Shown here: positions 1 through 64,000 of the stretch, piece after piece
Layout of the letters: each line of letters opens with the position of its first letter
Numbering within the stretch: position 1 is the stretch's first letter
Assembly: GCA_016870195.1 (NCBI GenBank)
Contig: VGCC01000002.1
Span: forward strand, 575-64,574
Length of the DNA stretch: 64,000 nucleotides
Source: Actinomycetota bacterium
Lineage (GTDB): Bacteria > Actinomycetota > Actinomycetes > S36-B12
Reading direction: 5' to 3'
Made by a program: the position numbers and the translations under genes
The notes under the pieces: generated by a model
What the model was told of the DNA's origin: nothing
Seen by the model: only the letters and a program-made list of their open reading frames with translations
The model's database searches: none

Positions 1-130
1 GGGGGAGCCGTGTGTTCGATGCGGCAAGGCGATCCGGAGGGAGAGTTTCATGAATCGATCGAGCTTCTCTTGCCCTCGCTGTCAACGTCCTCCACGGACG
101 CGGGAGGCCCCGACGAGGGCGAGAAGGTAG
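1..130 (+). CDS. mutM: Formamidopyrimidine-DNA glycosylase, 3' end only (partial)
   Basis: Not in the ORF track. The frame from base 2 reads [31 protein letters not shown]...stop (TAG 128-130), the CxxC...CxxC Fpg zinc finger. mutM normally precedes smc in Actinobacteria. Confidence 0.9.
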
Positions 131-140
131 CGTCCGAGAG

Positions 141-1883
141 GTGAGTGTCGTGCGCGTTCGGCCCCTCTGGTGGGAGCCGCTGTGGAGTGCCCTTATCAGC
201 GCGACCCTCTCAATGGTTGTGTTCCTGCCGATTGTTCGTCGGTGGTCGTCAGCTTGGGCTCCGGGCGACATGTTGAGTACTTACAACAACAGCCAGAATT
301 GGACCCCCCTCGGCTACTCGATCACCAATCAGGCCGGTTTCCCGTCAGGCATGAATCTCAATCTCTTTCCGGGTGTGGATATCACTCAAAACGCGGTCGC
401 GAGTCTGATCGGTGCCATCACGAACTCTCCGTTTCTCGGAATCAACATGGTGGTGATCTTGTCTTTTCCGCTCACTGCAGGCCTTGCTGCTGTCGCACTC
501 AGACTGGTGGGTCTGCGCGGTTGGTGGGCGATCTCCCTAGCTGTCGCATACTCGTGCATCCCTTTCCACTTTGGCCGCGCTCTCGGGCATGCATATCTGT
601 CGACGATGTATGCGGCAGTGACAGGTGTGATCCTTGCACTGATCATCGGCACTGGACGTTGGCGCGATGCACGCCCGGCGGGGCTGAGCAAGTGGGGCAT
701 GCTCGTAGTACTCATTGTCGTGACCGCTTGGTCCGGCATCTACTACGCCGCGTTCGGGCTGATCCTCACGAGCGCCGCTGTCCTGTGGCGCTTCGCTCAT
801 GGTTCCTCTCGACGCGAGACGATCTGGAATCTCATCCCCGTTGTGGCGATCGTCGGCGTGACGGTGATCGGGTTGTTGCCCGCCGCACTGGCTCGGCTTC
901 ACGAGAATGTCGCTGGTTTAGGGGATCGCCCGGCGTACGAGTCCGTTGCCCTTGCCGGCTCCCTCGCGATGGCCCTTCTTCCCGCTCCTCTGAGCCTCCT
1001 GCCGCGGATGGGCTACGTCAACGAGGCCGTCCTCGGCTTCATCCAGGATGCCCCCTTCTCCGAGGCGACTCAAGTGCCCAACTATGGAACGTGGATCACG
1101 ACTGCCTGCCTGCTGTACGCAGCCACGTGGTGCGTGGCCAGCCTTAGGCGCCGGAAGCGTGGGCTTGGCGATGTTGCTTTTCTTGTCTTCCTCTTAGCCG
1201 TCGTGATTCTGTTCTTCATGCCCTGGGGCCTGAACAGCATTTTTGCGGAGTTCATCACCGCTCAGATTCGGGCTTGGAACCGACTTCTCCCGACTCTCCT
1301 GCTCCTTTTCGTCTTGCTCGGAGCTGCTGCTTTGGCCCGCACATCGTTTGCCGGTCGACGAATCGTCGCGTCCGTCGGACCGGCTCTCATCCTTCTCATC
1401 GTGCTCGTGGAGCAGGTGATCCCGTTTAGACAGCTCTACCTTGATAATGCGGCACGATACGGTCGTGTGACCGATTGGTCATACGCCTACGCGGCTGATG
1501 TGAACAGAGCGATTCCACGAGAATGTGGAGTCGTGCAGCTGCCCTTCATGGTCTATCCCGAGAATGGAAGCGTATCCCGGCGCCTGAACGACTACGAGCA
1601 CTTCTGGCAGTCGCTCACGAATGGTGACAAGAGGTGGACATACGGGGCTGTTCGGGGATCAGAAAGTGGTAGCCGCGCCGAAGGACTTGCACGCGCGGCG
1701 GAATCAGGCGATGTCGTGCGCCTGACACGTGAGGGAGTCTGTGGGATTCACCTTGACGTCAGGGGCTACTCCCGTGACGAGTCGCGGACGATCACAACAC
1801 TGCTGAGCGAGCTCACCGGGCCCCCCGTCGCGATCGGCCACGATGGGGACTGGCTTTTCTACCGGGTGCCCGCACCAACGTAA
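141..1883 (+). CDS. Polytopic membrane protein, probable GT-C-fold/YfhO-like glycosyltransferase
   Basis: 580 aa with about 12 hydrophobic segments, an N-terminal loop with GD (WAPGDM), a QIRAWNR motif and a soluble C-terminal domain. Family call is tentative. Confidence 0.55.
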   Translation: MSVVRVRPLWWEPLWSALISATLSMVVFLPIVRRWSSAWAPGDMLSTYNNSQNWTPLGYSITNQAGFPSGMNLNLFPGVDITQNAVASLIGAITNSPFLGINMVVILSFPLTAGLAAVALRLVGLRGWWAISLAVAYSCIPFHFGRALGHAYLSTMYAAVTGVILALIIGTGRWRDARPAGLSKWGMLVVLIVVTAWSGIYYAAFGLILTSAAVLWRFAHGSSRRETIWNLIPVVAIVGVTVIGLLPAALARLHENVAGLGDRPAYESVALAGSLAMALLPAPLSLLPRMGYVNEAVLGFIQDAPFSEATQVPNYGTWITTACLLYAATWCVASLRRRKRGLGDVAFLVFLLAVVILFFMPWGLNSIFAEFITAQIRAWNRLLPTLLLLFVLLGAAALARTSFAGRRIVASVGPALILLIVLVEQVIPFRQLYLDNAARYGRVTDWSYAYAADVNRAIPRECGVVQLPFMVYPENGSVSRRLNDYEHFWQSLTNGDKRWTYGAVRGSESGSRAEGLARAAESGDVVRLTREGVCGIHLDVRGYSRDESRTITTLLSELTGPPVAIGHDGDWLFYRVPAPT

Positions 1884-1952
1884 GCGTTGAGTCAACTTTT
1901 CGCGGAGTGGCGACTGTAGGGTTAGGCGGAATACAACCGAGACTGGAGTGAC

Positions 1953-4900
1953 GTGCACCTCAAGACCTTGGTCCTGAAGGGTTTTAAGTCCTTCGCGGCG
2001 CCAACCACTCTGCACTTCGAGCCCGGCGTCACGTGCATCGTTGGCCCCAACGGCTCCGGAAAGTCGAATGTGGTTGACGCTCTGGCCTGGGTGATGGGTG
2101 AGCAAGGGGCGAAGTCCCTGCGCGGCGGCAAGATGGAAGACGTCATCTTCTCGGGAACCACCGGGCGCGCGCCCCTCGGACGCGCCGAGGTCTCCCTCAC
2201 GATCGACAACACCGATGGCGCGCTTCCGATCGACTACACCGAGGTCACGATCTCCCGAACTCTCTTCCGCAACGGGGGATCCGAGTACGCGATCAACGGG
2301 GATCCCTGTCGACTCCTCGACGTGCAGGAGTTGCTCTCGGATTCGGGTATCGGGCGCGAGATGCACGTCGTGGTCGGACAGGGTCAACTCGACTCCATCC
2401 TGCGGGCGACCCCGGAGGACCGCCGAGGATTCATCGAGGAAGCGGCGGGTGTCCTCAAGCACCGTAAGCGCAAGGAGAAGGCCCTTCGCAAATTGGATGC
2501 GATGCAGGCGAACCTCACGCGTCTCTCGGACTTGACGGCAGAACTGCGACGTCAACTGAAGCCGCTCGGGCGCCAGGCGGAGGTCGCGCGCCGCGCCGTC
2601 GTGATCCAGACCGATGTTCGCGACGCACGACTGCGCCTCATGGCCGACGATCTGGCGCAGATGCGTGAGGTGCTGGCGGCCGAAGTCGCTGATGAGACGG
2701 CCCTGCGCGAACGTCAGTCATTGGTGGAAGCAGAAATTGCCGGACTGCAAGCATCCGAGGCTCAGCTGGAAGCCGACGCAAAGCGCGATGGCCCCGCGGT
2801 GACCCTCGCTCAAGAGACCTGGTTCACCCTCAGTTCGTTGAAGGAGAGGTTCCACGGTCTGGAGCAGTTGGCTGTGGAGCGAGTTCGTTACCTCCAGCCG
2901 GAGGACGAGGAGATCTCTCAGGGACGCGATCCGGAGCACTTTGAGGCCGAAGCTCGAGCACTCCGGACCGAGGAATTCGAGTTGGGGCGCGAGGTGACAG
3001 CGCTTCGCGAGGCGCTGACCGTGGCCATCGCTGGCCGCGAGGCTTCGGAGACCGTACTTTCGGTCGAGGAAGAGCGTGTGGCGAGCGTCGAACGCGCGCA
3101 TGCGGACCGCAGGGAAGGACTCGCGGTGCTCGCGGGCGACGTCAATGCAGCCCAATCGGCGGTAGCCGCTCGCGAGGCGGAGATTGCGCGCCTCACCGAA
3201 CAAGTCCGGGAGGCGCGCGATCGGAGTGTGGTAGCGCAGGGTGAATTCCAGCGCATCGAAGTTAATGTTGTGGGGCTCGGCCGAGGTGAACTCGGCCTCG
3301 ACGCCGAACACGAGGCGTCATTGGTGGCCCTAGCGCAGGCAGACGGAGAAGTCGAACGTGTTCAGGCTGAGATCAACGATGTGGACCGCCGCCGAGTTGC
3401 GGTCGCTGCTCGTTGCGACGCCCTTGAGTTAAGCCTTCGACGCAGTGATGCGAGCGGCACGCTCCTTGCCTCCTCTGACCGGGTGGCCGGAATGATCGGT
3501 TCGCTCGCTTCGTTGATTCAGGTCGATCCGGGTGCCCAAGCAGCCGTCGCGGCCGTTCTTGGAGACGTGGCCGATGCCGTCGTCGTTCGTGGCGTGCGCG
3601 GAGCCGTGGAATCCCTCGTGGTTCTAAAGGAACTCGATGCAGGTCGCGCCACGATCATCGTCGCCGATCAGAGCGCGCGGAACCCGTCCTCGACGATGGT
3701 CCACCCGCCCGCAGGGCGATGGCTGAGGGATTCTGTTCGGGCAGGTGACGACCTCGGGGCGATCGTCGACCATCTGCTTGGATCCGCGGTCCTCGTGGCC
3801 GACAGTGACGCAGCTGCTCGCGGGGTGGAACTCGATTCGGCGTTGACGTGGGTGACCGAGCAGGGCGATGTCTTCCGCAACGGAGTTGTGCGCGGGGGCT
3901 CCACTGGCGCGCCGAGCCTTGTCGAGGTTCAGGCGGCTCTCGATGAGGCGCGTGCGGAATTGGAGCGATGGACGCACGCCTCGGAGCGACTCACGTTCGA
4001 TCTTGCTGGGGCACGGGAGAGGCAGAGCGTGGCCACGCGCGTCGCGGAGGGGACCCTCCGGAAGTTGCACGAGTCCGATGCGCAGATGGCAGCAGTCGCA
4101 GAGCAACTTGGCATCTTGGGTCAGACCGCGCGGTCCGCCGCAGCGGAAGCCGACCGTCTCGAACGTGCCCTGGAGGTTGCTCGCGGCGCGCTGACCGCGG
4201 ATCGCGAGTCGATGGAGCGGCTGCGTAGCCGACTCGCGTCGACCCATGATGAACCTGAGCCGACCGTGGGCGTGGACCGTCGTGGAGAACTACTCGCAGC
4301 AGTCACGCAGGGTCGTACGGCTGAGGTCGACGCGCGACTTGCCGTGCGCACGGCGGAGGAGAGAGTTTCGGCCGTGTCCGAGCGTGCGTCGCGATTGGAG
4401 AAGGACGCCGCACGCGAGCGCTCGGCGCGTGCGGCCGCGGTTGAACGCCGTGAGCGCAGGGCTGCGGCACTCATCGTTTCCCACGCCGTCCTCAAGGCCA
4501 GCCGCGCGGTGGCCGCCTATGTTGAGAGGTCGACTCACCTTGCGCACCGGGAGCGCACCGCGATCGAGACCCGCGCGCGTGAGCGTGACAACACGCTGTC
4601 CCACATCCGCACCCGCCTCCGCGAGTTGGGCACGGAATCCGATGCTCTGCGCGACAGTGTCCACCGGGATGAGATGGCGCGCGCCGAACAGCGCCTTCGG
4701 ATCGAGCAACTCGAGGAACGAGCGCTGACGGAATTCGGCGTCGAAGCTGATGTCCTCGTCGCCGAGTACGGGCCGGATCAACTGGTCCCGCCGAGCGTGT
4801 CGGCACCCGGCGACGAAGTCGATCCACTCGCCCCGGCACCGGAGCCCTACCCGTATGTGCGCGCCGAGCAGGAACGTCGATTGGCCGTTGCCGAGAAGGG

Positions 4901-5519
4901 GCTTGCGCTTCTCGGTCGGGTGAACCCCCTTGCGCTCGAGGAGTTCGCCGCCATGGAGGAGCGTCACCGCTTCCTGACGGAGCAACTCGATGATCTGAAG
5001 CGCACGCGTGAGGATCTCTTGGCGATCGTCCGTGAGGTCGACGCACGGGTGCAGCAGGTCTTCTCCGAGGCATACGCCGATGTCGCTCGGGAGTTCGAGA
5101 GTGTCTTCGCCCGGGTCTTCCCTGGGGGTGAGGGCAGGCTCGTCCTCACTGACCCATCCGACATGCTCACGACAGGCATCGACATCGAGGCTCGGCCCCC
5201 CGGTACGCGTGTCAAGCGACTATCCCTTCTCTCGGGAGGGGAGAAGTCCCTGACGGCGGTGGCGTTCCTCGTCGCCCTCTTCAAAGCCCGCCCGAGTCCC
5301 TTCTACGTGCTCGACGAGGTGGAGGCCGCGCTTGACGACGTCAACCTCGGGCGATTGATCGACATCATTGACGAGTTGCGTGATTCTTCCCAGTTGATCG
5401 TCATCACCCACCAGAAGCGGACGATGGAGATCGCCGACGCCCTGTACGGCGTCTCGATGCGAGGCGATGGGGTGACGCAGATGATCAGTCAGCGGCTCCG
5501 GGAGTCCGTCAGCGCCTAG
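1953..5519 (+). CDS. smc: Chromosome segregation protein SMC
   Basis: GFKSF, Walker A GPNGSGKSN, coiled coils around a hinge, LSGGE signature, LDEVEAALD Walker B/D-loop; 1188 aa; followed by ftsY. Confidence 0.98.
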   Translation: MHLKTLVLKGFKSFAAPTTLHFEPGVTCIVGPNGSGKSNVVDALAWVMGEQGAKSLRGGKMEDVIFSGTTGRAPLGRAEVSLTIDNTDGALPIDYTEVTISRTLFRNGGSEYAINGDPCRLLDVQELLSDSGIGREMHVVVGQGQLDSILRATPEDRRGFIEEAAGVLKHRKRKEKALRKLDAMQANLTRLSDLTAELRRQLKPLGRQAEVARRAVVIQTDVRDARLRLMADDLAQMREVLAAEVADETALRERQSLVEAEIAGLQASEAQLEADAKRDGPAVTLAQETWFTLSSLKERFHGLEQLAVERVRYLQPEDEEISQGRDPEHFEAEARALRTEEFELGREVTALREALTVAIAGREASETVLSVEEERVASVERAHADRREGLAVLAGDVNAAQSAVAAREAEIARLTEQVREARDRSVVAQGEFQRIEVNVVGLGRGELGLDAEHEASLVALAQADGEVERVQAEINDVDRRRVAVAARCDALELSLRRSDASGTLLASSDRVAGMIGSLASLIQVDPGAQAAVAAVLGDVADAVVVRGVRGAVESLVVLKELDAGRATIIVADQSARNPSSTMVHPPAGRWLRDSVRAGDDLGAIVDHLLGSAVLVADSDAAARGVELDSALTWVTEQGDVFRNGVVRGGSTGAPSLVEVQAALDEARAELERWTHASERLTFDLAGARERQSVATRVAEGTLRKLHESDAQMAAVAEQLGILGQTARSAAAEADRLERALEVARGALTADRESMERLRSRLASTHDEPEPTVGVDRRGELLAAVTQGRTAEVDARLAVRTAEERVSAVSERASRLEKDAARERSARAAAVERRERRAAALIVSHAVLKASRAVAAYVERSTHLAHRERTAIETRARERDNTLSHIRTRLRELGTESDALRDSVHRDEMARAEQRLRIEQLEERALTEFGVEADVLVAEYGPDQLVPPSVSAPGDEVDPLAPAPEPYPYVRAEQERRLAVAEKGLALLGRVNPLALEEFAAMEERHRFLTEQLDDLKRTREDLLAIVREVDARVQQVFSEAYADVAREFESVFARVFPGGEGRLVLTDPSDMLTTGIDIEARPPGTRVKRLSLLSGGEKSLTAVAFLVALFKARPSPFYVLDEVEAALDDVNLGRLIDIIDELRDSSQLIVITHQKRTMEIADALYGVSMRGDGVTQMISQRLRESVSA

Positions 5520-5542
5520 GCTGACCTCCCGGAGGACTCTTC

Positions 5543-6673
5543 ATGGACACCTCGCTCTCACTCGTCATCGGCGTCATCGCCGTCGGGTTGCTGCTCGGGA
5601 TCATGATCGGCCTCCTTCTCCGGCGATCACGAGCGGATGCGCCGCCCGCGATGGAAGCACCGACGGTCCTCGTGGAGGACCCGTCTGCGGTGCTGCCCGA
5701 TGCGGCGGTGACACTGGAAGACCTCGCCGTCTGGGAGGTGGAGGTCCCGGCACCTGCCACCGGGCGCCTGCATCGACTGCGCTCCCGCCTCGCGCGCTCG
5801 CAGTCGACCCTGGGTAGTGGTCTGTTGTCCCTGCTCACCCGGGAGCGGGTGGATGCCGGCACCTGGGACGAGGTCGAGGAACTGCTCCTGACGTCGGATC
5901 TGGGTGTGGGCCCCACTCGGGAATTGCTGGAGCGGTTGCGGGCAAAGGTTCGGGTGGAAGGAAGCCAGGACCCACGCGAGGTGCGCACCCTCCTCCGCGA
6001 GGAGCTTCTGGCCATGGTTGGTCCGGAGTTGGATCGAACAATCAGGTCGTCTGTCGGGGGGCGCCCCGCAGTGGTACTCGTGGTGGGCGTGAACGGCACG
6101 GGCAAGACGACAACGACGGGCAAACTCGCACGCGTCTTGATCGCACAGGACCGAACGGTGCTTCTCGGAGCGGCGGACACCTTCCGCGCGGCGGCGGCGG
6201 AGCAACTCCAAACCTGGGGCGACCGGGTGGGAGCCCCCGTTGTGCGGGGACCGGAGGGAGCTGACCCAGCAGCAGTTGCCTTCGACGCCGTGTCCACGGC
6301 AGCCGATGCAGAGCTCGACGCGGTCATCATCGACACTGCGGGACGCCTGCACACGAAGACCGGGCTGATGGACGAACTCGGGAAGATCAAGCGCGTGGTC
6401 GAGAAGCGCAGTGCCGTCGACGAGGTTCTCCTGGTGCTGGATGCCACCACCGGCCAGAACGGTCTCACTCAGGCGAGGGTGTTCTCCGAGGCGGTCGCCG
6501 TGACGGGGATCGTCCTCACCAAGCTCGATGGCACCGCGAAGGGCGGCATCGTGGTCGCGGTGCAGCGCGAACTGGGGGTCCCGGTGAAACTTGCGGGCCT
6601 CGGGGAGGGGCCTGATGACCTCGCACCCTTCGAGCCCGGCGACTTCGTGGATGCTCTGCTCGCGGAGTCGTAA
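5543..6673 (+). CDS. ftsY: Signal recognition particle receptor FtsY
   Basis: GVNGTGKTTT, DTFRAAA, DTAGRLH, TKLDGTAKGG; N-terminal transmembrane helix typical of actinobacterial FtsY. Confidence 0.97.
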   Translation: MDTSLSLVIGVIAVGLLLGIMIGLLLRRSRADAPPAMEAPTVLVEDPSAVLPDAAVTLEDLAVWEVEVPAPATGRLHRLRSRLARSQSTLGSGLLSLLTRERVDAGTWDEVEELLLTSDLGVGPTRELLERLRAKVRVEGSQDPREVRTLLREELLAMVGPELDRTIRSSVGGRPAVVLVVGVNGTGKTTTTGKLARVLIAQDRTVLLGAADTFRAAAAEQLQTWGDRVGAPVVRGPEGADPAAVAFDAVSTAADAELDAVIIDTAGRLHTKTGLMDELGKIKRVVEKRSAVDEVLLVLDATTGQNGLTQARVFSEAVAVTGIVLTKLDGTAKGGIVVAVQRELGVPVKLAGLGEGPDDLAPFEPGDFVDALLAES

Positions 6674-6779
6674 CAGACCTGTAACTCGATCCACCGATTC
6701 GTCACGCCCCTGAAATCGGAGCAGGTCCTGGATGAAATGCATACCCCCGAGGCTGGTTCCCGCCGTGAAACGCACGGCG
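6670..6779 (+). promoter_or_regulatory. Probable GlnR boxes upstream of amtB-glnK-glnD
   Basis: GTAAC-n6-GTAAC (6670-6685), GTCAC-n6-GAAAT (6701-6716) and GTTCC-n6-GAAAC (6756-6771) resemble the gTnAc-n6-GaAAc GlnR consensus. Inverted repeat CGCCGTG/CACGGCG at 6761-6779. Confidence 0.7.
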
Positions 6780-6808
6780 AAGCCCGAGTGACGTAGGGAG
6801 GTACGCGT

Positions 6809-8460
<1,652 letters not shown>

Positions 8461-8464
8461 TTGC

Positions 8465-10759
8465 ATGGTGAACGCGCAGCGGGAGGCCGTACGGCGCTCG
8501 GATCTCACCGGTCCGGAGCGCCGTGCGGCTCTCTCGCGGGCCACCGATGAATGGTTGATCGAACTCTTCGACAGTGCCACCACGCGGCTTGACATCGACC
8601 CGTTGAGCGCCTGTCTGGCGGCGGCAGGAAGTTTTGGACGGCGTGAACTGTCTGAGCGGAGTGACCTGGACCTCGTGTTGCTGCATACCGACGGTCGCTC
8701 CATCGATGCCCTCGCCGAGGCCGTCTGGTATCCGATCTGGGATGCGCGGGTTCCGATGGACCACAGCGTTCGGACCCCGGCGCAGACGCGACTCATGGCC
8801 CAGAAGGACCTCCGCGTAGCTCTCGGGGTCATGGACCTGAGGACGATCGCGGGGAATGACGAACTGGTGGCGACCACGCGCGGCTCCATCCTCGCCGACT
8901 GGCGGGCCCAGGCACTGCGCCGATCCCTCGAATTGCGGGAGCTCGTGGCGACCCGTCGAGAGCGGGCAGGCGAGCTCGCCCAGCGCATCGAACCCGACCT
9001 GAAAGATTCCTACGGAGGTATCCGCGAGGCGACCGTAATCCGCGCTCTCGCGAGTTCCTGGCTTGTGGACATCCCGCACGTCACGTGGGACCAGTCCCTG
9101 TCGCTGCTCCTCGATGTGCGGGATGTGCTGCATCGCCAAGGCTTAGGGAATCGACTGGTCTTGCAGAGCCAGGACGACGTAGCCGAGGCCATGGGCCTGC
9201 CTGACGCGGACAGTCTGCTGCGGTCGGTGTACCTCGCTGCTCGACAGATCGCCTACGTGAGTGACCAGGCCTGGCTTCGACTGGATCGGCTCGAGCGTCG
9301 AAGCACCGCGCGCAGGATCGTCGGGGGCGCACCCCGGAGGACTCCCGTCGCGAATGGCCTCGTGGTCTCCGATGGTGAGCTTCAGATAGCACGCGATGTC
9401 GATGTGTCGTCTGACCCCGGGCTGGTCCTCCGTGCCGCCGCAGCGAGTGCGCAGCATCACTATCCGCTTGCGGAGGCAACCGTTACCCGACTCTCGGCGG
9501 AGGCAGATTTTCCCAACCAATGGACCCCGGAGATGCTCGGCTCGTTCGTATCCCTTCTCGGGGCCGGGCCGGGAACCACGGATGTGATCGAGGGACTGGA
9601 TCAAGCGGGCATCTGGGTGCGCATCATCCCGGAGTGGGAGATCATCCGTTCCGCACCGCAGCGGGATCCCGTCCATACCTTCACCGTCGACCGACATCTC
9701 GTCATGACCGCTGTGCACGCCTCTCAGTACACGCGCGACGTACGCAGACCCGATCTCCTGCTTATCGGGGCCCTGCTCCATGACATCGGGAAGGCCCGCG
9801 GTGGGGACCATTGCGTCGTTGGAGCAGAACTCGCACCGGCCATGTGCGTGCGCATGGGACTGAGTGCCCACGACGCGGACGTGATCACAGCTCTTGTCCG
9901 GTGGCACCTGCTCCTTCCTGAGACGGCGTTTCGACACGACATCGCGGATCCGTCCATCTGGCGCGCAGTCCGGGAGAAGGTTCCCGACCCCGAGACGCGC
10001 GAACTGCTGCTCTACCTCGCGCTGGCGGACCAGAAGGCGACCGGTCCGAGCGTGGCTACCGAATGGCGTGAGCAGCTCCTGCGCCAACTCGTCGCTCACG
10101 TCACCGGAGGTGCCGCAGAGGAAGAGCCGATTCCCGAACCATCGATCGATCAACGCGGGGTACTTGGTGTGGAAGGAGTGGTGGTCCACTCGCGCCCTGA
10201 GGCCGACGGCGTGCTCGTGACTGTGGGGGCGCCAGACCGAGTCGGATTGCTGTCCATCGTCGCCGGCGTCCTCGCCGCGCACCGGATGGAGATTCGATCT
10301 GCGCGCGTGGTGACCGTGGGCGACAGCGCGGCCCAGGACTGGCATGTTCGCCCGTTCTTCGGTGATGCGCCCAACCCGGGATTAATCGCCGAGGACATAC
10401 GCCGAGTGTTGGAGGGCTCCTCGCATCTCGAAGAGTGGTTGGCCCGGCGGGTGGCATCGGAGCGTCACTCGGACACACCTCCACCCCGAGTCATCGTCAG
10501 CCACGCCCCCGACACCCATACGCGACTTGAGGTTAGGGCCCACGACGAACCCGGTCTGCTCCACCGCATCGCCCGCATCATTTCCGAGCACGGCTTGGTG
10601 ATCCGTGGCGCGATCGTGACCACAGCGGGATCAGAGGTCGTGGACTCCTTCTTCGTGGTGGACTCGTGCGGGCATCCCCTGGAGCCGCTGCAGGCGGATT
10701 TCCTCGCCGACGCGATCATCAGTGGATTGATGGCACCCCCGGCCAGCGCATCCGCCTGA
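8465..10759 (+). CDS. glnD: [protein-PII] uridylyl/adenylyltransferase
   Basis: GSFGRREL..RSDLD nucleotidyltransferase motif, HTFTVDRH and LLHDIGK HD domain, two C-terminal ACT domains. Start set at ATG 8465. Confidence 0.93.
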   Translation: MVNAQREAVRRSDLTGPERRAALSRATDEWLIELFDSATTRLDIDPLSACLAAAGSFGRRELSERSDLDLVLLHTDGRSIDALAEAVWYPIWDARVPMDHSVRTPAQTRLMAQKDLRVALGVMDLRTIAGNDELVATTRGSILADWRAQALRRSLELRELVATRRERAGELAQRIEPDLKDSYGGIREATVIRALASSWLVDIPHVTWDQSLSLLLDVRDVLHRQGLGNRLVLQSQDDVAEAMGLPDADSLLRSVYLAARQIAYVSDQAWLRLDRLERRSTARRIVGGAPRRTPVANGLVVSDGELQIARDVDVSSDPGLVLRAAAASAQHHYPLAEATVTRLSAEADFPNQWTPEMLGSFVSLLGAGPGTTDVIEGLDQAGIWVRIIPEWEIIRSAPQRDPVHTFTVDRHLVMTAVHASQYTRDVRRPDLLLIGALLHDIGKARGGDHCVVGAELAPAMCVRMGLSAHDADVITALVRWHLLLPETAFRHDIADPSIWRAVREKVPDPETRELLLYLALADQKATGPSVATEWREQLLRQLVAHVTGGAAEEEPIPEPSIDQRGVLGVEGVVVHSRPEADGVLVTVGAPDRVGLLSIVAGVLAAHRMEIRSARVVTVGDSAAQDWHVRPFFGDAPNPGLIAEDIRRVLEGSSHLEEWLARRVASERHSDTPPPRVIVSHAPDTHTRLEVRAHDEPGLLHRIARIISEHGLVIRGAIVTTAGSEVVDSFFVVDSCGHPLEPLQADFLADAIISGLMAPPASASA

Positions 10760-10778
10760 CACTCATTACGGTGAACGC

Positions 10779-12287
10779 GTGTTCGCATCCCTTGCCGACC
10801 GGCTGAGCACCACCTTCCGTGGGCTCCGGGGCAAGGGTCGGCTGTCCGAGCAGGACATCGATGCAACGGTGCGGGAGATCCGGACGGCACTTCTCGAGGC
10901 CGACGTCGCACTGCCGGTGGTACGGAACTTCACGGACGCGATCCGCGAGCGGGCACGGGGTGCAGAAGTATCGGGAGCACTGAATCCCGCACAACAGGTC
11001 GTGAAGATCGTCCACGAGCAGCTCGTCGAGATCCTCGGTGGCGACACCAGGCCATTGCGGATGGCCAAGACCGCACCCACTGTGATCGTCCTCTCGGGAT
11101 TGCAGGGTTCGGGGAAGACGACGCTTGCCGGGAAGCTCGGCTTGCACCTGCGGGGCCTGGGGCACACCCCGCTCCTGGTAGCTGCCGACCTGCAACGCCC
11201 CAACGCGGTTGATCAACTGCGCATCGTGGGCGAGCAGGCGGGTGTGGCCGTCTATGCGCCCGAGCCGGGTAACGGGGTAGGCGACCCGGTACGCGTTGCT
11301 CGGGAAGCGCGACGATTCGCTTCCGAGAAACTCCACGATGTCGTCGTCGTCGATACCGCAGGCCGACTCGCGGTCGACGAGGAACTCATGACGGAGCTTT
11401 CTCATGTGATCGCTGCTGTGGAGCCTGACGACGTCCTCTTCGTAGTCGATTCCATGATCGGCCAGGACGCGGTGACCACGGCGCGGGAGTTTGCCGAGCG
11501 CGTCGGTTTCGACGGCGTGGTCCTGACGAAACTCGATGGCGATGCACGCGGTGGCGCAGCGCTCTCCATCCGCGGAGTGACTGGTCGTCCGATTCTCTTC
11601 GCATCTGTCGGCGAGAAGCTCGATGACTTCGAAGTCTTCCACCCGGATCGCATGGCCAACCGCATCCTCGACATGGGGGATGTGCTGACCCTGATCGAGC
11701 AGGCGGAGCGTGCCTTCGATGCCGAGCAGGCCGAACGCATGGCGCGCAAGGTGAGCCAAGGAGAGAACTTCACTCTTGAGGATTTCCTCGAACAGATGCA
11801 GTCGATCAAGAAGATGGGTTCGCTTGGCAAAATCCTGGGCATGCTCCCAGGTATGGGGGAGATGAAGGCCCAGTTGGACAGCGTGGACAATCGCGAGCTC
11901 GACAGGGTCTCGGCGATCATCCAGTCCATGACCCCGGCGGAGCGTCGGAACCCGAAGATCCTCAACGGTTCGAGGCGGTCGCGCATCGCACGCGGCTCGG
12001 GAACGTCGGTTTCCGATGTGAACGGGCTCATCGATCGGTTCGGGCAGGCCCAGAAGATGATGCGTCAGATGGGTGGGTCGGGAATGCCGGGGCTTCCCGG
12101 GCTCCCGGGAGGTATGCCGGGAGGTGGCAAGAAGAGCAAGGGTCGCCAGGCCAAGCAGGACAAGCCAGGAAAGGGAGCCAAGGGGCGGAGCGGCAACCCC
12201 GCCAAGCGTGCCCTGCAGGGACAGGGCGGTGCCGAGAGCGTCGACATGGGGAGCCTCCCCCCGGACCTCAAGCGCCTCTTGCAGTAG
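10779..12287 (+). CDS. ffh: Signal recognition particle protein Ffh
   Basis: GLQGSGKTT, DTAGRL, TKLDGDARGGAALS, Met-rich M domain (SMTPAER, SRRSRIARGSG). Confidence 0.97.
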   Translation: MFASLADRLSTTFRGLRGKGRLSEQDIDATVREIRTALLEADVALPVVRNFTDAIRERARGAEVSGALNPAQQVVKIVHEQLVEILGGDTRPLRMAKTAPTVIVLSGLQGSGKTTLAGKLGLHLRGLGHTPLLVAADLQRPNAVDQLRIVGEQAGVAVYAPEPGNGVGDPVRVAREARRFASEKLHDVVVVDTAGRLAVDEELMTELSHVIAAVEPDDVLFVVDSMIGQDAVTTAREFAERVGFDGVVLTKLDGDARGGAALSIRGVTGRPILFASVGEKLDDFEVFHPDRMANRILDMGDVLTLIEQAERAFDAEQAERMARKVSQGENFTLEDFLEQMQSIKKMGSLGKILGMLPGMGEMKAQLDSVDNRELDRVSAIIQSMTPAERRNPKILNGSRRSRIARGSGTSVSDVNGLIDRFGQAQKMMRQMGGSGMPGLPGLPGGMPGGGKKSKGRQAKQDKPGKGAKGRSGNPAKRALQGQGGAESVDMGSLPPDLKRLLQ

Positions 12288-12314
12288 ACCCGATCACCGC
12301 CCGCCTACGCGGTC

Positions 12315-12324
12315 TGGCAGACTT
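12315..12324 (+). promoter_or_regulatory. Putative extended -10 element of the rpsP operon
   Basis: TGGCAGACTT; the identical 10-mer lies upstream of rplS at 14459-14468. Confidence 0.5.
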
Positions 12325-12443
12325 GGTGGGCACTCACCGACGACGGGCCCCTCTCACCCCCTTCGGTACCCACGGTTTTCACCGTCAGCGCGTCCCCACG
12401 TGCAGATGGTGCGCACCACCCAATAACTCAGGAGAAGCAGTTC

Positions 12444-12983
12444 GTGGCTGTCAAGATCAAGTTGAAGCGCCTGGGCAAGGTCCACGCGCCGCAGTACCGC
12501 ATCGTGGTGGCAGATTCCCGTACCGCGCGGAATGGTCGCGCGATCGAGGAAGTCGGCATCTACCAGCCCCTGGACAACCCGAGCGTGATCAAGGTCGACT
12601 CGGCGCGGGTGCAGTACTGGCTCGGCGTCGGGGCACAACCGACGGAGGCCGTGACGGCGATCCTCAAGGTCACCGGCGACTGGCAGAAGTTCAAGGGACT
12701 TCCCGGTGCCGAAGGAACCTTGGAGGTTGCTCCCGAAAAGCCCAACAAGATGCTCGCATACGAGGCTGCGGTGAAGTCGGCCGCGGACGCTCCCAAGACA
12801 CCCAAGAAGAAGCCGGCGGTCGTGGAGACAGTCGAGGAAGTCGCGGACAAGGTCGTCGAAGCAGTGGAAGAGGTTGTCGAGGCCGTCGCGGAAGCCGTCG
12901 AGGATGCTGTGCACGCGGTCGAGGACGCTGTCGAGCGTGTCGTCGAGGGCACCAAGGACGAGCCCGCGGAGAAGAGCGACTGA
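12444..12983 (+). CDS. rpsP: 30S ribosomal protein S16 with acidic C-terminal extension
   Basis: [11 protein letters not shown]...[23 protein letters not shown]; tail of (V/A)EE/DA repeats. Confidence 0.97.
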
Positions 12984-13222
12984 TGCTCGACGAGGCGCTG
13001 CGGCACCTGGTGCGCGGCATCGTCGACAACCCCGAGGACGTGCGGGTCCAGGAGAAGAGCGGGCGTCGGGGCACGAGTCTCAACGTCAGCGTCAACCCCG
13101 AGGACATGGGGCGAGTCATCGGCAGGAACGGCCGCACGGCAACGGCCCTGCGCACGGTGATCGCGGCGATCAATTCCGGCCGAGGCGTGCGAATCGACTT
13201 CCTCGACACCACCGAACGGTAG
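12983..13222 (+). CDS. khpA: KH-domain RNA-binding protein
   Basis: [20 protein letters not shown]...DMGRVIGRNGRTA; TGATG overlap with rpsP; 79 aa. Confidence 0.93.
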   Translation: MLDEALRHLVRGIVDNPEDVRVQEKSGRRGTSLNVSVNPEDMGRVIGRNGRTATALRTVIAAINSGRGVRIDFLDTTER

Positions 13223-13227
13223 ACACC

Positions 13228-13728
13228 GTGCAGGTGGTGATCGGTCGCATTGGCCGTCCCCACGGAGTCCGAGGCGATGTCATGGTCGAGCCTCGGACCG
13301 ATGAGCCCGACGTGCGCTTCGCTCCCGGAGCCTCCATGGTCGATGACGAGGGGCGCACCCTCGTCGTCGAGGAGAGCCACGTTCACTCGGGCAGACTGCG
13401 CGTGAAGTTCCAAGGGATTGTCGGCCGCGAGGGTGCGGAAGGCCTTCGGGGACGGATCCTTCACGTCGAGCGCGCCGACGACGCCCGACCGTCCGATCCC
13501 GAGGAGTTCTACGACACCGAGTTGATCGGGATGCGGGCGGTGCTGCCCGATGGTGCATATGTCGGGCTGGTGAGGGAAGTGCTGCACCTTCCGGGCCAGG
13601 ATGTCCTGGCGATCGACCACGACGGGCGCGAAATTCTCGTGCCGTTCATCGCGGACTTCGTGCCAACGGTGGATGTGGTGACACGCGAGATCAGGCTCAC
13701 GCCACCCCCCGGCCTCGTGGATCCCTAA
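13228..13728 (+). CDS. rimM: Ribosome maturation factor RimM
   Basis: GRIGRPHGVRG, EEFYDTELIG, ILVPFIADFV; start set at GTG 13228; synteny. Confidence 0.95.
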   Translation: MQVVIGRIGRPHGVRGDVMVEPRTDEPDVRFAPGASMVDDEGRTLVVEESHVHSGRLRVKFQGIVGREGAEGLRGRILHVERADDARPSDPEEFYDTELIGMRAVLPDGAYVGLVREVLHLPGQDVLAIDHDGREILVPFIADFVPTVDVVTREIRLTPPPGLVDP

Positions 13729-14444
13729 TGCGTGTCGACATCGTCACCGTCTTCCCCGACTATCTCCGTCCCCTAGATCTCTCCCTGATCGGGAAGGCGC
13801 GTGACATCGGGCTCCTCGACGTTCGAGTGCACGATTTACGCGACTGGGCGACTGACCGGCACCGCACCGTCGACGATGCCCCGTACGGTGGTGGACCCGG
13901 CATGGTGATGCGGGCAGATGTGTGGGGCGAGGCGCTCGATGCGATTCGCCTCTCGGGAGAGGGAGCCCCCCTGCTCGTGATCCCCTCACCGTCCGGGCTA
14001 CCACTCGACCATCGGGCGGTCGAGGCCTTGAGCCGCAGCGAATGGATCGTCATCGCGTGCGGCCGGTACGAGGGGATCGATGCGCGCCTGGAGCAGCACT
14101 ACCGAGGCCGCCCGGATTGGCGCGGTGTCCAGGAGATCTCGCTGGGGGACTACGTGGTCGCAGGTGGGGAGGTCGCTGCGTTGGTGCTCGTCGAAGCGAT
14201 CGGCCGACTCATCCCGGGTGTGCTCGGCAATGAAGAGAGCGCCATCCGGGACTCCTTCGGTGAGGGCTGCTCGGGATTTCTCGAGTCGCCAACCTTCACC
14301 CGGCCGGAGGAGTGGAGGGGATTGCGTGTCCCCGAGGTTCTCCTGAGCGGCGACCACGGGCGTGTCGCAGCCTGGCGGGATGACCAGGCGCGCCGCCGGA
14401 CCGAGGCGAACCGTCCCGGCTTACTCGACCCCGGGCTGGAGTGA
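13728..14444 (+). CDS. trmD: tRNA (guanine-N1)-methyltransferase
   Basis: [43 protein letters not shown]. Confidence 0.97.
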
Positions 14445-14458
14445 GCTCCGCAGCCATG

Positions 14459-14468
14459 TGGCAGACTT
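14459..14468 (+). promoter_or_regulatory. Putative extended -10 element of rplS
   Basis: TGGCAGACTT, same as upstream of rpsP. Confidence 0.5.
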
Positions 14469-14559
14469 CGATCTTGCCCACGGTCCACCACGGAGGATCG
14501 GGTGCGCACCAGACTCACCCGTAGACCACGGGCGCTCGCGCCCGGAGGAAGAGATAGCC

Positions 14560-14922
14560 ATGAAGACGCTCGACACGGTAGACGCCGCCTCCCTGAAGGC
14601 GGGGGTGCCCGATTTCCGTCCCGGTGACACCGTCAAGGTCCACGTCAAGGTCGTTGAGGGCAACAAGACCCGCGTTCAGATCTTCCAGGGACAGGTGGTC
14701 GGTCGCTCGGGTTCGGGTGTTAACGAGACGTTCACCGTCCGCAAGGTTTCCTACGGCGTCGGAGTTGAGCGCATTTTTCCGGTGCACACGCCGATCATTG
14801 AGAAGATCGAGCTCGTCTCCCGCGGCGATGTGCGCCGTGCCAAGCTCTACTACCTGCGCGATCTGCGTGGCAAGGCTGCGAAGATTCGCGAAAAGCGCGA
14901 GAACACCAAGTCCGAGGAATAA
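14560..14922 (+). CDS. rplS: 50S ribosomal protein L19
   Basis: [38 protein letters not shown]; ATG 14560 with GGAGG upstream. Confidence 0.97.
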
Positions 14923-14925
14923 CCC

Positions 14926-15591
14926 TTGGCCGATGAGCGTCGGCGACCATGGTGGGACTTGCCGGTCACCATCTCCGTGGCGATCGGAATCGTCCTCCTG
15001 ATCACCACATTCGTTGCGAAACCCTTCTCGATTCCCTCAGGATCCATGGAGAACACCCTTCAGGTGGGCGATCGGATCCTGGTGAATCGTGTCGTGTACC
15101 ACATCCGGCCAATCGTCCGTGGCGATGTCATCGTGTTCGATGGCACGGACTCGTTCGTCCCTGCATCGGAGGTTCCCGACCGGAACCCGATCATCGGGGT
15201 ACTCGCCTATGTGGGCCAGTCCTTCGGGCTGATGGCCCCGGACAATACGGACTTCGTCAAGCGGGTCATCGGCGTCGGGGGTGACCGGGTCACGTGCTGT
15301 GATGTGTCCGGACGGATTCTCGTGAATGGAACACCGCTCACGGAGGGCGACTACCTCTTCCCCGAGGACTCACCGAGCGAACAGCCCTTCGATGTCGTCG
15401 TTCCCTCCGGCATGCTCTGGGTCATGGGCGATCACCGGTCGAATTCCGCGGACTCGCGATTCCACCTGGGGTCACCCGGTGGAGGGTTCGTCCCGGAGAG
15501 TCGGGTCGTGGGTAGGGCGATGAATGTCCTGTGGCCGGTGACGCGCGTCGATTCCATCGATATTCCGGAAACCTTCGCGGGGATTCGCTGA
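14926..15591 (+). CDS. lepB: Signal peptidase I (copy 1)
   Basis: IPSGSMENTL, FVKRVIG, MGDHRSNSADSR; TTG start. Confidence 0.94.
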   Translation: MADERRRPWWDLPVTISVAIGIVLLITTFVAKPFSIPSGSMENTLQVGDRILVNRVVYHIRPIVRGDVIVFDGTDSFVPASEVPDRNPIIGVLAYVGQSFGLMAPDNTDFVKRVIGVGGDRVTCCDVSGRILVNGTPLTEGDYLFPEDSPSEQPFDVVVPSGMLWVMGDHRSNSADSRFHLGSPGGGFVPESRVVGRAMNVLWPVTRVDSIDIPETFAGIR

Positions 15592-16355
15592 TGGCGGTCC
15601 CGGCGCGCGACCCCAACGATCCGCACGTCGCGCCCGCGGATCCGCGGGCGGGCGATCCGCGCGGTGGCAGACACGCCGCGGCGAACCGACAGTCCTCCCG
15701 GGGCTGGCATGCGTTTCGGGAGTTCGTCCTGATCATCGTCATCGCTCTTGGATTGTCCGCGGTGGTCCGCGCTTTCGTAGTTCAGGCCTTCTATGTGCCG
15801 AGCGCGTCGATGGAACAGACGCTGCTGATAAACGATCGCATCATCGCCTCACGGATCACCACCAAGGTTTCCGGAGTGGCCCGCGGCGAGATCGTGGTTT
15901 TCAAGGACCCCTCCACCTGGCTACCGGAGCCACCACCACCCCCGGGGGGCCCATTGGGCTGGCTCCAGCAGGCGCTCACGTTCGTGGGCGTGCTCCCCAG
16001 CGACTCGGGTAAGGACCTTGTGAAGCGGGCGATCGGAATCGGTGGTGATCGCGTCGCCTGCTGTGACGCGGAGGGTCGCATCGTCGTGAACGGTGTGCCG
16101 CTCGACGAGCAATACATCGTTGGCCCCACGGATCAAGTCCTGTTCGATGTCGAGGTACCCCAGGGATCAGTCTTCGTCATGGGGGATAACAGGGGTGATT
16201 CCCGAGACTCGCGTTTCCATCTGGACCAGGACAACGGATCGGTCCCGGTGGATGCCGTCGTCGGGCGGGTAGTCGTGGTCATGTGGCCCTTCGATCGCCT
16301 GGGAATCGAGAGGATTCCGGAGATCTTCGGGAACCCAGCGCTCGATATGCGGTGA
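15591..16355 (+). CDS. lepB: Signal peptidase I (copy 2)
   Basis: VPSASMEQTL, LVKRAIG, MGDNRGDSRDSR; start ATG 15591 (TGATG overlap). Confidence 0.94.
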   Translation: MAVPARDPNDPHVAPADPRAGDPRGGRHAAANRQSSRGWHAFREFVLIIVIALGLSAVVRAFVVQAFYVPSASMEQTLLINDRIIASRITTKVSGVARGEIVVFKDPSTWLPEPPPPPGGPLGWLQQALTFVGVLPSDSGKDLVKRAIGIGGDRVACCDAEGRIVVNGVPLDEQYIVGPTDQVLFDVEVPQGSVFVMGDNRGDSRDSRFHLDQDNGSVPVDAVVGRVVVVMWPFDRLGIERIPEIFGNPALDMR

Positions 16356-17011
16356 TGGCGGCGCCGACCCTTCGTCTCGAGCGCCGCCTGCTGCGCGAGG
16401 GGGCGACCCGTGTGGCGTGCGTGGACGAAGTGGGTCGAGGTGCGCTTGCAGGACCCGTCACCGTGGGGGTCGTCGTCGTGACGCAGGGATGTCGTAAACC
16501 ACCCCCGGGCATTCGGGACAGCAAAGCCCTGACCGCGGCGATGCGGCAACGGCTGCGTCCACAGATCGAAGCCTGGGCGCCGGAGTGTGCGATCGGCCAT
16601 GCGACACCGCAGGAGATCGACCGCGTGGGAATAGTGACAGCGATGCGCATGGCCGCGGTGCGTGCCCTGGCGACCATCGTTGTCGAGCCGGATTCGATCT
16701 TGCTCGATGGGTCGCACGACTACCTGAGTGTCTTTCCGCAGGGAACTCTGTTCGATCAGTCCGAGACCCCTGTTATACCTCCCGTGACGATGGTGGTCCG
16801 GGGTGACGCATCATGCGCAGGGATCGCGTGCGCAAGCATCATCGCCAAGTGCGCACGTGATGACCTGATACGCGATTTGGCGCGCGATTTTCCCCAGTAC
16901 GAATGGGATAGCAACAAGGGCTACGGGAGCGCGAACCATCTAGGAGCCATCGCAGCGCACGGACTCACGGAACACCATCGGGTGAGCTGGCGCGTGGGAA
17001 CTCCCGCGTAG
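16355..17011 (+). CDS. rnhB: Ribonuclease HII
   Basis: VDEVGRGALAGPV, RDSK, LLDG, ASIIAK, NKGYG; start ATG 16355. Confidence 0.95.
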   Translation: MAAPTLRLERRLLREGATRVACVDEVGRGALAGPVTVGVVVVTQGCRKPPPGIRDSKALTAAMRQRLRPQIEAWAPECAIGHATPQEIDRVGIVTAMRMAAVRALATIVVEPDSILLDGSHDYLSVFPQGTLFDQSETPVIPPVTMVVRGDASCAGIACASIIAKCARDDLIRDLARDFPQYEWDSNKGYGSANHLGAIAAHGLTEHHRVSWRVGTPA

Positions 17012-17086
17012 GCGATCCACAGGTCACTGTCCCCAACTCCCAGACATGGCCTTGCCGCCCGGCATTGCCCGCAGGACAGTCAGCAG

Positions 17087-17467
17087 GTGACGGAACACTC
17101 GACGCGATCCTCGATTGCCCCCAAGGACGCCCTCGGAGCGTACGGCGAAGGGCTTGCCGCGGAATTCCTCAGGGGGCAGGGCATGGTGATTCTTCATCGG
17201 AATTGGCGATGCGAGGTCGGCGAAATCGACGTGGTCGCACGCGATGGTGACGCCTTGGTCATCTGCGAGGTGAAGACTCGTAGGTCCGTCTCCCATGGAA
17301 CACCGCTCGAGGCCGTGGGTCGCCGCAAGTTGGGGAAGCTCCGTCACCTGGCTCTGCGCTACGTGACCGAGCAGCGCATCGGTCCTCGCGTGATCCGTTT
17401 CGATGTGGTCGGGGTGATCCAACCCTGGGACGGCCCTCCCATCGTCCAACACGTGAGAAACGTGTGA
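17087..17467 (+). CDS. yraN: YraN family (UPF0102) nuclease
   Basis: GAYGE, RNWRC..GEIDVVA, EVKTR, IRFDVV. Confidence 0.92.
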   Translation: MTEHSTRSSIAPKDALGAYGEGLAAEFLRGQGMVILHRNWRCEVGEIDVVARDGDALVICEVKTRRSVSHGTPLEAVGRRKLGKLRHLALRYVTEQRIGPRVIRFDVVGVIQPWDGPPIVQHVRNV

Positions 17468-17468
17468 C

Positions 17469-18977
17469 ATGGGACTTGCGCGTGCGTCTGGCGCGGTTCT
17501 CGACGGAGTTCGCGGCGTTCTGATCGACATCGAGGTCCACGTCGGGCCCGGTTTGCCATCGGTGGGCATTGTGGGCCTGCCAGGTGCCTCGGTCAACGAG
17601 GCCCGTTGGAGGATCCGAAGTGCGATTCAAAACTCGGGGTATCCATGGCCCGACTCACGGGTGACAGTCAGCCTCGCACCGTCCGAATTACCGAAGCACG
17701 GCGCAGGCCTCGATCTCCCGATGGCCCTGGCGATCCTCGCTTCCTCAGGTCGGATTCCGGGCCACTGCCTCGTGGGTGTGGCGCTGATCGGTGAACTGGC
17801 CCTAGATGGTGGAGTACGGCCAGTGCGCGGTGCTCTTGCACTGGCACTCGGTCTCGTCGAGCGGGGCTGCCGCAGCGTGATCGTTCCGCACGACAACGCC
17901 ACCGAGTGTGCGGTGGTCCCCGGTGTTGAGATCTTCGCCGTCGATAGCCTGGCAGCTGCGCTCCGCACCCTCGCGGGAGAAGGTGTGCCGGTTCGTGCGG
18001 ACGACGTGGTCCACGACGACCACCACTCCCACCTCGACCTCCAGGACGTGCAGGGTCAGTCGCAGGCCAGGTGGGCGCTGGAGATCGCCGCGGCTGGCGG
18101 TCATCACCTGTTGCTCCTCGGGAATCCGGGAGTCGGCAAGACGATGTTGGCCGAGCGCCTCCCCGGGATACTTCCGGACCTCGATGACGAGTCGACCCGC
18201 GAGGTGACTGCGATTCACTCCGTCGCGGGCCTGACTCACGATCGCATGGTCCGTCGGCCACCGTTTCAAGCTCCACACTGCAGCGCCTCGTCGGCCGCGG
18301 TTCTCGGTTCCGTGCGTCGATCCGGGGTGGTGCCGGGTGCCGTGACCCTGGCCCACCGAGGAGTGCTGTTCCTGGACGAGGCACCCGAATTCGATCGTGA
18401 TGTCCTTGAGGGTTTGCGCCAGCCCATGGAATCCCGCGCGATCGCGATTCACCGCGCAGGGTGGCTCGGCTCGCTCCCAGCCGACGTGCAGATGGTCCTT
18501 GCGGCGAACCCCTGTCCCTGCGGCCACTACAACCAGGCGGTCACGGACAGCTGCCTGTGCAGGTCAGATCGGATCCGGGCCTATCAGTCTCGAATCTCGG
18601 GCCCGGTGCGTAGTCGACTGGACCTCGGGGTGAACATGCACGCACTCGGCGCTGCTTCGCTGGATTCGGAAGACACGCGTTCCGTGCGCGATCGCGTCTG
18701 GGAGGCACGCGTACGAGCAGCTCATCGCCTCGGCAGATTCGGTGTTTCCCTCAACTGTCGCGTGCCGGGCAGGATCCTCACCGATGAATTGAGTGTGGAC
18801 CCTGGGGCGCAAGACACGGTCACCGAACTGGCCGATCTCGGGATGCGTGGACTTCACAGGTGCCTCCGCGTTGCGTGGAGCATCGCCGATCTCCGGGCGC
18901 ATGAGCGTCCCACCCGGGATGACGTACGTGAAGCGGTGGACTTCTATCGTGCCGCGCAACAGGTCGGAGTGCCGTGA
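17469..18977 (+). CDS. comM: ComM/YifB Mg-chelatase-like AAA+ ATPase
   Basis: IVGLP, GELALDG, GNPGVGKTMLA, LAHRGVLFLDE, AANPCPCG. Confidence 0.93.
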   Translation: MGLARASGAVLDGVRGVLIDIEVHVGPGLPSVGIVGLPGASVNEARWRIRSAIQNSGYPWPDSRVTVSLAPSELPKHGAGLDLPMALAILASSGRIPGHCLVGVALIGELALDGGVRPVRGALALALGLVERGCRSVIVPHDNATECAVVPGVEIFAVDSLAAALRTLAGEGVPVRADDVVHDDHHSHLDLQDVQGQSQARWALEIAAAGGHHLLLLGNPGVGKTMLAERLPGILPDLDDESTREVTAIHSVAGLTHDRMVRRPPFQAPHCSASSAAVLGSVRRSGVVPGAVTLAHRGVLFLDEAPEFDRDVLEGLRQPMESRAIAIHRAGWLGSLPADVQMVLAANPCPCGHYNQAVTDSCLCRSDRIRAYQSRISGPVRSRLDLGVNMHALGAASLDSEDTRSVRDRVWEARVRAAHRLGRFGVSLNCRVPGRILTDELSVDPGAQDTVTELADLGMRGLHRCLRVAWSIADLRAHERPTRDDVREAVDFYRAAQQVGVP

Positions 18978-20077
18978 AGGAAACCGACATAACCCACTGG
19001 TGCAGCGATGATCGTCGTGCGCGCTTCGCTCTTGCTCATATATGCGACCCCGCCGATGCACTGGTGGACGAACTATGCGCCCGGCAGGGTGCGCCGGCAA
19101 CACTGGCACGCTTGCTCGGCGGCGGGATTGCCAACCGCGACCGAGAGGTCTACGCGCTCCGGTGGACCCGATGTGATCTCAGCTCCGAGCACGACCGAGC
19201 CGAGGAGCGCGGTATCCGGTGGCTGGTGCGCGGCGATGCGGAGTGGCCCAGGGGGCTCGACGACGTAGGTGTTGTGGCTCCGCACGTCCTCTGGGTTCAG
19301 GGGAGTGCCCACCTGGCTCGCGCGTGCGACCTGTCGCTGGCAATGGTGGGTGCCCGTGCGTGCACGCACTACGGCGCGGATGTGGCCCGCGCGTGGGCGG
19401 CCGAACTCGCATCGTCGGGGGTCACCATCGTGTCGGGGGGAGCATTCGGGATCGATGCGTCGGCCCATCGTGGCGCCCTTGCGACCGGAAACAGCATCCT
19501 GGTCACCGCAGCCGGGATCGATAGTCCCTACCCGCGGGCCCACGAGGGCCTTTTTGCGAGCGTAGCCGAACGCGGATGCGTGGTCTCGGAGAGTCCACTT
19601 GGCTCCAGTGTTCGCCGGGCACGGTTCCTCACTCGAAACAGGGTGATTGCCGCGATGTCCCGGGCGACGCTCATCGTGGAAGCGGCGCACCGATCGGGAT
19701 CCTTGAACACCGCGCGTCACGCTGCGGAGGTTGGCCGGCAGGTCCTGGCTGTACCGGGTCCGGTCACGTCCGCGCTATCCCACGGGTGTCACGGACTCGT
19801 CATCGATCGCCGTGCGGAATTGGTGACCGGAGTGCGTGATGTTCTCTCATTCCTCGTGGATAGTGTCGATGCCAGACAGGCTTCTTCCGGCGTGCACCTC
19901 TCCGTGCCGCAACGCACGCTGCTTGATTCGTTGCCGGAGTCGGGCGGTGCGAGTGTGGACGATCTCATCGCGGCGAGCGGGATGGCGCGGCACCAGGTGG
20001 AGCGGACGATCCGCGAGTTGGCCACTATGGCGCGGGTGCTCGGTACGGACGCTACGTGGTCACGGCGCACGCGGTGA
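18974..20077 (+). CDS. dprA: DNA processing protein DprA
   Basis: VGARACTHYG, VSGGAFGIDASAHRGAL, FLTRNRVIA, VEAAHRSGSLNTA, VPGPV. Confidence 0.94.
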   Translation: MKETDITHWCSDDRRARFALAHICDPADALVDELCARQGAPATLARLLGGGIANRDREVYALRWTRCDLSSEHDRAEERGIRWLVRGDAEWPRGLDDVGVVAPHVLWVQGSAHLARACDLSLAMVGARACTHYGADVARAWAAELASSGVTIVSGGAFGIDASAHRGALATGNSILVTAAGIDSPYPRAHEGLFASVAERGCVVSESPLGSSVRRARFLTRNRVIAAMSRATLIVEAAHRSGSLNTARHAAEVGRQVLAVPGPVTSALSHGCHGLVIDRRAELVTGVRDVLSFLVDSVDARQASSGVHLSVPQRTLLDSLPESGGASVDDLIAASGMARHQVERTIRELATMARVLGTDATWSRRTR

Positions 20078-20482
20078 CTTGATCACCAGCCGCGGCTGCA
20101 GGAACTGGAGCGGATCCCGGTACCTCCCTTCGACACGCACTCCCAGATGGAGACACGTACACGTGCCATGTCGGGCTCCGAGGCGACCGATGACATCCCC
20201 GGCCCGCACGACCGCACCCACTGCCCGACTCGAATGGACAGGCTGGTAGCTGGTCGCTATCGGACCAATGCGGATGGTGACCGTCGGGACGCCCGCGACC
20301 AGCCCGGCGAAGGCGATCGCCCCGTCGTGGGCTGCCCGGATGGAGCTTCCCTCCTCGGCCTCGATGTCGACCCCCCGGTGCCCTGGACCGAATGCGTGCG
20401 CGGGTTCCTGGAAGGGGGTCACGACTGGGCCCACCACGGGCCAGAGCCAGACGAGGGAGGTGAGGAGTGCGGTCAGGGTCAC
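20060..20482 (-). CDS. M23 family peptidase
   Basis: GHRGVD and CLHLG zinc motifs with a hydrophobic N-terminus; conserved position opposite rpsB; start approximate. Confidence 0.85.
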   Translation of the reverse strand: MTLTALLTSLVWLWPVVGPVVTPFQEPAHAFGPGHRGVDIEAEEGSSIRAAHDGAIAFAGLVAGVPTVTIRIGPIATSYQPVHSSRAVGAVVRAGDVIGRLGARHGTCTCLHLGVRVEGRYRDPLQFLQPRLVIKSPRAP

Positions 20483-20579
20483 GGGCTCCACGGTGCCCCG
20501 AACACCCGCCGGCTGGGGCTCCGCGTGCGCCGGCGGGGTCCGCGGCACGCCCTGTGGAGGGAGTCGCGGGGGGACGCCC

Positions 20580-20771
20580 TAGACTCGGGGGGCCCCTTCG
20601 GGGGTGCAGTACACATTTCGCGTGGCCCGAGCCGAAAGGCCTGAACGCCCCAGCGGTCCTCCTCGGAGGTGCGGGCGGCAGGGGTCACCAGGGATCGTCC
20701 CGCCGGGATGATCGTCAACCGTCGCCTCACTCAGGTGGGGCCACACGGGCGTACGCCCGAGGGAGTTCGTC
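20580..20771 (+). promoter_or_regulatory. rpsB-tsf promoter and structured 5' leader (probable S2 autoregulatory element)
   Basis: TAGACT -10 at 20580-20585, then about 180 nt with hairpins CCCC-TTCG-GGGG (20593-20604), GCC-GAAA-GGC (20631-20640) and CCTC-CTCG-GAGG (20658-20669). Confidence 0.6.
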
Positions 20772-21569
20772 ATGGCTGTCGTCACCATGCGCCAGTTGCT
20801 CGAGAGCGGTGTCCACTTCGGCCACCAGACCCGACGCTGGAATCCGAAGATGAAGCGGTTCATCTTCACCGAACGCAATGGCATCTACATCATCGATCTG
20901 CAGCAGTCGCTGTCCTACATCGATCGCGCCTACGAGTACGTGAAGGAGACCGTCGCCCACGGCGGCACCGTCATGTTCGTGGGGACCAAGAAGCAGGGGC
21001 AGGAAGCTATCGCCGAGCAGGCAGCTCGTGTTGGCATGCCCTTCGTGAACCAGCGTTGGCTCGGTGGCCTGTTGACCAACTTCAGCACAGTCCACAAGCG
21101 TCTCCAGCGCCTCAAGGAACTCGAGGAGATCAACTTCGACGACGTGTCAGGGTCCGGCATGACCAAGAAGGAATTGCTGATGATGCGTCGTGAGAAGGAG
21201 AAGCTCGAGCGCACCCTCGGCGGCATCCGCGATATGGCGAAGATTCCTTCCGCGATCTGGGTGGTGGACACCAAGAAGGAGCACATCGCCGTGGGCGAGG
21301 CCCGCAAACTGGGTATTCCGGTCATCGCGGTGTTGGACACGAACTGCGATCCAGACGAAGTCGACTTCCCCATCCCCGGGAACGACGATGCGATCCGATC
21401 CGTCGCTCTTTTGACTCGGGTGATCGCCGATGCGGTTGCAGAGGGACTGATCGCGCGGGCTGGCGTTGTGACGGGCACCGTCGCAGAAGAGCCCTTGGCG
21501 GAGTGGGAGCGCGAGTTGCTGACCGGAAATGCGGCCGTGGAGTCCACGGACGAGACCTCTCAGGAGTAG
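20772..21569 (+). CDS. rpsB: 30S ribosomal protein S2
   Basis: [40 protein letters not shown]. Confidence 0.98.
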
Positions 21570-21611
21570 ACCAACAGTTGGGCGCTTCGCGCCCGAGCGG
21601 AAAGGCTGGAC

Positions 21612-23212
<1,601 letters not shown>

Positions 23213-23234
23213 CGCTCGTGAAGGGACCCAGGCT

Positions 23235-23801
23235 ATGAGCGAAGAAATCGATCTGACGTTGCTTGAGGCAACGGAGAAAATGGATAAGGCAATCGAAGTT
23301 GCCCGGGAGGATTTCGCCACCATTCGCACGGGGCGCGCGAATCCTGCCATGTTCAACAAGATTCTGGTCGACTACTACGGGACGCCGACACCGATCAATC
23401 AGCTTGCCTCGTTCCAGACCCCCGAGGCCCGGATGATCATCATCACGCCGTACGACAAGGGCGCGTCATCAGGCATAGAGAAGGCACTTCGTGAGAGTGA
23501 CCTGGGGATCAATCCCACCACCGATGGGGCCATTATCCGAGTCGTCCTCCCGCAGTTGACCGAAGAGCGACGAAAGGAGTACATCAAGGTTGCCCGCACG
23601 AAGGCCGAGGACTCACGGATCTCCATTCGGAACATCCGTCGCCATGCCAAGGACACCCTGGATCGACTCCAGAAGGACGGCGAGGCAGGCGAAGACGATG
23701 TTCGTCGCGCTGAAAAGGCCCTCGACGACCTGACCCATAAGCACGTCGAGCACGTTGACGAAATCCTGAAGCACAAAGAAGCAGAACTACTCGAGGTCTG
23801 A
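23235..23801 (+). CDS. frr: Ribosome recycling factor
   Basis: IRTGRANP, VDYYG, PQLTEERRKE, IRNIRR. Confidence 0.97.
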   Translation: MSEEIDLTLLEATEKMDKAIEVAREDFATIRTGRANPAMFNKILVDYYGTPTPINQLASFQTPEARMIIITPYDKGASSGIEKALRESDLGINPTTDGAIIRVVLPQLTEERRKEYIKVARTKAEDSRISIRNIRRHAKDTLDRLQKDGEAGEDDVRRAEKALDDLTHKHVEHVDEILKHKEAELLEV

Positions 23802-23802
23802 A

Positions 23803-24642
23803 GTGACGGACACCAGTTCCGGCTCGCGCGCGGGGCGGAATCTCCCGGCGGCCATCGCCTCGAGTCTCGTGCTGGGTGCGCTTGTCCTGGTGAGCCTCTT
23901 CACTCAGAAGTGGCTTTTCGTCGTGGTCGTCGTCGCGGCGCTCGTCATCGCGAGTCGGGAACTGATTAGCGCCTTCCAGGGCGCGGGCATCCGCATCGCG
24001 CGCACACCCGTCTATGCCGCCGCGGTGATCCTGCCGTCGGTCGCATACATCTGGGGTACGACGCTGCAATTGGTCGTCCTGGGTGTTTCGGTCCTGCTGT
24101 CCATGCTGTGGCGAATCCGCAGGGGATTCGAGGGCTACGTCAAGGACACCGCGGCAACGATCTTCACCATCGTCTACCTGCCTTTCATGGCCGGATTCCT
24201 CATGCTGACTCTCGCCGCAGACGACGGTCCCGTGCGCGTCGTCGTGTTCATCCTGCTCACGATGGGAAATGATGTTGGCGGATACGCGGTAGGTGTCCTC
24301 TTGGGACGTCACCCCATCGCCAAGGACATCAGCCCGAAGAAGTCGTGGGAGGGGCTGGCGGGTTCCTTCGTGGTCCAGGCGGTTGTGGGCGCACTCACGT
24401 TCACCTACCTGCTCGACGCAGCGTGGTGGCAAGGCGTCATCGTCGGTTTGGCTCTGACGGTCACGGCCACCGCCGGCGACTTCGCCGAGAGCGCCTTAAA
24501 GCGCGACCTGGGCGTCAAGGACATGGGGAGCCTGCTGCCCGGCCATGGAGGCATGATGGATCGACTTGATTCCCTCGTGCCCAACGCCTTCGCGTCCTGG
24601 GCCTTGTTCACCCTGTTCCTGGGATCCGGCATCTCCTCATGA
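23803..24642 (+). CDS. cdsA: Phosphatidate cytidylyltransferase
   Basis: [39 protein letters not shown]. Confidence 0.96.
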
Positions 24643-25724
24643 GCATCACCCTGGAGGCCCCATCGCGCGGGCGCCCCCCGGAGCATTTCTTGGACCGGGA
24701 TTCCGCGGGTCGACGCACGTTGGTCGAGGAGCGAGGGCTTCCCGGTTATCGAGCGGACCAGGCATCGCGACATCTGCTCGGTCGATACGAGTTCGACCCG
24801 GACACCTGGACCGACTTCTCCGCGGGTGACCGGGAGACCATGCGCGCACTCCTTCCGGATCTGTTGACCCCCATCCGGACCCTCGAATGCGACGACGGGA
24901 CCACGGTGAAGACCCTGTTCCGGCTCCACGACGGATCACTGGTGGAGTCGGTGCTGATGCGCTACCGCGATCGCACAACGTTGTGCATCTCCTCCCAGGC
25001 GGGTTGCGGGATGAACTGCCCGTTCTGCGCCACCGGCCAAGCGGGTTTGACAAGGAACCTCTCGACGGCCGAGATCGTCGGGCAGGTCCTCGCCGGTGCG
25101 CGTGCGTTGTCCATGGGCGAGGTGTCCGGGGGTCCGGGTCGGGTCAGCAACGTCGTATTCATGGGAATGGGCGAGCCGCTCGCGAACTACTCCGCCGTCG
25201 TGGGCGCCCTCCACCGTCTCGTGGATCCCGTCCCCGCTGGCATGGGCATCAGTGCACGGGGGATCACCGTCTCCACGGTGGGCTTGGTTCCCCGCATCCA
25301 TCAGTTGGCCACCGAAGGCCTTCCGGTCACCCTCGCCGTCTCGCTCCATGCGCCCGACGATGCGTTGCGTGACACACTGGTGCCGATCAACACCCGCTGG
25401 CCCGTGCGGGAGGTGCTCGCCGCGGCATGGGACTACGCAGAGATCACCGGACGCCGCATCAGCATCGAGTACGCGCTCATCCGCGATGTCAATGATCAGC
25501 CGGATCGGGCCGCTGCACTCGCCGATCTCCTGGCAGGACACCTCGTTCACGTCAACGTCATCCCACTCAATCCGACCCCCGGATCGGCATGGACGGCGTC
25601 GACCCCGGAGCGTGAACGTGAATTCGTCCGCATCGTCCGAGATCGCGGCGTGGCCATCACCGTGCGCGATACCCGCGGCAGGGAAATCGACGGAGCCTGC
25701 GGCCAGCTCGCCGCCCTGGCCTAG
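24639..25724 (+). CDS. rlmN: Dual-specificity RNA methyltransferase RlmN (radical SAM)
   Basis: [39 protein letters not shown]. Confidence 0.97.
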
Positions 25725-26365
25725 CCCTGCCGGGATTCGATGACCGCGCTCACCGCGGTGATGGTGTTCTGGCGATGGACGTTGTGCCATCGGACAGTTC
25801 CGCCGATGTCTCCGCGACGCAACGCCTCGAGAATCTCGACGTGTTCGTCATGAATGCGATCGCGGTTGGGCGGGGATGTGAAGTAGACCGAGCGGTAGGC
25901 CTCCGTCGCATCCCACAACTGGCGGATCAGCCTGACCAACCGCGGCATGCCACTGAACTCGAAGAGCGCGAAGTGGAAGCGTCGATTGGCCTCGGAGATG
26001 GCTCGCACATCATCGTCGCGGATCGCGTGGTCGACCCCGGCCATGAGGTCGCTTAGTGCATCGCAGTCCTCAGGAGTCAGCATGGGTACGGCGTGTTCGA
26101 GGGCCTCTGTCTCGAGGATCTCCCGCAACCGATACACCTCCAGTAGATCATCGGTGCTCAAGCGCGTGACGAAATAGCCACGGTGCGGGTGGTAGGTCAC
26201 ATGTCCCTCGGCCTCAAGGATCTTGAGAGCTTCGCGCAGGGGGACCCGGCTGACCCCGAGTCGCTCGGCAAGGCTCTCCTGCACGAGTTGCTCACCTGGG
26301 TCGAAGCGACCGGTGATCAGATCGGTGCGTAGTGCGCGGAGGACTTCTTCCTGGGCGGTCGTCAT
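25721..26365 (-). CDS. GntR (FadR/FCD) transcriptional regulator
   Basis: [16 protein letters not shown] winged HTH; FCD motifs NRRFH and EH. Confidence 0.92.
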
Positions 26366-26368
26366 GTC

Positions 26369-27511
26369 TTAGGCGTCCAAACCGAATCGCTCGACGACGG
26401 AATCAGTATCCGCCCCGAGGTGCGGGGCGCGACGACGGTAGCTGGCGGGGCTGCGCGACAGATGGAACGGGGGGGAGACGTGTGCGACCGGATCTGAGGC
26501 GTCGAGCGCGGTGGGTTGGGGCGTGAGCCCTAGGCGACGGGCTAGCTCGAGTCCCTGGGCGATGTCGTTGATCGGTCCGCAGGGAATGCCCGCCTCGGTG
26601 AGCAGGTCATTCCACCGATCCGCGGGAGCGTGCTGGAGCACACCGGTGATGCCCTCCCGGAGTTCGTCACGATGGGCAACGCGGTCCGTGTTGGTGCGGA
26701 ACCGCGGGTCGGCGGCCCACGCTGGGTGCTCGAGAACTGCGCAGAGGACGGCGAACTGCTGGTCGTTACCCACGGCGATCACGATCGGCCTGTCCCCCGT
26801 GGGATACACCTCGTAGGGGGCGATCGACGGATGGGCATTGCCCATGAGTCCCGGAGTGATCCCAGCGCCGAGGACCGAGGATGCTTGATTCACGAGTGCG
26901 CTCAGGGCACTGCCGAGAAGGTTGACCTCGACATGCTGGCCCAGACCCGAGGAGTCGCGCTCGTGAAGTGCGGCGAGGATGGCCACGCATGCGTGGAGTC
27001 CGGTTACCACGTCCACCACCGCGACACCGACCTTTGTGGGCTCCTCACCCCCGGTAATGCTCATCAGGCCGCTAGCGGCTTGCACGAGCAGGTCGTACCC
27101 CGGCAACGTCGCACCGGCACCGGCGCCGAAACCACTGATCGAGCAGTAAATCACCCGAGGGTTGCGAGTGGCGACCGTTGCGTAATCGAGGTCGAAGCGG
27201 ACGAGGGATCCAGCTTTGAAGTTCTCGACAACGACGTCGGCGCGATCGACGAGCCGTTGGACGCGTTCCCGATCGACTGGATCGTCGAGGTCTGCTGCGA
27301 GGGATTCCTTGTTCCGATTGACGCTATGGAAGTACGTGGAGATTCCATCGTCCGCGAAGGGTGGACCCCACCCGCGGGTGTCATCGCCCGTGTCCGATCT
27401 CTCGACCTTGATGACCGTGGCTCCGAGATCGGCGAGGAGCATCGTGCAGTAGGGCCCTGCGAGGACTCTGGAGAGGTCCGCGACGATGAGACCCTCGAGT
27501 GGGCCCGGCAT
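26369..27511 (-). CDS. CaiB/BaiF family III CoA transferase
   Basis: DLSRVLAGPYC, GDDTRGWGPP, NRNKES, ADVVVENF, GYD. Confidence 0.93.
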   Translation of the reverse strand: MPGPLEGLIVADLSRVLAGPYCTMLLADLGATVIKVERSDTGDDTRGWGPPFADDGISTYFHSVNRNKESLAADLDDPVDRERVQRLVDRADVVVENFKAGSLVRFDLDYATVATRNPRVIYCSISGFGAGAGATLPGYDLLVQAASGLMSITGGEEPTKVGVAVVDVVTGLHACVAILAALHERDSSGLGQHVEVNLLGSALSALVNQASSVLGAGITPGLMGNAHPSIAPYEVYPTGDRPIVIAVGNDQQFAVLCAVLEHPAWAADPRFRTNTDRVAHRDELREGITGVLQHAPADRWNDLLTEAGIPCGPINDIAQGLELARRLGLTPQPTALDASDPVAHVSPPFHLSRSPASYRRRAPHLGADTDSVVERFGLDA

Positions 27512-28686
27512 CAGCGGAATGCGGCGATTCCCGTCAGGGCCTCACCGATCACCAGAGTATGCATCTCGTTGGTGCCCTCGTAGGTGTAGACCGATTCGAG
27601 GTTGTTCATGTGGCGGATGATCGGATACTCGAGTGTGATGCCGTTGCCACCGAGGATCCCGCGGGTCTCGCGTGCGATTTCGAGCGCGATTCGTGCATTG
27701 TTCATCTTGCCAACGGAGACCTGTTCGGGGCGGAGCGTGCCGGCCTCCTTGAGGCGACCGAGGTGGATCGCGAGCAGCATCGCGTTTCCGAGGTCGACGC
27801 TCATATCCGCAAGCTTGCGCTGGGTCAGTTGGTAGGCCGCGATGGGCTTGCCAAACTGCTCGCGATCGATGGCGTAGTCGATGGCCGTCTCGAGGCAGTC
27901 ACGTCCGGCGCCGACCGTGCCGAAGATGATGCCGAACCGTGCCTCGTTCAGGCAACTGAGCGGGCCGCGAAGCCCCACGACGCCCGGGAGGACGGCATCG
28001 GCCGGGAGTCGGACGTTGTCGAAGACGAGCTCTGCGGTTACCGAGGCGCGAAGCGACATCTTGTGCTTCACGTCGTTGGCGGTGAATCCGGGTAGGTCCG
28101 TGGGCACGATGAAGCCGCGGATCCCGTCGTCGGTCTGTGCCCAGACGATGGCGAGGTCGGCGATGGTTCCGTTGGTGATCCACATCTTCGAGCCGTTGAG
28201 CAGCCAATCGTCGCCATCGCGCTTGGCCGAGCTGCGCATGCCGGAGGGATTCGAACCGTAGTCCGCCTCGGTGAGACCGAAACACCCGATGAGGTCACCG
28301 GCAGCCATACCCGGAAGCCATGCGTTCTTCTGCTCCTCGGATCCAAATGCGTGGATGGCGTACATCGCCAGAGAGCCCTGCACGCTGACCATCGAGCGGA
28401 TACCGGAGTCTCCGGCCTCCAGTTCGAGATCGGCCAGTCCATAGGGGACGGCGGACATTCCGGCACAGCCGTAGCCCTCGAGGTGCATCCCCATGAGTCC
28501 GAGCGCACCGCACTCCTTGGCCAGGTCACGTGCCGGGAGATGGCCCTTCTCGAACCATTCCGCCACGTTCGGCCGGATAGTGCTGTCGACGAACGTGCGC
28601 ACGACGTCGCGGATCGCCTTCTCCTCTTCGGAGAGGAGGGAGTCGATGTTGTAGAGAGCGAATGGGTGCTGTGGGGACTTGCTCAT
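27511..28686 (-). CDS. Acyl-CoA dehydrogenase, glutaryl-CoA dehydrogenase-like
   Basis: DSGIRSMVSVQGSL, CFGLTE, GSKMWITN, LGGNGI, NLESVYTYEGT. Confidence 0.88.
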   Translation of the reverse strand: MSKSPQHPFALYNIDSLLSEEEKAIRDVVRTFVDSTIRPNVAEWFEKGHLPARDLAKECGALGLMGMHLEGYGCAGMSAVPYGLADLELEAGDSGIRSMVSVQGSLAMYAIHAFGSEEQKNAWLPGMAAGDLIGCFGLTEADYGSNPSGMRSSAKRDGDDWLLNGSKMWITNGTIADLAIVWAQTDDGIRGFIVPTDLPGFTANDVKHKMSLRASVTAELVFDNVRLPADAVLPGVVGLRGPLSCLNEARFGIIFGTVGAGRDCLETAIDYAIDREQFGKPIAAYQLTQRKLADMSVDLGNAMLLAIHLGRLKEAGTLRPEQVSVGKMNNARIALEIARETRGILGGNGITLEYPIIRHMNNLESVYTYEGTNEMHTLVIGEALTGIAAFR

Positions 28687-28723
28687 CGGACCTCCGGGCT
28701 CAGGATTGGATCCAATCGTAGTG

Positions 28724-30097
28724 TCATCCGCCGAGTAGGCGCGTCACGATCGATGCCGAGAGGGGGGTCCTCCCGCGTCTCTCCTCGGCCGAGTCCGCGC
28801 GGGACATGACCTGGAGCCCGGCGTTCACGCCCAGCCAGCGGAGGGGCTCGGGCTCCCATCGGGGGGATCGGTGCCCCACCCACGGGAGGTGTGTGCGTGG
28901 GGAGTCGACCCCGACGATCAGGTCGGCGAGGGTGCGACCACCGAGGAAGGAGGTCGTGACGCCGTCTCCCACGTACCCACCACTCCACCCGAGTCCGGTG
29001 TCGTGATCTAGGCCGCAGCTAGGCCACCAGTCGCGCGCCACACCGAGGGGGCCACCCCACGTGTGGGTGACGCGGTACTCCGCGAGGACCGGGAAAAGAT
29101 CGAGCAACGTGGCCCAGAGTGCCCGATGGATCCTCGGGTCGCGATCGTTGACTGGATCGATATCCGAGCCAAAGTGGTACGGCGCGCCGCGCCCGCCGAA
29201 GGCGATGCGATCGTCGGCGGTGCGCTGTCCGTAGATGATCAGGTGTCGACCATCGGAGAACGTAGCTCGATCTGCGAGGCCGATCTCGTCCCAGACCTGC
29301 GCAGGGAGCGGTTCCGTCGCCAGCATGAGCGAGTAGATAGGGGCCAATGTGCGACGCAAGCCGCCTAGGCGCGCTGTGTACCCCTCCGTGGCACGGATCA
29401 CGTAGCGCGCGCGGATCGTCCGATCATCCGTACGCACCGCGCCGGATTCGATGCGGTGGACTGGAGTGTGCTCGACGAGGGTGGCTCCTCGTTCCACGAC
29501 CGTGCGTGCGAGCAATCGGACGAGTCGAGCAGGATGCAGCGCAGCACAGTGGGGGGTGTACGTCGCGGAGAGGAGATCCGTGGGGCGCATGAGCGCGCTG
29601 GCCTGCGCGCGGTCAAGGAAGGTGGGCGCGTCGAGTCCCCAGGCGGCAGCGTGTGCGACTTCCTCGTGCGCACGGTTCACCTGTAGGGGGGTACGCGCCG
29701 CAACGATGGTGCCACCGTGCGCCCAATCGATGTTCCATCCCTCCGCGGCGGCTGTGCTTCCGAGGTCGGTGACCGAATCGATCATCGTCGTCGTTGTGGC
29801 GAGCGCGGCCTCCGTACCGTTGCTGCGCGCGATGGCCTCACGCTCCACGGGAAACAGGGCGGACGCCCACCCCCCGTTGCGGCCGCTCGCGCCGAAGCCG
29901 GCCACGTGGGCATCGACAAGGACGATGCGCAGGCCGGGATCAAGCCGCTGCAGGTGGTACGCGGTCCAGAGTCCGGTGTACCCGGCGCCGACGATCGCGA
30001 CGTCGGCATCGACGTCGGACACCAGACGCCCGCCCAGGGGAGTGCGCAGTTCCTCGGGTAGGGAGTCCCACCAGAACGAGATATTTGCGGGATTCAC
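28724..30097 (-). CDS. FAD-dependent oxidoreductase (DAO/PuuB-like amine oxidase)
   Basis: GAGYTGLW, GASGRNGGW, ATEGY, GYVGDGV; start GTG 30097 overlaps the upstream stop. Confidence 0.85.
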   Translation of the reverse strand: MNPANISFWWDSLPEELRTPLGGRLVSDVDADVAIVGAGYTGLWTAYHLQRLDPGLRIVLVDAHVAGFGASGRNGGWASALFPVEREAIARSNGTEAALATTTTMIDSVTDLGSTAAAEGWNIDWAHGGTIVAARTPLQVNRAHEEVAHAAAWGLDAPTFLDRAQASALMRPTDLLSATYTPHCAALHPARLVRLLARTVVERGATLVEHTPVHRIESGAVRTDDRTIRARYVIRATEGYTARLGGLRRTLAPIYSLMLATEPLPAQVWDEIGLADRATFSDGRHLIIYGQRTADDRIAFGGRGAPYHFGSDIDPVNDRDPRIHRALWATLLDLFPVLAEYRVTHTWGGPLGVARDWWPSCGLDHDTGLGWSGGYVGDGVTTSFLGGRTLADLIVGVDSPRTHLPWVGHRSPRWEPEPLRWLGVNAGLQVMSRADSAEERRGRTPLSASIVTRLLGG

Positions 30098-30777
30098 TGC
30101 TTCCCCGGTGGGGTCCAGGACGCGATGTAGTCGGGAGACGGAGTACCAGCGGGCGTCGCGTCGTCTGCTCGGGGTGGTCCCCACCGGGACTCGATCGGGA
30201 CAACGCCAGCCCACAGGGCGGAAATGCGCGGATCGGCGCGATCTTCCTCGGTGTCGAGGGGCTCGCCGTCGGAGACCTTCACGGCGATCTCGTCGAGTGG
30301 GAACGCAATGGTGAGGGTCGCCTTGAGTTCCTGCGGTGCGGGGTGGCGTGCGTCGGCATAGCGACCGGGGAGCATGTGCTCGGACATGATTCTCAGCGCC
30401 TCATCGACTTCGTCTGAGCGTACTTCGATGGCGGATCCGAATGCGGTCACGCTGCGATAGTGCATGCTCGATTCGAAGAGACTTCGCGCGAGCACGACAC
30501 CATCGAGAAGGGTGACGTTCACGACGGCTGGGACGCCTGATGCCAGGGCACGTATCGTGCGTGACGCGCGGGACCCGTGCATGAGGAGACGGTCGTGATC
30601 ACGTGCGTAGGCAAGGGGAGTGAGTACCGGACCGTCGTCCCCCTGGTGCGCGACATGTGCGAGCAGGCCTGCGTCCAGGATGGCGTACGCAGTGTCGCGG
30701 TCGGGGACCGCCTTCTCGGGAAGGCGGTGGATAGTCGTGCGCCGCGTCGAACCGGGCGGCGCTAGAGAATCGTCCAT
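30094..30777 (-). CDS. Pyridoxamine 5'-phosphate oxidase-like flavin-binding protein
   Basis: HGSRASR, VTLLDGVVLARSLF..SMHYRSV, WAGVVP. Confidence 0.85.
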   Translation of the reverse strand: MDDSLAPPGSTRRTTIHRLPEKAVPDRDTAYAILDAGLLAHVAHQGDDGPVLTPLAYARDHDRLLMHGSRASRTIRALASGVPAVVNVTLLDGVVLARSLFESSMHYRSVTAFGSAIEVRSDEVDEALRIMSEHMLPGRYADARHPAPQELKATLTIAFPLDEIAVKVSDGEPLDTEEDRADPRISALWAGVVPIESRWGPPRADDATPAGTPSPDYIASWTPPGKQ

Positions 30778-32162
30778 GCCTCGGTCAACGTCTGGCGCAG
30801 AACCTGCTCGATCTCGTCAAATTCCTTTTGGCCGATGATGAGCGCGGGCGCGAGCTGCACCACGGGGTCACCTCTATCGTCGGCCCGGCAGTACAGGCCG
30901 TTGTCGAACAAGGCCTTGGACAAGAAGCCGCGAAGCAGCCGTTCCGCCTCGTCATCGGTGAACGTCTCCCGGGTCACCTTGTCCTTGACCAACTCGATTC
31001 CGAAGAAGTAACCGGCGCCCCGCACATCGCCCACGATCGGCAGGTCACGCAACTTCTCGAGTGTTGAGCGGAAAGCACCTTCGTTCTCCAGGACGTGCTG
31101 ATTAATCCCTTCGCGTTCGAAGATGTCGAGATTCGCCATCGCAACGGCCGCACTGACCGGATGCCCACCCCAGGTATAGCCATGGAGGAATGCGTTCGAG
31201 CCCTTGGTGAAGGGCTCGAACAGACGATCACTTGCGATCATCGCCCCGAGGGGCGAGTAGCCCGACGTCATGCCCTTCGCGCACGTGATCATGTCGGGAA
31301 CCACCCCGAACCGGTTCATCGCGAACATGTCGCCGATACGCCCGAACGCTGTGATCGTTTCGTCGGCAACGAATAGCACGCCGTACTGGTCGCAGATCTC
31401 TCGCACTCGCTCGAGGTAACCCGGGGGCGGCGGGAAGCAGCCGCCGGAGTTTTGGACCGGCTCCAGAAAAACCGCCGCGACGCTGTCGGGTCCTTCGAAC
31501 TCGATGGCCTCCGCGATTCGGTTCGCCGCCCACAGTCCGAAGGCCTTCTCGTCGTACCGGTACTCCTCCGGCGCGCGATAGAAATTCGTGTTAGGGACCT
31601 TGACGCCGCCGGGAACAAGTGGCTCGAACGGAATCTTCGCCGGCGGAATTCCGGTGATGCTCAATGCACCTTGCGGGGTTCCGTGGTAAGCGATCGATCG
31701 GCTAATCACCTTGTGCTTGGTGGGCTTGCCGGTCATCTTGAAGTACTGCTTCGCCAACTTCCAGGCGGTTTCAACCGCCTCGCCGCCACCCGAGGTGAAG
31801 AAGACCCGGTTGAGGTCGCCGGGGGCGTAGGCAGCCAGTCGTTCGGCGAGCTCGATGGCGCGGGGGTGGGCGTAGGACCACACTGGGAAGAAGGCCAGTT
31901 CCTCAGCTTGGGCGGCAGCGGCGGCCGCCAGCTCCTTGCGTCCATGGCCCACCTGCACAACGAACAGGCCGGCGAGGCCATCGATGTATCGCCGCCCCTG
32001 GTCGTCCCAGATGTAGCAGCCGTCGCCCTTCACAATCACGGGCACGTGGCCGCCGTCGTAGTACACGGAGTGGCGGGTGAAGTGCATCCACAGGTGGTCC
32101 CGGGCACGTGCCGCCAGGGAGTCCGGGCCGGATTCCGTCACGAACTGCGGTGTCGTTGTCAT
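30762..32162 (-). CDS. Class III PLP aminotransferase (omega-amine/diamine type)
   Basis: SGGGEAVE, AYHG, EPVQNSGG, DETITAFGR, TCAKG (PLP Lys), HGYTWGGHP; start ATG 32162 overlaps the Lrp stop. Confidence 0.92.
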   Translation of the reverse strand: MTTTPQFVTESGPDSLAARARDHLWMHFTRHSVYYDGGHVPVIVKGDGCYIWDDQGRRYIDGLAGLFVVQVGHGRKELAAAAAAQAEELAFFPVWSYAHPRAIELAERLAAYAPGDLNRVFFTSGGGEAVETAWKLAKQYFKMTGKPTKHKVISRSIAYHGTPQGALSITGIPPAKIPFEPLVPGGVKVPNTNFYRAPEEYRYDEKAFGLWAANRIAEAIEFEGPDSVAAVFLEPVQNSGGCFPPPPGYLERVREICDQYGVLFVADETITAFGRIGDMFAMNRFGVVPDMITCAKGMTSGYSPLGAMIASDRLFEPFTKGSNAFLHGYTWGGHPVSAAVAMANLDIFEREGINQHVLENEGAFRSTLEKLRDLPIVGDVRGAGYFFGIELVKDKVTRETFTDDEAERLLRGFLSKALFDNGLYCRADDRGDPVVQLAPALIIGQKEFDEIEQVLRQTLTEAWTIL

Positions 32163-32620
32163 CGTGTTCCCCATGCGTAGAACTGCTTGCGCAGTTTGAG
32201 ATAGACGAAAGTCTCAGTGGCGCGGACTCCCGGGATGCCACGGATCGACTGGTTGACGACCCGAAGCAGGTGGTCGTCGTCTTCGGCGGTGACCTCGGCG
32301 AGGATGTCGAAGGAACCTGCACAGATCACCAGGTAGTCGACCTCGGGCAAGGCCTCCATCGCCGTGGCCACCGGATCGATATCCCCGTCGACCCTGATCC
32401 CGACCATGGCTGCGCGGGGGAAGCCCACCTGCATCGGGTCGGTGACGGCGACAATCTGGAGGATTCCTGCGTCTTGGAGGCGCCCCACGCGTTGACGCAC
32501 GGCCGCCTCGGAGAGACCGACGGCCTTTCCGATCGACGCATAGGGGCGGCGGCCGTCCTGCTGGAGCTGCTCAATGATCGCCCGGGAGACGTCGTCAAGA
32601 ACGGCGGGGCGGGTGGCCAT
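32159..32620 (-). CDS. Lrp/AsnC family regulator
   Basis: LQQDGRRPYASIGKAVGLSEAAVRQRV, GSFD; start set at ATG 32620. Confidence 0.93.
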   Translation of the reverse strand: MATRPAVLDDVSRAIIEQLQQDGRRPYASIGKAVGLSEAAVRQRVGRLQDAGILQIVAVTDPMQVGFPRAAMVGIRVDGDIDPVATAMEALPEVDYLVICAGSFDILAEVTAEDDDHLLRVVNQSIRGIPGVRATETFVYLKLRKQFYAWGTR

Positions 32621-32773
32621 GGCCCTATCCTGCCGAGGGGGGACCACCGAAAGCAAATGATTTCGTAGGCTCAACCCGGATTTCGCCACGAATTCAGGCC
32701 CTTTCTTCCGACCAATACCGCGAAAAGCGCACTTTCAGTAGGCTGTCCGCACCTTCGATTTCAGGGAGTCGCC

Positions 32774-34216
32774 GTGGCACGCGCAGTTCGCAACCTCATC
32801 AATGGACAGTCGTCGGAATCGGCCGATGGTCGGACGAGCGACCTCGTCAATCCCACAACGGGGGAGGTGTTCGCAACGGCACCGGTGTCCTCAGCGACGG
32901 ACGTGGATCGTGCCTACGCGTCGGCGCAGGCAGCTTTCGAGTCCTGGCGGGATACAACACCCTCAGAGCGACAGGCCGCCCTGTTGAAGATCGCGGATGC
33001 GCTGGAGTCCCATGCCGAGGAGCTGATCGCCCTGGAATCCGAGAACACCGGCAAGCCGGTTCCGGTCACAGCGGCGGAGGAGATCCCGCCGATGCTGGAT
33101 CAAATCCGCTTCTTCGCGGGCGCCGCTCGCGTGCTGGAGGGTCGCGCAGCAGGGGAGTACATGCGCGGATTCACGTCGATCATCCGTCGCGAGCCGATCG
33201 GCGTGATCGGTCAGGTCACTCCGTGGAACTACCCCATGCTCATGGCGGTGTGGAAGTTCGCCCCGGCGATCGCTGCCGGTAATGCCGTGGTACTCAAGCC
33301 CAGCGACACCACACCGGTTTCCACGGTGCGCATGGCCGAGATCATCACCGAGGCGGACGCGCTTCCGCCCGGTGTGCTGAACGTGATCTGCGGTGACCGG
33401 GATACCGGGCGTGCGCTGGTGGAGCACCCCATCCCGCAGATGGTGGCGATCACCGGGTCTGTGCGCGCCGGCATGCAGGTCGCGGAATCGGCCGCTCGCG
33501 ACGTGAAGCGTGTCCACCTGGAGTTGGGCGGCAAGGCTCCCGTCGTCATCTTCGACGATGCCGATATCGCGGCTGCAGCAGAGTGGCTCGCTGTCGCCGG
33601 ATACTTCAACGCTGGCCAGGACTGCACGGCAGCCACGCGAATGATCGTCGGCCCCGGCATTCACGATGAGTTCGTGGCAGCGCTCGCCGAGCAAGCGGCC
33701 GCGACCGCTACGACCTTCCAGGACGGGCCAACCGGTGACGGGCTGGTCCCTCCGGTCAACAACATCAACCAGTTCGAACGCGTCCTCGGCTTCCTTGAGC
33801 GGACGCCCTCGCACGCATCGATTGCCGCCGGAGGCAAGCGGCAGGGGGAGAAGGGCTTCTTCATCGAACCCACGGTCGTGTCCGGCCTGCAGCAGGACGA
33901 CGAGATGATCCAGAACGAGGTCTTCGGGCCGGTCATCACGGTGCAGAAGTTCTTCGACGAAGCCGAAGCCCTGCGTTGGGCCAATGGCGTCAACTACGGC
34001 TTGGCGTCATCGGTCTGGACGAGGGACTTCGGTCGCGCGATGCGCATGGCGCGGGGCCTGGACTTCGGCTGTGTCTGGATCAACACACATATTCCACTGG
34101 TGGCCGAGATGCCCCACGGCGGGTTCAAGCACTCCGGCTACGGCAAGGACCTGTCGATGTACGGATTCGAGGACTACACCCGGATCAAGCACGTGATGGC
34201 GAATATCGACAGTTAG
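32774..34216 (+). CDS. Gamma-aminobutyraldehyde dehydrogenase-like ALDH
   Basis: [44 protein letters not shown]. Confidence 0.9.
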
Positions 34217-34276
34217 GCACGTAAAAGGAGGGGCCCGGGCATCACGCCCGAGCCCCTTCCTCGTTCGACGTGCCTA
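34214..34276. terminator. Hairpin terminator between convergent genes
   Basis: GGGGCCCGGGC-ATCAC-GCCCGAGCCCC stem (34230-34256); AAAA at 34223-34226 gives a U tail on the minus strand; outer inverted repeat TAGGCACGT/ACGTGCCTA. Confidence 0.75.
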
Positions 34277-34579
34277 GGTTCCACCCTCCTTGAGGGTCAC
34301 CGTGATCGGGGCGAATCCTTCCCCGGTGGTGTTGAGGCCCTCCGCCTCAAGCGTCGCATTGGCCGCGTCGACGTATTGCTCCGTGCATGCCTCCGCCGGG
34401 GGTGCAGCTGTGATCACCGTCGCACCCTCCAGGTTGGGCGTTTTCGCCGAGATAAGAACGGTGATATGCCATAGATCAATATTTATATAACCGACACCGT
34501 TGAAAGATGGCCAGGGAGATACCAGCCAACCCGCAGAGCACGGATAACGTGCCACCCCGCAGGTGCGCGGTGACCCCAC
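34274..34579 (-). pseudogene. Probable C-terminal remnant of an ABC substrate-binding protein
   Basis: WPS.NGVGYI..DLW..TV...TPNLEGATVITAAP...FAPITVTLKEGGT resembles, from memory, the C-terminus of NMT1/THI5-like SBPs in actinobacterial pyrimidine clusters. No signal peptide; AT-rich patch near 34460-34500. Confidence 0.5.
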
Positions 34580-34618
34580 ATGATCGACGAGGGGGCGCGG
34601 CGGTTGAGCTCCCGGCGC

Positions 34619-35647
34619 TTAGCTTCTGGCCAGGATGGCGTCCTGCACGGCGGGGATGATCTTCTCGCCATAGGCGGCCATTGTGTGGTCCTTGTCGTCG
34701 TGCTGGAGGTACACCGCGAATTGATCGACCCCGAGGGCCTTGAGTTCCTCGAGGCGACGAATGTGATCCTCGGGGGTGCCAATGATGCAGAAGCGGTCCA
34801 CGATCTCGTCCGGTACGAAGTCCGTGTGTGTGTTTCCCACGCGGCCGTGCTCGTTGTAGTCGTATCCCTGACGACCCTTGATGTAGTCGGTGAGTGCCTT
34901 GGGGACGGCTCCAGAGTCACCATACCGCTCCACGATGTCGGCTACGTGGTTTCCGACCATGCCGCCGAACCAGCGCAACTGGTCGCGGGCGTGGGCGTGA
35001 TGCTCGGGAGAGCCGTCGCTGACGTACGCGGGAGCCGCCACGCAGATATACACGTCGTCGGGATTGCGCCCAGCCGCTGTAGCGGACTCGCGAACAGAAG
35101 CGATGGTCCACTCGGCGATGGAGGGATCAGCCAACTGAAGGATGAAGCCATCGCCCACCTCGCCAGCAAGTGCAAGGACCTTGGGACCGTAGGCGGCTAC
35201 CCATACGTCGGCTCGACTATCCAGCGCCCAAGGCAAGCGGAGGCTGTTCCCCTTGTACTCGATGGCATCACCGTTCACCAGACCCTTGATGTCGATTACT
35301 GCCTGGCGCAACTCGGCGACCGATACCGGCTTGCCGTTGGTGACGCGCACAGCGGAGTCGCCACGGCCGATGCCGATGACCGTGCGGTTTCCGTACATCT
35401 CATTCAGCGTCGCGAAGACGGAGGCAGTCACCGTGATGTCGCGCGTTGCCGGGTTGGTGACCATAGGCCCGACGATCACCTTGCGTGTCTCATCGAGGAT
35501 CTTGCTATAGATGACGTAGGGTTCCTCCCACAGGATGTGCGAGTCGAAGGTCCACACGTAGGTGAATCCATACGTCTCAGCGCGCTTGGCGAGGTCGATG
35601 ACTCGAGCGGCAGGGGGGGTGCATTGCATGACGACGCCAATTTCCAT
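34619..35647 (-). CDS. LLM-class F420-dependent oxidoreductase, TIGR03842 type
   Basis: WTFDSHILWEEP, GPMVTNP, GIGRGDSA, RWFGGMVGNH, VYLQHD; start ATG 35647; lies in a hydantoinase/nitrilase cluster. Confidence 0.88.
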   Translation of the reverse strand: MEIGVVMQCTPPAARVIDLAKRAETYGFTYVWTFDSHILWEEPYVIYSKILDETRKVIVGPMVTNPATRDITVTASVFATLNEMYGNRTVIGIGRGDSAVRVTNGKPVSVAELRQAVIDIKGLVNGDAIEYKGNSLRLPWALDSRADVWVAAYGPKVLALAGEVGDGFILQLADPSIAEWTIASVRESATAAGRNPDDVYICVAAPAYVSDGSPEHHAHARDQLRWFGGMVGNHVADIVERYGDSGAVPKALTDYIKGRQGYDYNEHGRVGNTHTDFVPDEIVDRFCIIGTPEDHIRRLEELKALGVDQFAVYLQHDDKDHTMAAYGEKIIPAVQDAILARS

Positions 35648-35675
35648 GAGGGCTCCTGTCTCGGGTAAGTGCTTG

Positions 35676-37163
35676 TCAACGCGTCCGCGGGAAACCAAGA
35701 TCGACCGACGACGTCGCCGGATCGGGCCACCGGGACGTGACCGTCTTAGTGCGGGTGTAGAAGTCGATACCTGCGGGTCCGTACATGTTGGTGTCGCCGA
35801 ACAGCGATGCCTTCCAACCGCCGAAGCTATAGTACGCCACGGGCACGGGTATCGGCACGTTGATGCCCACCATGCCGACCTGGATGTCAAACTGAAACTG
35901 TCGCGCCGCACCACCGTCGCGGGTGAAGATAGTGGTGCCGTTGCCGTACTGGTGGTCGTTGATCAGCTTCACGCCCTCCTCATAGGTTGCGACCCGGGTG
36001 ACCGAGAGGACCGGCCCGAAGATCTCGTCGTCGTAGGCCTTCATGCCGGGCTTAACGTTGTCGATGAGAGAAGGAGCCAGGAAGAACCCTTCCTTCGGAA
36101 GGTCGTTCTCACGCCCGTCCACGACCACGGTCGCGCCCTCACCCGGTGCGCCAGCGACGTACGACGCGACCTTGTCGCGGTGCTCGCGGGTGATGAGCGG
36201 CCCCATCTCGGCATCGGGGTCGGTGCCCGGTCCGACCTTCAACTTGGGCAGCCGTGCGGCGATGGCGTCGACGAGCTTGTCGCCGACGTCGCCGACCGCC
36301 ACGACCACCGAGGTCGCCATGCAGCGCTCGCCGGCGGAGCCATATCCCGCACTTACCGCCGCATTGGCGGCCATGTCAATGTCCGCGTCCGGTAGGACGA
36401 TCATGTGGTTCTTGGCGCCACCAAGCGCCTGGACGCGCTTGCCGTTCGCGGTGCCCGTCGAGTAGATGTACTGGGCGATTGGCGTAGATCCGACGAAGGA
36501 GACCGCCGAGATATCCGAGTGATCCAGGATTCGGTCCACGGCGACCTTATCACCGTGGACCACGTTGAAGACACCATCGGGCAACCCGGCCCGCTTCAGC
36601 AATTGGGCCATGAGCAAGGACACCGAAGGATCCTTCTCACTCGGCTTGAGGATGAAGGTGTTACCGGTGGCGATCGCATTCGCGAACATCCACATCGGCA
36701 CCATGGCCGGGAAGTTGAAGGGCGTGATGCCCGCGACTACGCCGAGGGGCTGACGGATTGAGTAGACGTCGACACCCGTGGATGCCTGCTCGGAGAAGTT
36801 TCCCTTCATCAACTGCGGAATTCCGCAGGCGAATTCGATGTTCTCGATTCCGCGCGCCAACTCACCGGCTGCATCCGAGGGGACCTTGCCATGCTCGGAG
36901 GACACCAGGTCAGCGATCTCGTCGCGGTGCGAGACCACGAGCTCGTGGAATCGGAACATGATCTCTGCACGGCGGGACAAAGAAGCGGACCGCCATATGG
37001 CGAAGGCCTCCTTAGCCGTCGCTACCGCGGTGTCGATGTCGGCAACTGTGGCGAAGCCCACCTGAGCCTGCTGTTCGCCGGTAGCCGGATTGAACACCGA
37101 TCCGAAGTACCCGGAGGTCGCCGGGACTTCCTTGCCGCCGATCCAGTGATTGATGGTGCGCAC
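35676..37163 (-). CDS. mmsA: CoA-acylating (methyl)malonate-semialdehyde dehydrogenase
   Basis: PFNFPAMVP, KPSEKDP, SFVGST, GGAKNH, GSAGERCMA, VPIPVP. Confidence 0.93.
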   Translation of the reverse strand: MRTINHWIGGKEVPATSGYFGSVFNPATGEQQAQVGFATVADIDTAVATAKEAFAIWRSASLSRRAEIMFRFHELVVSHRDEIADLVSSEHGKVPSDAAGELARGIENIEFACGIPQLMKGNFSEQASTGVDVYSIRQPLGVVAGITPFNFPAMVPMWMFANAIATGNTFILKPSEKDPSVSLLMAQLLKRAGLPDGVFNVVHGDKVAVDRILDHSDISAVSFVGSTPIAQYIYSTGTANGKRVQALGGAKNHMIVLPDADIDMAANAAVSAGYGSAGERCMATSVVVAVGDVGDKLVDAIAARLPKLKVGPGTDPDAEMGPLITREHRDKVASYVAGAPGEGATVVVDGRENDLPKEGFFLAPSLIDNVKPGMKAYDDEIFGPVLSVTRVATYEEGVKLINDHQYGNGTTIFTRDGGAARQFQFDIQVGMVGINVPIPVPVAYYSFGGWKASLFGDTNMYGPAGIDFYTRTKTVTSRWPDPATSSVDLGFPRTR

Positions 37164-37233
37164 CTTCTTGCTCCCTTATCTCGCTTGTCTGCCGCTGCCG
37201 ATCTGATCGACCCACCGATTCGATTCCCGCTGC

Positions 37234-38652
37234 CTAGATCAGGTACTGGTTCATACCCCGTTTGAGGTACTTGCCGTGACCGTCGGAGCCGATGTACTTA
37301 TTGTCGTCCACGATCACCGTGCCGCGGGAGATCACCGTGTCGACGTGCCCGTCGATGTTGAATCCCTCCCAAGCCGAATGATCCATGTTCATGTGATGGG
37401 TCTTCTCGTGGCCGATCTCCGTGCGCCCGTCCGGGTTGTAGATTACGATGTCGGCGTCCGAGCCGGGGGCGATGACGCCTTTGCGTGGGTAGAGGCCGAA
37501 CATACGAGCAGGTGTGGTCGCGGTGATCTCCACCCAACGCGCCAGGGTGATCTGACCGTCCACCACGCCTTGGTAGATCAGGTCCATGCGGTGCTCGACC
37601 GATCCGATGCCGTTGGGGATCTTGGAGAAGTCGCCGACACCCAACTCCTTTTGCTCCTTCATGCAGAAGGGGCAGTGATCCGTAGAGACGATCGACAGGT
37701 CGTTGGTGCGCAGATAGCGCCACAACTCCTGCTGGTGACGCTCGGCCTTGGAGCGCAGCGGCGTGGAGCAGACCCACTTGGCACCTTCGAAGCCGGGCTG
37801 GGACAGGTGCTCTTCCAGTGACAGGTAGAGGTATTGTGGACAGGTCTCTCCGAACACGTTCCACGCTTCGTCGCGCGCCTGCTGGACCACGTTCACCGCC
37901 TGCTTGGCGGACATGTGCACGATGTACAACGGCGTGCCTGTCATCTTCGCGAGCATTATCGCCCGGTTGGTGGCTTCCGCTTCGGTCTCCCAGGGGCGGG
38001 TGAGGCTGTGGTACCTCGGGTCCGTCTTACCCTCGGCTAGTGCCTGCTGCACTAGGACGTCGATCGCGATGCCGTTCTCGGCGTGCATCATGATCGTCGA
38101 ACCGTTCTTTGCGGCCGTTTGCATGGCGCGCAGGATCTGGCCGTCATCGCTGTAAAAGACCCCCGGGTAAGCCATGAACAACTTGAAGCTCGTGATTCCC
38201 TCATCGACGAGTTCGTCCATCGCCTTCAAGGAATCGTCGTCGACACCACCGATGATCTGGTGAAAGCTGTAGTCGATCGCGCACTGTCCGTCGGCTTTGG
38301 CGTGCCACGCTGCGAGGGCATCTTGAACGCGCTCACCGAACTTTTGCACGGCGAAGTCGATGATCGTGGTCGTCCCGCCCCAGGCTGCTGCGCGGGTACC
38401 CGTCGCGAAGGTGTCCGAGGCGAAGGTGCCACCGAACGGCAACTCCATATGCGTGTGGACGTCCACTCCACCGGGGATGACGTACTTACCCCGGGCATCG
38501 AAGACCTTATCGACAGTGGCCTCCAGGTTCGCACCGAGTGAGGTATCTCCAGGAGCGATGACGGCAGCGATCGTCTCACCGTCAATGAGGACGTCGGCCT
38601 GGATCGCTCCAGTCGACAAGACGACGCTGCCGTTCTTGATGAGGATGGTCAT
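37234..38652 (-). CDS. hydA: Dihydropyrimidinase (hydantoinase)
   Basis: PGGVDVHTH, GGTTTIIDF, SFKLFMAY, HAENG, STDHCPF; start ATG 38652. Confidence 0.94.
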   Translation of the reverse strand: MTILIKNGSVVLSTGAIQADVLIDGETIAAVIAPGDTSLGANLEATVDKVFDARGKYVIPGGVDVHTHMELPFGGTFASDTFATGTRAAAWGGTTTIIDFAVQKFGERVQDALAAWHAKADGQCAIDYSFHQIIGGVDDDSLKAMDELVDEGITSFKLFMAYPGVFYSDDGQILRAMQTAAKNGSTIMMHAENGIAIDVLVQQALAEGKTDPRYHSLTRPWETEAEATNRAIMLAKMTGTPLYIVHMSAKQAVNVVQQARDEAWNVFGETCPQYLYLSLEEHLSQPGFEGAKWVCSTPLRSKAERHQQELWRYLRTNDLSIVSTDHCPFCMKEQKELGVGDFSKIPNGIGSVEHRMDLIYQGVVDGQITLARWVEITATTPARMFGLYPRKGVIAPGSDADIVIYNPDGRTEIGHEKTHHMNMDHSAWEGFNIDGHVDTVISRGTVIVDDNKYIGSDGHGKYLKRGMNQYLI

Positions 38653-38687
38653 AGGTACCCCCTTTATACGCTCTGGCTGCCGGATAT

Positions 38688-39524
38688 CTATGGTCGAACC
38701 AGATCGTCGTACGCATCCGGACGACGATCCCGGTAGAAGGCCCACCGATTACGTACCGTGGTTATGAGGTCCATGTCCAGGTCCCGAACGATGAGTTCGG
38801 ACTTGTAGGGGTCGCCCTTGTTGCCCACGTAGTTTCCCTCGGGGTCGACGAAGTAGGACTGTCCATAAAAGTCGTCGTCGCCTAGGGGCTCGATCCCCAC
38901 GCGATTGATGGCGCCCACGTAGTACTCGTTGGCGACGGCTGCCGCAGGCTGCTCGATGCTCCACAGGTATTGGGACAGTCCACGCGAGGTGGCCGACGGA
39001 TTGAACACGATCTGGGCACCGTTGAGTCCGAGCGCACGCCAACCCTCGGGGAAATGGCGGTCGTAGCAGATGTACACGCCAATTTTACCGACCGCGGTAT
39101 CGAAGACGGGGTAGCCACCGTTGCCAGGGCGGAAATAGAACTTTTCCCAGAAGCCGTTGACGTGCGGGATGTGCTGCTTGCGGTACTTGCCTAGGTAGGA
39201 GCCATCGGCGTCGAGTATGGCCGCGGCGTTGTAGAGGAACCCTGGCCCGGCGTCCTCATACACCGGCAGTACCACCACCATCTGTAGTTCTCGCGCGAGA
39301 GCCTGGAAGCGCTCAACGATCGGGCCGGGTACCGCTTCGGCGAACTCGTAGAACTTGGTGTCTTGCACCTGGCAGAAGTACGGGCCGTAAAACAGTTCTT
39401 GGAAGCAGATCACCTGAGCACCTTGCTTGGCCGCCTCGCGAGCGAACTCCTCGTGCTTTACGATCATGGACTCCTTGTCACCGGTCCAGTCGGTTTGAAC
39501 CAGGGCGGCTTTAACGACGCTCAT
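38688..39524 (-). CDS. Nitrilase-family beta-ureidopropionase
   Basis: CFQELFYGPYFC, YRKQHIP, FWEKFYF, ICYDRHFPEGWR (E-K-C triad); next to hydA. Confidence 0.9.
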   Translation of the reverse strand: MSVVKAALVQTDWTGDKESMIVKHEEFAREAAKQGAQVICFQELFYGPYFCQVQDTKFYEFAEAVPGPIVERFQALARELQMVVVLPVYEDAGPGFLYNAAAILDADGSYLGKYRKQHIPHVNGFWEKFYFRPGNGGYPVFDTAVGKIGVYICYDRHFPEGWRALGLNGAQIVFNPSATSRGLSQYLWSIEQPAAAVANEYYVGAINRVGIEPLGDDDFYGQSYFVDPEGNYVGNKGDPYKSELIVRDLDMDLITTVRNRWAFYRDRRPDAYDDLVRP

Positions 39525-39569
39525 GGATCCTCCAGGTCGAGGTGGCTGCTGATGATTCGTTGACCACCA

Positions 39570-39660
39570 TGTTCTACGTCAGTCTAGACAAAACCTGTTG
39601 TGCTTCGCTTGGTTCGGATACAATTGTCTTCCTAGGCCTGGCGATCTCGCAGCCAGGCCT
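39570..39660. promoter_or_regulatory. Divergent promoter region with palindromes
   Basis: TGTTCTA-n7-CTAGACA (39570-39590), ACAATTGT (39620-39627) overlapping TACAAT, and a perfect 9-bp inverted repeat AGGCCTGGC/GCCAGGCCT (39634-39660). Confidence 0.5.
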
Positions 39661-39691
39661 CGGTCACCTGTACTAGCTCATCGGAGGCGCG

Positions 39692-41098
39692 ATGACTCTG
39701 GCACCGGACCAGAGTGCGCGAGTCACGGACCCGGCTGTCACCGCAAGCGTGCGTGACGCGGTCTCGGAACCGTCCCCGAGGGGGATCGCCGCCGCCGTCA
39801 ACCGGCTCATCCGTGCAGATCGCCTAAAGGTCGGGGTCCGACTTCCCACGGTGCGCGACCTGGCGGCCGAACTCGGTGTGAGTCCGGCAACTGTCAGTGA
39901 GGCGTGGCAGGCGCTCAGCGCCGTGGGGGCCATCGAGTCCCGGGGTCGGGCCGGCACCTTCGTTCGGAGCAGCGCCGAGCCGAGCAGGCCGGTCCGCTAC
40001 CTGAGTGTCGGGATGGCGCCGAGCGTGGGAGGCCTCGACCTGTCTACGAGCATGCCTGATCCGGCCTTGTTGCCATCGTTGGATTCGTGCCTGCGCTCGG
40101 TGACGTGGACTGCGCTGCAGTGGACGACGAGCTACCTGGATGACCCGGTCATACCGGAGCTACAGGCGAAATTCCTCGAAACGTGGCCCTATCGACCCGA
40201 GCGCATGGTGACCGTCGACGGAGCGCTCGACGGTCTCTCCCGGGTCATCGACCAGGTGGTGAGTATCGGTGATCGGGTGGTCGTGGAGGACCCGGGTTTC
40301 CCCGCGCTGCTGGATCTCCTCGACTCACGCGGAGCGGAAATCATCCCGGTGGAGATGGACGGTCAGGGGATCCTGCCGGAGGCCTTGGCCCGCGCCCTAG
40401 CAGGGGAGCCCGTCGCCACCTTCTTGCACTCCCGGGCGCAGAATCCGACCGGCGCAGCACTGACTGAGGGCCGACGCTCGCAGCTGGCGGCGGTGCTGTC
40501 GGCAAGCAGGGCGGTGGTCGTCGAAGCCGATCACTCGGGCATGATCGCTCAGGCGCCGGAGATTTCTTTGGGATCCGAACTCCCGGATCGCACGGTGCAC
40601 GTGCGCAGTTACTCCAAGTCTCACGGCCCCGACCTTCGGCTCGCCGCGTTGAGCGGCCCGGCGCACATCGTCGATCCACTCATGGCTCGTCGAATGTTGG
40701 GACCGGGGTGGACGAGTCGCATCCTGCAGTCGCTGCTGCTGGCGCTGCTGGACGATCCCGAGGCCCAGGAGTGCGTAGCGCGAGCGCGGTCCATCTACCG
40801 GGATCGCAGGGAGATGTTGTCCGGATTGCTGGAAAAGCACGGATTGCACGTGCACCCCGGCGATGGCGTTAACCTCTGGGTTGGTGTCGAGGATGAGCGG
40901 TCTGCGTTGTTGACCCTCGCGGCGGCCGGAATACGGGTAGCCCCCGGAAGTCCCTTCAGTGTCAAGCCAAGGGGAGTCGCGCATGTGCGCGTTACTTCGG
41001 CGCTCATGCCCGACGACGCAGACGAACAGGCGATTATCGCCGGCCACATCGCAGTAGCGGCACGTGTCACGCCCAGCCCACGGGGCGGAGTCTCCTGA
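39692..41098 (+). CDS. MocR/GabR family PLP-binding GntR regulator
   Basis: RLPTVRDLAAELGVSPATV HTH plus aminotransferase-like domain (VEDPGF, QNPTG, SYSKS). Confidence 0.92.
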   Translation: MTLAPDQSARVTDPAVTASVRDAVSEPSPRGIAAAVNRLIRADRLKVGVRLPTVRDLAAELGVSPATVSEAWQALSAVGAIESRGRAGTFVRSSAEPSRPVRYLSVGMAPSVGGLDLSTSMPDPALLPSLDSCLRSVTWTALQWTTSYLDDPVIPELQAKFLETWPYRPERMVTVDGALDGLSRVIDQVVSIGDRVVVEDPGFPALLDLLDSRGAEIIPVEMDGQGILPEALARALAGEPVATFLHSRAQNPTGAALTEGRRSQLAAVLSASRAVVVEADHSGMIAQAPEISLGSELPDRTVHVRSYSKSHGPDLRLAALSGPAHIVDPLMARRMLGPGWTSRILQSLLLALLDDPEAQECVARARSIYRDRREMLSGLLEKHGLHVHPGDGVNLWVGVEDERSALLTLAAAGIRVAPGSPFSVKPRGVAHVRVTSALMPDDADEQAIIAGHIAVAARVTPSPRGGVS

Positions 41099-41127
41099 CG
41101 TGCAGGTCCGTGATGTGGGATGGTCCC

Positions 41128-42486
41128 ATGGGTGACCTGGCCCTGCACGGTGCATCCGCATTGGTGACCGATTGGCGCACTCCACCTTTGATGGACGGGT
41201 GGCTGCTTGTGTCCGATGGCAAGGTTCAGGCCAGCGGCTCGGGTACGCCTCCGCATGCCTCGGAATCGATCGATGCCTCCTCCATGATCGTGGTGCCAGG
41301 TTTCGTTGCTGCTCATCACCACCTGTATCAAGGCGTCGCACGTGGCGTCCACGTCGAAGGCGGGTTGATCGATTGGCTTGACGTCCATTACCGAGCCTGG
41401 TCGAAGATGACGGCCGATGACGTCCGGGTCGGTGCCCTGGTGTCTGCTTCGTTGGCCGCGTTGGGTGGATGCACCACCGTCGCAGGTTTCGAGTACGTCC
41501 ATCCGCCCTCGGAGGATTTCGTCACCCCGGTGGTCGAATCCGTCGATCGAGTCGGTATCCGTCTGCTCTACGTCCGCGGGTGTGCACCGCGATTGGAGGG
41601 ACCGCTTGGCGAGCGCTTGGCAAACCAGGGAGTCGACATCACTCGCTTGGTCGAGCCGGAGTCCGTCGCATTATCGCGAACCGCGGAGGTGCTCGCTGGG
41701 CCCACGCATGAGCGATTGCGTTGGGCGGCCGGCCCGACCACACCGGTAGTCGACGACGACGGCGATTTCCATCGTGCGTTGGATGAGATCGCTCAAGGGG
41801 CAGGTACTTGGCTGCATACGCATTTCCATCCGATTCCGGGTACGCGCGTGTCCGGGGAGTCCGCCTTTGACATGGCTGCGCGGGTGGGTTTGGTTCGCAA
41901 GGGGAATTGGCTCGCACATGGGTCGCGCCTGACTTCGGAAGATGTCGCGCGCTTCGGTCACAACGGCATGGGTGTCGTGCACAACCCCAGTTGCAGTGCT
42001 CTCTTGGGTTATCCGACGCCTCCACTAGCGCAGTGGATGGCGGGCAACGACCGCATCGCCATTAGTGTCGATGGAGCAGCGTCCAATGATCGCGGCGGCA
42101 TGCTCGCCGAAACCCAATTGGCCTGGCAGATGCAACGAGCTCGCTTCGGCGCAGAAGTGGAGGCGGCGTGTGGACCGGAGGCGATCCTCGATGCAGCCAC
42201 CCGGGGGGCAGCGCGGGCCATCAACTGGGAGGGATTGGGAACCCTCACCGTGGGAAGCACGGCGGACATCGCCGCCTGGAGTCTGGCCGACATGGGTTTC
42301 GCCGGGAGTCCCGCGTCGGCGCAAACCACCCCCCAGTGGCTCGTGTTCCGGTGCTTTGCGGGGGCGAATGCGTCCCATGTCTTGGTGGGCGGTGACCCGG
42401 TGGTGGTCGGGGGGCGACTGGTGCACGTGGAGACACAGCAGTTGATTCAACAGTCGCGCCATACGGCAACTCGGTTGTATGGATGA
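41128..42486 (+). CDS. Metal-dependent amidohydrolase (8-oxoguanine deaminase/AtzB-like), atypical
   Basis: PGFVAAHHHLYQ, GCTT, WLAHG, VDGAASND; the usual HxxE reads HFHP. Start is 41110 or 41128. Confidence 0.8.
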   Translation: MGDLALHGASALVTDWRTPPLMDGWLLVSDGKVQASGSGTPPHASESIDASSMIVVPGFVAAHHHLYQGVARGVHVEGGLIDWLDVHYRAWSKMTADDVRVGALVSASLAALGGCTTVAGFEYVHPPSEDFVTPVVESVDRVGIRLLYVRGCAPRLEGPLGERLANQGVDITRLVEPESVALSRTAEVLAGPTHERLRWAAGPTTPVVDDDGDFHRALDEIAQGAGTWLHTHFHPIPGTRVSGESAFDMAARVGLVRKGNWLAHGSRLTSEDVARFGHNGMGVVHNPSCSALLGYPTPPLAQWMAGNDRIAISVDGAASNDRGGMLAETQLAWQMQRARFGAEVEAACGPEAILDAATRGAARAINWEGLGTLTVGSTADIAAWSLADMGFAGSPASAQTTPQWLVFRCFAGANASHVLVGGDPVVVGGRLVHVETQQLIQQSRHTATRLYG

Positions 42487-43177
42487 AAATGTCGAGCGAA
42501 AGGTGACAACAGTTATGGATCCTTATTCCGGGCGCAGACTCTTCGGTCGACCGCTGGTCGTGGAACCGCAAGCGACGGCGGTCCTCGTGATCGACATGCT
42601 CAACGACTTCTGTGAGCGGGAGGGCGTTCTTGGAAACCCCCAAGCGCTCGCCCTATGCGACAACCAGAATCGGATTTTGGCGGCCGTGCGCGATAAGGCC
42701 GGAACGGTCGTCTTCGTCAACGAGCAGCATCGGACGAATCTGGCTCCAACGCGTGCGTTCGCTCAGCAAATGACCCACACCTACGAAAACACGTGGGGCG
42801 CCGAGGTAGTCGAGCCGCTGACCGCCGGCGAAGGGGATCTCTCGGTCATCAAGCGCCGGTATTCCGGATTCTTCCAGTCGGATCTAGATTTGGTCCTCAG
42901 AGACAGGGTCGTTCGCACGGTCGTGCTACTGGGTGTTCTGACGAACATCTGCGTTCGGGCAACGGCGCACGACGCCTTTTTCCTAGGGTACAACGTCGTC
43001 GTGCCGGAGGACGGCGTCGGCGCGATGTCCCAGATGGAGCAGCTCGCGAGCCTGTACGACATCGCCACCCATTTCGGATGGGTCTGCGACACGTCGGCGG
43101 TATGTGCAGCGCTGACGGACGGCCAACCGATCGAGAACTCCGATGTGACGCTCGGCTCACGCTTGACCAGCGTCTAA
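42479..43177 (+). CDS. Isochorismatase-family cysteine hydrolase (RutB/carbamoyl amidase-like)
   Basis: VIDMLNDF, KRRYSGF, GVLTNICV (D-K-C triad). Confidence 0.88.
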   Translation: MDENVERKVTTVMDPYSGRRLFGRPLVVEPQATAVLVIDMLNDFCEREGVLGNPQALALCDNQNRILAAVRDKAGTVVFVNEQHRTNLAPTRAFAQQMTHTYENTWGAEVVEPLTAGEGDLSVIKRRYSGFFQSDLDLVLRDRVVRTVVLLGVLTNICVRATAHDAFFLGYNVVVPEDGVGAMSQMEQLASLYDIATHFGWVCDTSAVCAALTDGQPIENSDVTLGSRLTSV

Positions 43178-44109
43178 GCCTCGCCGGTGATGGCTCGTCG
43201 AGGGTTGTCGTCGAAGAGGCGGGACAGCTCGTCGCCACTGAAGCCGCGTTCGACCAACGACTGGGCGAACTCACCATGGGTAAAGGAATAACCAGGGCCT
43301 CCGTACCTTTGTAAGTCACCCTTGACGCAGCAATCTGTGCTCATGAGCACTCTGTCCAGGTAGCCATCGCGCGCGGCGTCTTGGAGTAGGTTCCTGCGGC
43401 GGTCCACTTCCCAGGGTCGCAATTGGTGGACGAGGTCCCAGCCTTGAATGCGGTCGTAGGAGAGCCAGACACCGAGATCGACGGCTTGCCGTTGAACCGA
43501 GGAGTCGAAAATCGAATCCATGTGACAGAAGACCACCCGGTGCGGGTCGACGCCTTCCTCCTTGAGGATGCGCAGTGCGGCTGGACCGCTGAAGACGCGT
43601 TGCTGGTGGATGAAGATCGTCAAGTGGGTGGCCGCATGCGCACGCGCAACGGCGCGCAGGACTCGTTCTTCGCGGGCATCCACGAATTCGCCCGCGACAC
43701 CGATCTCACCGATCACTCCCGGACGGACGCCGTGCTCTCCCACCTCGATGTCCTTGATCAGGAACTGCGCGAGTTCGTCCGTCGAGGCCTCGTTGATCAT
43801 TGCCGGATAGGTCTTGTGGATGTACCAGCCGGTGCCCATGATGATGTTCACGCCGGATCGCTCAGACAGTGTCCTGAGGGCCGCCGGATCCCTGCCGAGA
43901 TCGAACGTCGTGAGATCGACGACCGAGCGGGTTCCGACGTCGCGAGCGTCCGACAATTCCAGAAGCGCTATCTGGGGATCGGCCAGGTACATTCCCGGGC
44001 TGTCGTACGCTACGGTGAAGAAGTGTTCGTGCGCAAGGGTGCGCCCCAGGTCGGTCGGGGAGATCGGACCCGTCACCGTTTGCACCGTTGACAGCACGGT
44101 CCTAGCCAA
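43174..44109 (-). CDS. Phosphotriesterase-homology (PHP-like) hydrolase
   Basis: VQTVTGPI, AHEH, GVIGEIG, CHMD, MSTD, DNPRR. Confidence 0.88.
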   Translation of the reverse strand: MARTVLSTVQTVTGPISPTDLGRTLAHEHFFTVAYDSPGMYLADPQIALLELSDARDVGTRSVVDLTTFDLGRDPAALRTLSERSGVNIIMGTGWYIHKTYPAMINEASTDELAQFLIKDIEVGEHGVRPGVIGEIGVAGEFVDAREERVLRAVARAHAATHLTIFIHQQRVFSGPAALRILKEEGVDPHRVVFCHMDSIFDSSVQRQAVDLGVWLSYDRIQGWDLVHQLRPWEVDRRRNLLQDAARDGYLDRVLMSTDCCVKGDLQRYGGPGYSFTHGEFAQSLVERGFSGDELSRLFDDNPRRAITGEA

Positions 44110-44866
44110 CGATCACTCCACCATCAACCGTGATGGTTTGGCCGGTCACCATCGAGGCGCCATCGGAGGCCAGAAACCGAACAGCTCCCACCATATCTTC
44201 GGCTTCCAGAAGTCGGCGCACACTTTGCGCATCGAGAATCTCCCGTTCCAGTCGGGCAACTTCCTCTGCAGAGCCCATGTTCCTGGTGGCTGGAGTGATC
44301 GTGTACCCGGGAGCGACGCAGTTCACCGTGATGTTCGTGCCGGCAAATTCCCGTGACATGGCATTTGTCAGCGCCCAGACAGCACCCTTGGATGTCACGT
44401 AGTGCAGGAAGTTCGTCTTGCCCATGAAGACCACGTTGCTGGAAATATTGATGATGCGTCCGAAATTCTGTTGGCGCATGTGCGGGGCGACGGCTGAGCA
44501 CGTCAGCCACACGCCCTTAACGTTCACGTTCATCGAACGATCCCAGTCGCTCTCAGGAATCTTGTCGAAGGGTTGGAAGGTCAAACCCTCGTAGAAGGCG
44601 GCGTTATTCACCAGGACGTCAATTTGGCCGAACGCAGCAAGAGTCTCCTGCACCGCGGCGTCCACCTGCGCTTTGTTCGTGACATCCACTCGTCGGCCGA
44701 TGACCGCTCCGGATTTACTGGAGATCTCTTCGGCCACCGGCGCCGGATCGCAGATATCGAAGATCGCGACGTTGGCTCCTGCTTCGGCGAACGATTCGAC
44801 GTATGCACGCCCGATTCCTTGTGATCCTCCGGTGACGACGATGACTCGGTTGTCGAACTCACTCAT
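44102..44866 (-). CDS. SDR family oxidoreductase
   Basis: TGGSQGIG, NNAA, YVTSKG, VAPG. Confidence 0.92.
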   Translation of the reverse strand: MSEFDNRVIVVTGGSQGIGRAYVESFAEAGANVAIFDICDPAPVAEEISSKSGAVIGRRVDVTNKAQVDAAVQETLAAFGQIDVLVNNAAFYEGLTFQPFDKIPESDWDRSMNVNVKGVWLTCSAVAPHMRQQNFGRIINISSNVVFMGKTNFLHYVTSKGAVWALTNAMSREFAGTNITVNCVAPGYTITPATRNMGSAEEVARLEREILDAQSVRRLLEAEDMVGAVRFLASDGASMVTGQTITVDGGVIVG

Positions 44867-46350
44867 GAGTTTGCCTCCCAGATGGACTTGTGCTCGAGGT
44901 ACGCGTCAAGGGCAAGATGACTCCATTCACGATGGGAGCTCCCGCTGAGTTTCACTCCACCGAATGGCATTGCAGGGTTAAAGACCCCGTAATCGTTGAT
45001 CCAGACGACTCCGGCTTCCAATCGACCCGCTATCTCTCGTGCCCTGCCCGAGTCACGGCTCCACACCCCGGCACTGAGACCGAATTGAGAGTCGTTCGCC
45101 CACGCAACGGCCTGGTCGAGGTCGACCACTCGCTGGATCACGAGGACTGGACCGAATACCTCCTCGCGTGAGATAGGCGCGGTAGGGGGAACATCGACGA
45201 GCACGGTGGGTTGCATGAACGCACCGTCGGGCAAGCCGTCGACGACGGCTGCCTTGCCACCCGTGACGATTCGTGCCCCGTCGGCGACCGCTCGATCGAC
45301 CCAACCGATGAGTTCATCACGGTGGGAAATCGACGTGACGCACCCGAATTCGGTGCCGTCGTCGAGAGGATCACCGATCTTCATGTTCTGTGCGAAGGTA
45401 GCGACGCCGTCGACCATGTCGTCGAAAACCGCACTCTCGACGAGTAGGCGCGATCCCGCTGCACAGATCTGACCCTGGCCGTAGAAGATGGCATTCGCCG
45501 ATCCGGGAATGGCCTTGTCCAGATCCGCATCGGCAAGGACGATATTGGGTGACTTTCCCCCCAGCTCGAGCATCACACGCTTGCTCTGTTGAGAGGCCAA
45601 TCTCCCGAGATGCAGGCCGGTCTCGGTACCCCCGGTGAAGGTGATGCCCGTCACCAAGGGGTGAACACATAGCACCTCTCCGACGCTTCGTCCGGGCCCG
45701 TTGATGACGTTGTAAACACCGCGCGGGAGATCCAATTCCTCCCAAAGACGGGCCAGGTAAAGCGCGGTGAGCGGCGTGGTCTGGCTTGGCTTGACGATGA
45801 CGCTATTGCCCGCCGCCAGTGCGGGGGCGACTTTGGACACCGTGAGCACTATGGGCACGTTCCACGGGACAACCGCCGCGACCACGCCGATGGGTTGGCT
45901 GACGACGTACGAATGATGACGCGGGCTCACGTCGATCACCTCTCCGCGGATATTCCGTGCGCTGGCCGCGTAGAAGCGGATGCCATCGAGGGCTCGAGCA
46001 ACGTCACCGCGCGACTCACGGATCGGCTTGCCTGTTTGCAGGGTCTCTAGTTCAGCCAGGATTTCGCTGTCCCGCTCCACCAGGTCGGCTAAGCGTGCGA
46101 GATCCCTGGAGCGCTGATCGGGACGAGCGCGTGACCAAGCACCTCGGTCGAAGGCGGCGCGCGCGGCCCTCGCAGCGCGATCGACCTCCGCCTGATCCGC
46201 AACTGCCACTGCGCACACCGGTTGTGCATGTGCAGGATCGATGACGGCGATTGGTGTGTCGGTTCCCTGATTCCACTGCCCATCGACGAAGTAGGGGACC
46301 GGTTCGCCCGCGCAGAAATCTGCGACAGCTCCGATGCGCGCTCGATTCAT
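44863..46350 (-). CDS. Aldehyde dehydrogenase
   Basis: PWNVP, FTGGT, LELGGKSP, GQICAAGSR, EEVFGPV, PFGGVK; ATG 46350 with GGAGG upstream. Confidence 0.92.
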   Translation of the reverse strand: MNRARIGAVADFCAGEPVPYFVDGQWNQGTDTPIAVIDPAHAQPVCAVAVADQAEVDRAARAARAAFDRGAWSRARPDQRSRDLARLADLVERDSEILAELETLQTGKPIRESRGDVARALDGIRFYAASARNIRGEVIDVSPRHHSYVVSQPIGVVAAVVPWNVPIVLTVSKVAPALAAGNSVIVKPSQTTPLTALYLARLWEELDLPRGVYNVINGPGRSVGEVLCVHPLVTGITFTGGTETGLHLGRLASQQSKRVMLELGGKSPNIVLADADLDKAIPGSANAIFYGQGQICAAGSRLLVESAVFDDMVDGVATFAQNMKIGDPLDDGTEFGCVTSISHRDELIGWVDRAVADGARIVTGGKAAVVDGLPDGAFMQPTVLVDVPPTAPISREEVFGPVLVIQRVVDLDQAVAWANDSQFGLSAGVWSRDSGRAREIAGRLEAGVVWINDYGVFNPAMPFGGVKLSGSSHREWSHLALDAYLEHKSIWEANS

Positions 46351-46566
46351 GCTCAAACCTCCAGGGTTGTGCACATCTCGACGTTCAAGTGATCATCTCG
46401 CACCTAAACATATTTTCACAAGAAAAAATGTCATTTTGCATAGGGTCTTGTTCGACTCTGTCTATAGTCGCACCATGTCATCTACCCAATCGATGTTGAT
46501 GGACGACGAACGCCAATTGCGTTGAACATTTTTTTGCGTCCCGTTGCTGGGTGAAAGGGGTCAGAA

Positions 46567-47616
46567 GTGCTGCGTGATAACCGAGCAGTGATTGATATTC
46601 ACTCGCATTTCTATCCGCGGTGGTATCTCGATCTACTTGAGGCCAGACCATCCATCCCGCGCGTATCGCGCGCCGGTGGGGTCGAGAGGTTTGTTATATT
46701 CCCGGAGGAGGAAGCACCTGGTCACGCAGGTCGAGTAATTTCCGAGGACTACTGGTCCCTGGAAGCAAAGATTGATTACATGGATCGCTTCGGGATCGAT
46801 CAAACGATTCTGTCCCTGGGTAATCCGTGGTTGGACCCTTTCTCCGAAGCAGAGGGTCTAGACGTGGCGCGGCAATTCAACGAGGACTTCGCGACGCTGC
46901 AATCAGACACGAACAACCGAGTCCTTGGCATGGGTGCGCTGCCGGGTCTGGGCGTCTCTAATGTGGTCCAGATCGTCGCGGAGATCGCAGCCACAGGAAA
47001 TCTGTTTGGCGCGATCACCGGGACGCGAATAGCCGGCCTGCGTTTCGATGATGTGCGACTCAACCCCGTGTGGGAAGCGCTCCAGGAGACCGGCCTGCCC
47101 CTGTTGATCCATCCGCACTACGGCATTGCCTTAGACGAATTAGAGGGCTTCGGACATGCGATGCCGGTGGCCGTCGGCTTCCCCCTCGAAACCACGGTCG
47201 CGCTAGCCAGACTCCTCTACTCGGGTGTCCTGCATCGGTACCCTGGCGTTCGACTGATCGGTTCGCATGGTGGGGGTACCATCCCGTTCCTAGGCGGTCG
47301 TCTGGATGCGGGATGGCGATCCGACCCAGGCTTGGTGGAGCGAATGCCGACACCTCCGGGAGAGGTGATCGATCGACTGTTCCTCGATGCGGTGCTCTAT
47401 CATCCGCGAGCATTGCGAGCAGCGGCGGATCTGGTGGGTGTTGATCACCTGATGTTCGGTACCGATCACCCGTTCTCGATAGCCGATCCCGAAGCGAATA
47501 TCCTTGCAATCCGAGACGAGTTCTCAGCAGGGGATGCATTGAGGGTATTGGCCGAATCGGCGATCGCTTTGTACGGAGGCGCGGATCAAGGCGTGACTCG
47601 CCTTCTCGTTGACTAA
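46567..47616 (+). CDS. Amidohydrolase_2 decarboxylase, uracil-5-carboxylate (isoorotate) decarboxylase-like
   Basis: IDIHSHFYP, AGR, LSLGNPW, IHPHYG, GFPLETTVALAR, SHGGGTIPFLGGR, LDAVLY and FGTDHPF match the fungal IDCase motif series as recalled, more closely than generic ACMSD. Confidence 0.75.
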   Translation: MLRDNRAVIDIHSHFYPRWYLDLLEARPSIPRVSRAGGVERFVIFPEEEAPGHAGRVISEDYWSLEAKIDYMDRFGIDQTILSLGNPWLDPFSEAEGLDVARQFNEDFATLQSDTNNRVLGMGALPGLGVSNVVQIVAEIAATGNLFGAITGTRIAGLRFDDVRLNPVWEALQETGLPLLIHPHYGIALDELEGFGHAMPVAVGFPLETTVALARLLYSGVLHRYPGVRLIGSHGGGTIPFLGGRLDAGWRSDPGLVERMPTPPGEVIDRLFLDAVLYHPRALRAAADLVGVDHLMFGTDHPFSIADPEANILAIRDEFSAGDALRVLAESAIALYGGADQGVTRLLVD

Positions 47617-47792
47617 TTTGTAGTGGACATTTTACGCGTACGTAATCGAACAATTCGATAAATTGGCTTGACAGGGACTAACATTCGGTGTGCCATGTAG
47701 GCAGCACGCGGTGACGCACACACGTGCGCTCGGATATGCGTGAAGACCGTCATCGCGGCATCACAGGGATGTCATCAATGGAAGGGGAGCGA

Positions 47793-48938
47793 GTGAGGAC
47801 ATACACACCGAAGGCCCGGAGATTCGCGCGAGCCCTCGTCGCCGTCGGAATTGCTGGAAGCATGATGCTTGTCGCCGCATGCGGTGGCTCGTCGGATTCT
47901 AGCGATTCTGGTGCAATGGAGGACGATTCTGGTGCAATGGAGGAAACGAGCGAAGGTGGCGCGGCAGCGGAAGAGGCTCCGGCGGAACTAACGAAGGTCA
48001 AGTACGTCCAGCCCTGGGTCATCCAGGGAGAGTCGGCCGGCCAATTTGCGGCGGTGGTCCAGGGCTTCTTCGCAGAAGAGGGCCTCGACGTTGAGATCAT
48101 TCCCGGTGGACCGGATGTGCGTGCCGGCGCTCTGTTGGCGTCCGGTTCGGCTGATTTTGCCGTGATGAATCCATCCGGTGTTTTCACCAACCGGCAGGAG
48201 GGAATCCCCATCGTCGGGGTTGGCGGAATCAACCAGGCCGACGGCCTGCTCATCATGTGTAAGACGTCCACGGGTATCACTGGATTCAAAGATCTTGCTG
48301 GTAAGAAGATAGGGGTCTGGGTCGGTGGTGGTGAATCCGGTATCCAGGCAGCGACCGTGAAGGCGGGCGTTGCCGTGGATGCAGTCGAGTGGCTGCCGCA
48401 GAAGTTCTCCATGGAGGAGTTCTTCAACGATGCATTCGACTGCGCGAGCGCTACCGAATGGAACGAGAAGCACGTGGTCTACAAAGAGGGCTACGAAGCC
48501 GGAAAGGACGTGGTCGAACTTCGTCCCAGCGACGACGGGCTCTTCCTCCCGGGCGACTCGATCGTGGCGTTGGAGAGCACCGTCGCGGAGCGTCCGGAGA
48601 TTGTCCAGGGCCTGGTCACGGGAACCTTGCGCGGTTGGCAGTGGGTGTGCTCAAGTGAGGAGAATCGGAAGGCTGGTGCGCAGTACACGGTCGACGCGGC
48701 TCCCGACCTCGATCTAGACCTGCAGATCATCCAGGTTAATGAGATGTGCAACCTCATGTCCCTCGGGCCGGCCGCTGAAGCGGGTCAGATCGGTGACATG
48801 GTGCAGTCGAGCTGGCAGCAGTCAGCTGATGCAACGCTGGCGATCGGACTGTTGGAGGGTCCGCCGGACGTTCCCGCTGCGTTCACCGATCAGTTCGTGG
48901 CCAACGTCCCGGCTGATTACCGCAAGATCACCTGGTAG
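47793..48938 (+). CDS. ABC substrate-binding lipoprotein, NMT1/THI5 family
   Basis: Lipobox LVAAC; PWVIQGE, GFFAEEGLDVEIIPGGP, DLAGKKIGVW; GTG 47793 with AAGGGGA upstream. Confidence 0.88.
   Translation: MRTYTPKARRFARALVAVGIAGSMMLVAACGGSSDSSDSGAMEDDSGAMEETSEGGAAAEEAPAELTKVKYVQPWVIQGESAGQFAAVVQGFFAEEGLDVEIIPGGPDVRAGALLASGSADFAVMNPSGVFTNRQEGIPIVGVGGINQADGLLIMCKTSTGITGFKDLAGKKIGVWVGGGESGIQAATVKAGVAVDAVEWLPQKFSMEEFFNDAFDCASATEWNEKHVVYKEGYEAGKDVVELRPSDDGLFLPGDSIVALESTVAERPEIVQGLVTGTLRGWQWVCSSEENRKAGAQYTVDAAPDLDLDLQIIQVNEMCNLMSLGPAAEAGQIGDMVQSSWQQSADATLAIGLLEGPPDVPAAFTDQFVANVPADYRKITW
47903..47944 (+). repeat. Perfect 21-nt tandem duplication in the SBP linker
   Basis: CGATTCTGGTGCAATGGAGGA x2, encoding DSGAMED/DSGAMEE. 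Confidence 0.9.
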
Positions 48939-48948
48939 TGAGTTGTTG

Positions 48949-48978
48949 TGCCGGCGGGGACTCGGTTCCCCGCCGGCA
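48949..48978 (+). other. Intercistronic stem-loop after the SBP gene
   Basis: Perfect 12-bp stem TGCCGGCGGGGA/TCCCCGCCGGCA with a 6-nt loop and no U tract; typical mRNA-stabilising or attenuating element in ABC operons. Confidence 0.75.
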
Positions 48979-49035
48979 GGCTGTACCGAGTGAGGGCTTC
49001 GAAGGTCGTGAAGCTGAGGGAGTAGTCAGTGGAGG

Positions 49036-49836
49036 ATGGAATCTGTGAATGTGGCGGTAGAAGTTCGAAAACTTGAGATCACTTTCGGCTCTGCTGCCGG
49101 ACCGTTGACGGTCCTTGATGACTTTGATCTGACGGTCAAGCGAAACGAATTCGTGTCTCTGATTGGTCCCTCGGGTTGCGGCAAGACCACGGTGCTGCGC
49201 TGCATCGCGGACCTGTTGGAGCCCACCTCCGGGCAGTTGCTGGTCAACGACTTGGACCCGAAGGCGGCTGTCAAGCAGCGCCAAATTGGCTACGTTTTTC
49301 AATCCGCCACGTTGCTTGAGTGGCGCAACGTCCTGAAGAACGTCCTTCTGCCTCTGGAGTTGGCCGGTGTCCGGCGAAAGGTCGCCATCCCACGCGCGCA
49401 AGCCATGATCGAGCGGGTAGGCCTGACTGGCTTCATGAAGCACTATCCGAGGCAACTGTCGGGCGGTATGCAACAGCGTGTCGCCATAGCTCGGGCAATG
49501 GTCATGGAGCCCGACATCATTCTCATGGATGAGCCGTTCGCCGCGCTAGACGAGATCACACGCGACGACATGAATCAGTGGCTTACTGAGGTGTTCATGT
49601 CCACAGAAAGCACCGTGCTATTCGTGACCCACAATATCCGTGAGGCCATCCAACTGTCCGACCGCGTGGCTGTGATGGCGGCGCGACCAGGGCGGATCGT
49701 GGAGGAGTACACAGTCCCATTCCCCAGACCACGGACGGCAGAACAACTGTTCTCAGAGGAGTTTAATGTTCTGCGCCAGCAGGCGGAGCAGGCGCTCTAC
49801 CAGGCTGCGCACGCGATGCGAAAGGCGGCGTCATGA
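49036..49836 (+). CDS. ABC ATP-binding protein (NitT/TauT family)
   Basis: GPSGCGKTT, LSGGMQQRV, MDEPFAALD, VTH. Confidence 0.95.
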   Translation: MESVNVAVEVRKLEITFGSAAGPLTVLDDFDLTVKRNEFVSLIGPSGCGKTTVLRCIADLLEPTSGQLLVNDLDPKAAVKQRQIGYVFQSATLLEWRNVLKNVLLPLELAGVRRKVAIPRAQAMIERVGLTGFMKHYPRQLSGGMQQRVAIARAMVMEPDIILMDEPFAALDEITRDDMNQWLTEVFMSTESTVLFVTHNIREAIQLSDRVAVMAARPGRIVEEYTVPFPRPRTAEQLFSEEFNVLRQQAEQALYQAAHAMRKAAS

Positions 49837-50651
49837 CGACGACGGTAGTGGGCGAGCGGGGTGCGCTAAGCGCGAAAATATCCAAGGCGCGAAAGTTTTT
49901 CCACTCTGTGTGGCCGGCGATCATCATCGCGATTATCGTCATTGCTTTGTGGTACGTGGCGTCGAATGTCTGGGGCCTGCCGAAATACATACTCCCGTCT
50001 CCCGACTTGATTCTGCAGGAGGCGATCGACAATCCAAACTCGCTCATCCGCAACGGATGGGTAACCTTCGTCGAAGCGGCGGCCGGATTCTCGATCGGCG
50101 TCGTCGCAGCCGTCTTCGTTGCCCTTGTTTTGGACTCATGGCGATTCCTTGAGAAGGGCACGTCGCCATACCTGGTTATCGGCTTGAACATCCCGATCGT
50201 CGCCATCGCTCCAGCGGTAATCATCTGGTTCGGCTTTGGTATGGCATCGAAGGTCGTGGTGGCGGCGGTTCTCACCTTCTTCCCCGTCGCCATCTACACC
50301 CTAAAGGGACTCAAGGCAGCCGATAGACGTGAGGTCGATCTGTTCAGGGTGTTGAGCGCCTCACGTTTTCAGGAGCTGATCAAGCTACGGATGCCGTCAT
50401 CCCTACCATTTTTCTTTGCGGCCTTGCGTGTGGCATCGGCTGCCTCCGTGCTGGCCGCCGTCGTCGCCGAGTTCATCCAGGCGAATGCTGGGATTGGATA
50501 CCTGATCTTGACTGCGGCCTACACCAACGACACCCCCCGCATCTGGGCGGCCGTAGCCGTGTCCGCGGGCATCGCACTCGTCTTTTACGGGATCGTCACC
50601 TTGGTCGAGCGTAGGGTCATCCCCTGGCACTCATCGGTAGGTGACCGATGA
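49833..50651 (+). CDS. ABC permease (NitT/TauT family)
   Basis: ILPSP, IPIVAIAP..IIWFGFG, AVVAEF...NAGIG; ATGA overlap. Confidence 0.93.
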   Translation: MTTTVVGERGALSAKISKARKFFHSVWPAIIIAIIVIALWYVASNVWGLPKYILPSPDLILQEAIDNPNSLIRNGWVTFVEAAAGFSIGVVAAVFVALVLDSWRFLEKGTSPYLVIGLNIPIVAIAPAVIIWFGFGMASKVVVAAVLTFFPVAIYTLKGLKAADRREVDLFRVLSASRFQELIKLRMPSSLPFFFAALRVASAASVLAAVVAEFIQANAGIGYLILTAAYTNDTPRIWAAVAVSAGIALVFYGIVTLVERRVIPWHSSVGDR

Positions 50652-51379
50652 CGAAGGGCAGCGTCATGGGTGAGACCGGAACGAAAACCGAGGGTATGGT
50701 GTTTGTGCCCGCCGGCGAATTCATCATGGGAGACGATCGCGTAGCGCGAGAAACGCCACGAAGGATCGAGTCGACTGATGCGTTCTGGATCGACCGCTTC
50801 CTCGTTACGAACGAGCAGTACCTGGCCTTCGCCGAAGCCACCGGCGCGGCGCACCCGGCTCATTGGCAAGGCGGCCTATTTCCGGCCGGACACGAGCGTC
50901 ACCCGGCCGAAGTGAGTTGGACGATGGCCGATGCCTACGCACGGCACGTGGGTAAGCGTCTGCCGACCGAAGCCGAGTGGGAGAAGGCGGCTCGCGGGAC
51001 TGACGGTCGTCTCTTCCCATGGGGTGACGAATTCGACTCAGATAGGTGTTTGACCTGGGAGACGGCCTCGGTGACGGGTGCTCATTCCGAACCCGTTGAC
51101 GTTCGCCCCTCCGGTGCCAGCCCTTATGGATGCGAGCAGATGGTTGGACTGTGCGAGGAGTGGATCGCGGACGAGTACGCCGGCTACCCGGGTTCGACCC
51201 ATACAAGTGTGGGTTACGGAGCGGGGATGTACGTACTCCGCGGAGGCTCCTGGATCTTCCCGGTGACTCACGTTCGCTGCTCCTATCGATGCTTCGAGGA
51301 GCCCGACCTCGACACCAGCGGCTACGCACAGTTGGGTGGGCCCGGTTTCCGGTGTGTCATTTCGGAGAAAGCGCTATGA
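50648..51379 (+). CDS. FGE/SUMF1-fold protein 1 (non-canonical)
   Basis: PAGEFIMG, VTNEQY, RLPTEAEWEKAARG, FPWG, RGGSW, GFRC; no FGE Cys pair and no signal peptide. Confidence 0.88.
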   Translation: MTKGSVMGETGTKTEGMVFVPAGEFIMGDDRVARETPRRIESTDAFWIDRFLVTNEQYLAFAEATGAAHPAHWQGGLFPAGHERHPAEVSWTMADAYARHVGKRLPTEAEWEKAARGTDGRLFPWGDEFDSDRCLTWETASVTGAHSEPVDVRPSGASPYGCEQMVGLCEEWIADEYAGYPGSTHTSVGYGAGMYVLRGGSWIFPVTHVRCSYRCFEEPDLDTSGYAQLGGPGFRCVISEKAL

Positions 51380-52065
51380 ACGGTCGTCAGGATTCGATGA
51401 TCTGGATCGAAGAGGGTCCCTTCACGATGGGCAGCGACTTATACGAGATCGAGGGCCCGGTGCGGCAGGTATTCGTTCTGGGATTCTGGATCGACCGCCT
51501 TCCCGTTACCCATGCGGAGTTCTTCGCGTACGTGCAGGACACGGGCGCACCCATGGTTCCGGACTGGCCAGCGGACGGGCCGGGCGCCGACATCGCGAAT
51601 TATCCCGTGGAGCGAGTCTCCTGGCAGGAGGCTCGAGATTACGCAGCCTGGTGCGGCAAGCGGCTCCCGACGGAAGTGGAGTGGGAGAAGGCGGCACGTG
51701 GGACCGATGGCCGCGAGTGGCCCTGGGGAGACGAACTGATTGAGGAACACATGAACGTGTGGGATTCGGCGAAGCCGACGAACGTGATGACTATCGCCAA
51801 CGGAAGCCGACTAGGAAACGTGAGCCCTTACGGGGTGATCGATATGTCGGGCAACGTGGAAGAGTGGGTTGAGGATCTCTTCTTGCCTTACGAAGGCGGC
51901 ACGTCCAATTTCCCTTCAACGCAAGGCAACTGTCGAGTGCTCCGTGGAGGTTCGTGGTTCTACACCAACGAGATGGCACGCTGCAGTTTCCGCCGAGGTG
52001 CTCTGCCCACCTTCTCCGGGTACGAACGAGCAGGAGGACCGGGTTTCCGCTGTGCTCAGTCATGA
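51376..52065 (+). CDS. FGE/SUMF1-fold protein 2 (non-canonical)
   Basis: GPFTMGS, RLPTEVEWEKAARG, WPWG, DMSGNVEEW, RGGSW, GFRC; start ATG 51376 (ATGA overlap). Confidence 0.88.
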   Translation: MNGRQDSMIWIEEGPFTMGSDLYEIEGPVRQVFVLGFWIDRLPVTHAEFFAYVQDTGAPMVPDWPADGPGADIANYPVERVSWQEARDYAAWCGKRLPTEVEWEKAARGTDGREWPWGDELIEEHMNVWDSAKPTNVMTIANGSRLGNVSPYGVIDMSGNVEEWVEDLFLPYEGGTSNFPSTQGNCRVLRGGSWFYTNEMARCSFRRGALPTFSGYERAGGPGFRCAQS

Positions 52066-52513
52066 GGAGCGCTATCGAACGGCGTTCGATCAAGCGATGC
52101 AGGGTCTCGCTGAAGGTGGAATCCCCATTGGGGGTGCGCTGTACCTCGGTGACGAACTCGTGGCCACTGGTCGGAACCGGCGAGTGCAAGAGTCGAGTCC
52201 CATCATCCACGGTGAGATTGACGTACTCCGAAACGCGGGTCGGCCGCAGCCATCGTGGTACGGCCAACTCACGTTGTACACGACTCTGTCGCCGTGCTAC
52301 ATGTGCGCCGGTGCTTCGAGTATCTACGGGATCACCACCCTGGTGATCGGGGAGAACCGCAACTTCAGGGAGAGCGAGGATCTCCTCAAGAGCAGGGGCG
52401 TCGAACTCATCGTCATGGACGACCCCGAGACCCTGGAGATGTTCGGCAGCTGGACGGTGGCCAATCAAGATCTCTGGTTCGAAGACATCCCCGACCCTAG
52501 GAGGAAGACATGA
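52052..52513 (+). CDS. Zn-dependent cytosine deaminase, FCY1-like
   Basis: EGGIPIGG, HGE, LYTTLSPCYMC, IGENRNF and WFEDI follow the yeast-type cytosine deaminase pattern; start GTG 52052 (153 aa). Confidence 0.85.
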   Translation: MLSHEERYRTAFDQAMQGLAEGGIPIGGALYLGDELVATGRNRRVQESSPIIHGEIDVLRNAGRPQPSWYGQLTLYTTLSPCYMCAGASSIYGITTLVIGENRNFRESEDLLKSRGVELIVMDDPETLEMFGSWTVANQDLWFEDIPDPRRKT

Positions 52514-53199
52514 CGTTCACCCAGGATCTACTCGCCAAGGCAGACCCGTATCTCAAGGTTCAAATGGGGACGCCCTTCGTTCAGGAGATGATCGCAGGCA
52601 CGCTTGCACCCGAACGGTTGCAGTATTGGGTGCGCGTCGACTACCCATATTTGATCAACTTCTCACGGATCCTCGCCTTGGGCGTTCTTCGGGCCCCGAA
52701 CCTCGACGCGATGCGCATCGTACAGCGCTACCTAAACTACATTGTGGACGAGGAAATGGCGTCGCATGAGCGCTTCGCCGCCGCTCAGGGGATCTCCCTG
52801 AGCGAACTCGAGACTCAGCAGATGGGGCCGACGAAGTATGCCTACGCCCAACACGAGTTCGCCAGTGCTAACCGCGGTGAACTCCCCGAAATTTTAACGG
52901 CGATCACACCGTGCCTGGTCGGATGGCAGATCCTGTCGAAGCGAATCTTGAAGGACCACGCCATCGCCGCGGATAACCCCTACAAGTGGTGGTTCGACAC
53001 GTATGGCAGCGATGCTGGCCTGGACAGCCACGTCGAGGCACTGCTCGGATTGATCGATTTGATGGCGGCTGAGGTGAGTCAAGCGCGGCGAGCGCGGCTG
53101 ACGGAAATATTCCTGACCAGTGAGTACTACGAAACTGTCGCTTGGTCGGCCTACCACTCCATGGAGGAGTGGACTATGCCGGATGGGTCGCTGAGTTGA
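52510..53199 (+). CDS. TenA (thiaminase II/aminopyrimidine aminohydrolase) family protein
   Basis: PFVQEMIAGTL, VDYPYL, TPC (catalytic Cys), NPYKWWFDTY, SEYYE..AW. Confidence 0.85.
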   Translation: MTFTQDLLAKADPYLKVQMGTPFVQEMIAGTLAPERLQYWVRVDYPYLINFSRILALGVLRAPNLDAMRIVQRYLNYIVDEEMASHERFAAAQGISLSELETQQMGPTKYAYAQHEFASANRGELPEILTAITPCLVGWQILSKRILKDHAIAADNPYKWWFDTYGSDAGLDSHVEALLGLIDLMAAEVSQARRARLTEIFLTSEYYETVAWSAYHSMEEWTMPDGSLS

Positions 53200-53984
53200 T
53201 GACCCAGCGGTCAAGTGTGCGCGGGCGGGTATGCCTCGTAACCGGTGCAGCGCGTGGAATCGGAGCAGCGACGGCTCGCGTGCTGGCGAGCGGTGGCGCA
53301 AAGGTCGTTGTGGCGGACATCTCTGTGTCGGGCGAGCAAGTTGCTCGCGACATCGCGACCGATGGAGGACAGGCGATCTTCGTTGGAGGTGACGTGAGTA
53401 GCGATGATGGTGCTCAGGCGGTGGTGGCGGCCGCACTCGCCGAGTACGGGCAACTGGACTCGTTGATCAACAACGCGGGAATCCTCCGCCTTGCCGATTC
53501 ATTCGAGCACACGACCGACGCACAGTTGAGCGACATGATGCGCATCAACTTCGAGTCGGTGTTTCGCCTATCTCGCGCTGCACTGCCTGCCTTGGAGACC
53601 AGTGGACATGGATCGATCGTCAACACCGCATCCATGGTCGGCCACCGGATAGGTATGCCGTCGCATGCCGTGTACGGCGCGTCCAAGGCCGCGGTGGTGG
53701 GCTTGTCCATGACCTTGGCCTTGGAGTTGGCCCCGAGAGGTGTCCGGGTCAATTGCGTGGCCCCGGGAGTCGTAGCCACGGACCTGTACGTTGAGGAGTT
53801 CTTGAAGGAGCACTCCCGCGAGGACCTCGAGTCCGGCAGTGCGAGCACACTCGCAGCGATACCGATAGGCAAGTATGCGACTCCTGAGCAAATCGCCGAA
53901 GTGATCACGTTCCTCGCTGGCGACGCCTCTGACTACATCACCGGCCAGACAGTGGTCGTCGATGGTGGATTCACGGGAATCTGA
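53199..53984 (+). CDS. SDR family oxidoreductase
   Basis: TGAARGIG, NNAG, YGASK; start ATG 53199 (TGATG overlap). Confidence 0.92.
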   Translation: MTQRSSVRGRVCLVTGAARGIGAATARVLASGGAKVVVADISVSGEQVARDIATDGGQAIFVGGDVSSDDGAQAVVAAALAEYGQLDSLINNAGILRLADSFEHTTDAQLSDMMRINFESVFRLSRAALPALETSGHGSIVNTASMVGHRIGMPSHAVYGASKAAVVGLSMTLALELAPRGVRVNCVAPGVVATDLYVEEFLKEHSREDLESGSASTLAAIPIGKYATPEQIAEVITFLAGDASDYITGQTVVVDGGFTGI

Positions 53985-54923
53985 GTGCGTTTCGCGATCC
54001 TGCTGGAGAGTCAAGAGGGCTTGACGTGGCCCCAACTGTCCAATGCCGCCGAGCACGGGGAACGTCTGGGCCTCGATGGCGTGTACGTATCGGACCACTA
54101 CGCACCCGTCGACATCACTAACCCGCGCGATGTCCTGCCCGCATGGATGGGGATCGCTGTCCTCGCGGCCACGACCTCCACGATCCGCATCGGACCGCTC
54201 GTCAGCCCGATCACCTTCCGCCACCCAGTGGATTTGGCACAGCAGGCGATCGCCCTCGATGTCCTGACGGGTGCGCGGATCGATCTCGGCATGGGCGCAG
54301 GCTGGCATGAGGACGAACACGTGCGCTTTGGTCGGGCATTCCCGGTGGCCGGAGAACGAGTATCCAGGCTAGAAGAGAGCCTCGAGGTGGTAACTCGACT
54401 GTGGCGGCAAACTGACGTCACCTGGGAAGGTCGGTTCTTTACGCTGCGCGAAGCAACGGTGTTGCCGCGCCCGGTGACAGTCGATCCACCCATCATCTTG
54501 GGCGGATCCGGACCACGGATGCTGGGTCTCGCCGCTCGATACGCGAAGGAATGGAACTGCTTCTACAAGAGCGTGGACGAAGTGGTCCAGATGCAGTCGG
54601 TGATGGACGATGCCTGTCGCTCCATCGGCCGCGATCCGGCGGCGTTAGCCCGCTCGCTCATGACACCCTTGGTGATCGGACGCGGAGAAGAGGACTTGTC
54701 GCGTTGCATCGACCGGCACCGAGAGGTATTTCCCGGTCTACCGGCGACTCCCGGGGAGTGGCGTGCGTCGGGTTTCCTCGGCGGGACCCTCGAAGAGGTT
54801 CGTCGTCAGGTAGGGCGTTTGACCGCCGCGGGAGTTGAGCGCCTCATCTTCGAATTCAACGATGTGGAGGACGTTTGTGCCCTTGAACTCGTCGCTGACG
54901 AACTATCGAACCTCGATACCTGA
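53985..54923 (+). CDS. LLM-class oxidoreductase, probably F420-dependent
   Basis: ESQEG, SDH, LVSPITFRHP, LGMGAGW...EH, IILGGSG. Confidence 0.85.
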   Translation: MRFAILLESQEGLTWPQLSNAAEHGERLGLDGVYVSDHYAPVDITNPRDVLPAWMGIAVLAATTSTIRIGPLVSPITFRHPVDLAQQAIALDVLTGARIDLGMGAGWHEDEHVRFGRAFPVAGERVSRLEESLEVVTRLWRQTDVTWEGRFFTLREATVLPRPVTVDPPIILGGSGPRMLGLAARYAKEWNCFYKSVDEVVQMQSVMDDACRSIGRDPAALARSLMTPLVIGRGEEDLSRCIDRHREVFPGLPATPGEWRASGFLGGTLEEVRRQVGRLTAAGVERLIFEFNDVEDVCALELVADELSNLDT

Positions 54924-56258
54924 CCTCTGGAGAAGCGTGCGACTGGCGTGTTGAGCTCTCAAGAGAGTGGCGTGCAATGGGACTCCGGTGGGCTGCCGTG
55001 CCGTCAACACAGCCTCACCCTGAACGAAGACGTCCGTAACGTTCTCCTGGGTGGCGCTGAAAACCAGGAGGGAATAGGGATCACTGAAGGACACGCTGTT
55101 CGGCAGCCAGGGGTTCAGAACGAACAGGTCGGCTAGCTTGCCGATTTCGATGGACCCGAGGTCATCCCCCCACCCGAGGGACGTGGCACCACCCCTGGTC
55201 GCCATCCAGACAATGTCACGGGCCATGATTATGGCGGGATCCCGATGCTCCAGTTTGTGGAGTAGCCCGGTCACCTTCATCACCTGCAGCATGTCCTGAT
55301 TGTTGTTGCTAGCTGGCCCGTCAGATCCGAGGCTCACGGTGATGCCGTGTTCGCGCATGTCCACGAGTGGTGCCAGACCTTCACCGAGGTAGGCGTTACT
55401 GATCGGATTGTGCGAGATCGAGCAACCGGACCGTGCGATCGACTCCAGATCCATGGCGCTTGGGTGGGTGCAATGCACGAGAAGGGTCCGCGGCCCCAAA
55501 AAACCGATGGACTCCTCGTACGCGATGTCGGATGACCCGAAAAGCTCACGTGCCGCGTCGAGCGTGGATGGGGTCGTTGCGTGGATTGTCACTCCAGAAT
55601 CGAACTCGCGGGCCAGCTCGCTTGCTGCAACCAGAGACTTCGGAGAAGTGCTGAATATCGTGTAGGGAGCAAACCAGACACGGACACGATCGACGTCGGT
55701 ACGATGGAATCTCTCAGCAAGACTCCGGCACGCTGCGATTTCATCGGCCGATGATTGGATTATGTCGGCGTGCACGGATCCGGCATCGATGATTCCTCTT
55801 GCCAAGATGGTTCGGACGCCAACCTCGCGCATGCCTGCGATCGTGGCCTCCGCCATGCCGGGCTGCGGGTGGGGGTAGTTGTAATCCACGACCGTGGTGG
55901 TCCCGCTCATGATCGCCTCGAGGGCCGTTACCTGACCGGCAACACGTGCATCGTCCACGGAGAGGTGGCCGACCACCCTGTCTATGGCCTGAGAGAACCA
56001 ATCCCAGACGCCCAATCCCTCGCCGATCCCGCGAGTTAGGGTCTGGAAGGAATGGGTATGGGTGTTAATCAGACCGGGAAAGACGAAAAATCCTCGAACG
56101 TCGTACACTGGTGCTGCGCCTGAAACGAAGTCGGCCATGGAGCCGATGGCGTCAATACGCCCATGTCGGATGCGAATGAATCCATCGGGAATCCTTGTCC
56201 AGCGATCATCAAGTGTCACCACATTGGCGTTGACGATGTCGCAATTACACGACGTCAT
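54903..56258 (-). CDS. Metal-dependent amidohydrolase (MTA/SAH deaminase-like), atypical
   Basis: PGLINTHTHSFQ, GTTT, LVHC, HNPISN, GSDGPASNNNQD; the usual HxxE reads HATT. ATGA overlap with psuG. Confidence 0.83.
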   Translation of the reverse strand: MTSCNCDIVNANVVTLDDRWTRIPDGFIRIRHGRIDAIGSMADFVSGAAPVYDVRGFFVFPGLINTHTHSFQTLTRGIGEGLGVWDWFSQAIDRVVGHLSVDDARVAGQVTALEAIMSGTTTVVDYNYPHPQPGMAEATIAGMREVGVRTILARGIIDAGSVHADIIQSSADEIAACRSLAERFHRTDVDRVRVWFAPYTIFSTSPKSLVAASELAREFDSGVTIHATTPSTLDAARELFGSSDIAYEESIGFLGPRTLLVHCTHPSAMDLESIARSGCSISHNPISNAYLGEGLAPLVDMREHGITVSLGSDGPASNNNQDMLQVMKVTGLLHKLEHRDPAIIMARDIVWMATRGGATSLGWGDDLGSIEIGKLADLFVLNPWLPNSVSFSDPYSLLVFSATQENVTDVFVQGEAVLTARQPTGVPLHATLLRAQHASRTLLQRSGIEVR

Positions 56259-57160
56259 GTCAATGAGTGAAGACTGCGCGCAAGGCGTGCGCCGACGAGA
56301 GCATTGTTCTTGATTAACGCCACATTTGCGTCCAAGCTCGCGCCGCCAGTGATCTCGAAGATCGCGCTGAGGAGGAATGGCGTGAGCGGCTTACCTGAGA
56401 TTCCCTCCGCCGTGGCGCGTTGGAGAGCCACGTCGATCGCCCGACGGGTCTCAGCTTCTGGCAGGGCGTCGGCTTCGGGCAATGGCACCCCCAGCAGCAT
56501 CCCTGCTGCGCCACGGAGGTCTTGGTCTGCCAGGAATGCTCGGGCGACCTCGTTGACGGACTCGGCCTTCCACTCAACTTTGACGCCACTGTTGCGGCTG
56601 TAGAACCACGGGAACGTGCTCTCCATCCACGAGGCCACCGGGCAGCCGATCGTCTCCAGGTACTCCAGGGTCGCGCGCACGTCCATGAAGGCTTTGGTGC
56701 CCGAGGTAACCGTGATGCAGGGGTACTTCTGAATAGCGAGTAAATCGGCGGAGATGTCCAAGGTCTCACCGAAGTCCGGGGCCACCCCGCCGATACCCCC
56801 GGTCACATGCACACGGATACCGGCCAGGCTGGCAATGAACAACGTCGCACCGACCGTTGTGGCACCACTGCGACCGGAGATGCTCGCGCAAGCAAGATCG
56901 CGCTCTTGCGCCTTGACGACATCGTCGGCATTCGCTAGGAAGGTCAACTCGTCTGGAGACAGTCCGCAGACAATGTCTCCTCTAATGAGGCCTATTGACG
57001 CCGGAATCGCACCTTCGCTGCGAATGATCTCTTCAACCGCCAGTGCGGTCTCGATATTCGTGGGGCGGGGCATCCCGTGGGCGACGATGGTCGACTCGAG
57101 AGCGACGAGCGGAGTGCCATCCTGAAGAGCTCGCTGTACTTCCGCACTGACACGCATCAT
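56255..57160 (-). CDS. psuG: Pseudouridine-5'-phosphate glycosidase
   Basis: VALESTIVAHGMP, GATTV, TGGIGGV, DISADL, GTK, TLEYLET, LTPFLL. Confidence 0.92.
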   Translation of the reverse strand: MMRVSAEVQRALQDGTPLVALESTIVAHGMPRPTNIETALAVEEIIRSEGAIPASIGLIRGDIVCGLSPDELTFLANADDVVKAQERDLACASISGRSGATTVGATLFIASLAGIRVHVTGGIGGVAPDFGETLDISADLLAIQKYPCITVTSGTKAFMDVRATLEYLETIGCPVASWMESTFPWFYSRNSGVKVEWKAESVNEVARAFLADQDLRGAAGMLLGVPLPEADALPEAETRRAIDVALQRATAEGISGKPLTPFLLSAIFEITGGASLDANVALIKNNALVGARLARSLHSLT

Positions 57161-57244
57161 CGGCCTTTCCTTTTGGGCTATTATTTAATCATTTGCGGGC
57201 CAGGTGATGTAGCAAATCCACACAAGGCGTAGCCTCTGAATATG

Positions 57245-58195
57245 TCACTTAAATTGTGTTGAATATTTGTCACGAAGTTTCGCGGTGATTGCAGCGCATG
57301 CGGAATGTCCACCGACAGATGCGATTGTCATTGCTGCGGCTTCAGATCCGCACGTGACTGCGGTCCTCAGGTCAGCTCCTGACAGATGCGCGGCGATGAA
57401 TCCAGCGGCTAATGCGTCCCCTGCGCCGGTCGTATCGGCAACCAGCGCGGCACTCGTTTCGATGGGTTCGATTGTGGAATTGGTGATCATGAAAGCGCCT
57501 GCGACGCCGAGTTTCATCACGACCACGGGAATGTTTAGGCTGCAAAGAGCAGTCGCGGCGGCGCGGGTGTCGGTCGCACCGGTAAAGGCGCATGCCTCGT
57601 ACTCATTGGGAAAAAAAGCGGTGGCGAGTTCCAGCAATGCACCGAGTTCGGGGGAGGGTCGCTCCATCAGCTGGGGACTGGGATCGAATGAGATCGGGAT
57701 GCCGCGTTCGCTGGCGAGCCGTGCAGCGTCCATCACCAGATGCGTGGTCGACTCGCGCTGGAGCCAGAAGCCGGAGATGTGCAACCAATCGACGTCCGGG
57801 ACGGTATCGAGGATTTGACTCGAGAACTCCGAGAATGCCGCCGCCGACGGTGTGGTTTCTGAGCCGCGGTAGGACAGGAAGCGCCGGTCTCCGTCCACGC
57901 CGATTGCCACCACGCACAGCGAATTCGGGCCAGACCTGCGCCGAACCAGGGACATGTCTAGCCCGTGAGAGGTGAGATCTTCGACAAGTAGATCGGTGAA
58001 CAGGTCGGAGCCGACCTCGGTCGCGAGCGTTGCCTTCAGGCCGAGGGCCGAGGCAACGGCCGCGAAATTCGCTGCAGACCCACCCGTGCCGACGGCACTC
58101 GCCGATGCCGCGACGTCCGGGGACGATTCCCAGGCATCTGCAACCTGCAGGCTCACCTCGACCATGGTGTCGCCTATTGCAAGGACGGTCGGCAT
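57245..58195 (-). CDS. PfkB family kinase, probable pseudouridine kinase
   Basis: GGSAAN, SFDP, PNEYEA, DTTGAGD; directly upstream of psuG. Confidence 0.85.
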   Translation of the reverse strand: MPTVLAIGDTMVEVSLQVADAWESSPDVAASASAVGTGGSAANFAAVASALGLKATLATEVGSDLFTDLLVEDLTSHGLDMSLVRRRSGPNSLCVVAIGVDGDRRFLSYRGSETTPSAAAFSEFSSQILDTVPDVDWLHISGFWLQRESTTHLVMDAARLASERGIPISFDPSPQLMERPSPELGALLELATAFFPNEYEACAFTGATDTRAAATALCSLNIPVVVMKLGVAGAFMITNSTIEPIETSAALVADTTGAGDALAAGFIAAHLSGADLRTAVTCGSEAAAMTIASVGGHSACAAITAKLRDKYSTQFK

Positions 58196-58364
58196 GTCAA
58201 CAGCATATGGGTGTACGGATCACATGAAATGTGTTGATCAATATTTCGTGTCATCGACGATGAGTCATAGCCTATGCTGTGCAAGTCGTTACTAGCGTAG
58301 GGGCGCGTGCTCCTCGTGTCGGGTACCGGTGAGGAACGACGTGAGCACCTGTGAGAGTCGGACG

Positions 58365-59207
58365 ATGATCAGCGTGGTGACTGGATTCGCTACAGCATTC
58401 TTTTTCGCCATCGGCATGATCGCCGCCGCTCGGGCCAGTAGAGGTGCGCACGCCACGCAGGTCATTGCATTGTCCGCGCTCATCTCGTCTCTGTTCGTCG
58501 TTCCGTGGGCACTGTCCGACGGTGTTCCCACCCTCACGACCGGCCAGACTGGATTGATGCTGGTCTCAGGGATCGGCAGTATCTTCGGATTCCTGTGCGT
58601 CTACACGGCATTAAAATACGGCAAGGTGGGGCTCGTCGCTCCGATCGTCGCCACGGAGGGCGGAATCGCGGCCCTCATCTCCTCGATCCTGGGAAGAAGC
58701 GTAGATCCGATCATCGCCTTCGTGCTCTTGATCATCGTTCTGGGCATCGTCATCGGCGCCCGATCACACGATCCCGATCCGTTTCCGGGCGAGAAGCCGG
58801 TGCACGCCGCCTTGTTCGCCGTCGCGGGCTCTCTGCTCTTCGCGATGGGACTAGTAGCCGTCGGGCTTCTGAGCGGCGACGTGATGCTGTCGTGGGTACT
58901 GCTCCCGGCTCGACTCGTGGGCGTCGCCATTCTGACGATTCCGTTGTTGCTGCTGGGTCGCCTGCGGGTTCCGCGACGGATTCTCGCCTGGGTAGTGCTC
59001 TTGGCAACGGTGGACGTGATCGCAATCAGCACGTATACCATCGGCGCGGCGAGTGATCTGCCGGTGACAGCCGTTCTCGCTTCGCAAATGGCACCACTCG
59101 CGGCCGTTCTTGCTTTCGTGCTTTTCAAGGAGAGGCTGGGGCGCGGGCAGATTGTCGGCCTCATGTTGATGATGGCTGGGATGACCGTTCTTGGAGTTCT
59201 GCAGTGA
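58365..59207 (+). CDS. EamA/DMT family transporter
   Basis: About 10 hydrophobic helices, GKVGLVAPI, LFKERL; start 58329 or 58365. Confidence 0.87.
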   Translation: MISVVTGFATAFFFAIGMIAAARASRGAHATQVIALSALISSLFVVPWALSDGVPTLTTGQTGLMLVSGIGSIFGFLCVYTALKYGKVGLVAPIVATEGGIAALISSILGRSVDPIIAFVLLIIVLGIVIGARSHDPDPFPGEKPVHAALFAVAGSLLFAMGLVAVGLLSGDVMLSWVLLPARLVGVAILTIPLLLLGRLRVPRRILAWVVLLATVDVIAISTYTIGAASDLPVTAVLASQMAPLAAVLAFVLFKERLGRGQIVGLMLMMAGMTVLGVLQ

Positions 59208-59267
59208 ATGATCTATGCGGTTCCCCGCACGTGGCACCGTCAGCCCACGAAGTGATAGGAGTCAGCT

Positions 59268-60128
59268 GTGGATGAAAGGCCAACGACGCCACCGTTGTTC
59301 GATGTGGACGGTGCCTCAGTGATGACGCGCATCACCGAGCAAGACGTGGGTCGCTATGTAATTTTGTCAGTGCATGATCCGCTGGGCTACGAGGACGACG
59401 TCGCCGCGGTCATCGCCACGTATCTCGACGACGCCTATCTGGTGGCTGACACACACATGTTCGTGACGTATACGGGACACTACAAGGGAACCAAAGTCAC
59501 GGTTTGTTCGACAGGCAGCGGTGCGCCGGAGACGGAGATCGCACTCGTCGACTTCTTCAGATTCTCCGAGGCGGATACCTTCATTCGTGCTGGAACATCG
59601 GGCACGTACCTGGAGCACGTCGCGGTCGGTGACGTTGTAATCGCTGCCGCAGCCGTACGAGACGAGGGCACCTCACAGGCTTACATCGTTCCGACCTATC
59701 CGGCGTTTGCCAATTACGAAGTGGTGCTGGCGATGCTCCAGGCGGCTGACGATCTTGGTGTCGGTCACCACCTGGGCGTGACTCGGTCGACCGATTCTTG
59801 TCAAGCGGGACAGGGGAGGCCCGTCCTCGGTTACCACCAGGCGGACAGCAAAGCCCAGCCCGAGTACTGGAAGCAGGCCGGAATCTTGAATTTCGAACGG
59901 GAGACTTCGATCATCTACGTGCTCAGCAGTCTCTTCGGGTTCCGAGCCTGCGCGGTCAACGCAGTGGTGAATAGCACTCCACGGGCGAACCTGGAGGTCG
60001 GAGCGGGATCCGATGAGGTGTTTCGAACGGTGCTCGAGGGCATCCACAACCTTTCGACCTGGGATCGAATCAAGGAGGACTCGGGCAAGGCCTACCTCTT
60101 GCCGTCCATGATGGCGATCAAGGAGTAG
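59268..60128 (+). CDS. Uridine phosphorylase-like NP-I family enzyme, divergent
   Basis: VTVCSTGSG, FIRAGTSG, AVRDEGTS, GQGR, NFERE. Confidence 0.82.
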   Translation: MDERPTTPPLFDVDGASVMTRITEQDVGRYVILSVHDPLGYEDDVAAVIATYLDDAYLVADTHMFVTYTGHYKGTKVTVCSTGSGAPETEIALVDFFRFSEADTFIRAGTSGTYLEHVAVGDVVIAAAAVRDEGTSQAYIVPTYPAFANYEVVLAMLQAADDLGVGHHLGVTRSTDSCQAGQGRPVLGYHQADSKAQPEYWKQAGILNFERETSIIYVLSSLFGFRACAVNAVVNSTPRANLEVGAGSDEVFRTVLEGIHNLSTWDRIKEDSGKAYLLPSMMAIKE

Positions 60129-60134
60129 GCGCCG

Positions 60135-60905
60135 GTGGATACCCAGCAGGACTTCTCCCTTGCCGGCAAGGTCGCCTTCGTCACGGGGGCTAACAGGGGA
60201 ATCGGTCGGGCTCTCGCCATCGGGTTGGCTACCGCGGGAGCTGACATCGCGGTGCTGCACCGTGGGGACGTCGAGGCGACGATGGGCGAGTTGTCCAGTC
60301 TGCCCGTTCGAAGCCGGGCGTACGAGTGTGACCTGGCCAACGCCGACGACGAGGAGCTGAGGGGAGTCGTGGACTCCGTTGCCAAGGATTTCTCCGGGCT
60401 GGATGTCCTTGTCAACAATGCTGGTGCGATTCATGTTTCTCCAGCAGTCAGTTACCCCATCGCTGACTGGGATGAGATCCTCCGTATTAACGTGACGAGT
60501 GCGTTCCTCCTCTCCCGTGCCGTGGGCGCGTCGTTCATCGACAGGGGGATTGCCGGCAGAATCATCAATGTCGCGTCGTTGCTCTCGTTCCTGGGGGGTC
60601 ACTCGGTCGTCGCGTACACTGCCAGCAAGAGTGCACTAGCCGGTGTCACGCGTACCTTGGCAGTGGAGTGGGGCGCCCTCGGGATTCGGGTCAACGCCAT
60701 CGCTCCGGGATACATCGTTACCGACAACACGCGTCGACTCCTGGAAAACAAGAACCTCAAGGCGATGATCGACGCGCGAATTCCCGCAGGAAGATGGGGA
60801 CAACCGGCCGACATAGTCGGACCTGCCGTATTCCTCGCATCCGACGCATCTCGATATGTGAATGGCGTGGTGCTTCCCGTCGATGGCGGAATCCTTGCGA
60901 ACTGA
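60135..60905 (+). CDS. SDR oxidoreductase, KduD-like
   Basis: TGANRGIG, ASLLSFLGG, YTASK, IAPGYIVTDNT, RIPAGRWG. Confidence 0.88.
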   Translation: MDTQQDFSLAGKVAFVTGANRGIGRALAIGLATAGADIAVLHRGDVEATMGELSSLPVRSRAYECDLANADDEELRGVVDSVAKDFSGLDVLVNNAGAIHVSPAVSYPIADWDEILRINVTSAFLLSRAVGASFIDRGIAGRIINVASLLSFLGGHSVVAYTASKSALAGVTRTLAVEWGALGIRVNAIAPGYIVTDNTRRLLENKNLKAMIDARIPAGRWGQPADIVGPAVFLASDASRYVNGVVLPVDGGILAN

Positions 60906-60911
60906 GATGGC

Positions 60912-62018
60912 GTGATGGTCGCTGAGCTTGGGAGGGCTGCCGTTCCTGTCGGGGTGATTGGGGTTGGAAACATCAGCGACACGTACCTGGAGAACCTTCG
61001 ATCAAGTTATTCCCCCTTTGTCGAGGTTATCGGCTGTGCCGACGTGATCCCCGAGCGAGCGCGAGCGGCTGCGACGAGGTGGGCGCTGCCCAGGACCTAC
61101 GAATCGGTGGACGACCTGTTGGCCGATGAGCAGATTCGTGTGGTTTTGGTCCTGACGACCCCTGCCAGTCACTTCGAAGTCTGCTCGGCTGCGGTGTCCG
61201 CTGGCAAACATGTGTTCGTCGAGAAACCGATCAGTGTCAGCGTCGATCAGGCGTCGGCGCTGGTCGAACATGCAGCGCAGGTAGGTGTCTCAATCGCTGT
61301 TGCCCCGGATACGTGCCTTGGGACTGCGCTGCAGTTGGCGCTCCAGGTGGTCGAAGATGGTCGCATTGGTGAACCGATTGCCGCCAGCGCCAACATGTTG
61401 TGCCATGGTCATGAGAAATGGCATCCGAATCCGGCGTTCTTCTACGAGCCGGGCGCGGGACCGCTGATGGATATGGGCCCCTATTACTTGTCCGCCTTAC
61501 TGGGGCTCATGGGGTCCGTCGAATCGGTCCAGGCTTCGTCGCAGGCGTCCTTCGGCCAACGTGAAGTATCAAGCGAGCCCTTGAAAGGCACCTGGATCGA
61601 CGTGCACGTGCCAACGCACGTCGCTTCGACCATGCGATTCGAGCGCGGCGGAATCGCCACCATGGTCACCAGTTTCGATGTCTGGGCTTCCCAGGCACCG
61701 CACCTGGAGATTTATGGATCCTCAGGAACTCTCGTGCTGCCGAATCCAAATTGGTACGACGGGCAAGTGCTCTTGTGGCAGGTTGCCGGACAAGAGTGGG
61801 TGTCGCTGTCGCCACCGGTCTCTGCGAACATCGACCGACGTGGTCTGGGTCTCGTTGACTTCGTCGAGGCGATCGCCGCGGGCGCGCAACCACGACTCGA
61901 TGCGTCTCTCGGTTTGCACATTCTCGACATCATGGAGTCGATCGGTGTCAGCGCAAAAACTGATTGCTTAGTACCCGTGAGCAGTCGATTAAGTGGGCCA
62001 CCTCTTCTGCAAGCATGA
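60912..62018 (+). CDS. Gfo/Idh/MocA family oxidoreductase
   Basis: GVGNIS, EKP, WHPNPAFFY, DMGPYY. Confidence 0.9.
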   Translation: MMVAELGRAAVPVGVIGVGNISDTYLENLRSSYSPFVEVIGCADVIPERARAAATRWALPRTYESVDDLLADEQIRVVLVLTTPASHFEVCSAAVSAGKHVFVEKPISVSVDQASALVEHAAQVGVSIAVAPDTCLGTALQLALQVVEDGRIGEPIAASANMLCHGHEKWHPNPAFFYEPGAGPLMDMGPYYLSALLGLMGSVESVQASSQASFGQREVSSEPLKGTWIDVHVPTHVASTMRFERGGIATMVTSFDVWASQAPHLEIYGSSGTLVLPNPNWYDGQVLLWQVAGQEWVSLSPPVSANIDRRGLGLVDFVEAIAAGAQPRLDASLGLHILDIMESIGVSAKTDCLVPVSSRLSGPPLLQA

Positions 62019-62103
62019 CAGTCATCGTTCACGCGGGCCGTACCCCTCGTGCTCGAGCCACTCGGGCAACGGGCACGAGATCGTGCGCTAGGCCCGAAGT
62101 GGC

Positions 62104-62424
62104 CTAGTGCAAGTCGATGGCCTCGAAGATGTGAACGCGGCCACCATGCTCCAGGTGAGGGTGGTCAGCGCAGGCGCTCGCTGCTGCATCGAGCGACGAG
62201 GCCTCAATGACTGTGTACCCGGACGCAGGCATACCGCCATCACCATCAGCCGCTGGAGATCCGGGAGCCGAGATGAACTTCGACGACCCCAAGGGATCGC
62301 CGCCTGCGGCGATCGCACTTCCCATCTTGGCGTACCACGCCTCCCAAGCAGCGAGAATCGCATCTTGCTCATCGCGCGATTCTGCAGTTTGTGAGCCTGA
62401 GTAGATCAAGACATAGCGGGACAC
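62104..62424 (-). CDS. YciI/DGPF-like small protein
   Basis: YVLIY, WEAW, GYTVIEA.SLDAA, HPHL..GG; 106 aa. Confidence 0.7.
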   Translation of the reverse strand: MSRYVLIYSGSQTAESRDEQDAILAAWEAWYAKMGSAIAAGGDPLGSSKFISAPGSPAADGDGGMPASGYTVIEASSLDAAASACADHPHLEHGGRVHIFEAIDLH

Positions 62425-62584
62425 AATTTTCCTAACGTTAGCCGTGATCCAAGCTTAGTAGGCTTACAGGCTGCTCGTCCACGTAACGCAAATCCAAGAT
62501 TCACCAAATTGACTAAAACAAAGTGCCGACGTGATGTTTCGATCGGATTGGACGAACTTCGATATAGCACGAGTGCATTCGTGA

Positions 62585-63796
62585 TTAACCCATGAGCTGA
62601 ACGGGAATAGAGGCGTATCCGCGAACGACGAAACCGTGGTGGCGAACGGGTTCTCCGCTCAATGAGATTCCTGGGAATCGGTTCAGCAGGTGCTCAAGAG
62701 CAGTCTTCATCTCCAGGCGCGCGAGCGATGCACCCAGGCAGAAGTGGGTGCCGGCGCTGAAAGTCAGGTGGGGGTTCGGGTTGCGATTCATGGTGAATCG
62801 CTCAGGCTGCACGAAGACGCTCGGATCGTGATTGGCGCCCCCGAGTAACAGCCCTATCCGCTCACCGGCTGGAATCCGGATCGTTGCGGTCATGATCGGA
62901 GCGACGGCGAGACGCTCAAAGAGCTGCAATGGAGCGTCGAATCGCAAAATTTCGTCGACCACGGTTGACAGATCGATGGAATCGTTACTGAGCAGGGCCT
63001 GCCTGACCGTTACGTCCCGAAGGATAGTTACGACTCCCGTGCTCGACGCATTGATCACTGCGCCGGTACCACCGTTGAAAAGGAGAGCCGCACTGGCGAC
63101 AGCCTCCTCGAAGGACAGGTGTGCAGGGCACTGGCTCATAAGGAAATCCAGGGGTATCGATTCAGTCGAACTCGATGCTCTCGACAGCCCAGCCGCCAGG
63201 ATCTCCTCCATTTCCCGCGCACCGGCTTGGCTCAGGTACGCCTCGTTCGGTGTTTGGCACTTCTCAAAGGCTGCAACCATTTGCTCTGACGCCTCACGCA
63301 AGCGTTTGCCGTTGTTCTCGGAAAGGTTGAGGATCGAGCAGATCACTCGCACCGGCAAAGGTTCGAGGAATTCGGGCACGAGATCTCTCGTGGTGTGAGG
63401 ATCGAGCAACATTGAATCGAGCAACTCTTTTACTACTGCCTCGACTACTGCCTCGATGGACATCCAGGTGCTCTTGCGGAAGGGCGGCGACATCGCCTTC
63501 CTCAACCGAGCATGGTCCGATCCCGAGCGATCCAGTGCTGACAGGGAGTTGAGTCGGTTGAAGCTCGCCCAGTCGGATTGAGGCGACCGGTCCTGAAATA
63601 CACGTTGAGACCCGGGATGACGAAGGAGTGCGTTGGCTGTGCGGTAGTCCGCTGTCAACCACATGTCCCAGTCCGGACACCAGACGATGGGACCCTGGTT
63701 GCGTATCTGGGCGAGATACGGATAGGGATCATCCCAATCTTCGGCCGAAGTGACGTCGACGTCACGGAGAACCAAATCGTGCTTGTCTGCATCCAC
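62585..63796 (-). CDS. Cytochrome P450
   Basis: DPYP, HARLR, EILR (ExxR), ANHDP, heme motif FSAGTHFCLG; start set at GTG 63796 with GAGGA upstream (403 aa). Confidence 0.92.
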   Translation of the reverse strand: MDADKHDLVLRDVDVTSAEDWDDPYPYLAQIRNQGPIVWCPDWDMWLTADYRTANALLRHPGSQRVFQDRSPQSDWASFNRLNSLSALDRSGSDHARLRKAMSPPFRKSTWMSIEAVVEAVVKELLDSMLLDPHTTRDLVPEFLEPLPVRVICSILNLSENNGKRLREASEQMVAAFEKCQTPNEAYLSQAGAREMEEILAAGLSRASSSTESIPLDFLMSQCPAHLSFEEAVASAALLFNGGTGAVINASSTGVVTILRDVTVRQALLSNDSIDLSTVVDEILRFDAPLQLFERLAVAPIMTATIRIPAGERIGLLLGGANHDPSVFVQPERFTMNRNPNPHLTFSAGTHFCLGASLARLEMKTALEHLLNRFPGISLSGEPVRHHGFVVRGYASIPVQLMG

Positions 63797-63877
63797 GATG
63801 TCTTCCTCGCGATACTCTGTTCTCTCGTTAAACTCGGGGCGGACGAGGATCGATAGTCTATCCTTTCGAGGCAATGA

Positions 63878-63973
63878 CAAGTCTGTCCAATTGACCTGGG
63901 CGATCGAAGGTACAGAACGATATAGTGCCCTCCGGGGGAACTTGCCAACACTGCTGTCAGTCAAGTCTGTCCA
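63878..63973. repeat. 12-bp direct repeat upstream of the P450 gene
   Basis: CAAGTCTGTCCA at 63878-63889 and 63962-63973. Confidence 0.6.
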
Positions 63974-64000
63974 TCAGTATGCTCAATTCTGCAATTTGCA

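What the first reader, a model, noticed from the sequence alone, without database searches (positions are those of the whole stretch)
34619..62018. Candidate undescribed island for stripping and recycling modified pyrimidines
Seen: about 25 adjacent genes, many converging on pyrimidines, namely a THI5/NMT1 ABC importer, FCY1-like cytosine deaminase, TenA, IDCase-like decarboxylase, ALDH and SDRs, psuK/psuG, a uridine phosphorylase-like enzyme, and the hydantoinase/ureidopropionase/MmsA pathway. Known: each family acts on the pyrimidine ring or its C4/C5 substituent. Inference: a funnel in which 5-substituted cytosines and uracils (from tRNA or hypermodified phage DNA) and pseudouridine are deaminated, converted to 5-hydroxymethyl, then formyl, then carboxy, decarboxylated to uracil, and reduced and ring-opened as a nitrogen source. 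I know of no described bacterial locus with this combination.
Basis: partly seen in the sequence, partly recalled or inferred. Interest (0 to 1): 0.88.

Follow-up and report, generated by a model that had tools for sequence, protein, structure and literature searches.

The report
Acquired island for recycling modified pyrimidines
A lake actinobacterium carries a horizontally acquired block of about 24 genes, set beside its own uracil-breakdown genes, that most likely imports unusual pyrimidine bases and nucleosides and trims them back to plain uracil by a route so far known only from fungi.

Summary
The listed gene families are all present: 27 genes lie in 34619-62018. They form two evolutionary units, not one.

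- **Native unit.** Window 34619-39524 holds an F420-type LLM, MmsA, dihydropyrimidinase and a CN-hydrolase. This reductive pyrimidine module is present in three same-genus genomes.
- **Inserted unit.** Window ~39.5-64.07 kb (MocR to P450, ~24.5 kb) is absent from those congeners. It has lower GC (0.604 against 0.64) and is flanked by ~390-bp diverged direct repeats of the CN-hydrolase 5' end. Lake-metagenome contigs from 3 of 4 runs bridge its right junction.

The core (AmidoA to psuG) keeps its order in 9 related lake-MAG loci. TenA and FCY1 vary among them.

The IDCase-like and FCY1-like proteins keep the residues that read a 2-oxo pyrimidine ring. The genome lacks ThiC and ThiE and has no strong ThiD, so TenA cannot serve thiamine salvage here. 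The "FGE" pair is closest to ToxD.

In other phyla both the IDCase-like gene and the FGE-like pair sit beside nucleoside phosphorylases and ECF transporters.

Best reading (confidence ~0.45): C5-substituted cytosines and uracils are converted to uracil. The substrates are untested. I found no description of a bacterial pathway of this kind in print.

The parts
30762..32174 (-). Class-III aminotransferase. Native; a candidate beta-alanine/beta-aminoisobutyrate transaminase of the reductive route.
   Evidence: Pfam Aminotran_3 and NF005102 at 815 bits against a cut-off of 574. The region is present in congeners at 76-83% nt identity.
34619..35647 (-). LLM1: TIGR03842 F420-type luciferase-like oxidoreductase. 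Native; a candidate uracil/thymine reductase replacing PydA.
   Evidence: TIGR03842 at 565 bits against 295. It is Mer-like in the PDB. The genome has one DHO_dh gene only and an F420 ligase. In 10 of 30 TIGR03842 loci from other Actinomycetota, DHPase, CN-hydrolase or MmsA orthologues lie within 1.5 kb.
35676..37163 (-). MmsA, CoA-acylating (methyl)malonate-semialdehyde dehydrogenase. Native.
   Evidence: TIGR01722 at 715 bits against 448. It is 88% aa identical to the copy in same-genus genome G404.
37234..38652 (-). Dihydropyrimidinase. Native.
   Evidence: TIGR02033 at 561 bits against 393. It is 86% aa identical to congeners.
38688..39524 (-). CN-hydrolase. Native; a candidate beta-ureidopropionase.
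   Evidence: Pfam CN_hydrolase at 228 bits. The best NCBIfam match, N-carbamoylputrescine amidase, is below its cut-off (249 against 410). It is 92-95% aa identical to congeners.
39136..39528 (.). Left copy of the ~390-bp direct repeat (5' end of the CN-hydrolase gene) that flanks the inserted block. The right copy lies just past the window end, at window 64068-64454.
   Evidence: blastn within contig C2 gives 74% identity over 394 bp. Both copies resemble congener CN-hydrolase, the left at 81-83% and the right at 78-79%.
39692..41098 (+). MocR-type (GntR-HTH plus aminotransferase-fold) regulator, first gene of the inserted block.
   Evidence: Pfam GntR plus Aminotran_1_2. It is 60% aa identical to the congeners' MocR. 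The orthologous native copy past the island (C2 ~65.06-66.48 kb) is split over three frames.
41110..42486 (+). AmidoA: amidohydrolase of the 8-oxoguanine deaminase / AtzB / TrzN group. A candidate exocyclic-group hydrolase on an N-heterocycle.
   Evidence: Pfam Amidohydro_1. PDB 7ww2 at E 2.7e-41. All NCBIfam hits are below their cut-offs.
42479..43177 (+). Isochorismatase-family hydrolase (amidase type).
   Evidence: Pfam Isochorismatase at 143 bits. RutB scores 105.7 against 378, so it is not RutB.
43174..44109 (-). PTE-family hydrolase (lactonase/esterase type).
   Evidence: Pfam PTE at 181 bits.
44102..44866 (-). SDR1, a short-chain dehydrogenase.
   Evidence: Pfam adh_short_C2.
44863..46374 (-). 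ALDH. A candidate 5-formyl to 5-carboxy oxidation step.
   Evidence: Pfam Aldedh at 539 bits. No NCBIfam equivalog reaches its cut-off.
46523..46530 (+). TGAACATT box about 40 nt upstream of the IDCase-like gene.
   Evidence: By eye, the box is present in the ALDH-IDC spacer of the window and of all 9 related loci. It occurs only once in the window, and one occurrence is also what chance gives, so there is no evidence for an island-wide regulon.
46567..47616 (+). IDCase-like decarboxylase (Amidohydro_2).
   Evidence: Fungal IDCase 4hjw at E 1.7e-55 against ACMSD at 1e-31. R56 and N86 (equivalent to Arg68 and Asn98) are invariant in 18 sequences. Roles are from PMC6305744.
47724..48938 (+). NMT1/THI5-family solute-binding lipoprotein of the ABC importer.
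   Evidence: Pfam NMT1 at 127 bits. PDB 4nmy at E 4e-15 and ThiY 3ix1 at E 4e-9. An LVAAC lipobox is visible in the translation.
49036..50651 (+). ABC ATPase (49036-49836) and permease (49833-50651).
   Evidence: Pfam ABC_tran and BPD_transp_1.
50648..51379 (+). FGE1, an FGE-fold protein closest to ToxD.
   Evidence: Pfam FGE-sulfatase. PDB ToxD 7spq at E 3.5e-26 against FGEs at ~1e-18. The first Cys of RCSYRC varies as C/A/G among orthologues.
51376..52065 (+). FGE2, a paralogue of FGE1 (42% identity).
   Evidence: One search gives 42% identity to FGE1. No match at E<=1e-35 in 400 other Actinomycetota genomes. The pair is kept in 7 of 7 related loci that reach it.
52043..52513 (+). FCY1-type cytosine deaminase.
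   Evidence: PDB yeast cytosine deaminase at E 9e-32, with Asn51, His62, Gly63, Glu64, Cys91, Cys94, Phe114, Trp152 and Asp155 all aligned identically (roles from PMC11000218).
52510..53199 (+). TenA (thiaminase-II family).
   Evidence: TIGR04306 at 135.8 against 130. B. subtilis TenA at E 2e-23, with the PC, DxxY and YE motifs aligned.
53199..53984 (+). SDR2, a short-chain dehydrogenase.
   Evidence: Pfam adh_short_C2 at 215 bits.
53985..54923 (+). LLM2, an F420-type luciferase-like oxidoreductase. A candidate alcohol dehydrogenase.
   Evidence: TIGR03560 at 221 against 231, just below the cut-off. The best PDB matches are F420-dependent hydroxymycolate dehydrogenase (E 9e-22) and F420 alcohol dehydrogenase (E 2e-14). 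RutA scores only E 2e-12.
54903..56258 (-). AmidoB, an amidohydrolase of the AtzA / MTA-SAH deaminase / 8-oxoguanine deaminase group. Last gene of the psuK-psuG operon.
   Evidence: Pfam Amidohydro_1 at 202 bits. PDB 4v1x at E 1.7e-55.
56255..58195 (-). psuG (56255-57160) and a PfkB kinase, psuK-like (57245-58195).
   Evidence: Pfam Indigoidine_A at 343 bits and PfkB at 162 bits. A second psuG with a higher score lies elsewhere on the contig.
58329..62018 (+). EamA transporter, uridine-phosphorylase-like enzyme, KduD-like SDR3, and a GFO/IDH/MocA oxidoreductase.
   Evidence: In G420 the UP, SDR3 and GFO homologues lie on a different contig from the core.
62585..63964 (-). Cytochrome P450, last gene of the inserted block.
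   Evidence: Pfam p450. The region has no match in three congeners. Synteny with congeners resumes at C2 64637, which is window 64063.

Best explanation
The interval holds two things.

**(a) Native reductive pyrimidine module (34619-39524, plus the aminotransferase at 30762-32174).** The proposed steps are:
- uracil or thymine is reduced, probably by the F420-type LLM;
- the ring is opened by dihydropyrimidinase;
- the product is de-carbamoylated by the CN-hydrolase;
- it is then transaminated and oxidised by MmsA.

**(b) A ~24.5-kb block acquired by recombination at the CN-hydrolase gene (window ~39.5-64.07 kb).** Its core most likely turns C5-substituted and otherwise modified pyrimidines into plain uracil. 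The proposed sequence is:
1. A ThiY-like lipoprotein ABC importer takes up the base.
2. The ToxD-like FGE-fold pair and TenA remove N-linked or C5-methylene-linked groups, leaving a 5-hydroxymethyl group.
3. The FCY1-type deaminase, or where it is missing one of the two cog0402 amidohydrolases, converts the cytosine series to the uracil series.
4. SDR and/or the F420-type LLM2, then ALDH, oxidise 5-CH2OH to 5-CHO to 5-COOH.
5. The IDCase-like enzyme removes CO2 to give uracil.
6. The psuK/psuG copy and the uridine-phosphorylase-like enzyme feed in pseudouridine-type and N-nucleosides.

Uracil is then salvaged by Upp or burnt by the neighbouring native module.

**What is shown:** gene identities, the operon packing, the insertion, the conservation of order, and the conserved ring-reading residues.
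**What is inferred:** every substrate and the order of steps.
For: **Insertion**
- Three same-genus genomes match window 24001-34209 and LLM1..CN-hydrolase at 76-83% nt identity. They then run straight into G000 C2 64637-70476.
- Window 44001-64000 gives them only matches of 135 bp or less.
- The block is flanked by 394-bp repeats at 74% identity.
- GC is 0.604, against 0.638 and 0.644 for the flanks.
- Contigs of 3 of 4 lake runs laid bridge the right junction: X10 record 4, X13 record 20 and X15 record 25.
- The IDCase-like gene is found in 2 of 24 other same-family genomes, in 0 of the 5 congeners among them, and in 0 of 16 from other families of the order.

**Pathway unit**
- From the ATPase gene to LLM2, successive genes abut or overlap.
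- The order AmidoA..psuG is kept in 9 loci at 53-89% aa identity.

**Uracil/cytosine-type ring**
- IDCase Arg68, Asn98, His251, Arg262, Asp323, Phe222 and Phe326 are kept.
- All nine yeast cytosine deaminase contact and metal residues are kept.

**Not thiamine salvage**
- No ThiC and no ThiE.
- The best Phos_pyr_kin match is 37 bits and partial.
- No TPP riboswitch or any other Rfam hit.
- The genome is 99% complete.

**Independent links to nucleosides in other lineages**
- In 13 of 71 more distant IDC loci, a PNP_UDP_1 gene with 33-38% identity to the island's UP lies within the locus. In 11 of them it lies right beside the IDC gene.
- 12 of these loci also carry ECF-transporter genes.
- Other IDC loci carry Bmp/PnrA SBPs, hydantoinase-like amidohydrolases, CN-hydrolases and isochorismatases.
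- Metagenome contig L147 has an FGE1/FGE2 pair at 58% and 54% identity. Next to it are a PucR regulator, an ECF transporter, two PNP_UDP_1 genes, an MFS transporter and an IU-nucleoside hydrolase.
- A review reports that ToxD may remove an N1-ribityl group from a pyrimidine-fused ring (PMC13755311, passages).

**Downstream use**
- Upp is present.
Against: - No substrate was tested, and no RNA run holds the region.
- TenA and the SBP belong to families whose only characterised ligands are thiamine pyrimidines. TenA passes the NCBIfam thiaminase-II cut-off.
- TenA is missing from 1 of 5 related loci that reach its position. FCY1 is missing from 2 of 5. The pathway therefore cannot depend on both.
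- Among 71 more distant IDC loci, none has TenA, FCY1 or the NMT1 SBP within 10 kb. Only 2, both Chloroflexota, have an FGE-like gene.
- There is no methyl hydroxylase of the thymine-7-hydroxylase type, so thymine and 5mC entry has no clear enzyme.
- Phe327 of IDCase is Ser/Ala in this family (pattern), so the pocket differs.
- The 9 conserved loci are close kin. Their shared order is partly inheritance.
- PTE, the isochorismatase, AmidoA/B, GFO, SDR3 and P450 have no assigned step.
- Adjacency to the reductive module is seen in 3 of 7 informative loci only.
Confidence: 0.45

Rival explanations
1. Mosaic without a funnel. The block is a set of separate catabolic or salvage operons: a pseudouridine operon, a nucleoside/sugar operon, an importer operon for one unknown N-heterocycle, and a lactone/aldehyde operon. 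They travel together but do not feed one pathway. Their position beside the reductive module is an accident of where recombination happened.
For: - The UP/SDR3/GFO homologues of G420 lie on a different contig from the core.
- L036 lacks TenA, SDR2 and LLM2 and has PTE elsewhere.
- The reductive module adjoins the core in only 3 of 7 informative loci.
- The TGAACATT box is found before the IDC operon only, so there is no sign of a common regulon.
- The island's psuG is a second copy.
Against: - At least the ten genes IDC..LLM2 are packed as one transcription unit.
- They face ALDH-SDR1-PTE across a conserved 160-360 bp spacer in all 9 loci.
- IDC and the FGE pair are each linked to nucleoside enzymes in unrelated lineages.
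- All products that can be named converge on uracil.
Confidence: 0.27
2. Catabolism or detoxification of the thiamine pyrimidine. AmMP, FAMP or HMP is imported by the ThiY-like system and hydrolysed by TenA. It is then oxidised to the 5-carboxylic acid, deaminated, decarboxylated and ring-opened.
For: - TenA reaches the thiaminase-II cut-off, and the residues I recall as catalytic are aligned.
- The SBP's nearest characterised relative is the FAMP-binding ThiY.
- HMP oxidation to the 5-carboxylic acid by soil bacteria is in the older literature. This is recalled; I did not see the papers.
- The host cannot use HMP for synthesis, so a breakdown role is conceivable.
Against: - IDCase Arg68, which binds N1 and the C2 carbonyl, is invariant. 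So are Asn51 and Asp155 of the deaminase. A 2-methyl ring offers no carbonyl there.
- There is no TPP riboswitch.
- Thiamine-related compounds are trace nutrients (recalled), a poor return for some 20 genes.
- IDC and FGE-pair relatives sit with nucleoside phosphorylases and hydrolases, not thiamine genes.
Confidence: 0.15
3. Catabolism of a different N-heterocycle, for example vitamin B6 (MocR/PtsJ-like regulator, SDR plus lactonase plus ALDH plus decarboxylase) or an s-triazine or pterin-type compound (two AtzA/AtzB/TrzN-like amidohydrolases plus a biuret-hydrolase-like isochorismatase).
For: - The best NCBIfam hit for MocR is the B6-salvage factor PtsJ, at 244 bits.
- SDR1 hits the SDR-type pyridoxal 4-dehydrogenase at 184.6 bits, and a PTE-family lactonase is adjacent.
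- AmidoA and AmidoB match triazine hydrolases.
- The isochorismatase hits BiuH at 69 bits.
Against: - All these scores are far below the curated cut-offs: PtsJ 244 against 573, pyridoxal dehydrogenase 184.6 against 325, BiuH 69 against 370.
- The FCY1-like and IDCase-like proteins keep pyrimidine-specific residues.
- A MocR gene also stands next to the reductive module in congeners that lack the island. It therefore says nothing about the island's substrate.
Confidence: 0.08

Closest known systems
Fungal thymidine salvage pathway (thymine-7-hydroxylase, then isoorotate decarboxylase; Neurospora, Cordyceps), together with FCY1 cytosine deaminase
   Same: The end steps are the same: 5-carboxyuracil is decarboxylated to uracil by an Amidohydro_2 metal enzyme. 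The closest solved relatives of two island proteins are the fungal IDCase (E 1.7e-55) and yeast FCY1 (E 9e-32), with substrate-contact residues kept.
   Different: - No Fe/2-oxoglutarate thymine-7-hydroxylase is present.
- Oxidation would be done by SDR, F420-LLM and ALDH.
- An ABC importer, TenA, a ToxD-like pair, two cog0402 amidohydrolases and psuK/psuG are added.
- Phe327 is Ser/Ala.
- The host is bacterial, and the genes sit on a mobile block.
Bacterial/eukaryotic reductive pyrimidine catabolism (PydA/DPD, dihydropyrimidinase, beta-ureidopropionase, transaminase, MmsA)
   Same: Dihydropyrimidinase and MmsA pass curated cut-offs, and a CN-hydrolase and a class-III aminotransferase are adjacent.
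   Different: There is no DPD/PydA; the genome has only one DHO_dh-family gene. A TIGR03842 F420-type LLM stands in its place, in a host that has an F420 ligase. This module is native, not part of the acquired block.
Thiamine pyrimidine salvage (ThiXYZ importer, YlmB, TenA) of Bacillus
   Same: An NMT1/ThiY-family SBP with an ABC system, next to a TenA that keeps the Cys-containing motif.
   Different: The host lacks ThiC and ThiE and has no strong ThiD, and there is no TPP riboswitch. The genes are embedded among a deaminase, dehydrogenases and a decarboxylase that would destroy HMP rather than save it.
Pseudouridine catabolism PsuK/PsuG (E. coli YeiC/YeiN)
   Same: An Indigoidine_A-family glycosidase next to a PfkB kinase.
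   Different: An AtzA/deaminase-like amidohydrolase is co-operonic. It is a second, lower-scoring psuG copy in this genome.
ToxD of toxoflavin biosynthesis (FGE-fold, PDB 7spq)
   Same: It is the best solved match of FGE1 (E 3.5e-26). ToxD is proposed to act on a pyrimidine-fused ring by removing an N-ribityl group (review PMC13755311).
   Different: Here two paralogues stand in tandem in a catabolic setting, with no other tox genes. The ToxD activity itself is only proposed in the review passage I read.

Membership tests
Isoorotate (uracil-5-carboxylate) decarboxylase, IDCase | Amidohydro_2 fold with metal ligands His12, His14, His195 and Asp323 | tested here: met
   Pfam PF04909. The HxH, HPH and GTDHPF motifs align with 4hjw and 4hk5. 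H12, H14, H184 and D300 are invariant in alignment A1.
Isoorotate (uracil-5-carboxylate) decarboxylase, IDCase | Uracil-reading Arg68 (N1, C2=O) and Asn98 (N3-H, C=O), absent from LigW and gamma-RSD | tested here: met
   The query's R56 and N86 align to them and are invariant in 18 homologues. Roles are from passages of PMC6305744.
Isoorotate (uracil-5-carboxylate) decarboxylase, IDCase | Ring-stacking Phe222, Phe326 and Phe327 | tested here: inconclusive
   Phe222 and Phe326 are kept. Phe327 is Ser in the query and Ser/Ala in the family pattern.
Isoorotate (uracil-5-carboxylate) decarboxylase, IDCase | Decarboxylates 5-carboxyuracil | not testable with these tools
   This needs an enzyme assay.
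Yeast-type cytosine deaminase (FCY1) | Zn ligands His62, Cys91 and Cys94, catalytic Glu64, ligand contacts Asn51, Gly63 and Asp155, gate residues Phe114 and Trp152 | tested here: met
   All nine align identically with 2o3k/1ysb. Roles are from PMC11000218.
TenA thiaminase II (thiamine salvage) | Sequence model TIGR04306 and the catalytic Cys motif | tested here: met
   135.8 bits against a cut-off of 130. The PC, DxxY and YE motifs align with B. subtilis TenA.
TenA thiaminase II (thiamine salvage) | Works with ThiD/ThiE so that HMP re-enters thiamine synthesis | tested here: not met
   No ThiE and no ThiC. The best Phos_pyr_kin match is 37 bits and partial. The genome is 99% complete.
Formylglycine-generating enzyme (FGE) | FGE-sulfatase fold | tested here: met
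   Pfam PF03781 at 145 and 165 bits.
Formylglycine-generating enzyme (FGE) | Conserved pair of active-site cysteines and a sulfatase client | tested here: not met
   In FGE1 orthologues the first Cys of RCSYRC is C, A or G. FGE2 has one Cys there. No sulfatase is among the 30 ORFs scanned. The position of the FGE Cys pair is recalled.
Reductive pyrimidine catabolism (Pyd) | Dihydropyrimidinase and (methyl)malonate-semialdehyde dehydrogenase | tested here: met
   TIGR02033 at 561 against 393, and TIGR01722 at 715 against 448.
Reductive pyrimidine catabolism (Pyd) | Dihydropyrimidine dehydrogenase (PydA/DPD, DHO_dh family) | tested here: not met
   The whole genome has only one PF01180 match, on contig C7.
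Reductive pyrimidine catabolism (Pyd) | Beta-ureidopropionase | tested here: inconclusive
   A CN_hydrolase is present. Its best NCBIfam model is N-carbamoylputrescine amidase, below the cut-off at 249 against 410.
Rut pathway | RutA and RutB equivalogs | tested here: not met
   LLM2 against TIGR03612 scores 43 against 498. The isochorismatase against TIGR03614 scores 105.7 against 378.
Pseudouridine catabolism PsuK/PsuG | An Indigoidine_A glycosidase adjacent to a PfkB kinase | tested here: met
   343 bits and 162 bits, with an 84-bp gap on the same strand. Substrate was not tested.
Genomic island (horizontally acquired block) | Absent from close relatives at a conserved site, flanking repeats, deviant composition, patchy distribution | tested here: met
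   The right junction is bridged in 3 of 4 lake runs. No integrase or tRNA was looked for beyond Pfam scans of the long ORFs; none was seen.

The most novel reading that the evidence does not exclude
A bacterial 'de-modification' pathway for nucleic-acid pyrimidines, carried on a mobile block.

- A ToxD-like FGE-fold heterodimer removes N-alkyl groups, and a TenA is repurposed away from thiamine. Together they strip amine-linked C5 side chains, for example the nm5/mnm5/cmnm5 groups of tRNA or amino-alkylated thymines of phage DNA, down to 5-hydroxymethyl.
- F420- and NAD-dependent dehydrogenases and a bacterial isoorotate decarboxylase then erase the remaining carbon to give uracil.
- The same enzymes also admit 5hmC and 5hmU from phage or dinoflagellate DNA.
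- A TIGR03842 F420-dependent LLM is the missing uracil/thymine reductase of Actinomycetota.
Probability: 0.25. Interest if true: 0.85.

Novelty: new variant of a known kind. Interest (0 to 1): 0.62.

Why it matters
Only fungi are known to erase a C5 carbon from a pyrimidine. They do it with thymine-7-hydroxylase and IDCase, and that chemistry has been studied as a model for DNA demethylation.

A bacterial version would add several things:
- different oxidation enzymes;
- an importer;
- a thiamine-independent role for TenA;
- the first catabolic role for a ToxD-like FGE-fold pair.

It would also show how streamlined lake bacteria recover nitrogen and pyrimidine rings from modified bases of RNA, phage DNA and algal DNA.

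The prokaryotic IDCase-like family is large. 499 proteins scored E<=1e-20 among the 8000 candidates scored, and 565 genome stretches encode a relative. It is unannotated beyond 'amidohydrolase' or 'ACMSD'.

Separately, the TIGR03842 LLM next to dihydropyrimidinase offers a testable candidate for the missing first enzyme of reductive pyrimidine breakdown in F420-using Actinomycetota.

Tried and rejected
- **TPP riboswitch or other RNA elements.** An Rfam gathering search of the whole window gave 0 hits.
- **Common operator for the island.** The TGAACATT box is conserved before the IDC gene in the related loci. It occurs once in the window, and chance gives 0.9. The 1-mismatch search gave 6 hits against 6.8 expected. 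I dropped it as evidence for a regulon.
- **Phylum-wide search for the IDC gene.** 28 of 401 genomes matched at E<=1e-30, counting G000, and none exceeded 36% identity. Those 30 short loci (L001-L030) were not used further.
- **Chloroflexota loci L062 and L087.** An FGE-like gene sits directly upstream of IDC, but the other neighbours are a TPR protein, an unknown, a weak glycosyltransferase hit, a UvrA-like protein and a sugar ABC system, so they are uninformative.
- **Metagenome scan with the FGE2 alignment.** 79 of 80 loci hold only distant FGE-like genes (34-44% identity). Only L147 was informative.
- **Some of my first ORF picks in high-GC loci were wrong frames** and gave no Pfam hit. 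I re-picked by codon-position GC.
- **IDCase structure paper (Cell Res 2013).** It is not held under its DOI or its PMC id. I used passages of PMC6305744 instead.
- **Expression.** No RNA holder is listed for window 46400-55000.
- **Binding of FGE1 to FGE2.** Complex prediction did not complete, so there is no result.
- **No structure was predicted** and no fold search was run.
- **Supplements of papers** were not consulted.
- **Literature on an F420-dependent pyrimidine reductase.** The search 'F420' plus 'dihydropyrimidinase' gave 2 unrelated papers, judged from the listing only.
- **Literature on a bacterial IDCase or 5hmU pathway.** Searches gave no relevant paper. I saw listings and abstracts, plus passages of PMC4787775.
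- **Correction to my notebook.** It says 11 of 30 TIGR03842 loci have pathway neighbours. A recount gives 10 of 30; the eleventh, L142, has only a MocR fragment and ABC genes.
- **Unpublished genomes.** G001, G018 and G239, and G088, G268, G018, G239, G174, G120, G226, G001, G148, G082 and G048 enter only the tallies 28 of 401 and 60 of 301. No locus from them was analysed.

Full report
**What is there**

The window is high-GC DNA from contig C2 of a 2.13-Mb genome in 87 contigs that is 99% complete. The genome belongs to Actinomycetota. Its nearest public relatives for the key gene are lake-water MAGs, some labelled 'Candidatus Nanopelagicales'. Near-identical DNA is held by lake-water metagenome runs.

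I took the long ORFs of 30-64 kb and scanned them with Pfam and NCBIfam. After moving four start codons to fit the family models and the neighbouring stops, the map of 34619-62018 has 27 genes:

- LLM1 (TIGR03842), MmsA, dihydropyrimidinase and CN-hydrolase, all on the minus strand
- MocR, AmidoA and an isochorismatase, on the plus strand
- PTE, SDR1 and ALDH, on the minus strand
- IDCase-like, NMT1-SBP, ATPase, permease, FGE1, FGE2, FCY1-like, TenA, SDR2 and LLM2, on the plus strand
- AmidoB, psuG and a PfkB kinase, on the minus strand
- EamA, UP-like, SDR3 and GFO, on the plus strand

A P450 gene follows on the minus strand.

**Two units, not one**

I searched three same-genus genomes (G401, G403, G404) and two same-family genomes with the window DNA.

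- The congeners match window 24001-34209 at 76-83% nt identity and LLM1..CN-hydrolase at ~78%.
- They have nothing longer than 135 bp for window 44001-64000.
- I fetched their contigs and aligned them to the laid genome. After the CN-hydrolase and a MocR gene, they continue directly into G000 C2 64637-70476 at 77-83% identity.

So about 24.5 kb of G000, from the MocR gene at window 39692 to just past the P450, is an insertion relative to its genus.

- The first ~390 bp of the CN-hydrolase gene (window 39136-39528) recur at 74% identity at window 64068-64454, immediately after the P450. A second MocR follows.
- That second MocR is the orthologue of the congeners' gene (86% aa in its C-terminal part). 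It is split over three reading frames. It is either decaying or mis-assembled.
- The block has GC 0.604, against 0.638 and 0.644 for its flanks.
- The right junction is not a binning artefact. Contigs from 3 of the 4 lake runs I laid (X10, X13, X15, none flagged as a possible source) run across it.
- The IDCase-like gene is patchy. It is found in 2 of 24 other genomes of the family, in none of the 5 congeners among them, and in 0 of 16 genomes from other families of the order. No other genome in a 401-genome sample of the phylum has a copy above 36% identity.

The reductive module is therefore native, and the rest is an accessory island that recombined in at the CN-hydrolase gene.

**Is the island a unit elsewhere?**

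I used an alignment of 18 IDCase-like proteins to collect 80 loci from one-per-species genomes. I then scored all window proteins against them.

Nine loci have the IDC gene at 69-82% identity. All are lake or uncultured Actinomycetota, and two of them are the family members G412 and G420.

- The order AmidoA, isochorismatase, PTE, SDR1, ALDH | IDC, SBP, ATPase, permease, FGE1, FGE2, (FCY1), TenA, SDR2, LLM2 | AmidoB, psuG is kept as far as each contig reaches.
- The FGE pair is present in 7 of 7 loci that reach it.
- TenA is present in 4 of 5, and FCY1 in 3 of 5. In one of those three, FCY1 has moved.
- Dihydropyrimidinase, CN-hydrolase and MocR adjoin the core in L032 and L033, as in the window.
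- In L034, L037 and L095 the aminobutyraldehyde dehydrogenase gene abuts AmidoA directly. L036 has other DNA there.

These nine loci are kin, so the shared order is partly inheritance. The variable edges show which genes are separable.

**What the enzymes look like**

*IDCase-like protein.*
- It matches fungal uracil-5-carboxylate decarboxylases far better than ACMSD (E 1.7e-55 against 1e-31).
- According to passages of PMC6305744, IDCase specificity rests on two residues. Arg68 hydrogen-bonds N1 and the C2 carbonyl. Asn98 hydrogen-bonds N3-H and a carbonyl. Neither has a counterpart in LigW or gamma-RSD.
- Both align to identical residues here and are invariant in the 18-sequence alignment.
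- His251, Arg262, Asp323, Phe222 and Phe326 are also kept. Phe327 is Ser/Ala.

*FCY1-like protein.*
- It aligns with yeast cytosine deaminase at E 9e-32.
- It keeps Asn51, His62, Gly63, Glu64, Cys91, Cys94, Phe114, Trp152 and Asp155 (roles from PMC11000218).

Both enzymes therefore appear built for a 2-oxo pyrimidine ring.

*TenA and the SBP.*
- TenA passes the thiaminase-II model narrowly and keeps the Cys motif.
- The SBP is only distantly ThiY-like (E 4e-9).

*The FGE pair and other proteins.*
- FGE1's best solved match is ToxD (E 3.5e-26), ahead of true FGEs at ~1e-18. The Cys pair I recall as essential for FGE is not conserved.
- A 2026 review reports that ToxD may convert 1-ribityl-dedimethyltoxoflavin to 1,6-dedimethyltoxoflavin. 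That amounts to removing an N-linked ribityl from a pyrimidine-fused ring (PMC13755311, passages).
- LLM2 is nearest to F420-dependent alcohol-type dehydrogenases.
- AmidoA and AmidoB fall in the 8-oxoguanine deaminase / AtzA / AtzB / TrzN group.

**Thiamine or nucleic-acid pyrimidines?**

TenA and a ThiY-like SBP suggest thiamine pyrimidine. Several results argue against a thiamine role.

- The genome has no ThiC and no ThiE. Its matches to the ThiD/PdxK kinase family are weak and partial (37 bits). It therefore cannot turn HMP into thiamine.
- There is no TPP riboswitch.
- Salvage is thus excluded, and only thiamine-pyrimidine breakdown remains as a thiamine reading. That reading conflicts with the conserved C2-carbonyl-reading residues.

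Independent context points to nucleosides.

- In 13 of the 71 more distant IDC loci, a PNP_UDP_1 phosphorylase with 33-38% identity to the island's UP-like gene lies within the locus. In 11 of them it lies right beside the IDC gene, and 12 also carry ECF-transporter genes.
- Other IDC loci carry Bmp/PnrA-type SBPs, hydantoinase-like amidohydrolases, CN-hydrolases, isochorismatases and GntR regulators.
- The FGE2 family is rare. It was found in 0 of 400 other Actinomycetota genomes at E<=1e-35.
- The one metagenome contig with a close pair (L147, 58% and 54% identity) places it beside a PucR regulator and an operon. That operon holds an ECF transporter, two PNP_UDP_1 genes, an MFS transporter and an inosine-uridine nucleoside hydrolase.

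**Most likely mechanism**

The island imports modified pyrimidine bases and nucleosides and reduces them to uracil.

- *Steps with sequence support:* cytosine-type deamination by the FCY1-like enzyme, and decarboxylation of a 5-carboxy-uracil-type ring by the IDCase-like enzyme.
- *Steps inferred from family chemistry and position:*
  - TenA replaces an amine-type leaving group on the C5 methylene with OH.
  - SDR2 or LLM2, then ALDH, oxidise the hydroxymethyl group to the acid.
  - The ToxD-like pair removes an N-linked group.
  - psuK/psuG and the UP-like enzyme release uracil-type bases from C- and N-nucleosides.

Uracil can be salvaged, since Upp is present. It can also be degraded next door.

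In the native module the usual first enzyme is missing; there is one DHO_dh gene in the whole genome. The TIGR03842 LLM is the candidate reductase.
- The host has an F420 ligase.
- The family passes its cut-off in 60 of 301 Actinomycetota genomes.
- In 10 of 30 loci examined, a dihydropyrimidinase, CN-hydrolase or MmsA orthologue lies within 1.5 kb.

**What weakens this**

- No substrate has been tested.
- TenA and FCY1 are dispensable in some loci.
- The full gene set is confined to one lineage.
- No methyl hydroxylase is evident.
- Six or seven genes have no assigned step.
- The mosaic reading (confidence 0.27) and the thiamine-pyrimidine breakdown reading (0.15) are not excluded.

**Comparison and novelty**

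The closest known system is the fungal thymidine salvage tail (IDCase, with FCY1). The island works like it at the last step. It differs in its oxidation enzymes, its importer, its added stripping enzymes and its mobility.

My searches of the held library found no bacterial IDCase pathway, no 5hmU catabolic locus, and no F420-dependent pyrimidine reductase. I judged these from listings and abstracts, plus passages of PMC4787775. Subscription journals and supplements were not visible.

I rate it a new variant of a known kind, with interest 0.62.

Noticed in passing
window 34619-35647 (LLM1) and loci L115, L125, L131, L134, L136-L138, L140, L141, L143: A TIGR03842 F420-type LLM sits beside dihydropyrimidinase, CN-hydrolase or MmsA in 10 of 30 loci from other Actinomycetota families. 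This genome has no second DHO_dh-family gene. The LLM may be the missing uracil/thymine reductase. The one search for it in print found nothing relevant.
   Followed up: partly
just past the window end: G000 C2 ~65058-66484 (window ~64484-65910): The native MocR orthologue next to the island's right end is split over three reading frames. Its N-terminal part is 71% identical to the congener protein and its C-terminal part is 86% identical. It is either a decaying regulator replaced by the island's MocR, or an assembly error.
   Followed up: partly
G000 C2:152429-153295 (outside the window): A second psuG scores higher than the island's copy (386 bits against 342). The island's psuK/psuG/AmidoB operon may therefore act on a different C-nucleoside.
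   Followed up: no
G000 C8:51232-51822 (outside the window): A second TenA-family gene (75 bits) is present in a genome without ThiC or ThiE. Its context was not examined.
   Followed up: no
window 46523-46530 and the ALDH-IDC spacers of L031-L037, L081, L095: By eye, a TGAACATT box lies ahead of the IDCase-like gene and is doubled in L033, L081 and L034. A CTATAGTC box also appears in 9 of the 10 spacers (not L037). These are likely a promoter and operator of this operon.
   Followed up: partly
L050 12494-17727: In an Acidimicrobiia MAG chromosome, the ECF/phosphorylase/IDC operon is followed by an SNF2-family helicase and a BrxC/D-like ATPase, which are defence-type genes.
   Followed up: no
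loci L164, L171, L173, L176, L186, L189, L190, L202, L209, L217: Tandem pairs of FGE-like genes recur in about 10 of 80 metagenome loci found with the FGE2 alignment. Paired FGE-fold genes may be a wider, uncharacterised arrangement.
   Followed up: no
window 62585-63964: A cytochrome P450 closes the inserted block. It has no counterpart in the nine related loci within their reach, and its role is unknown.
   Followed up: no
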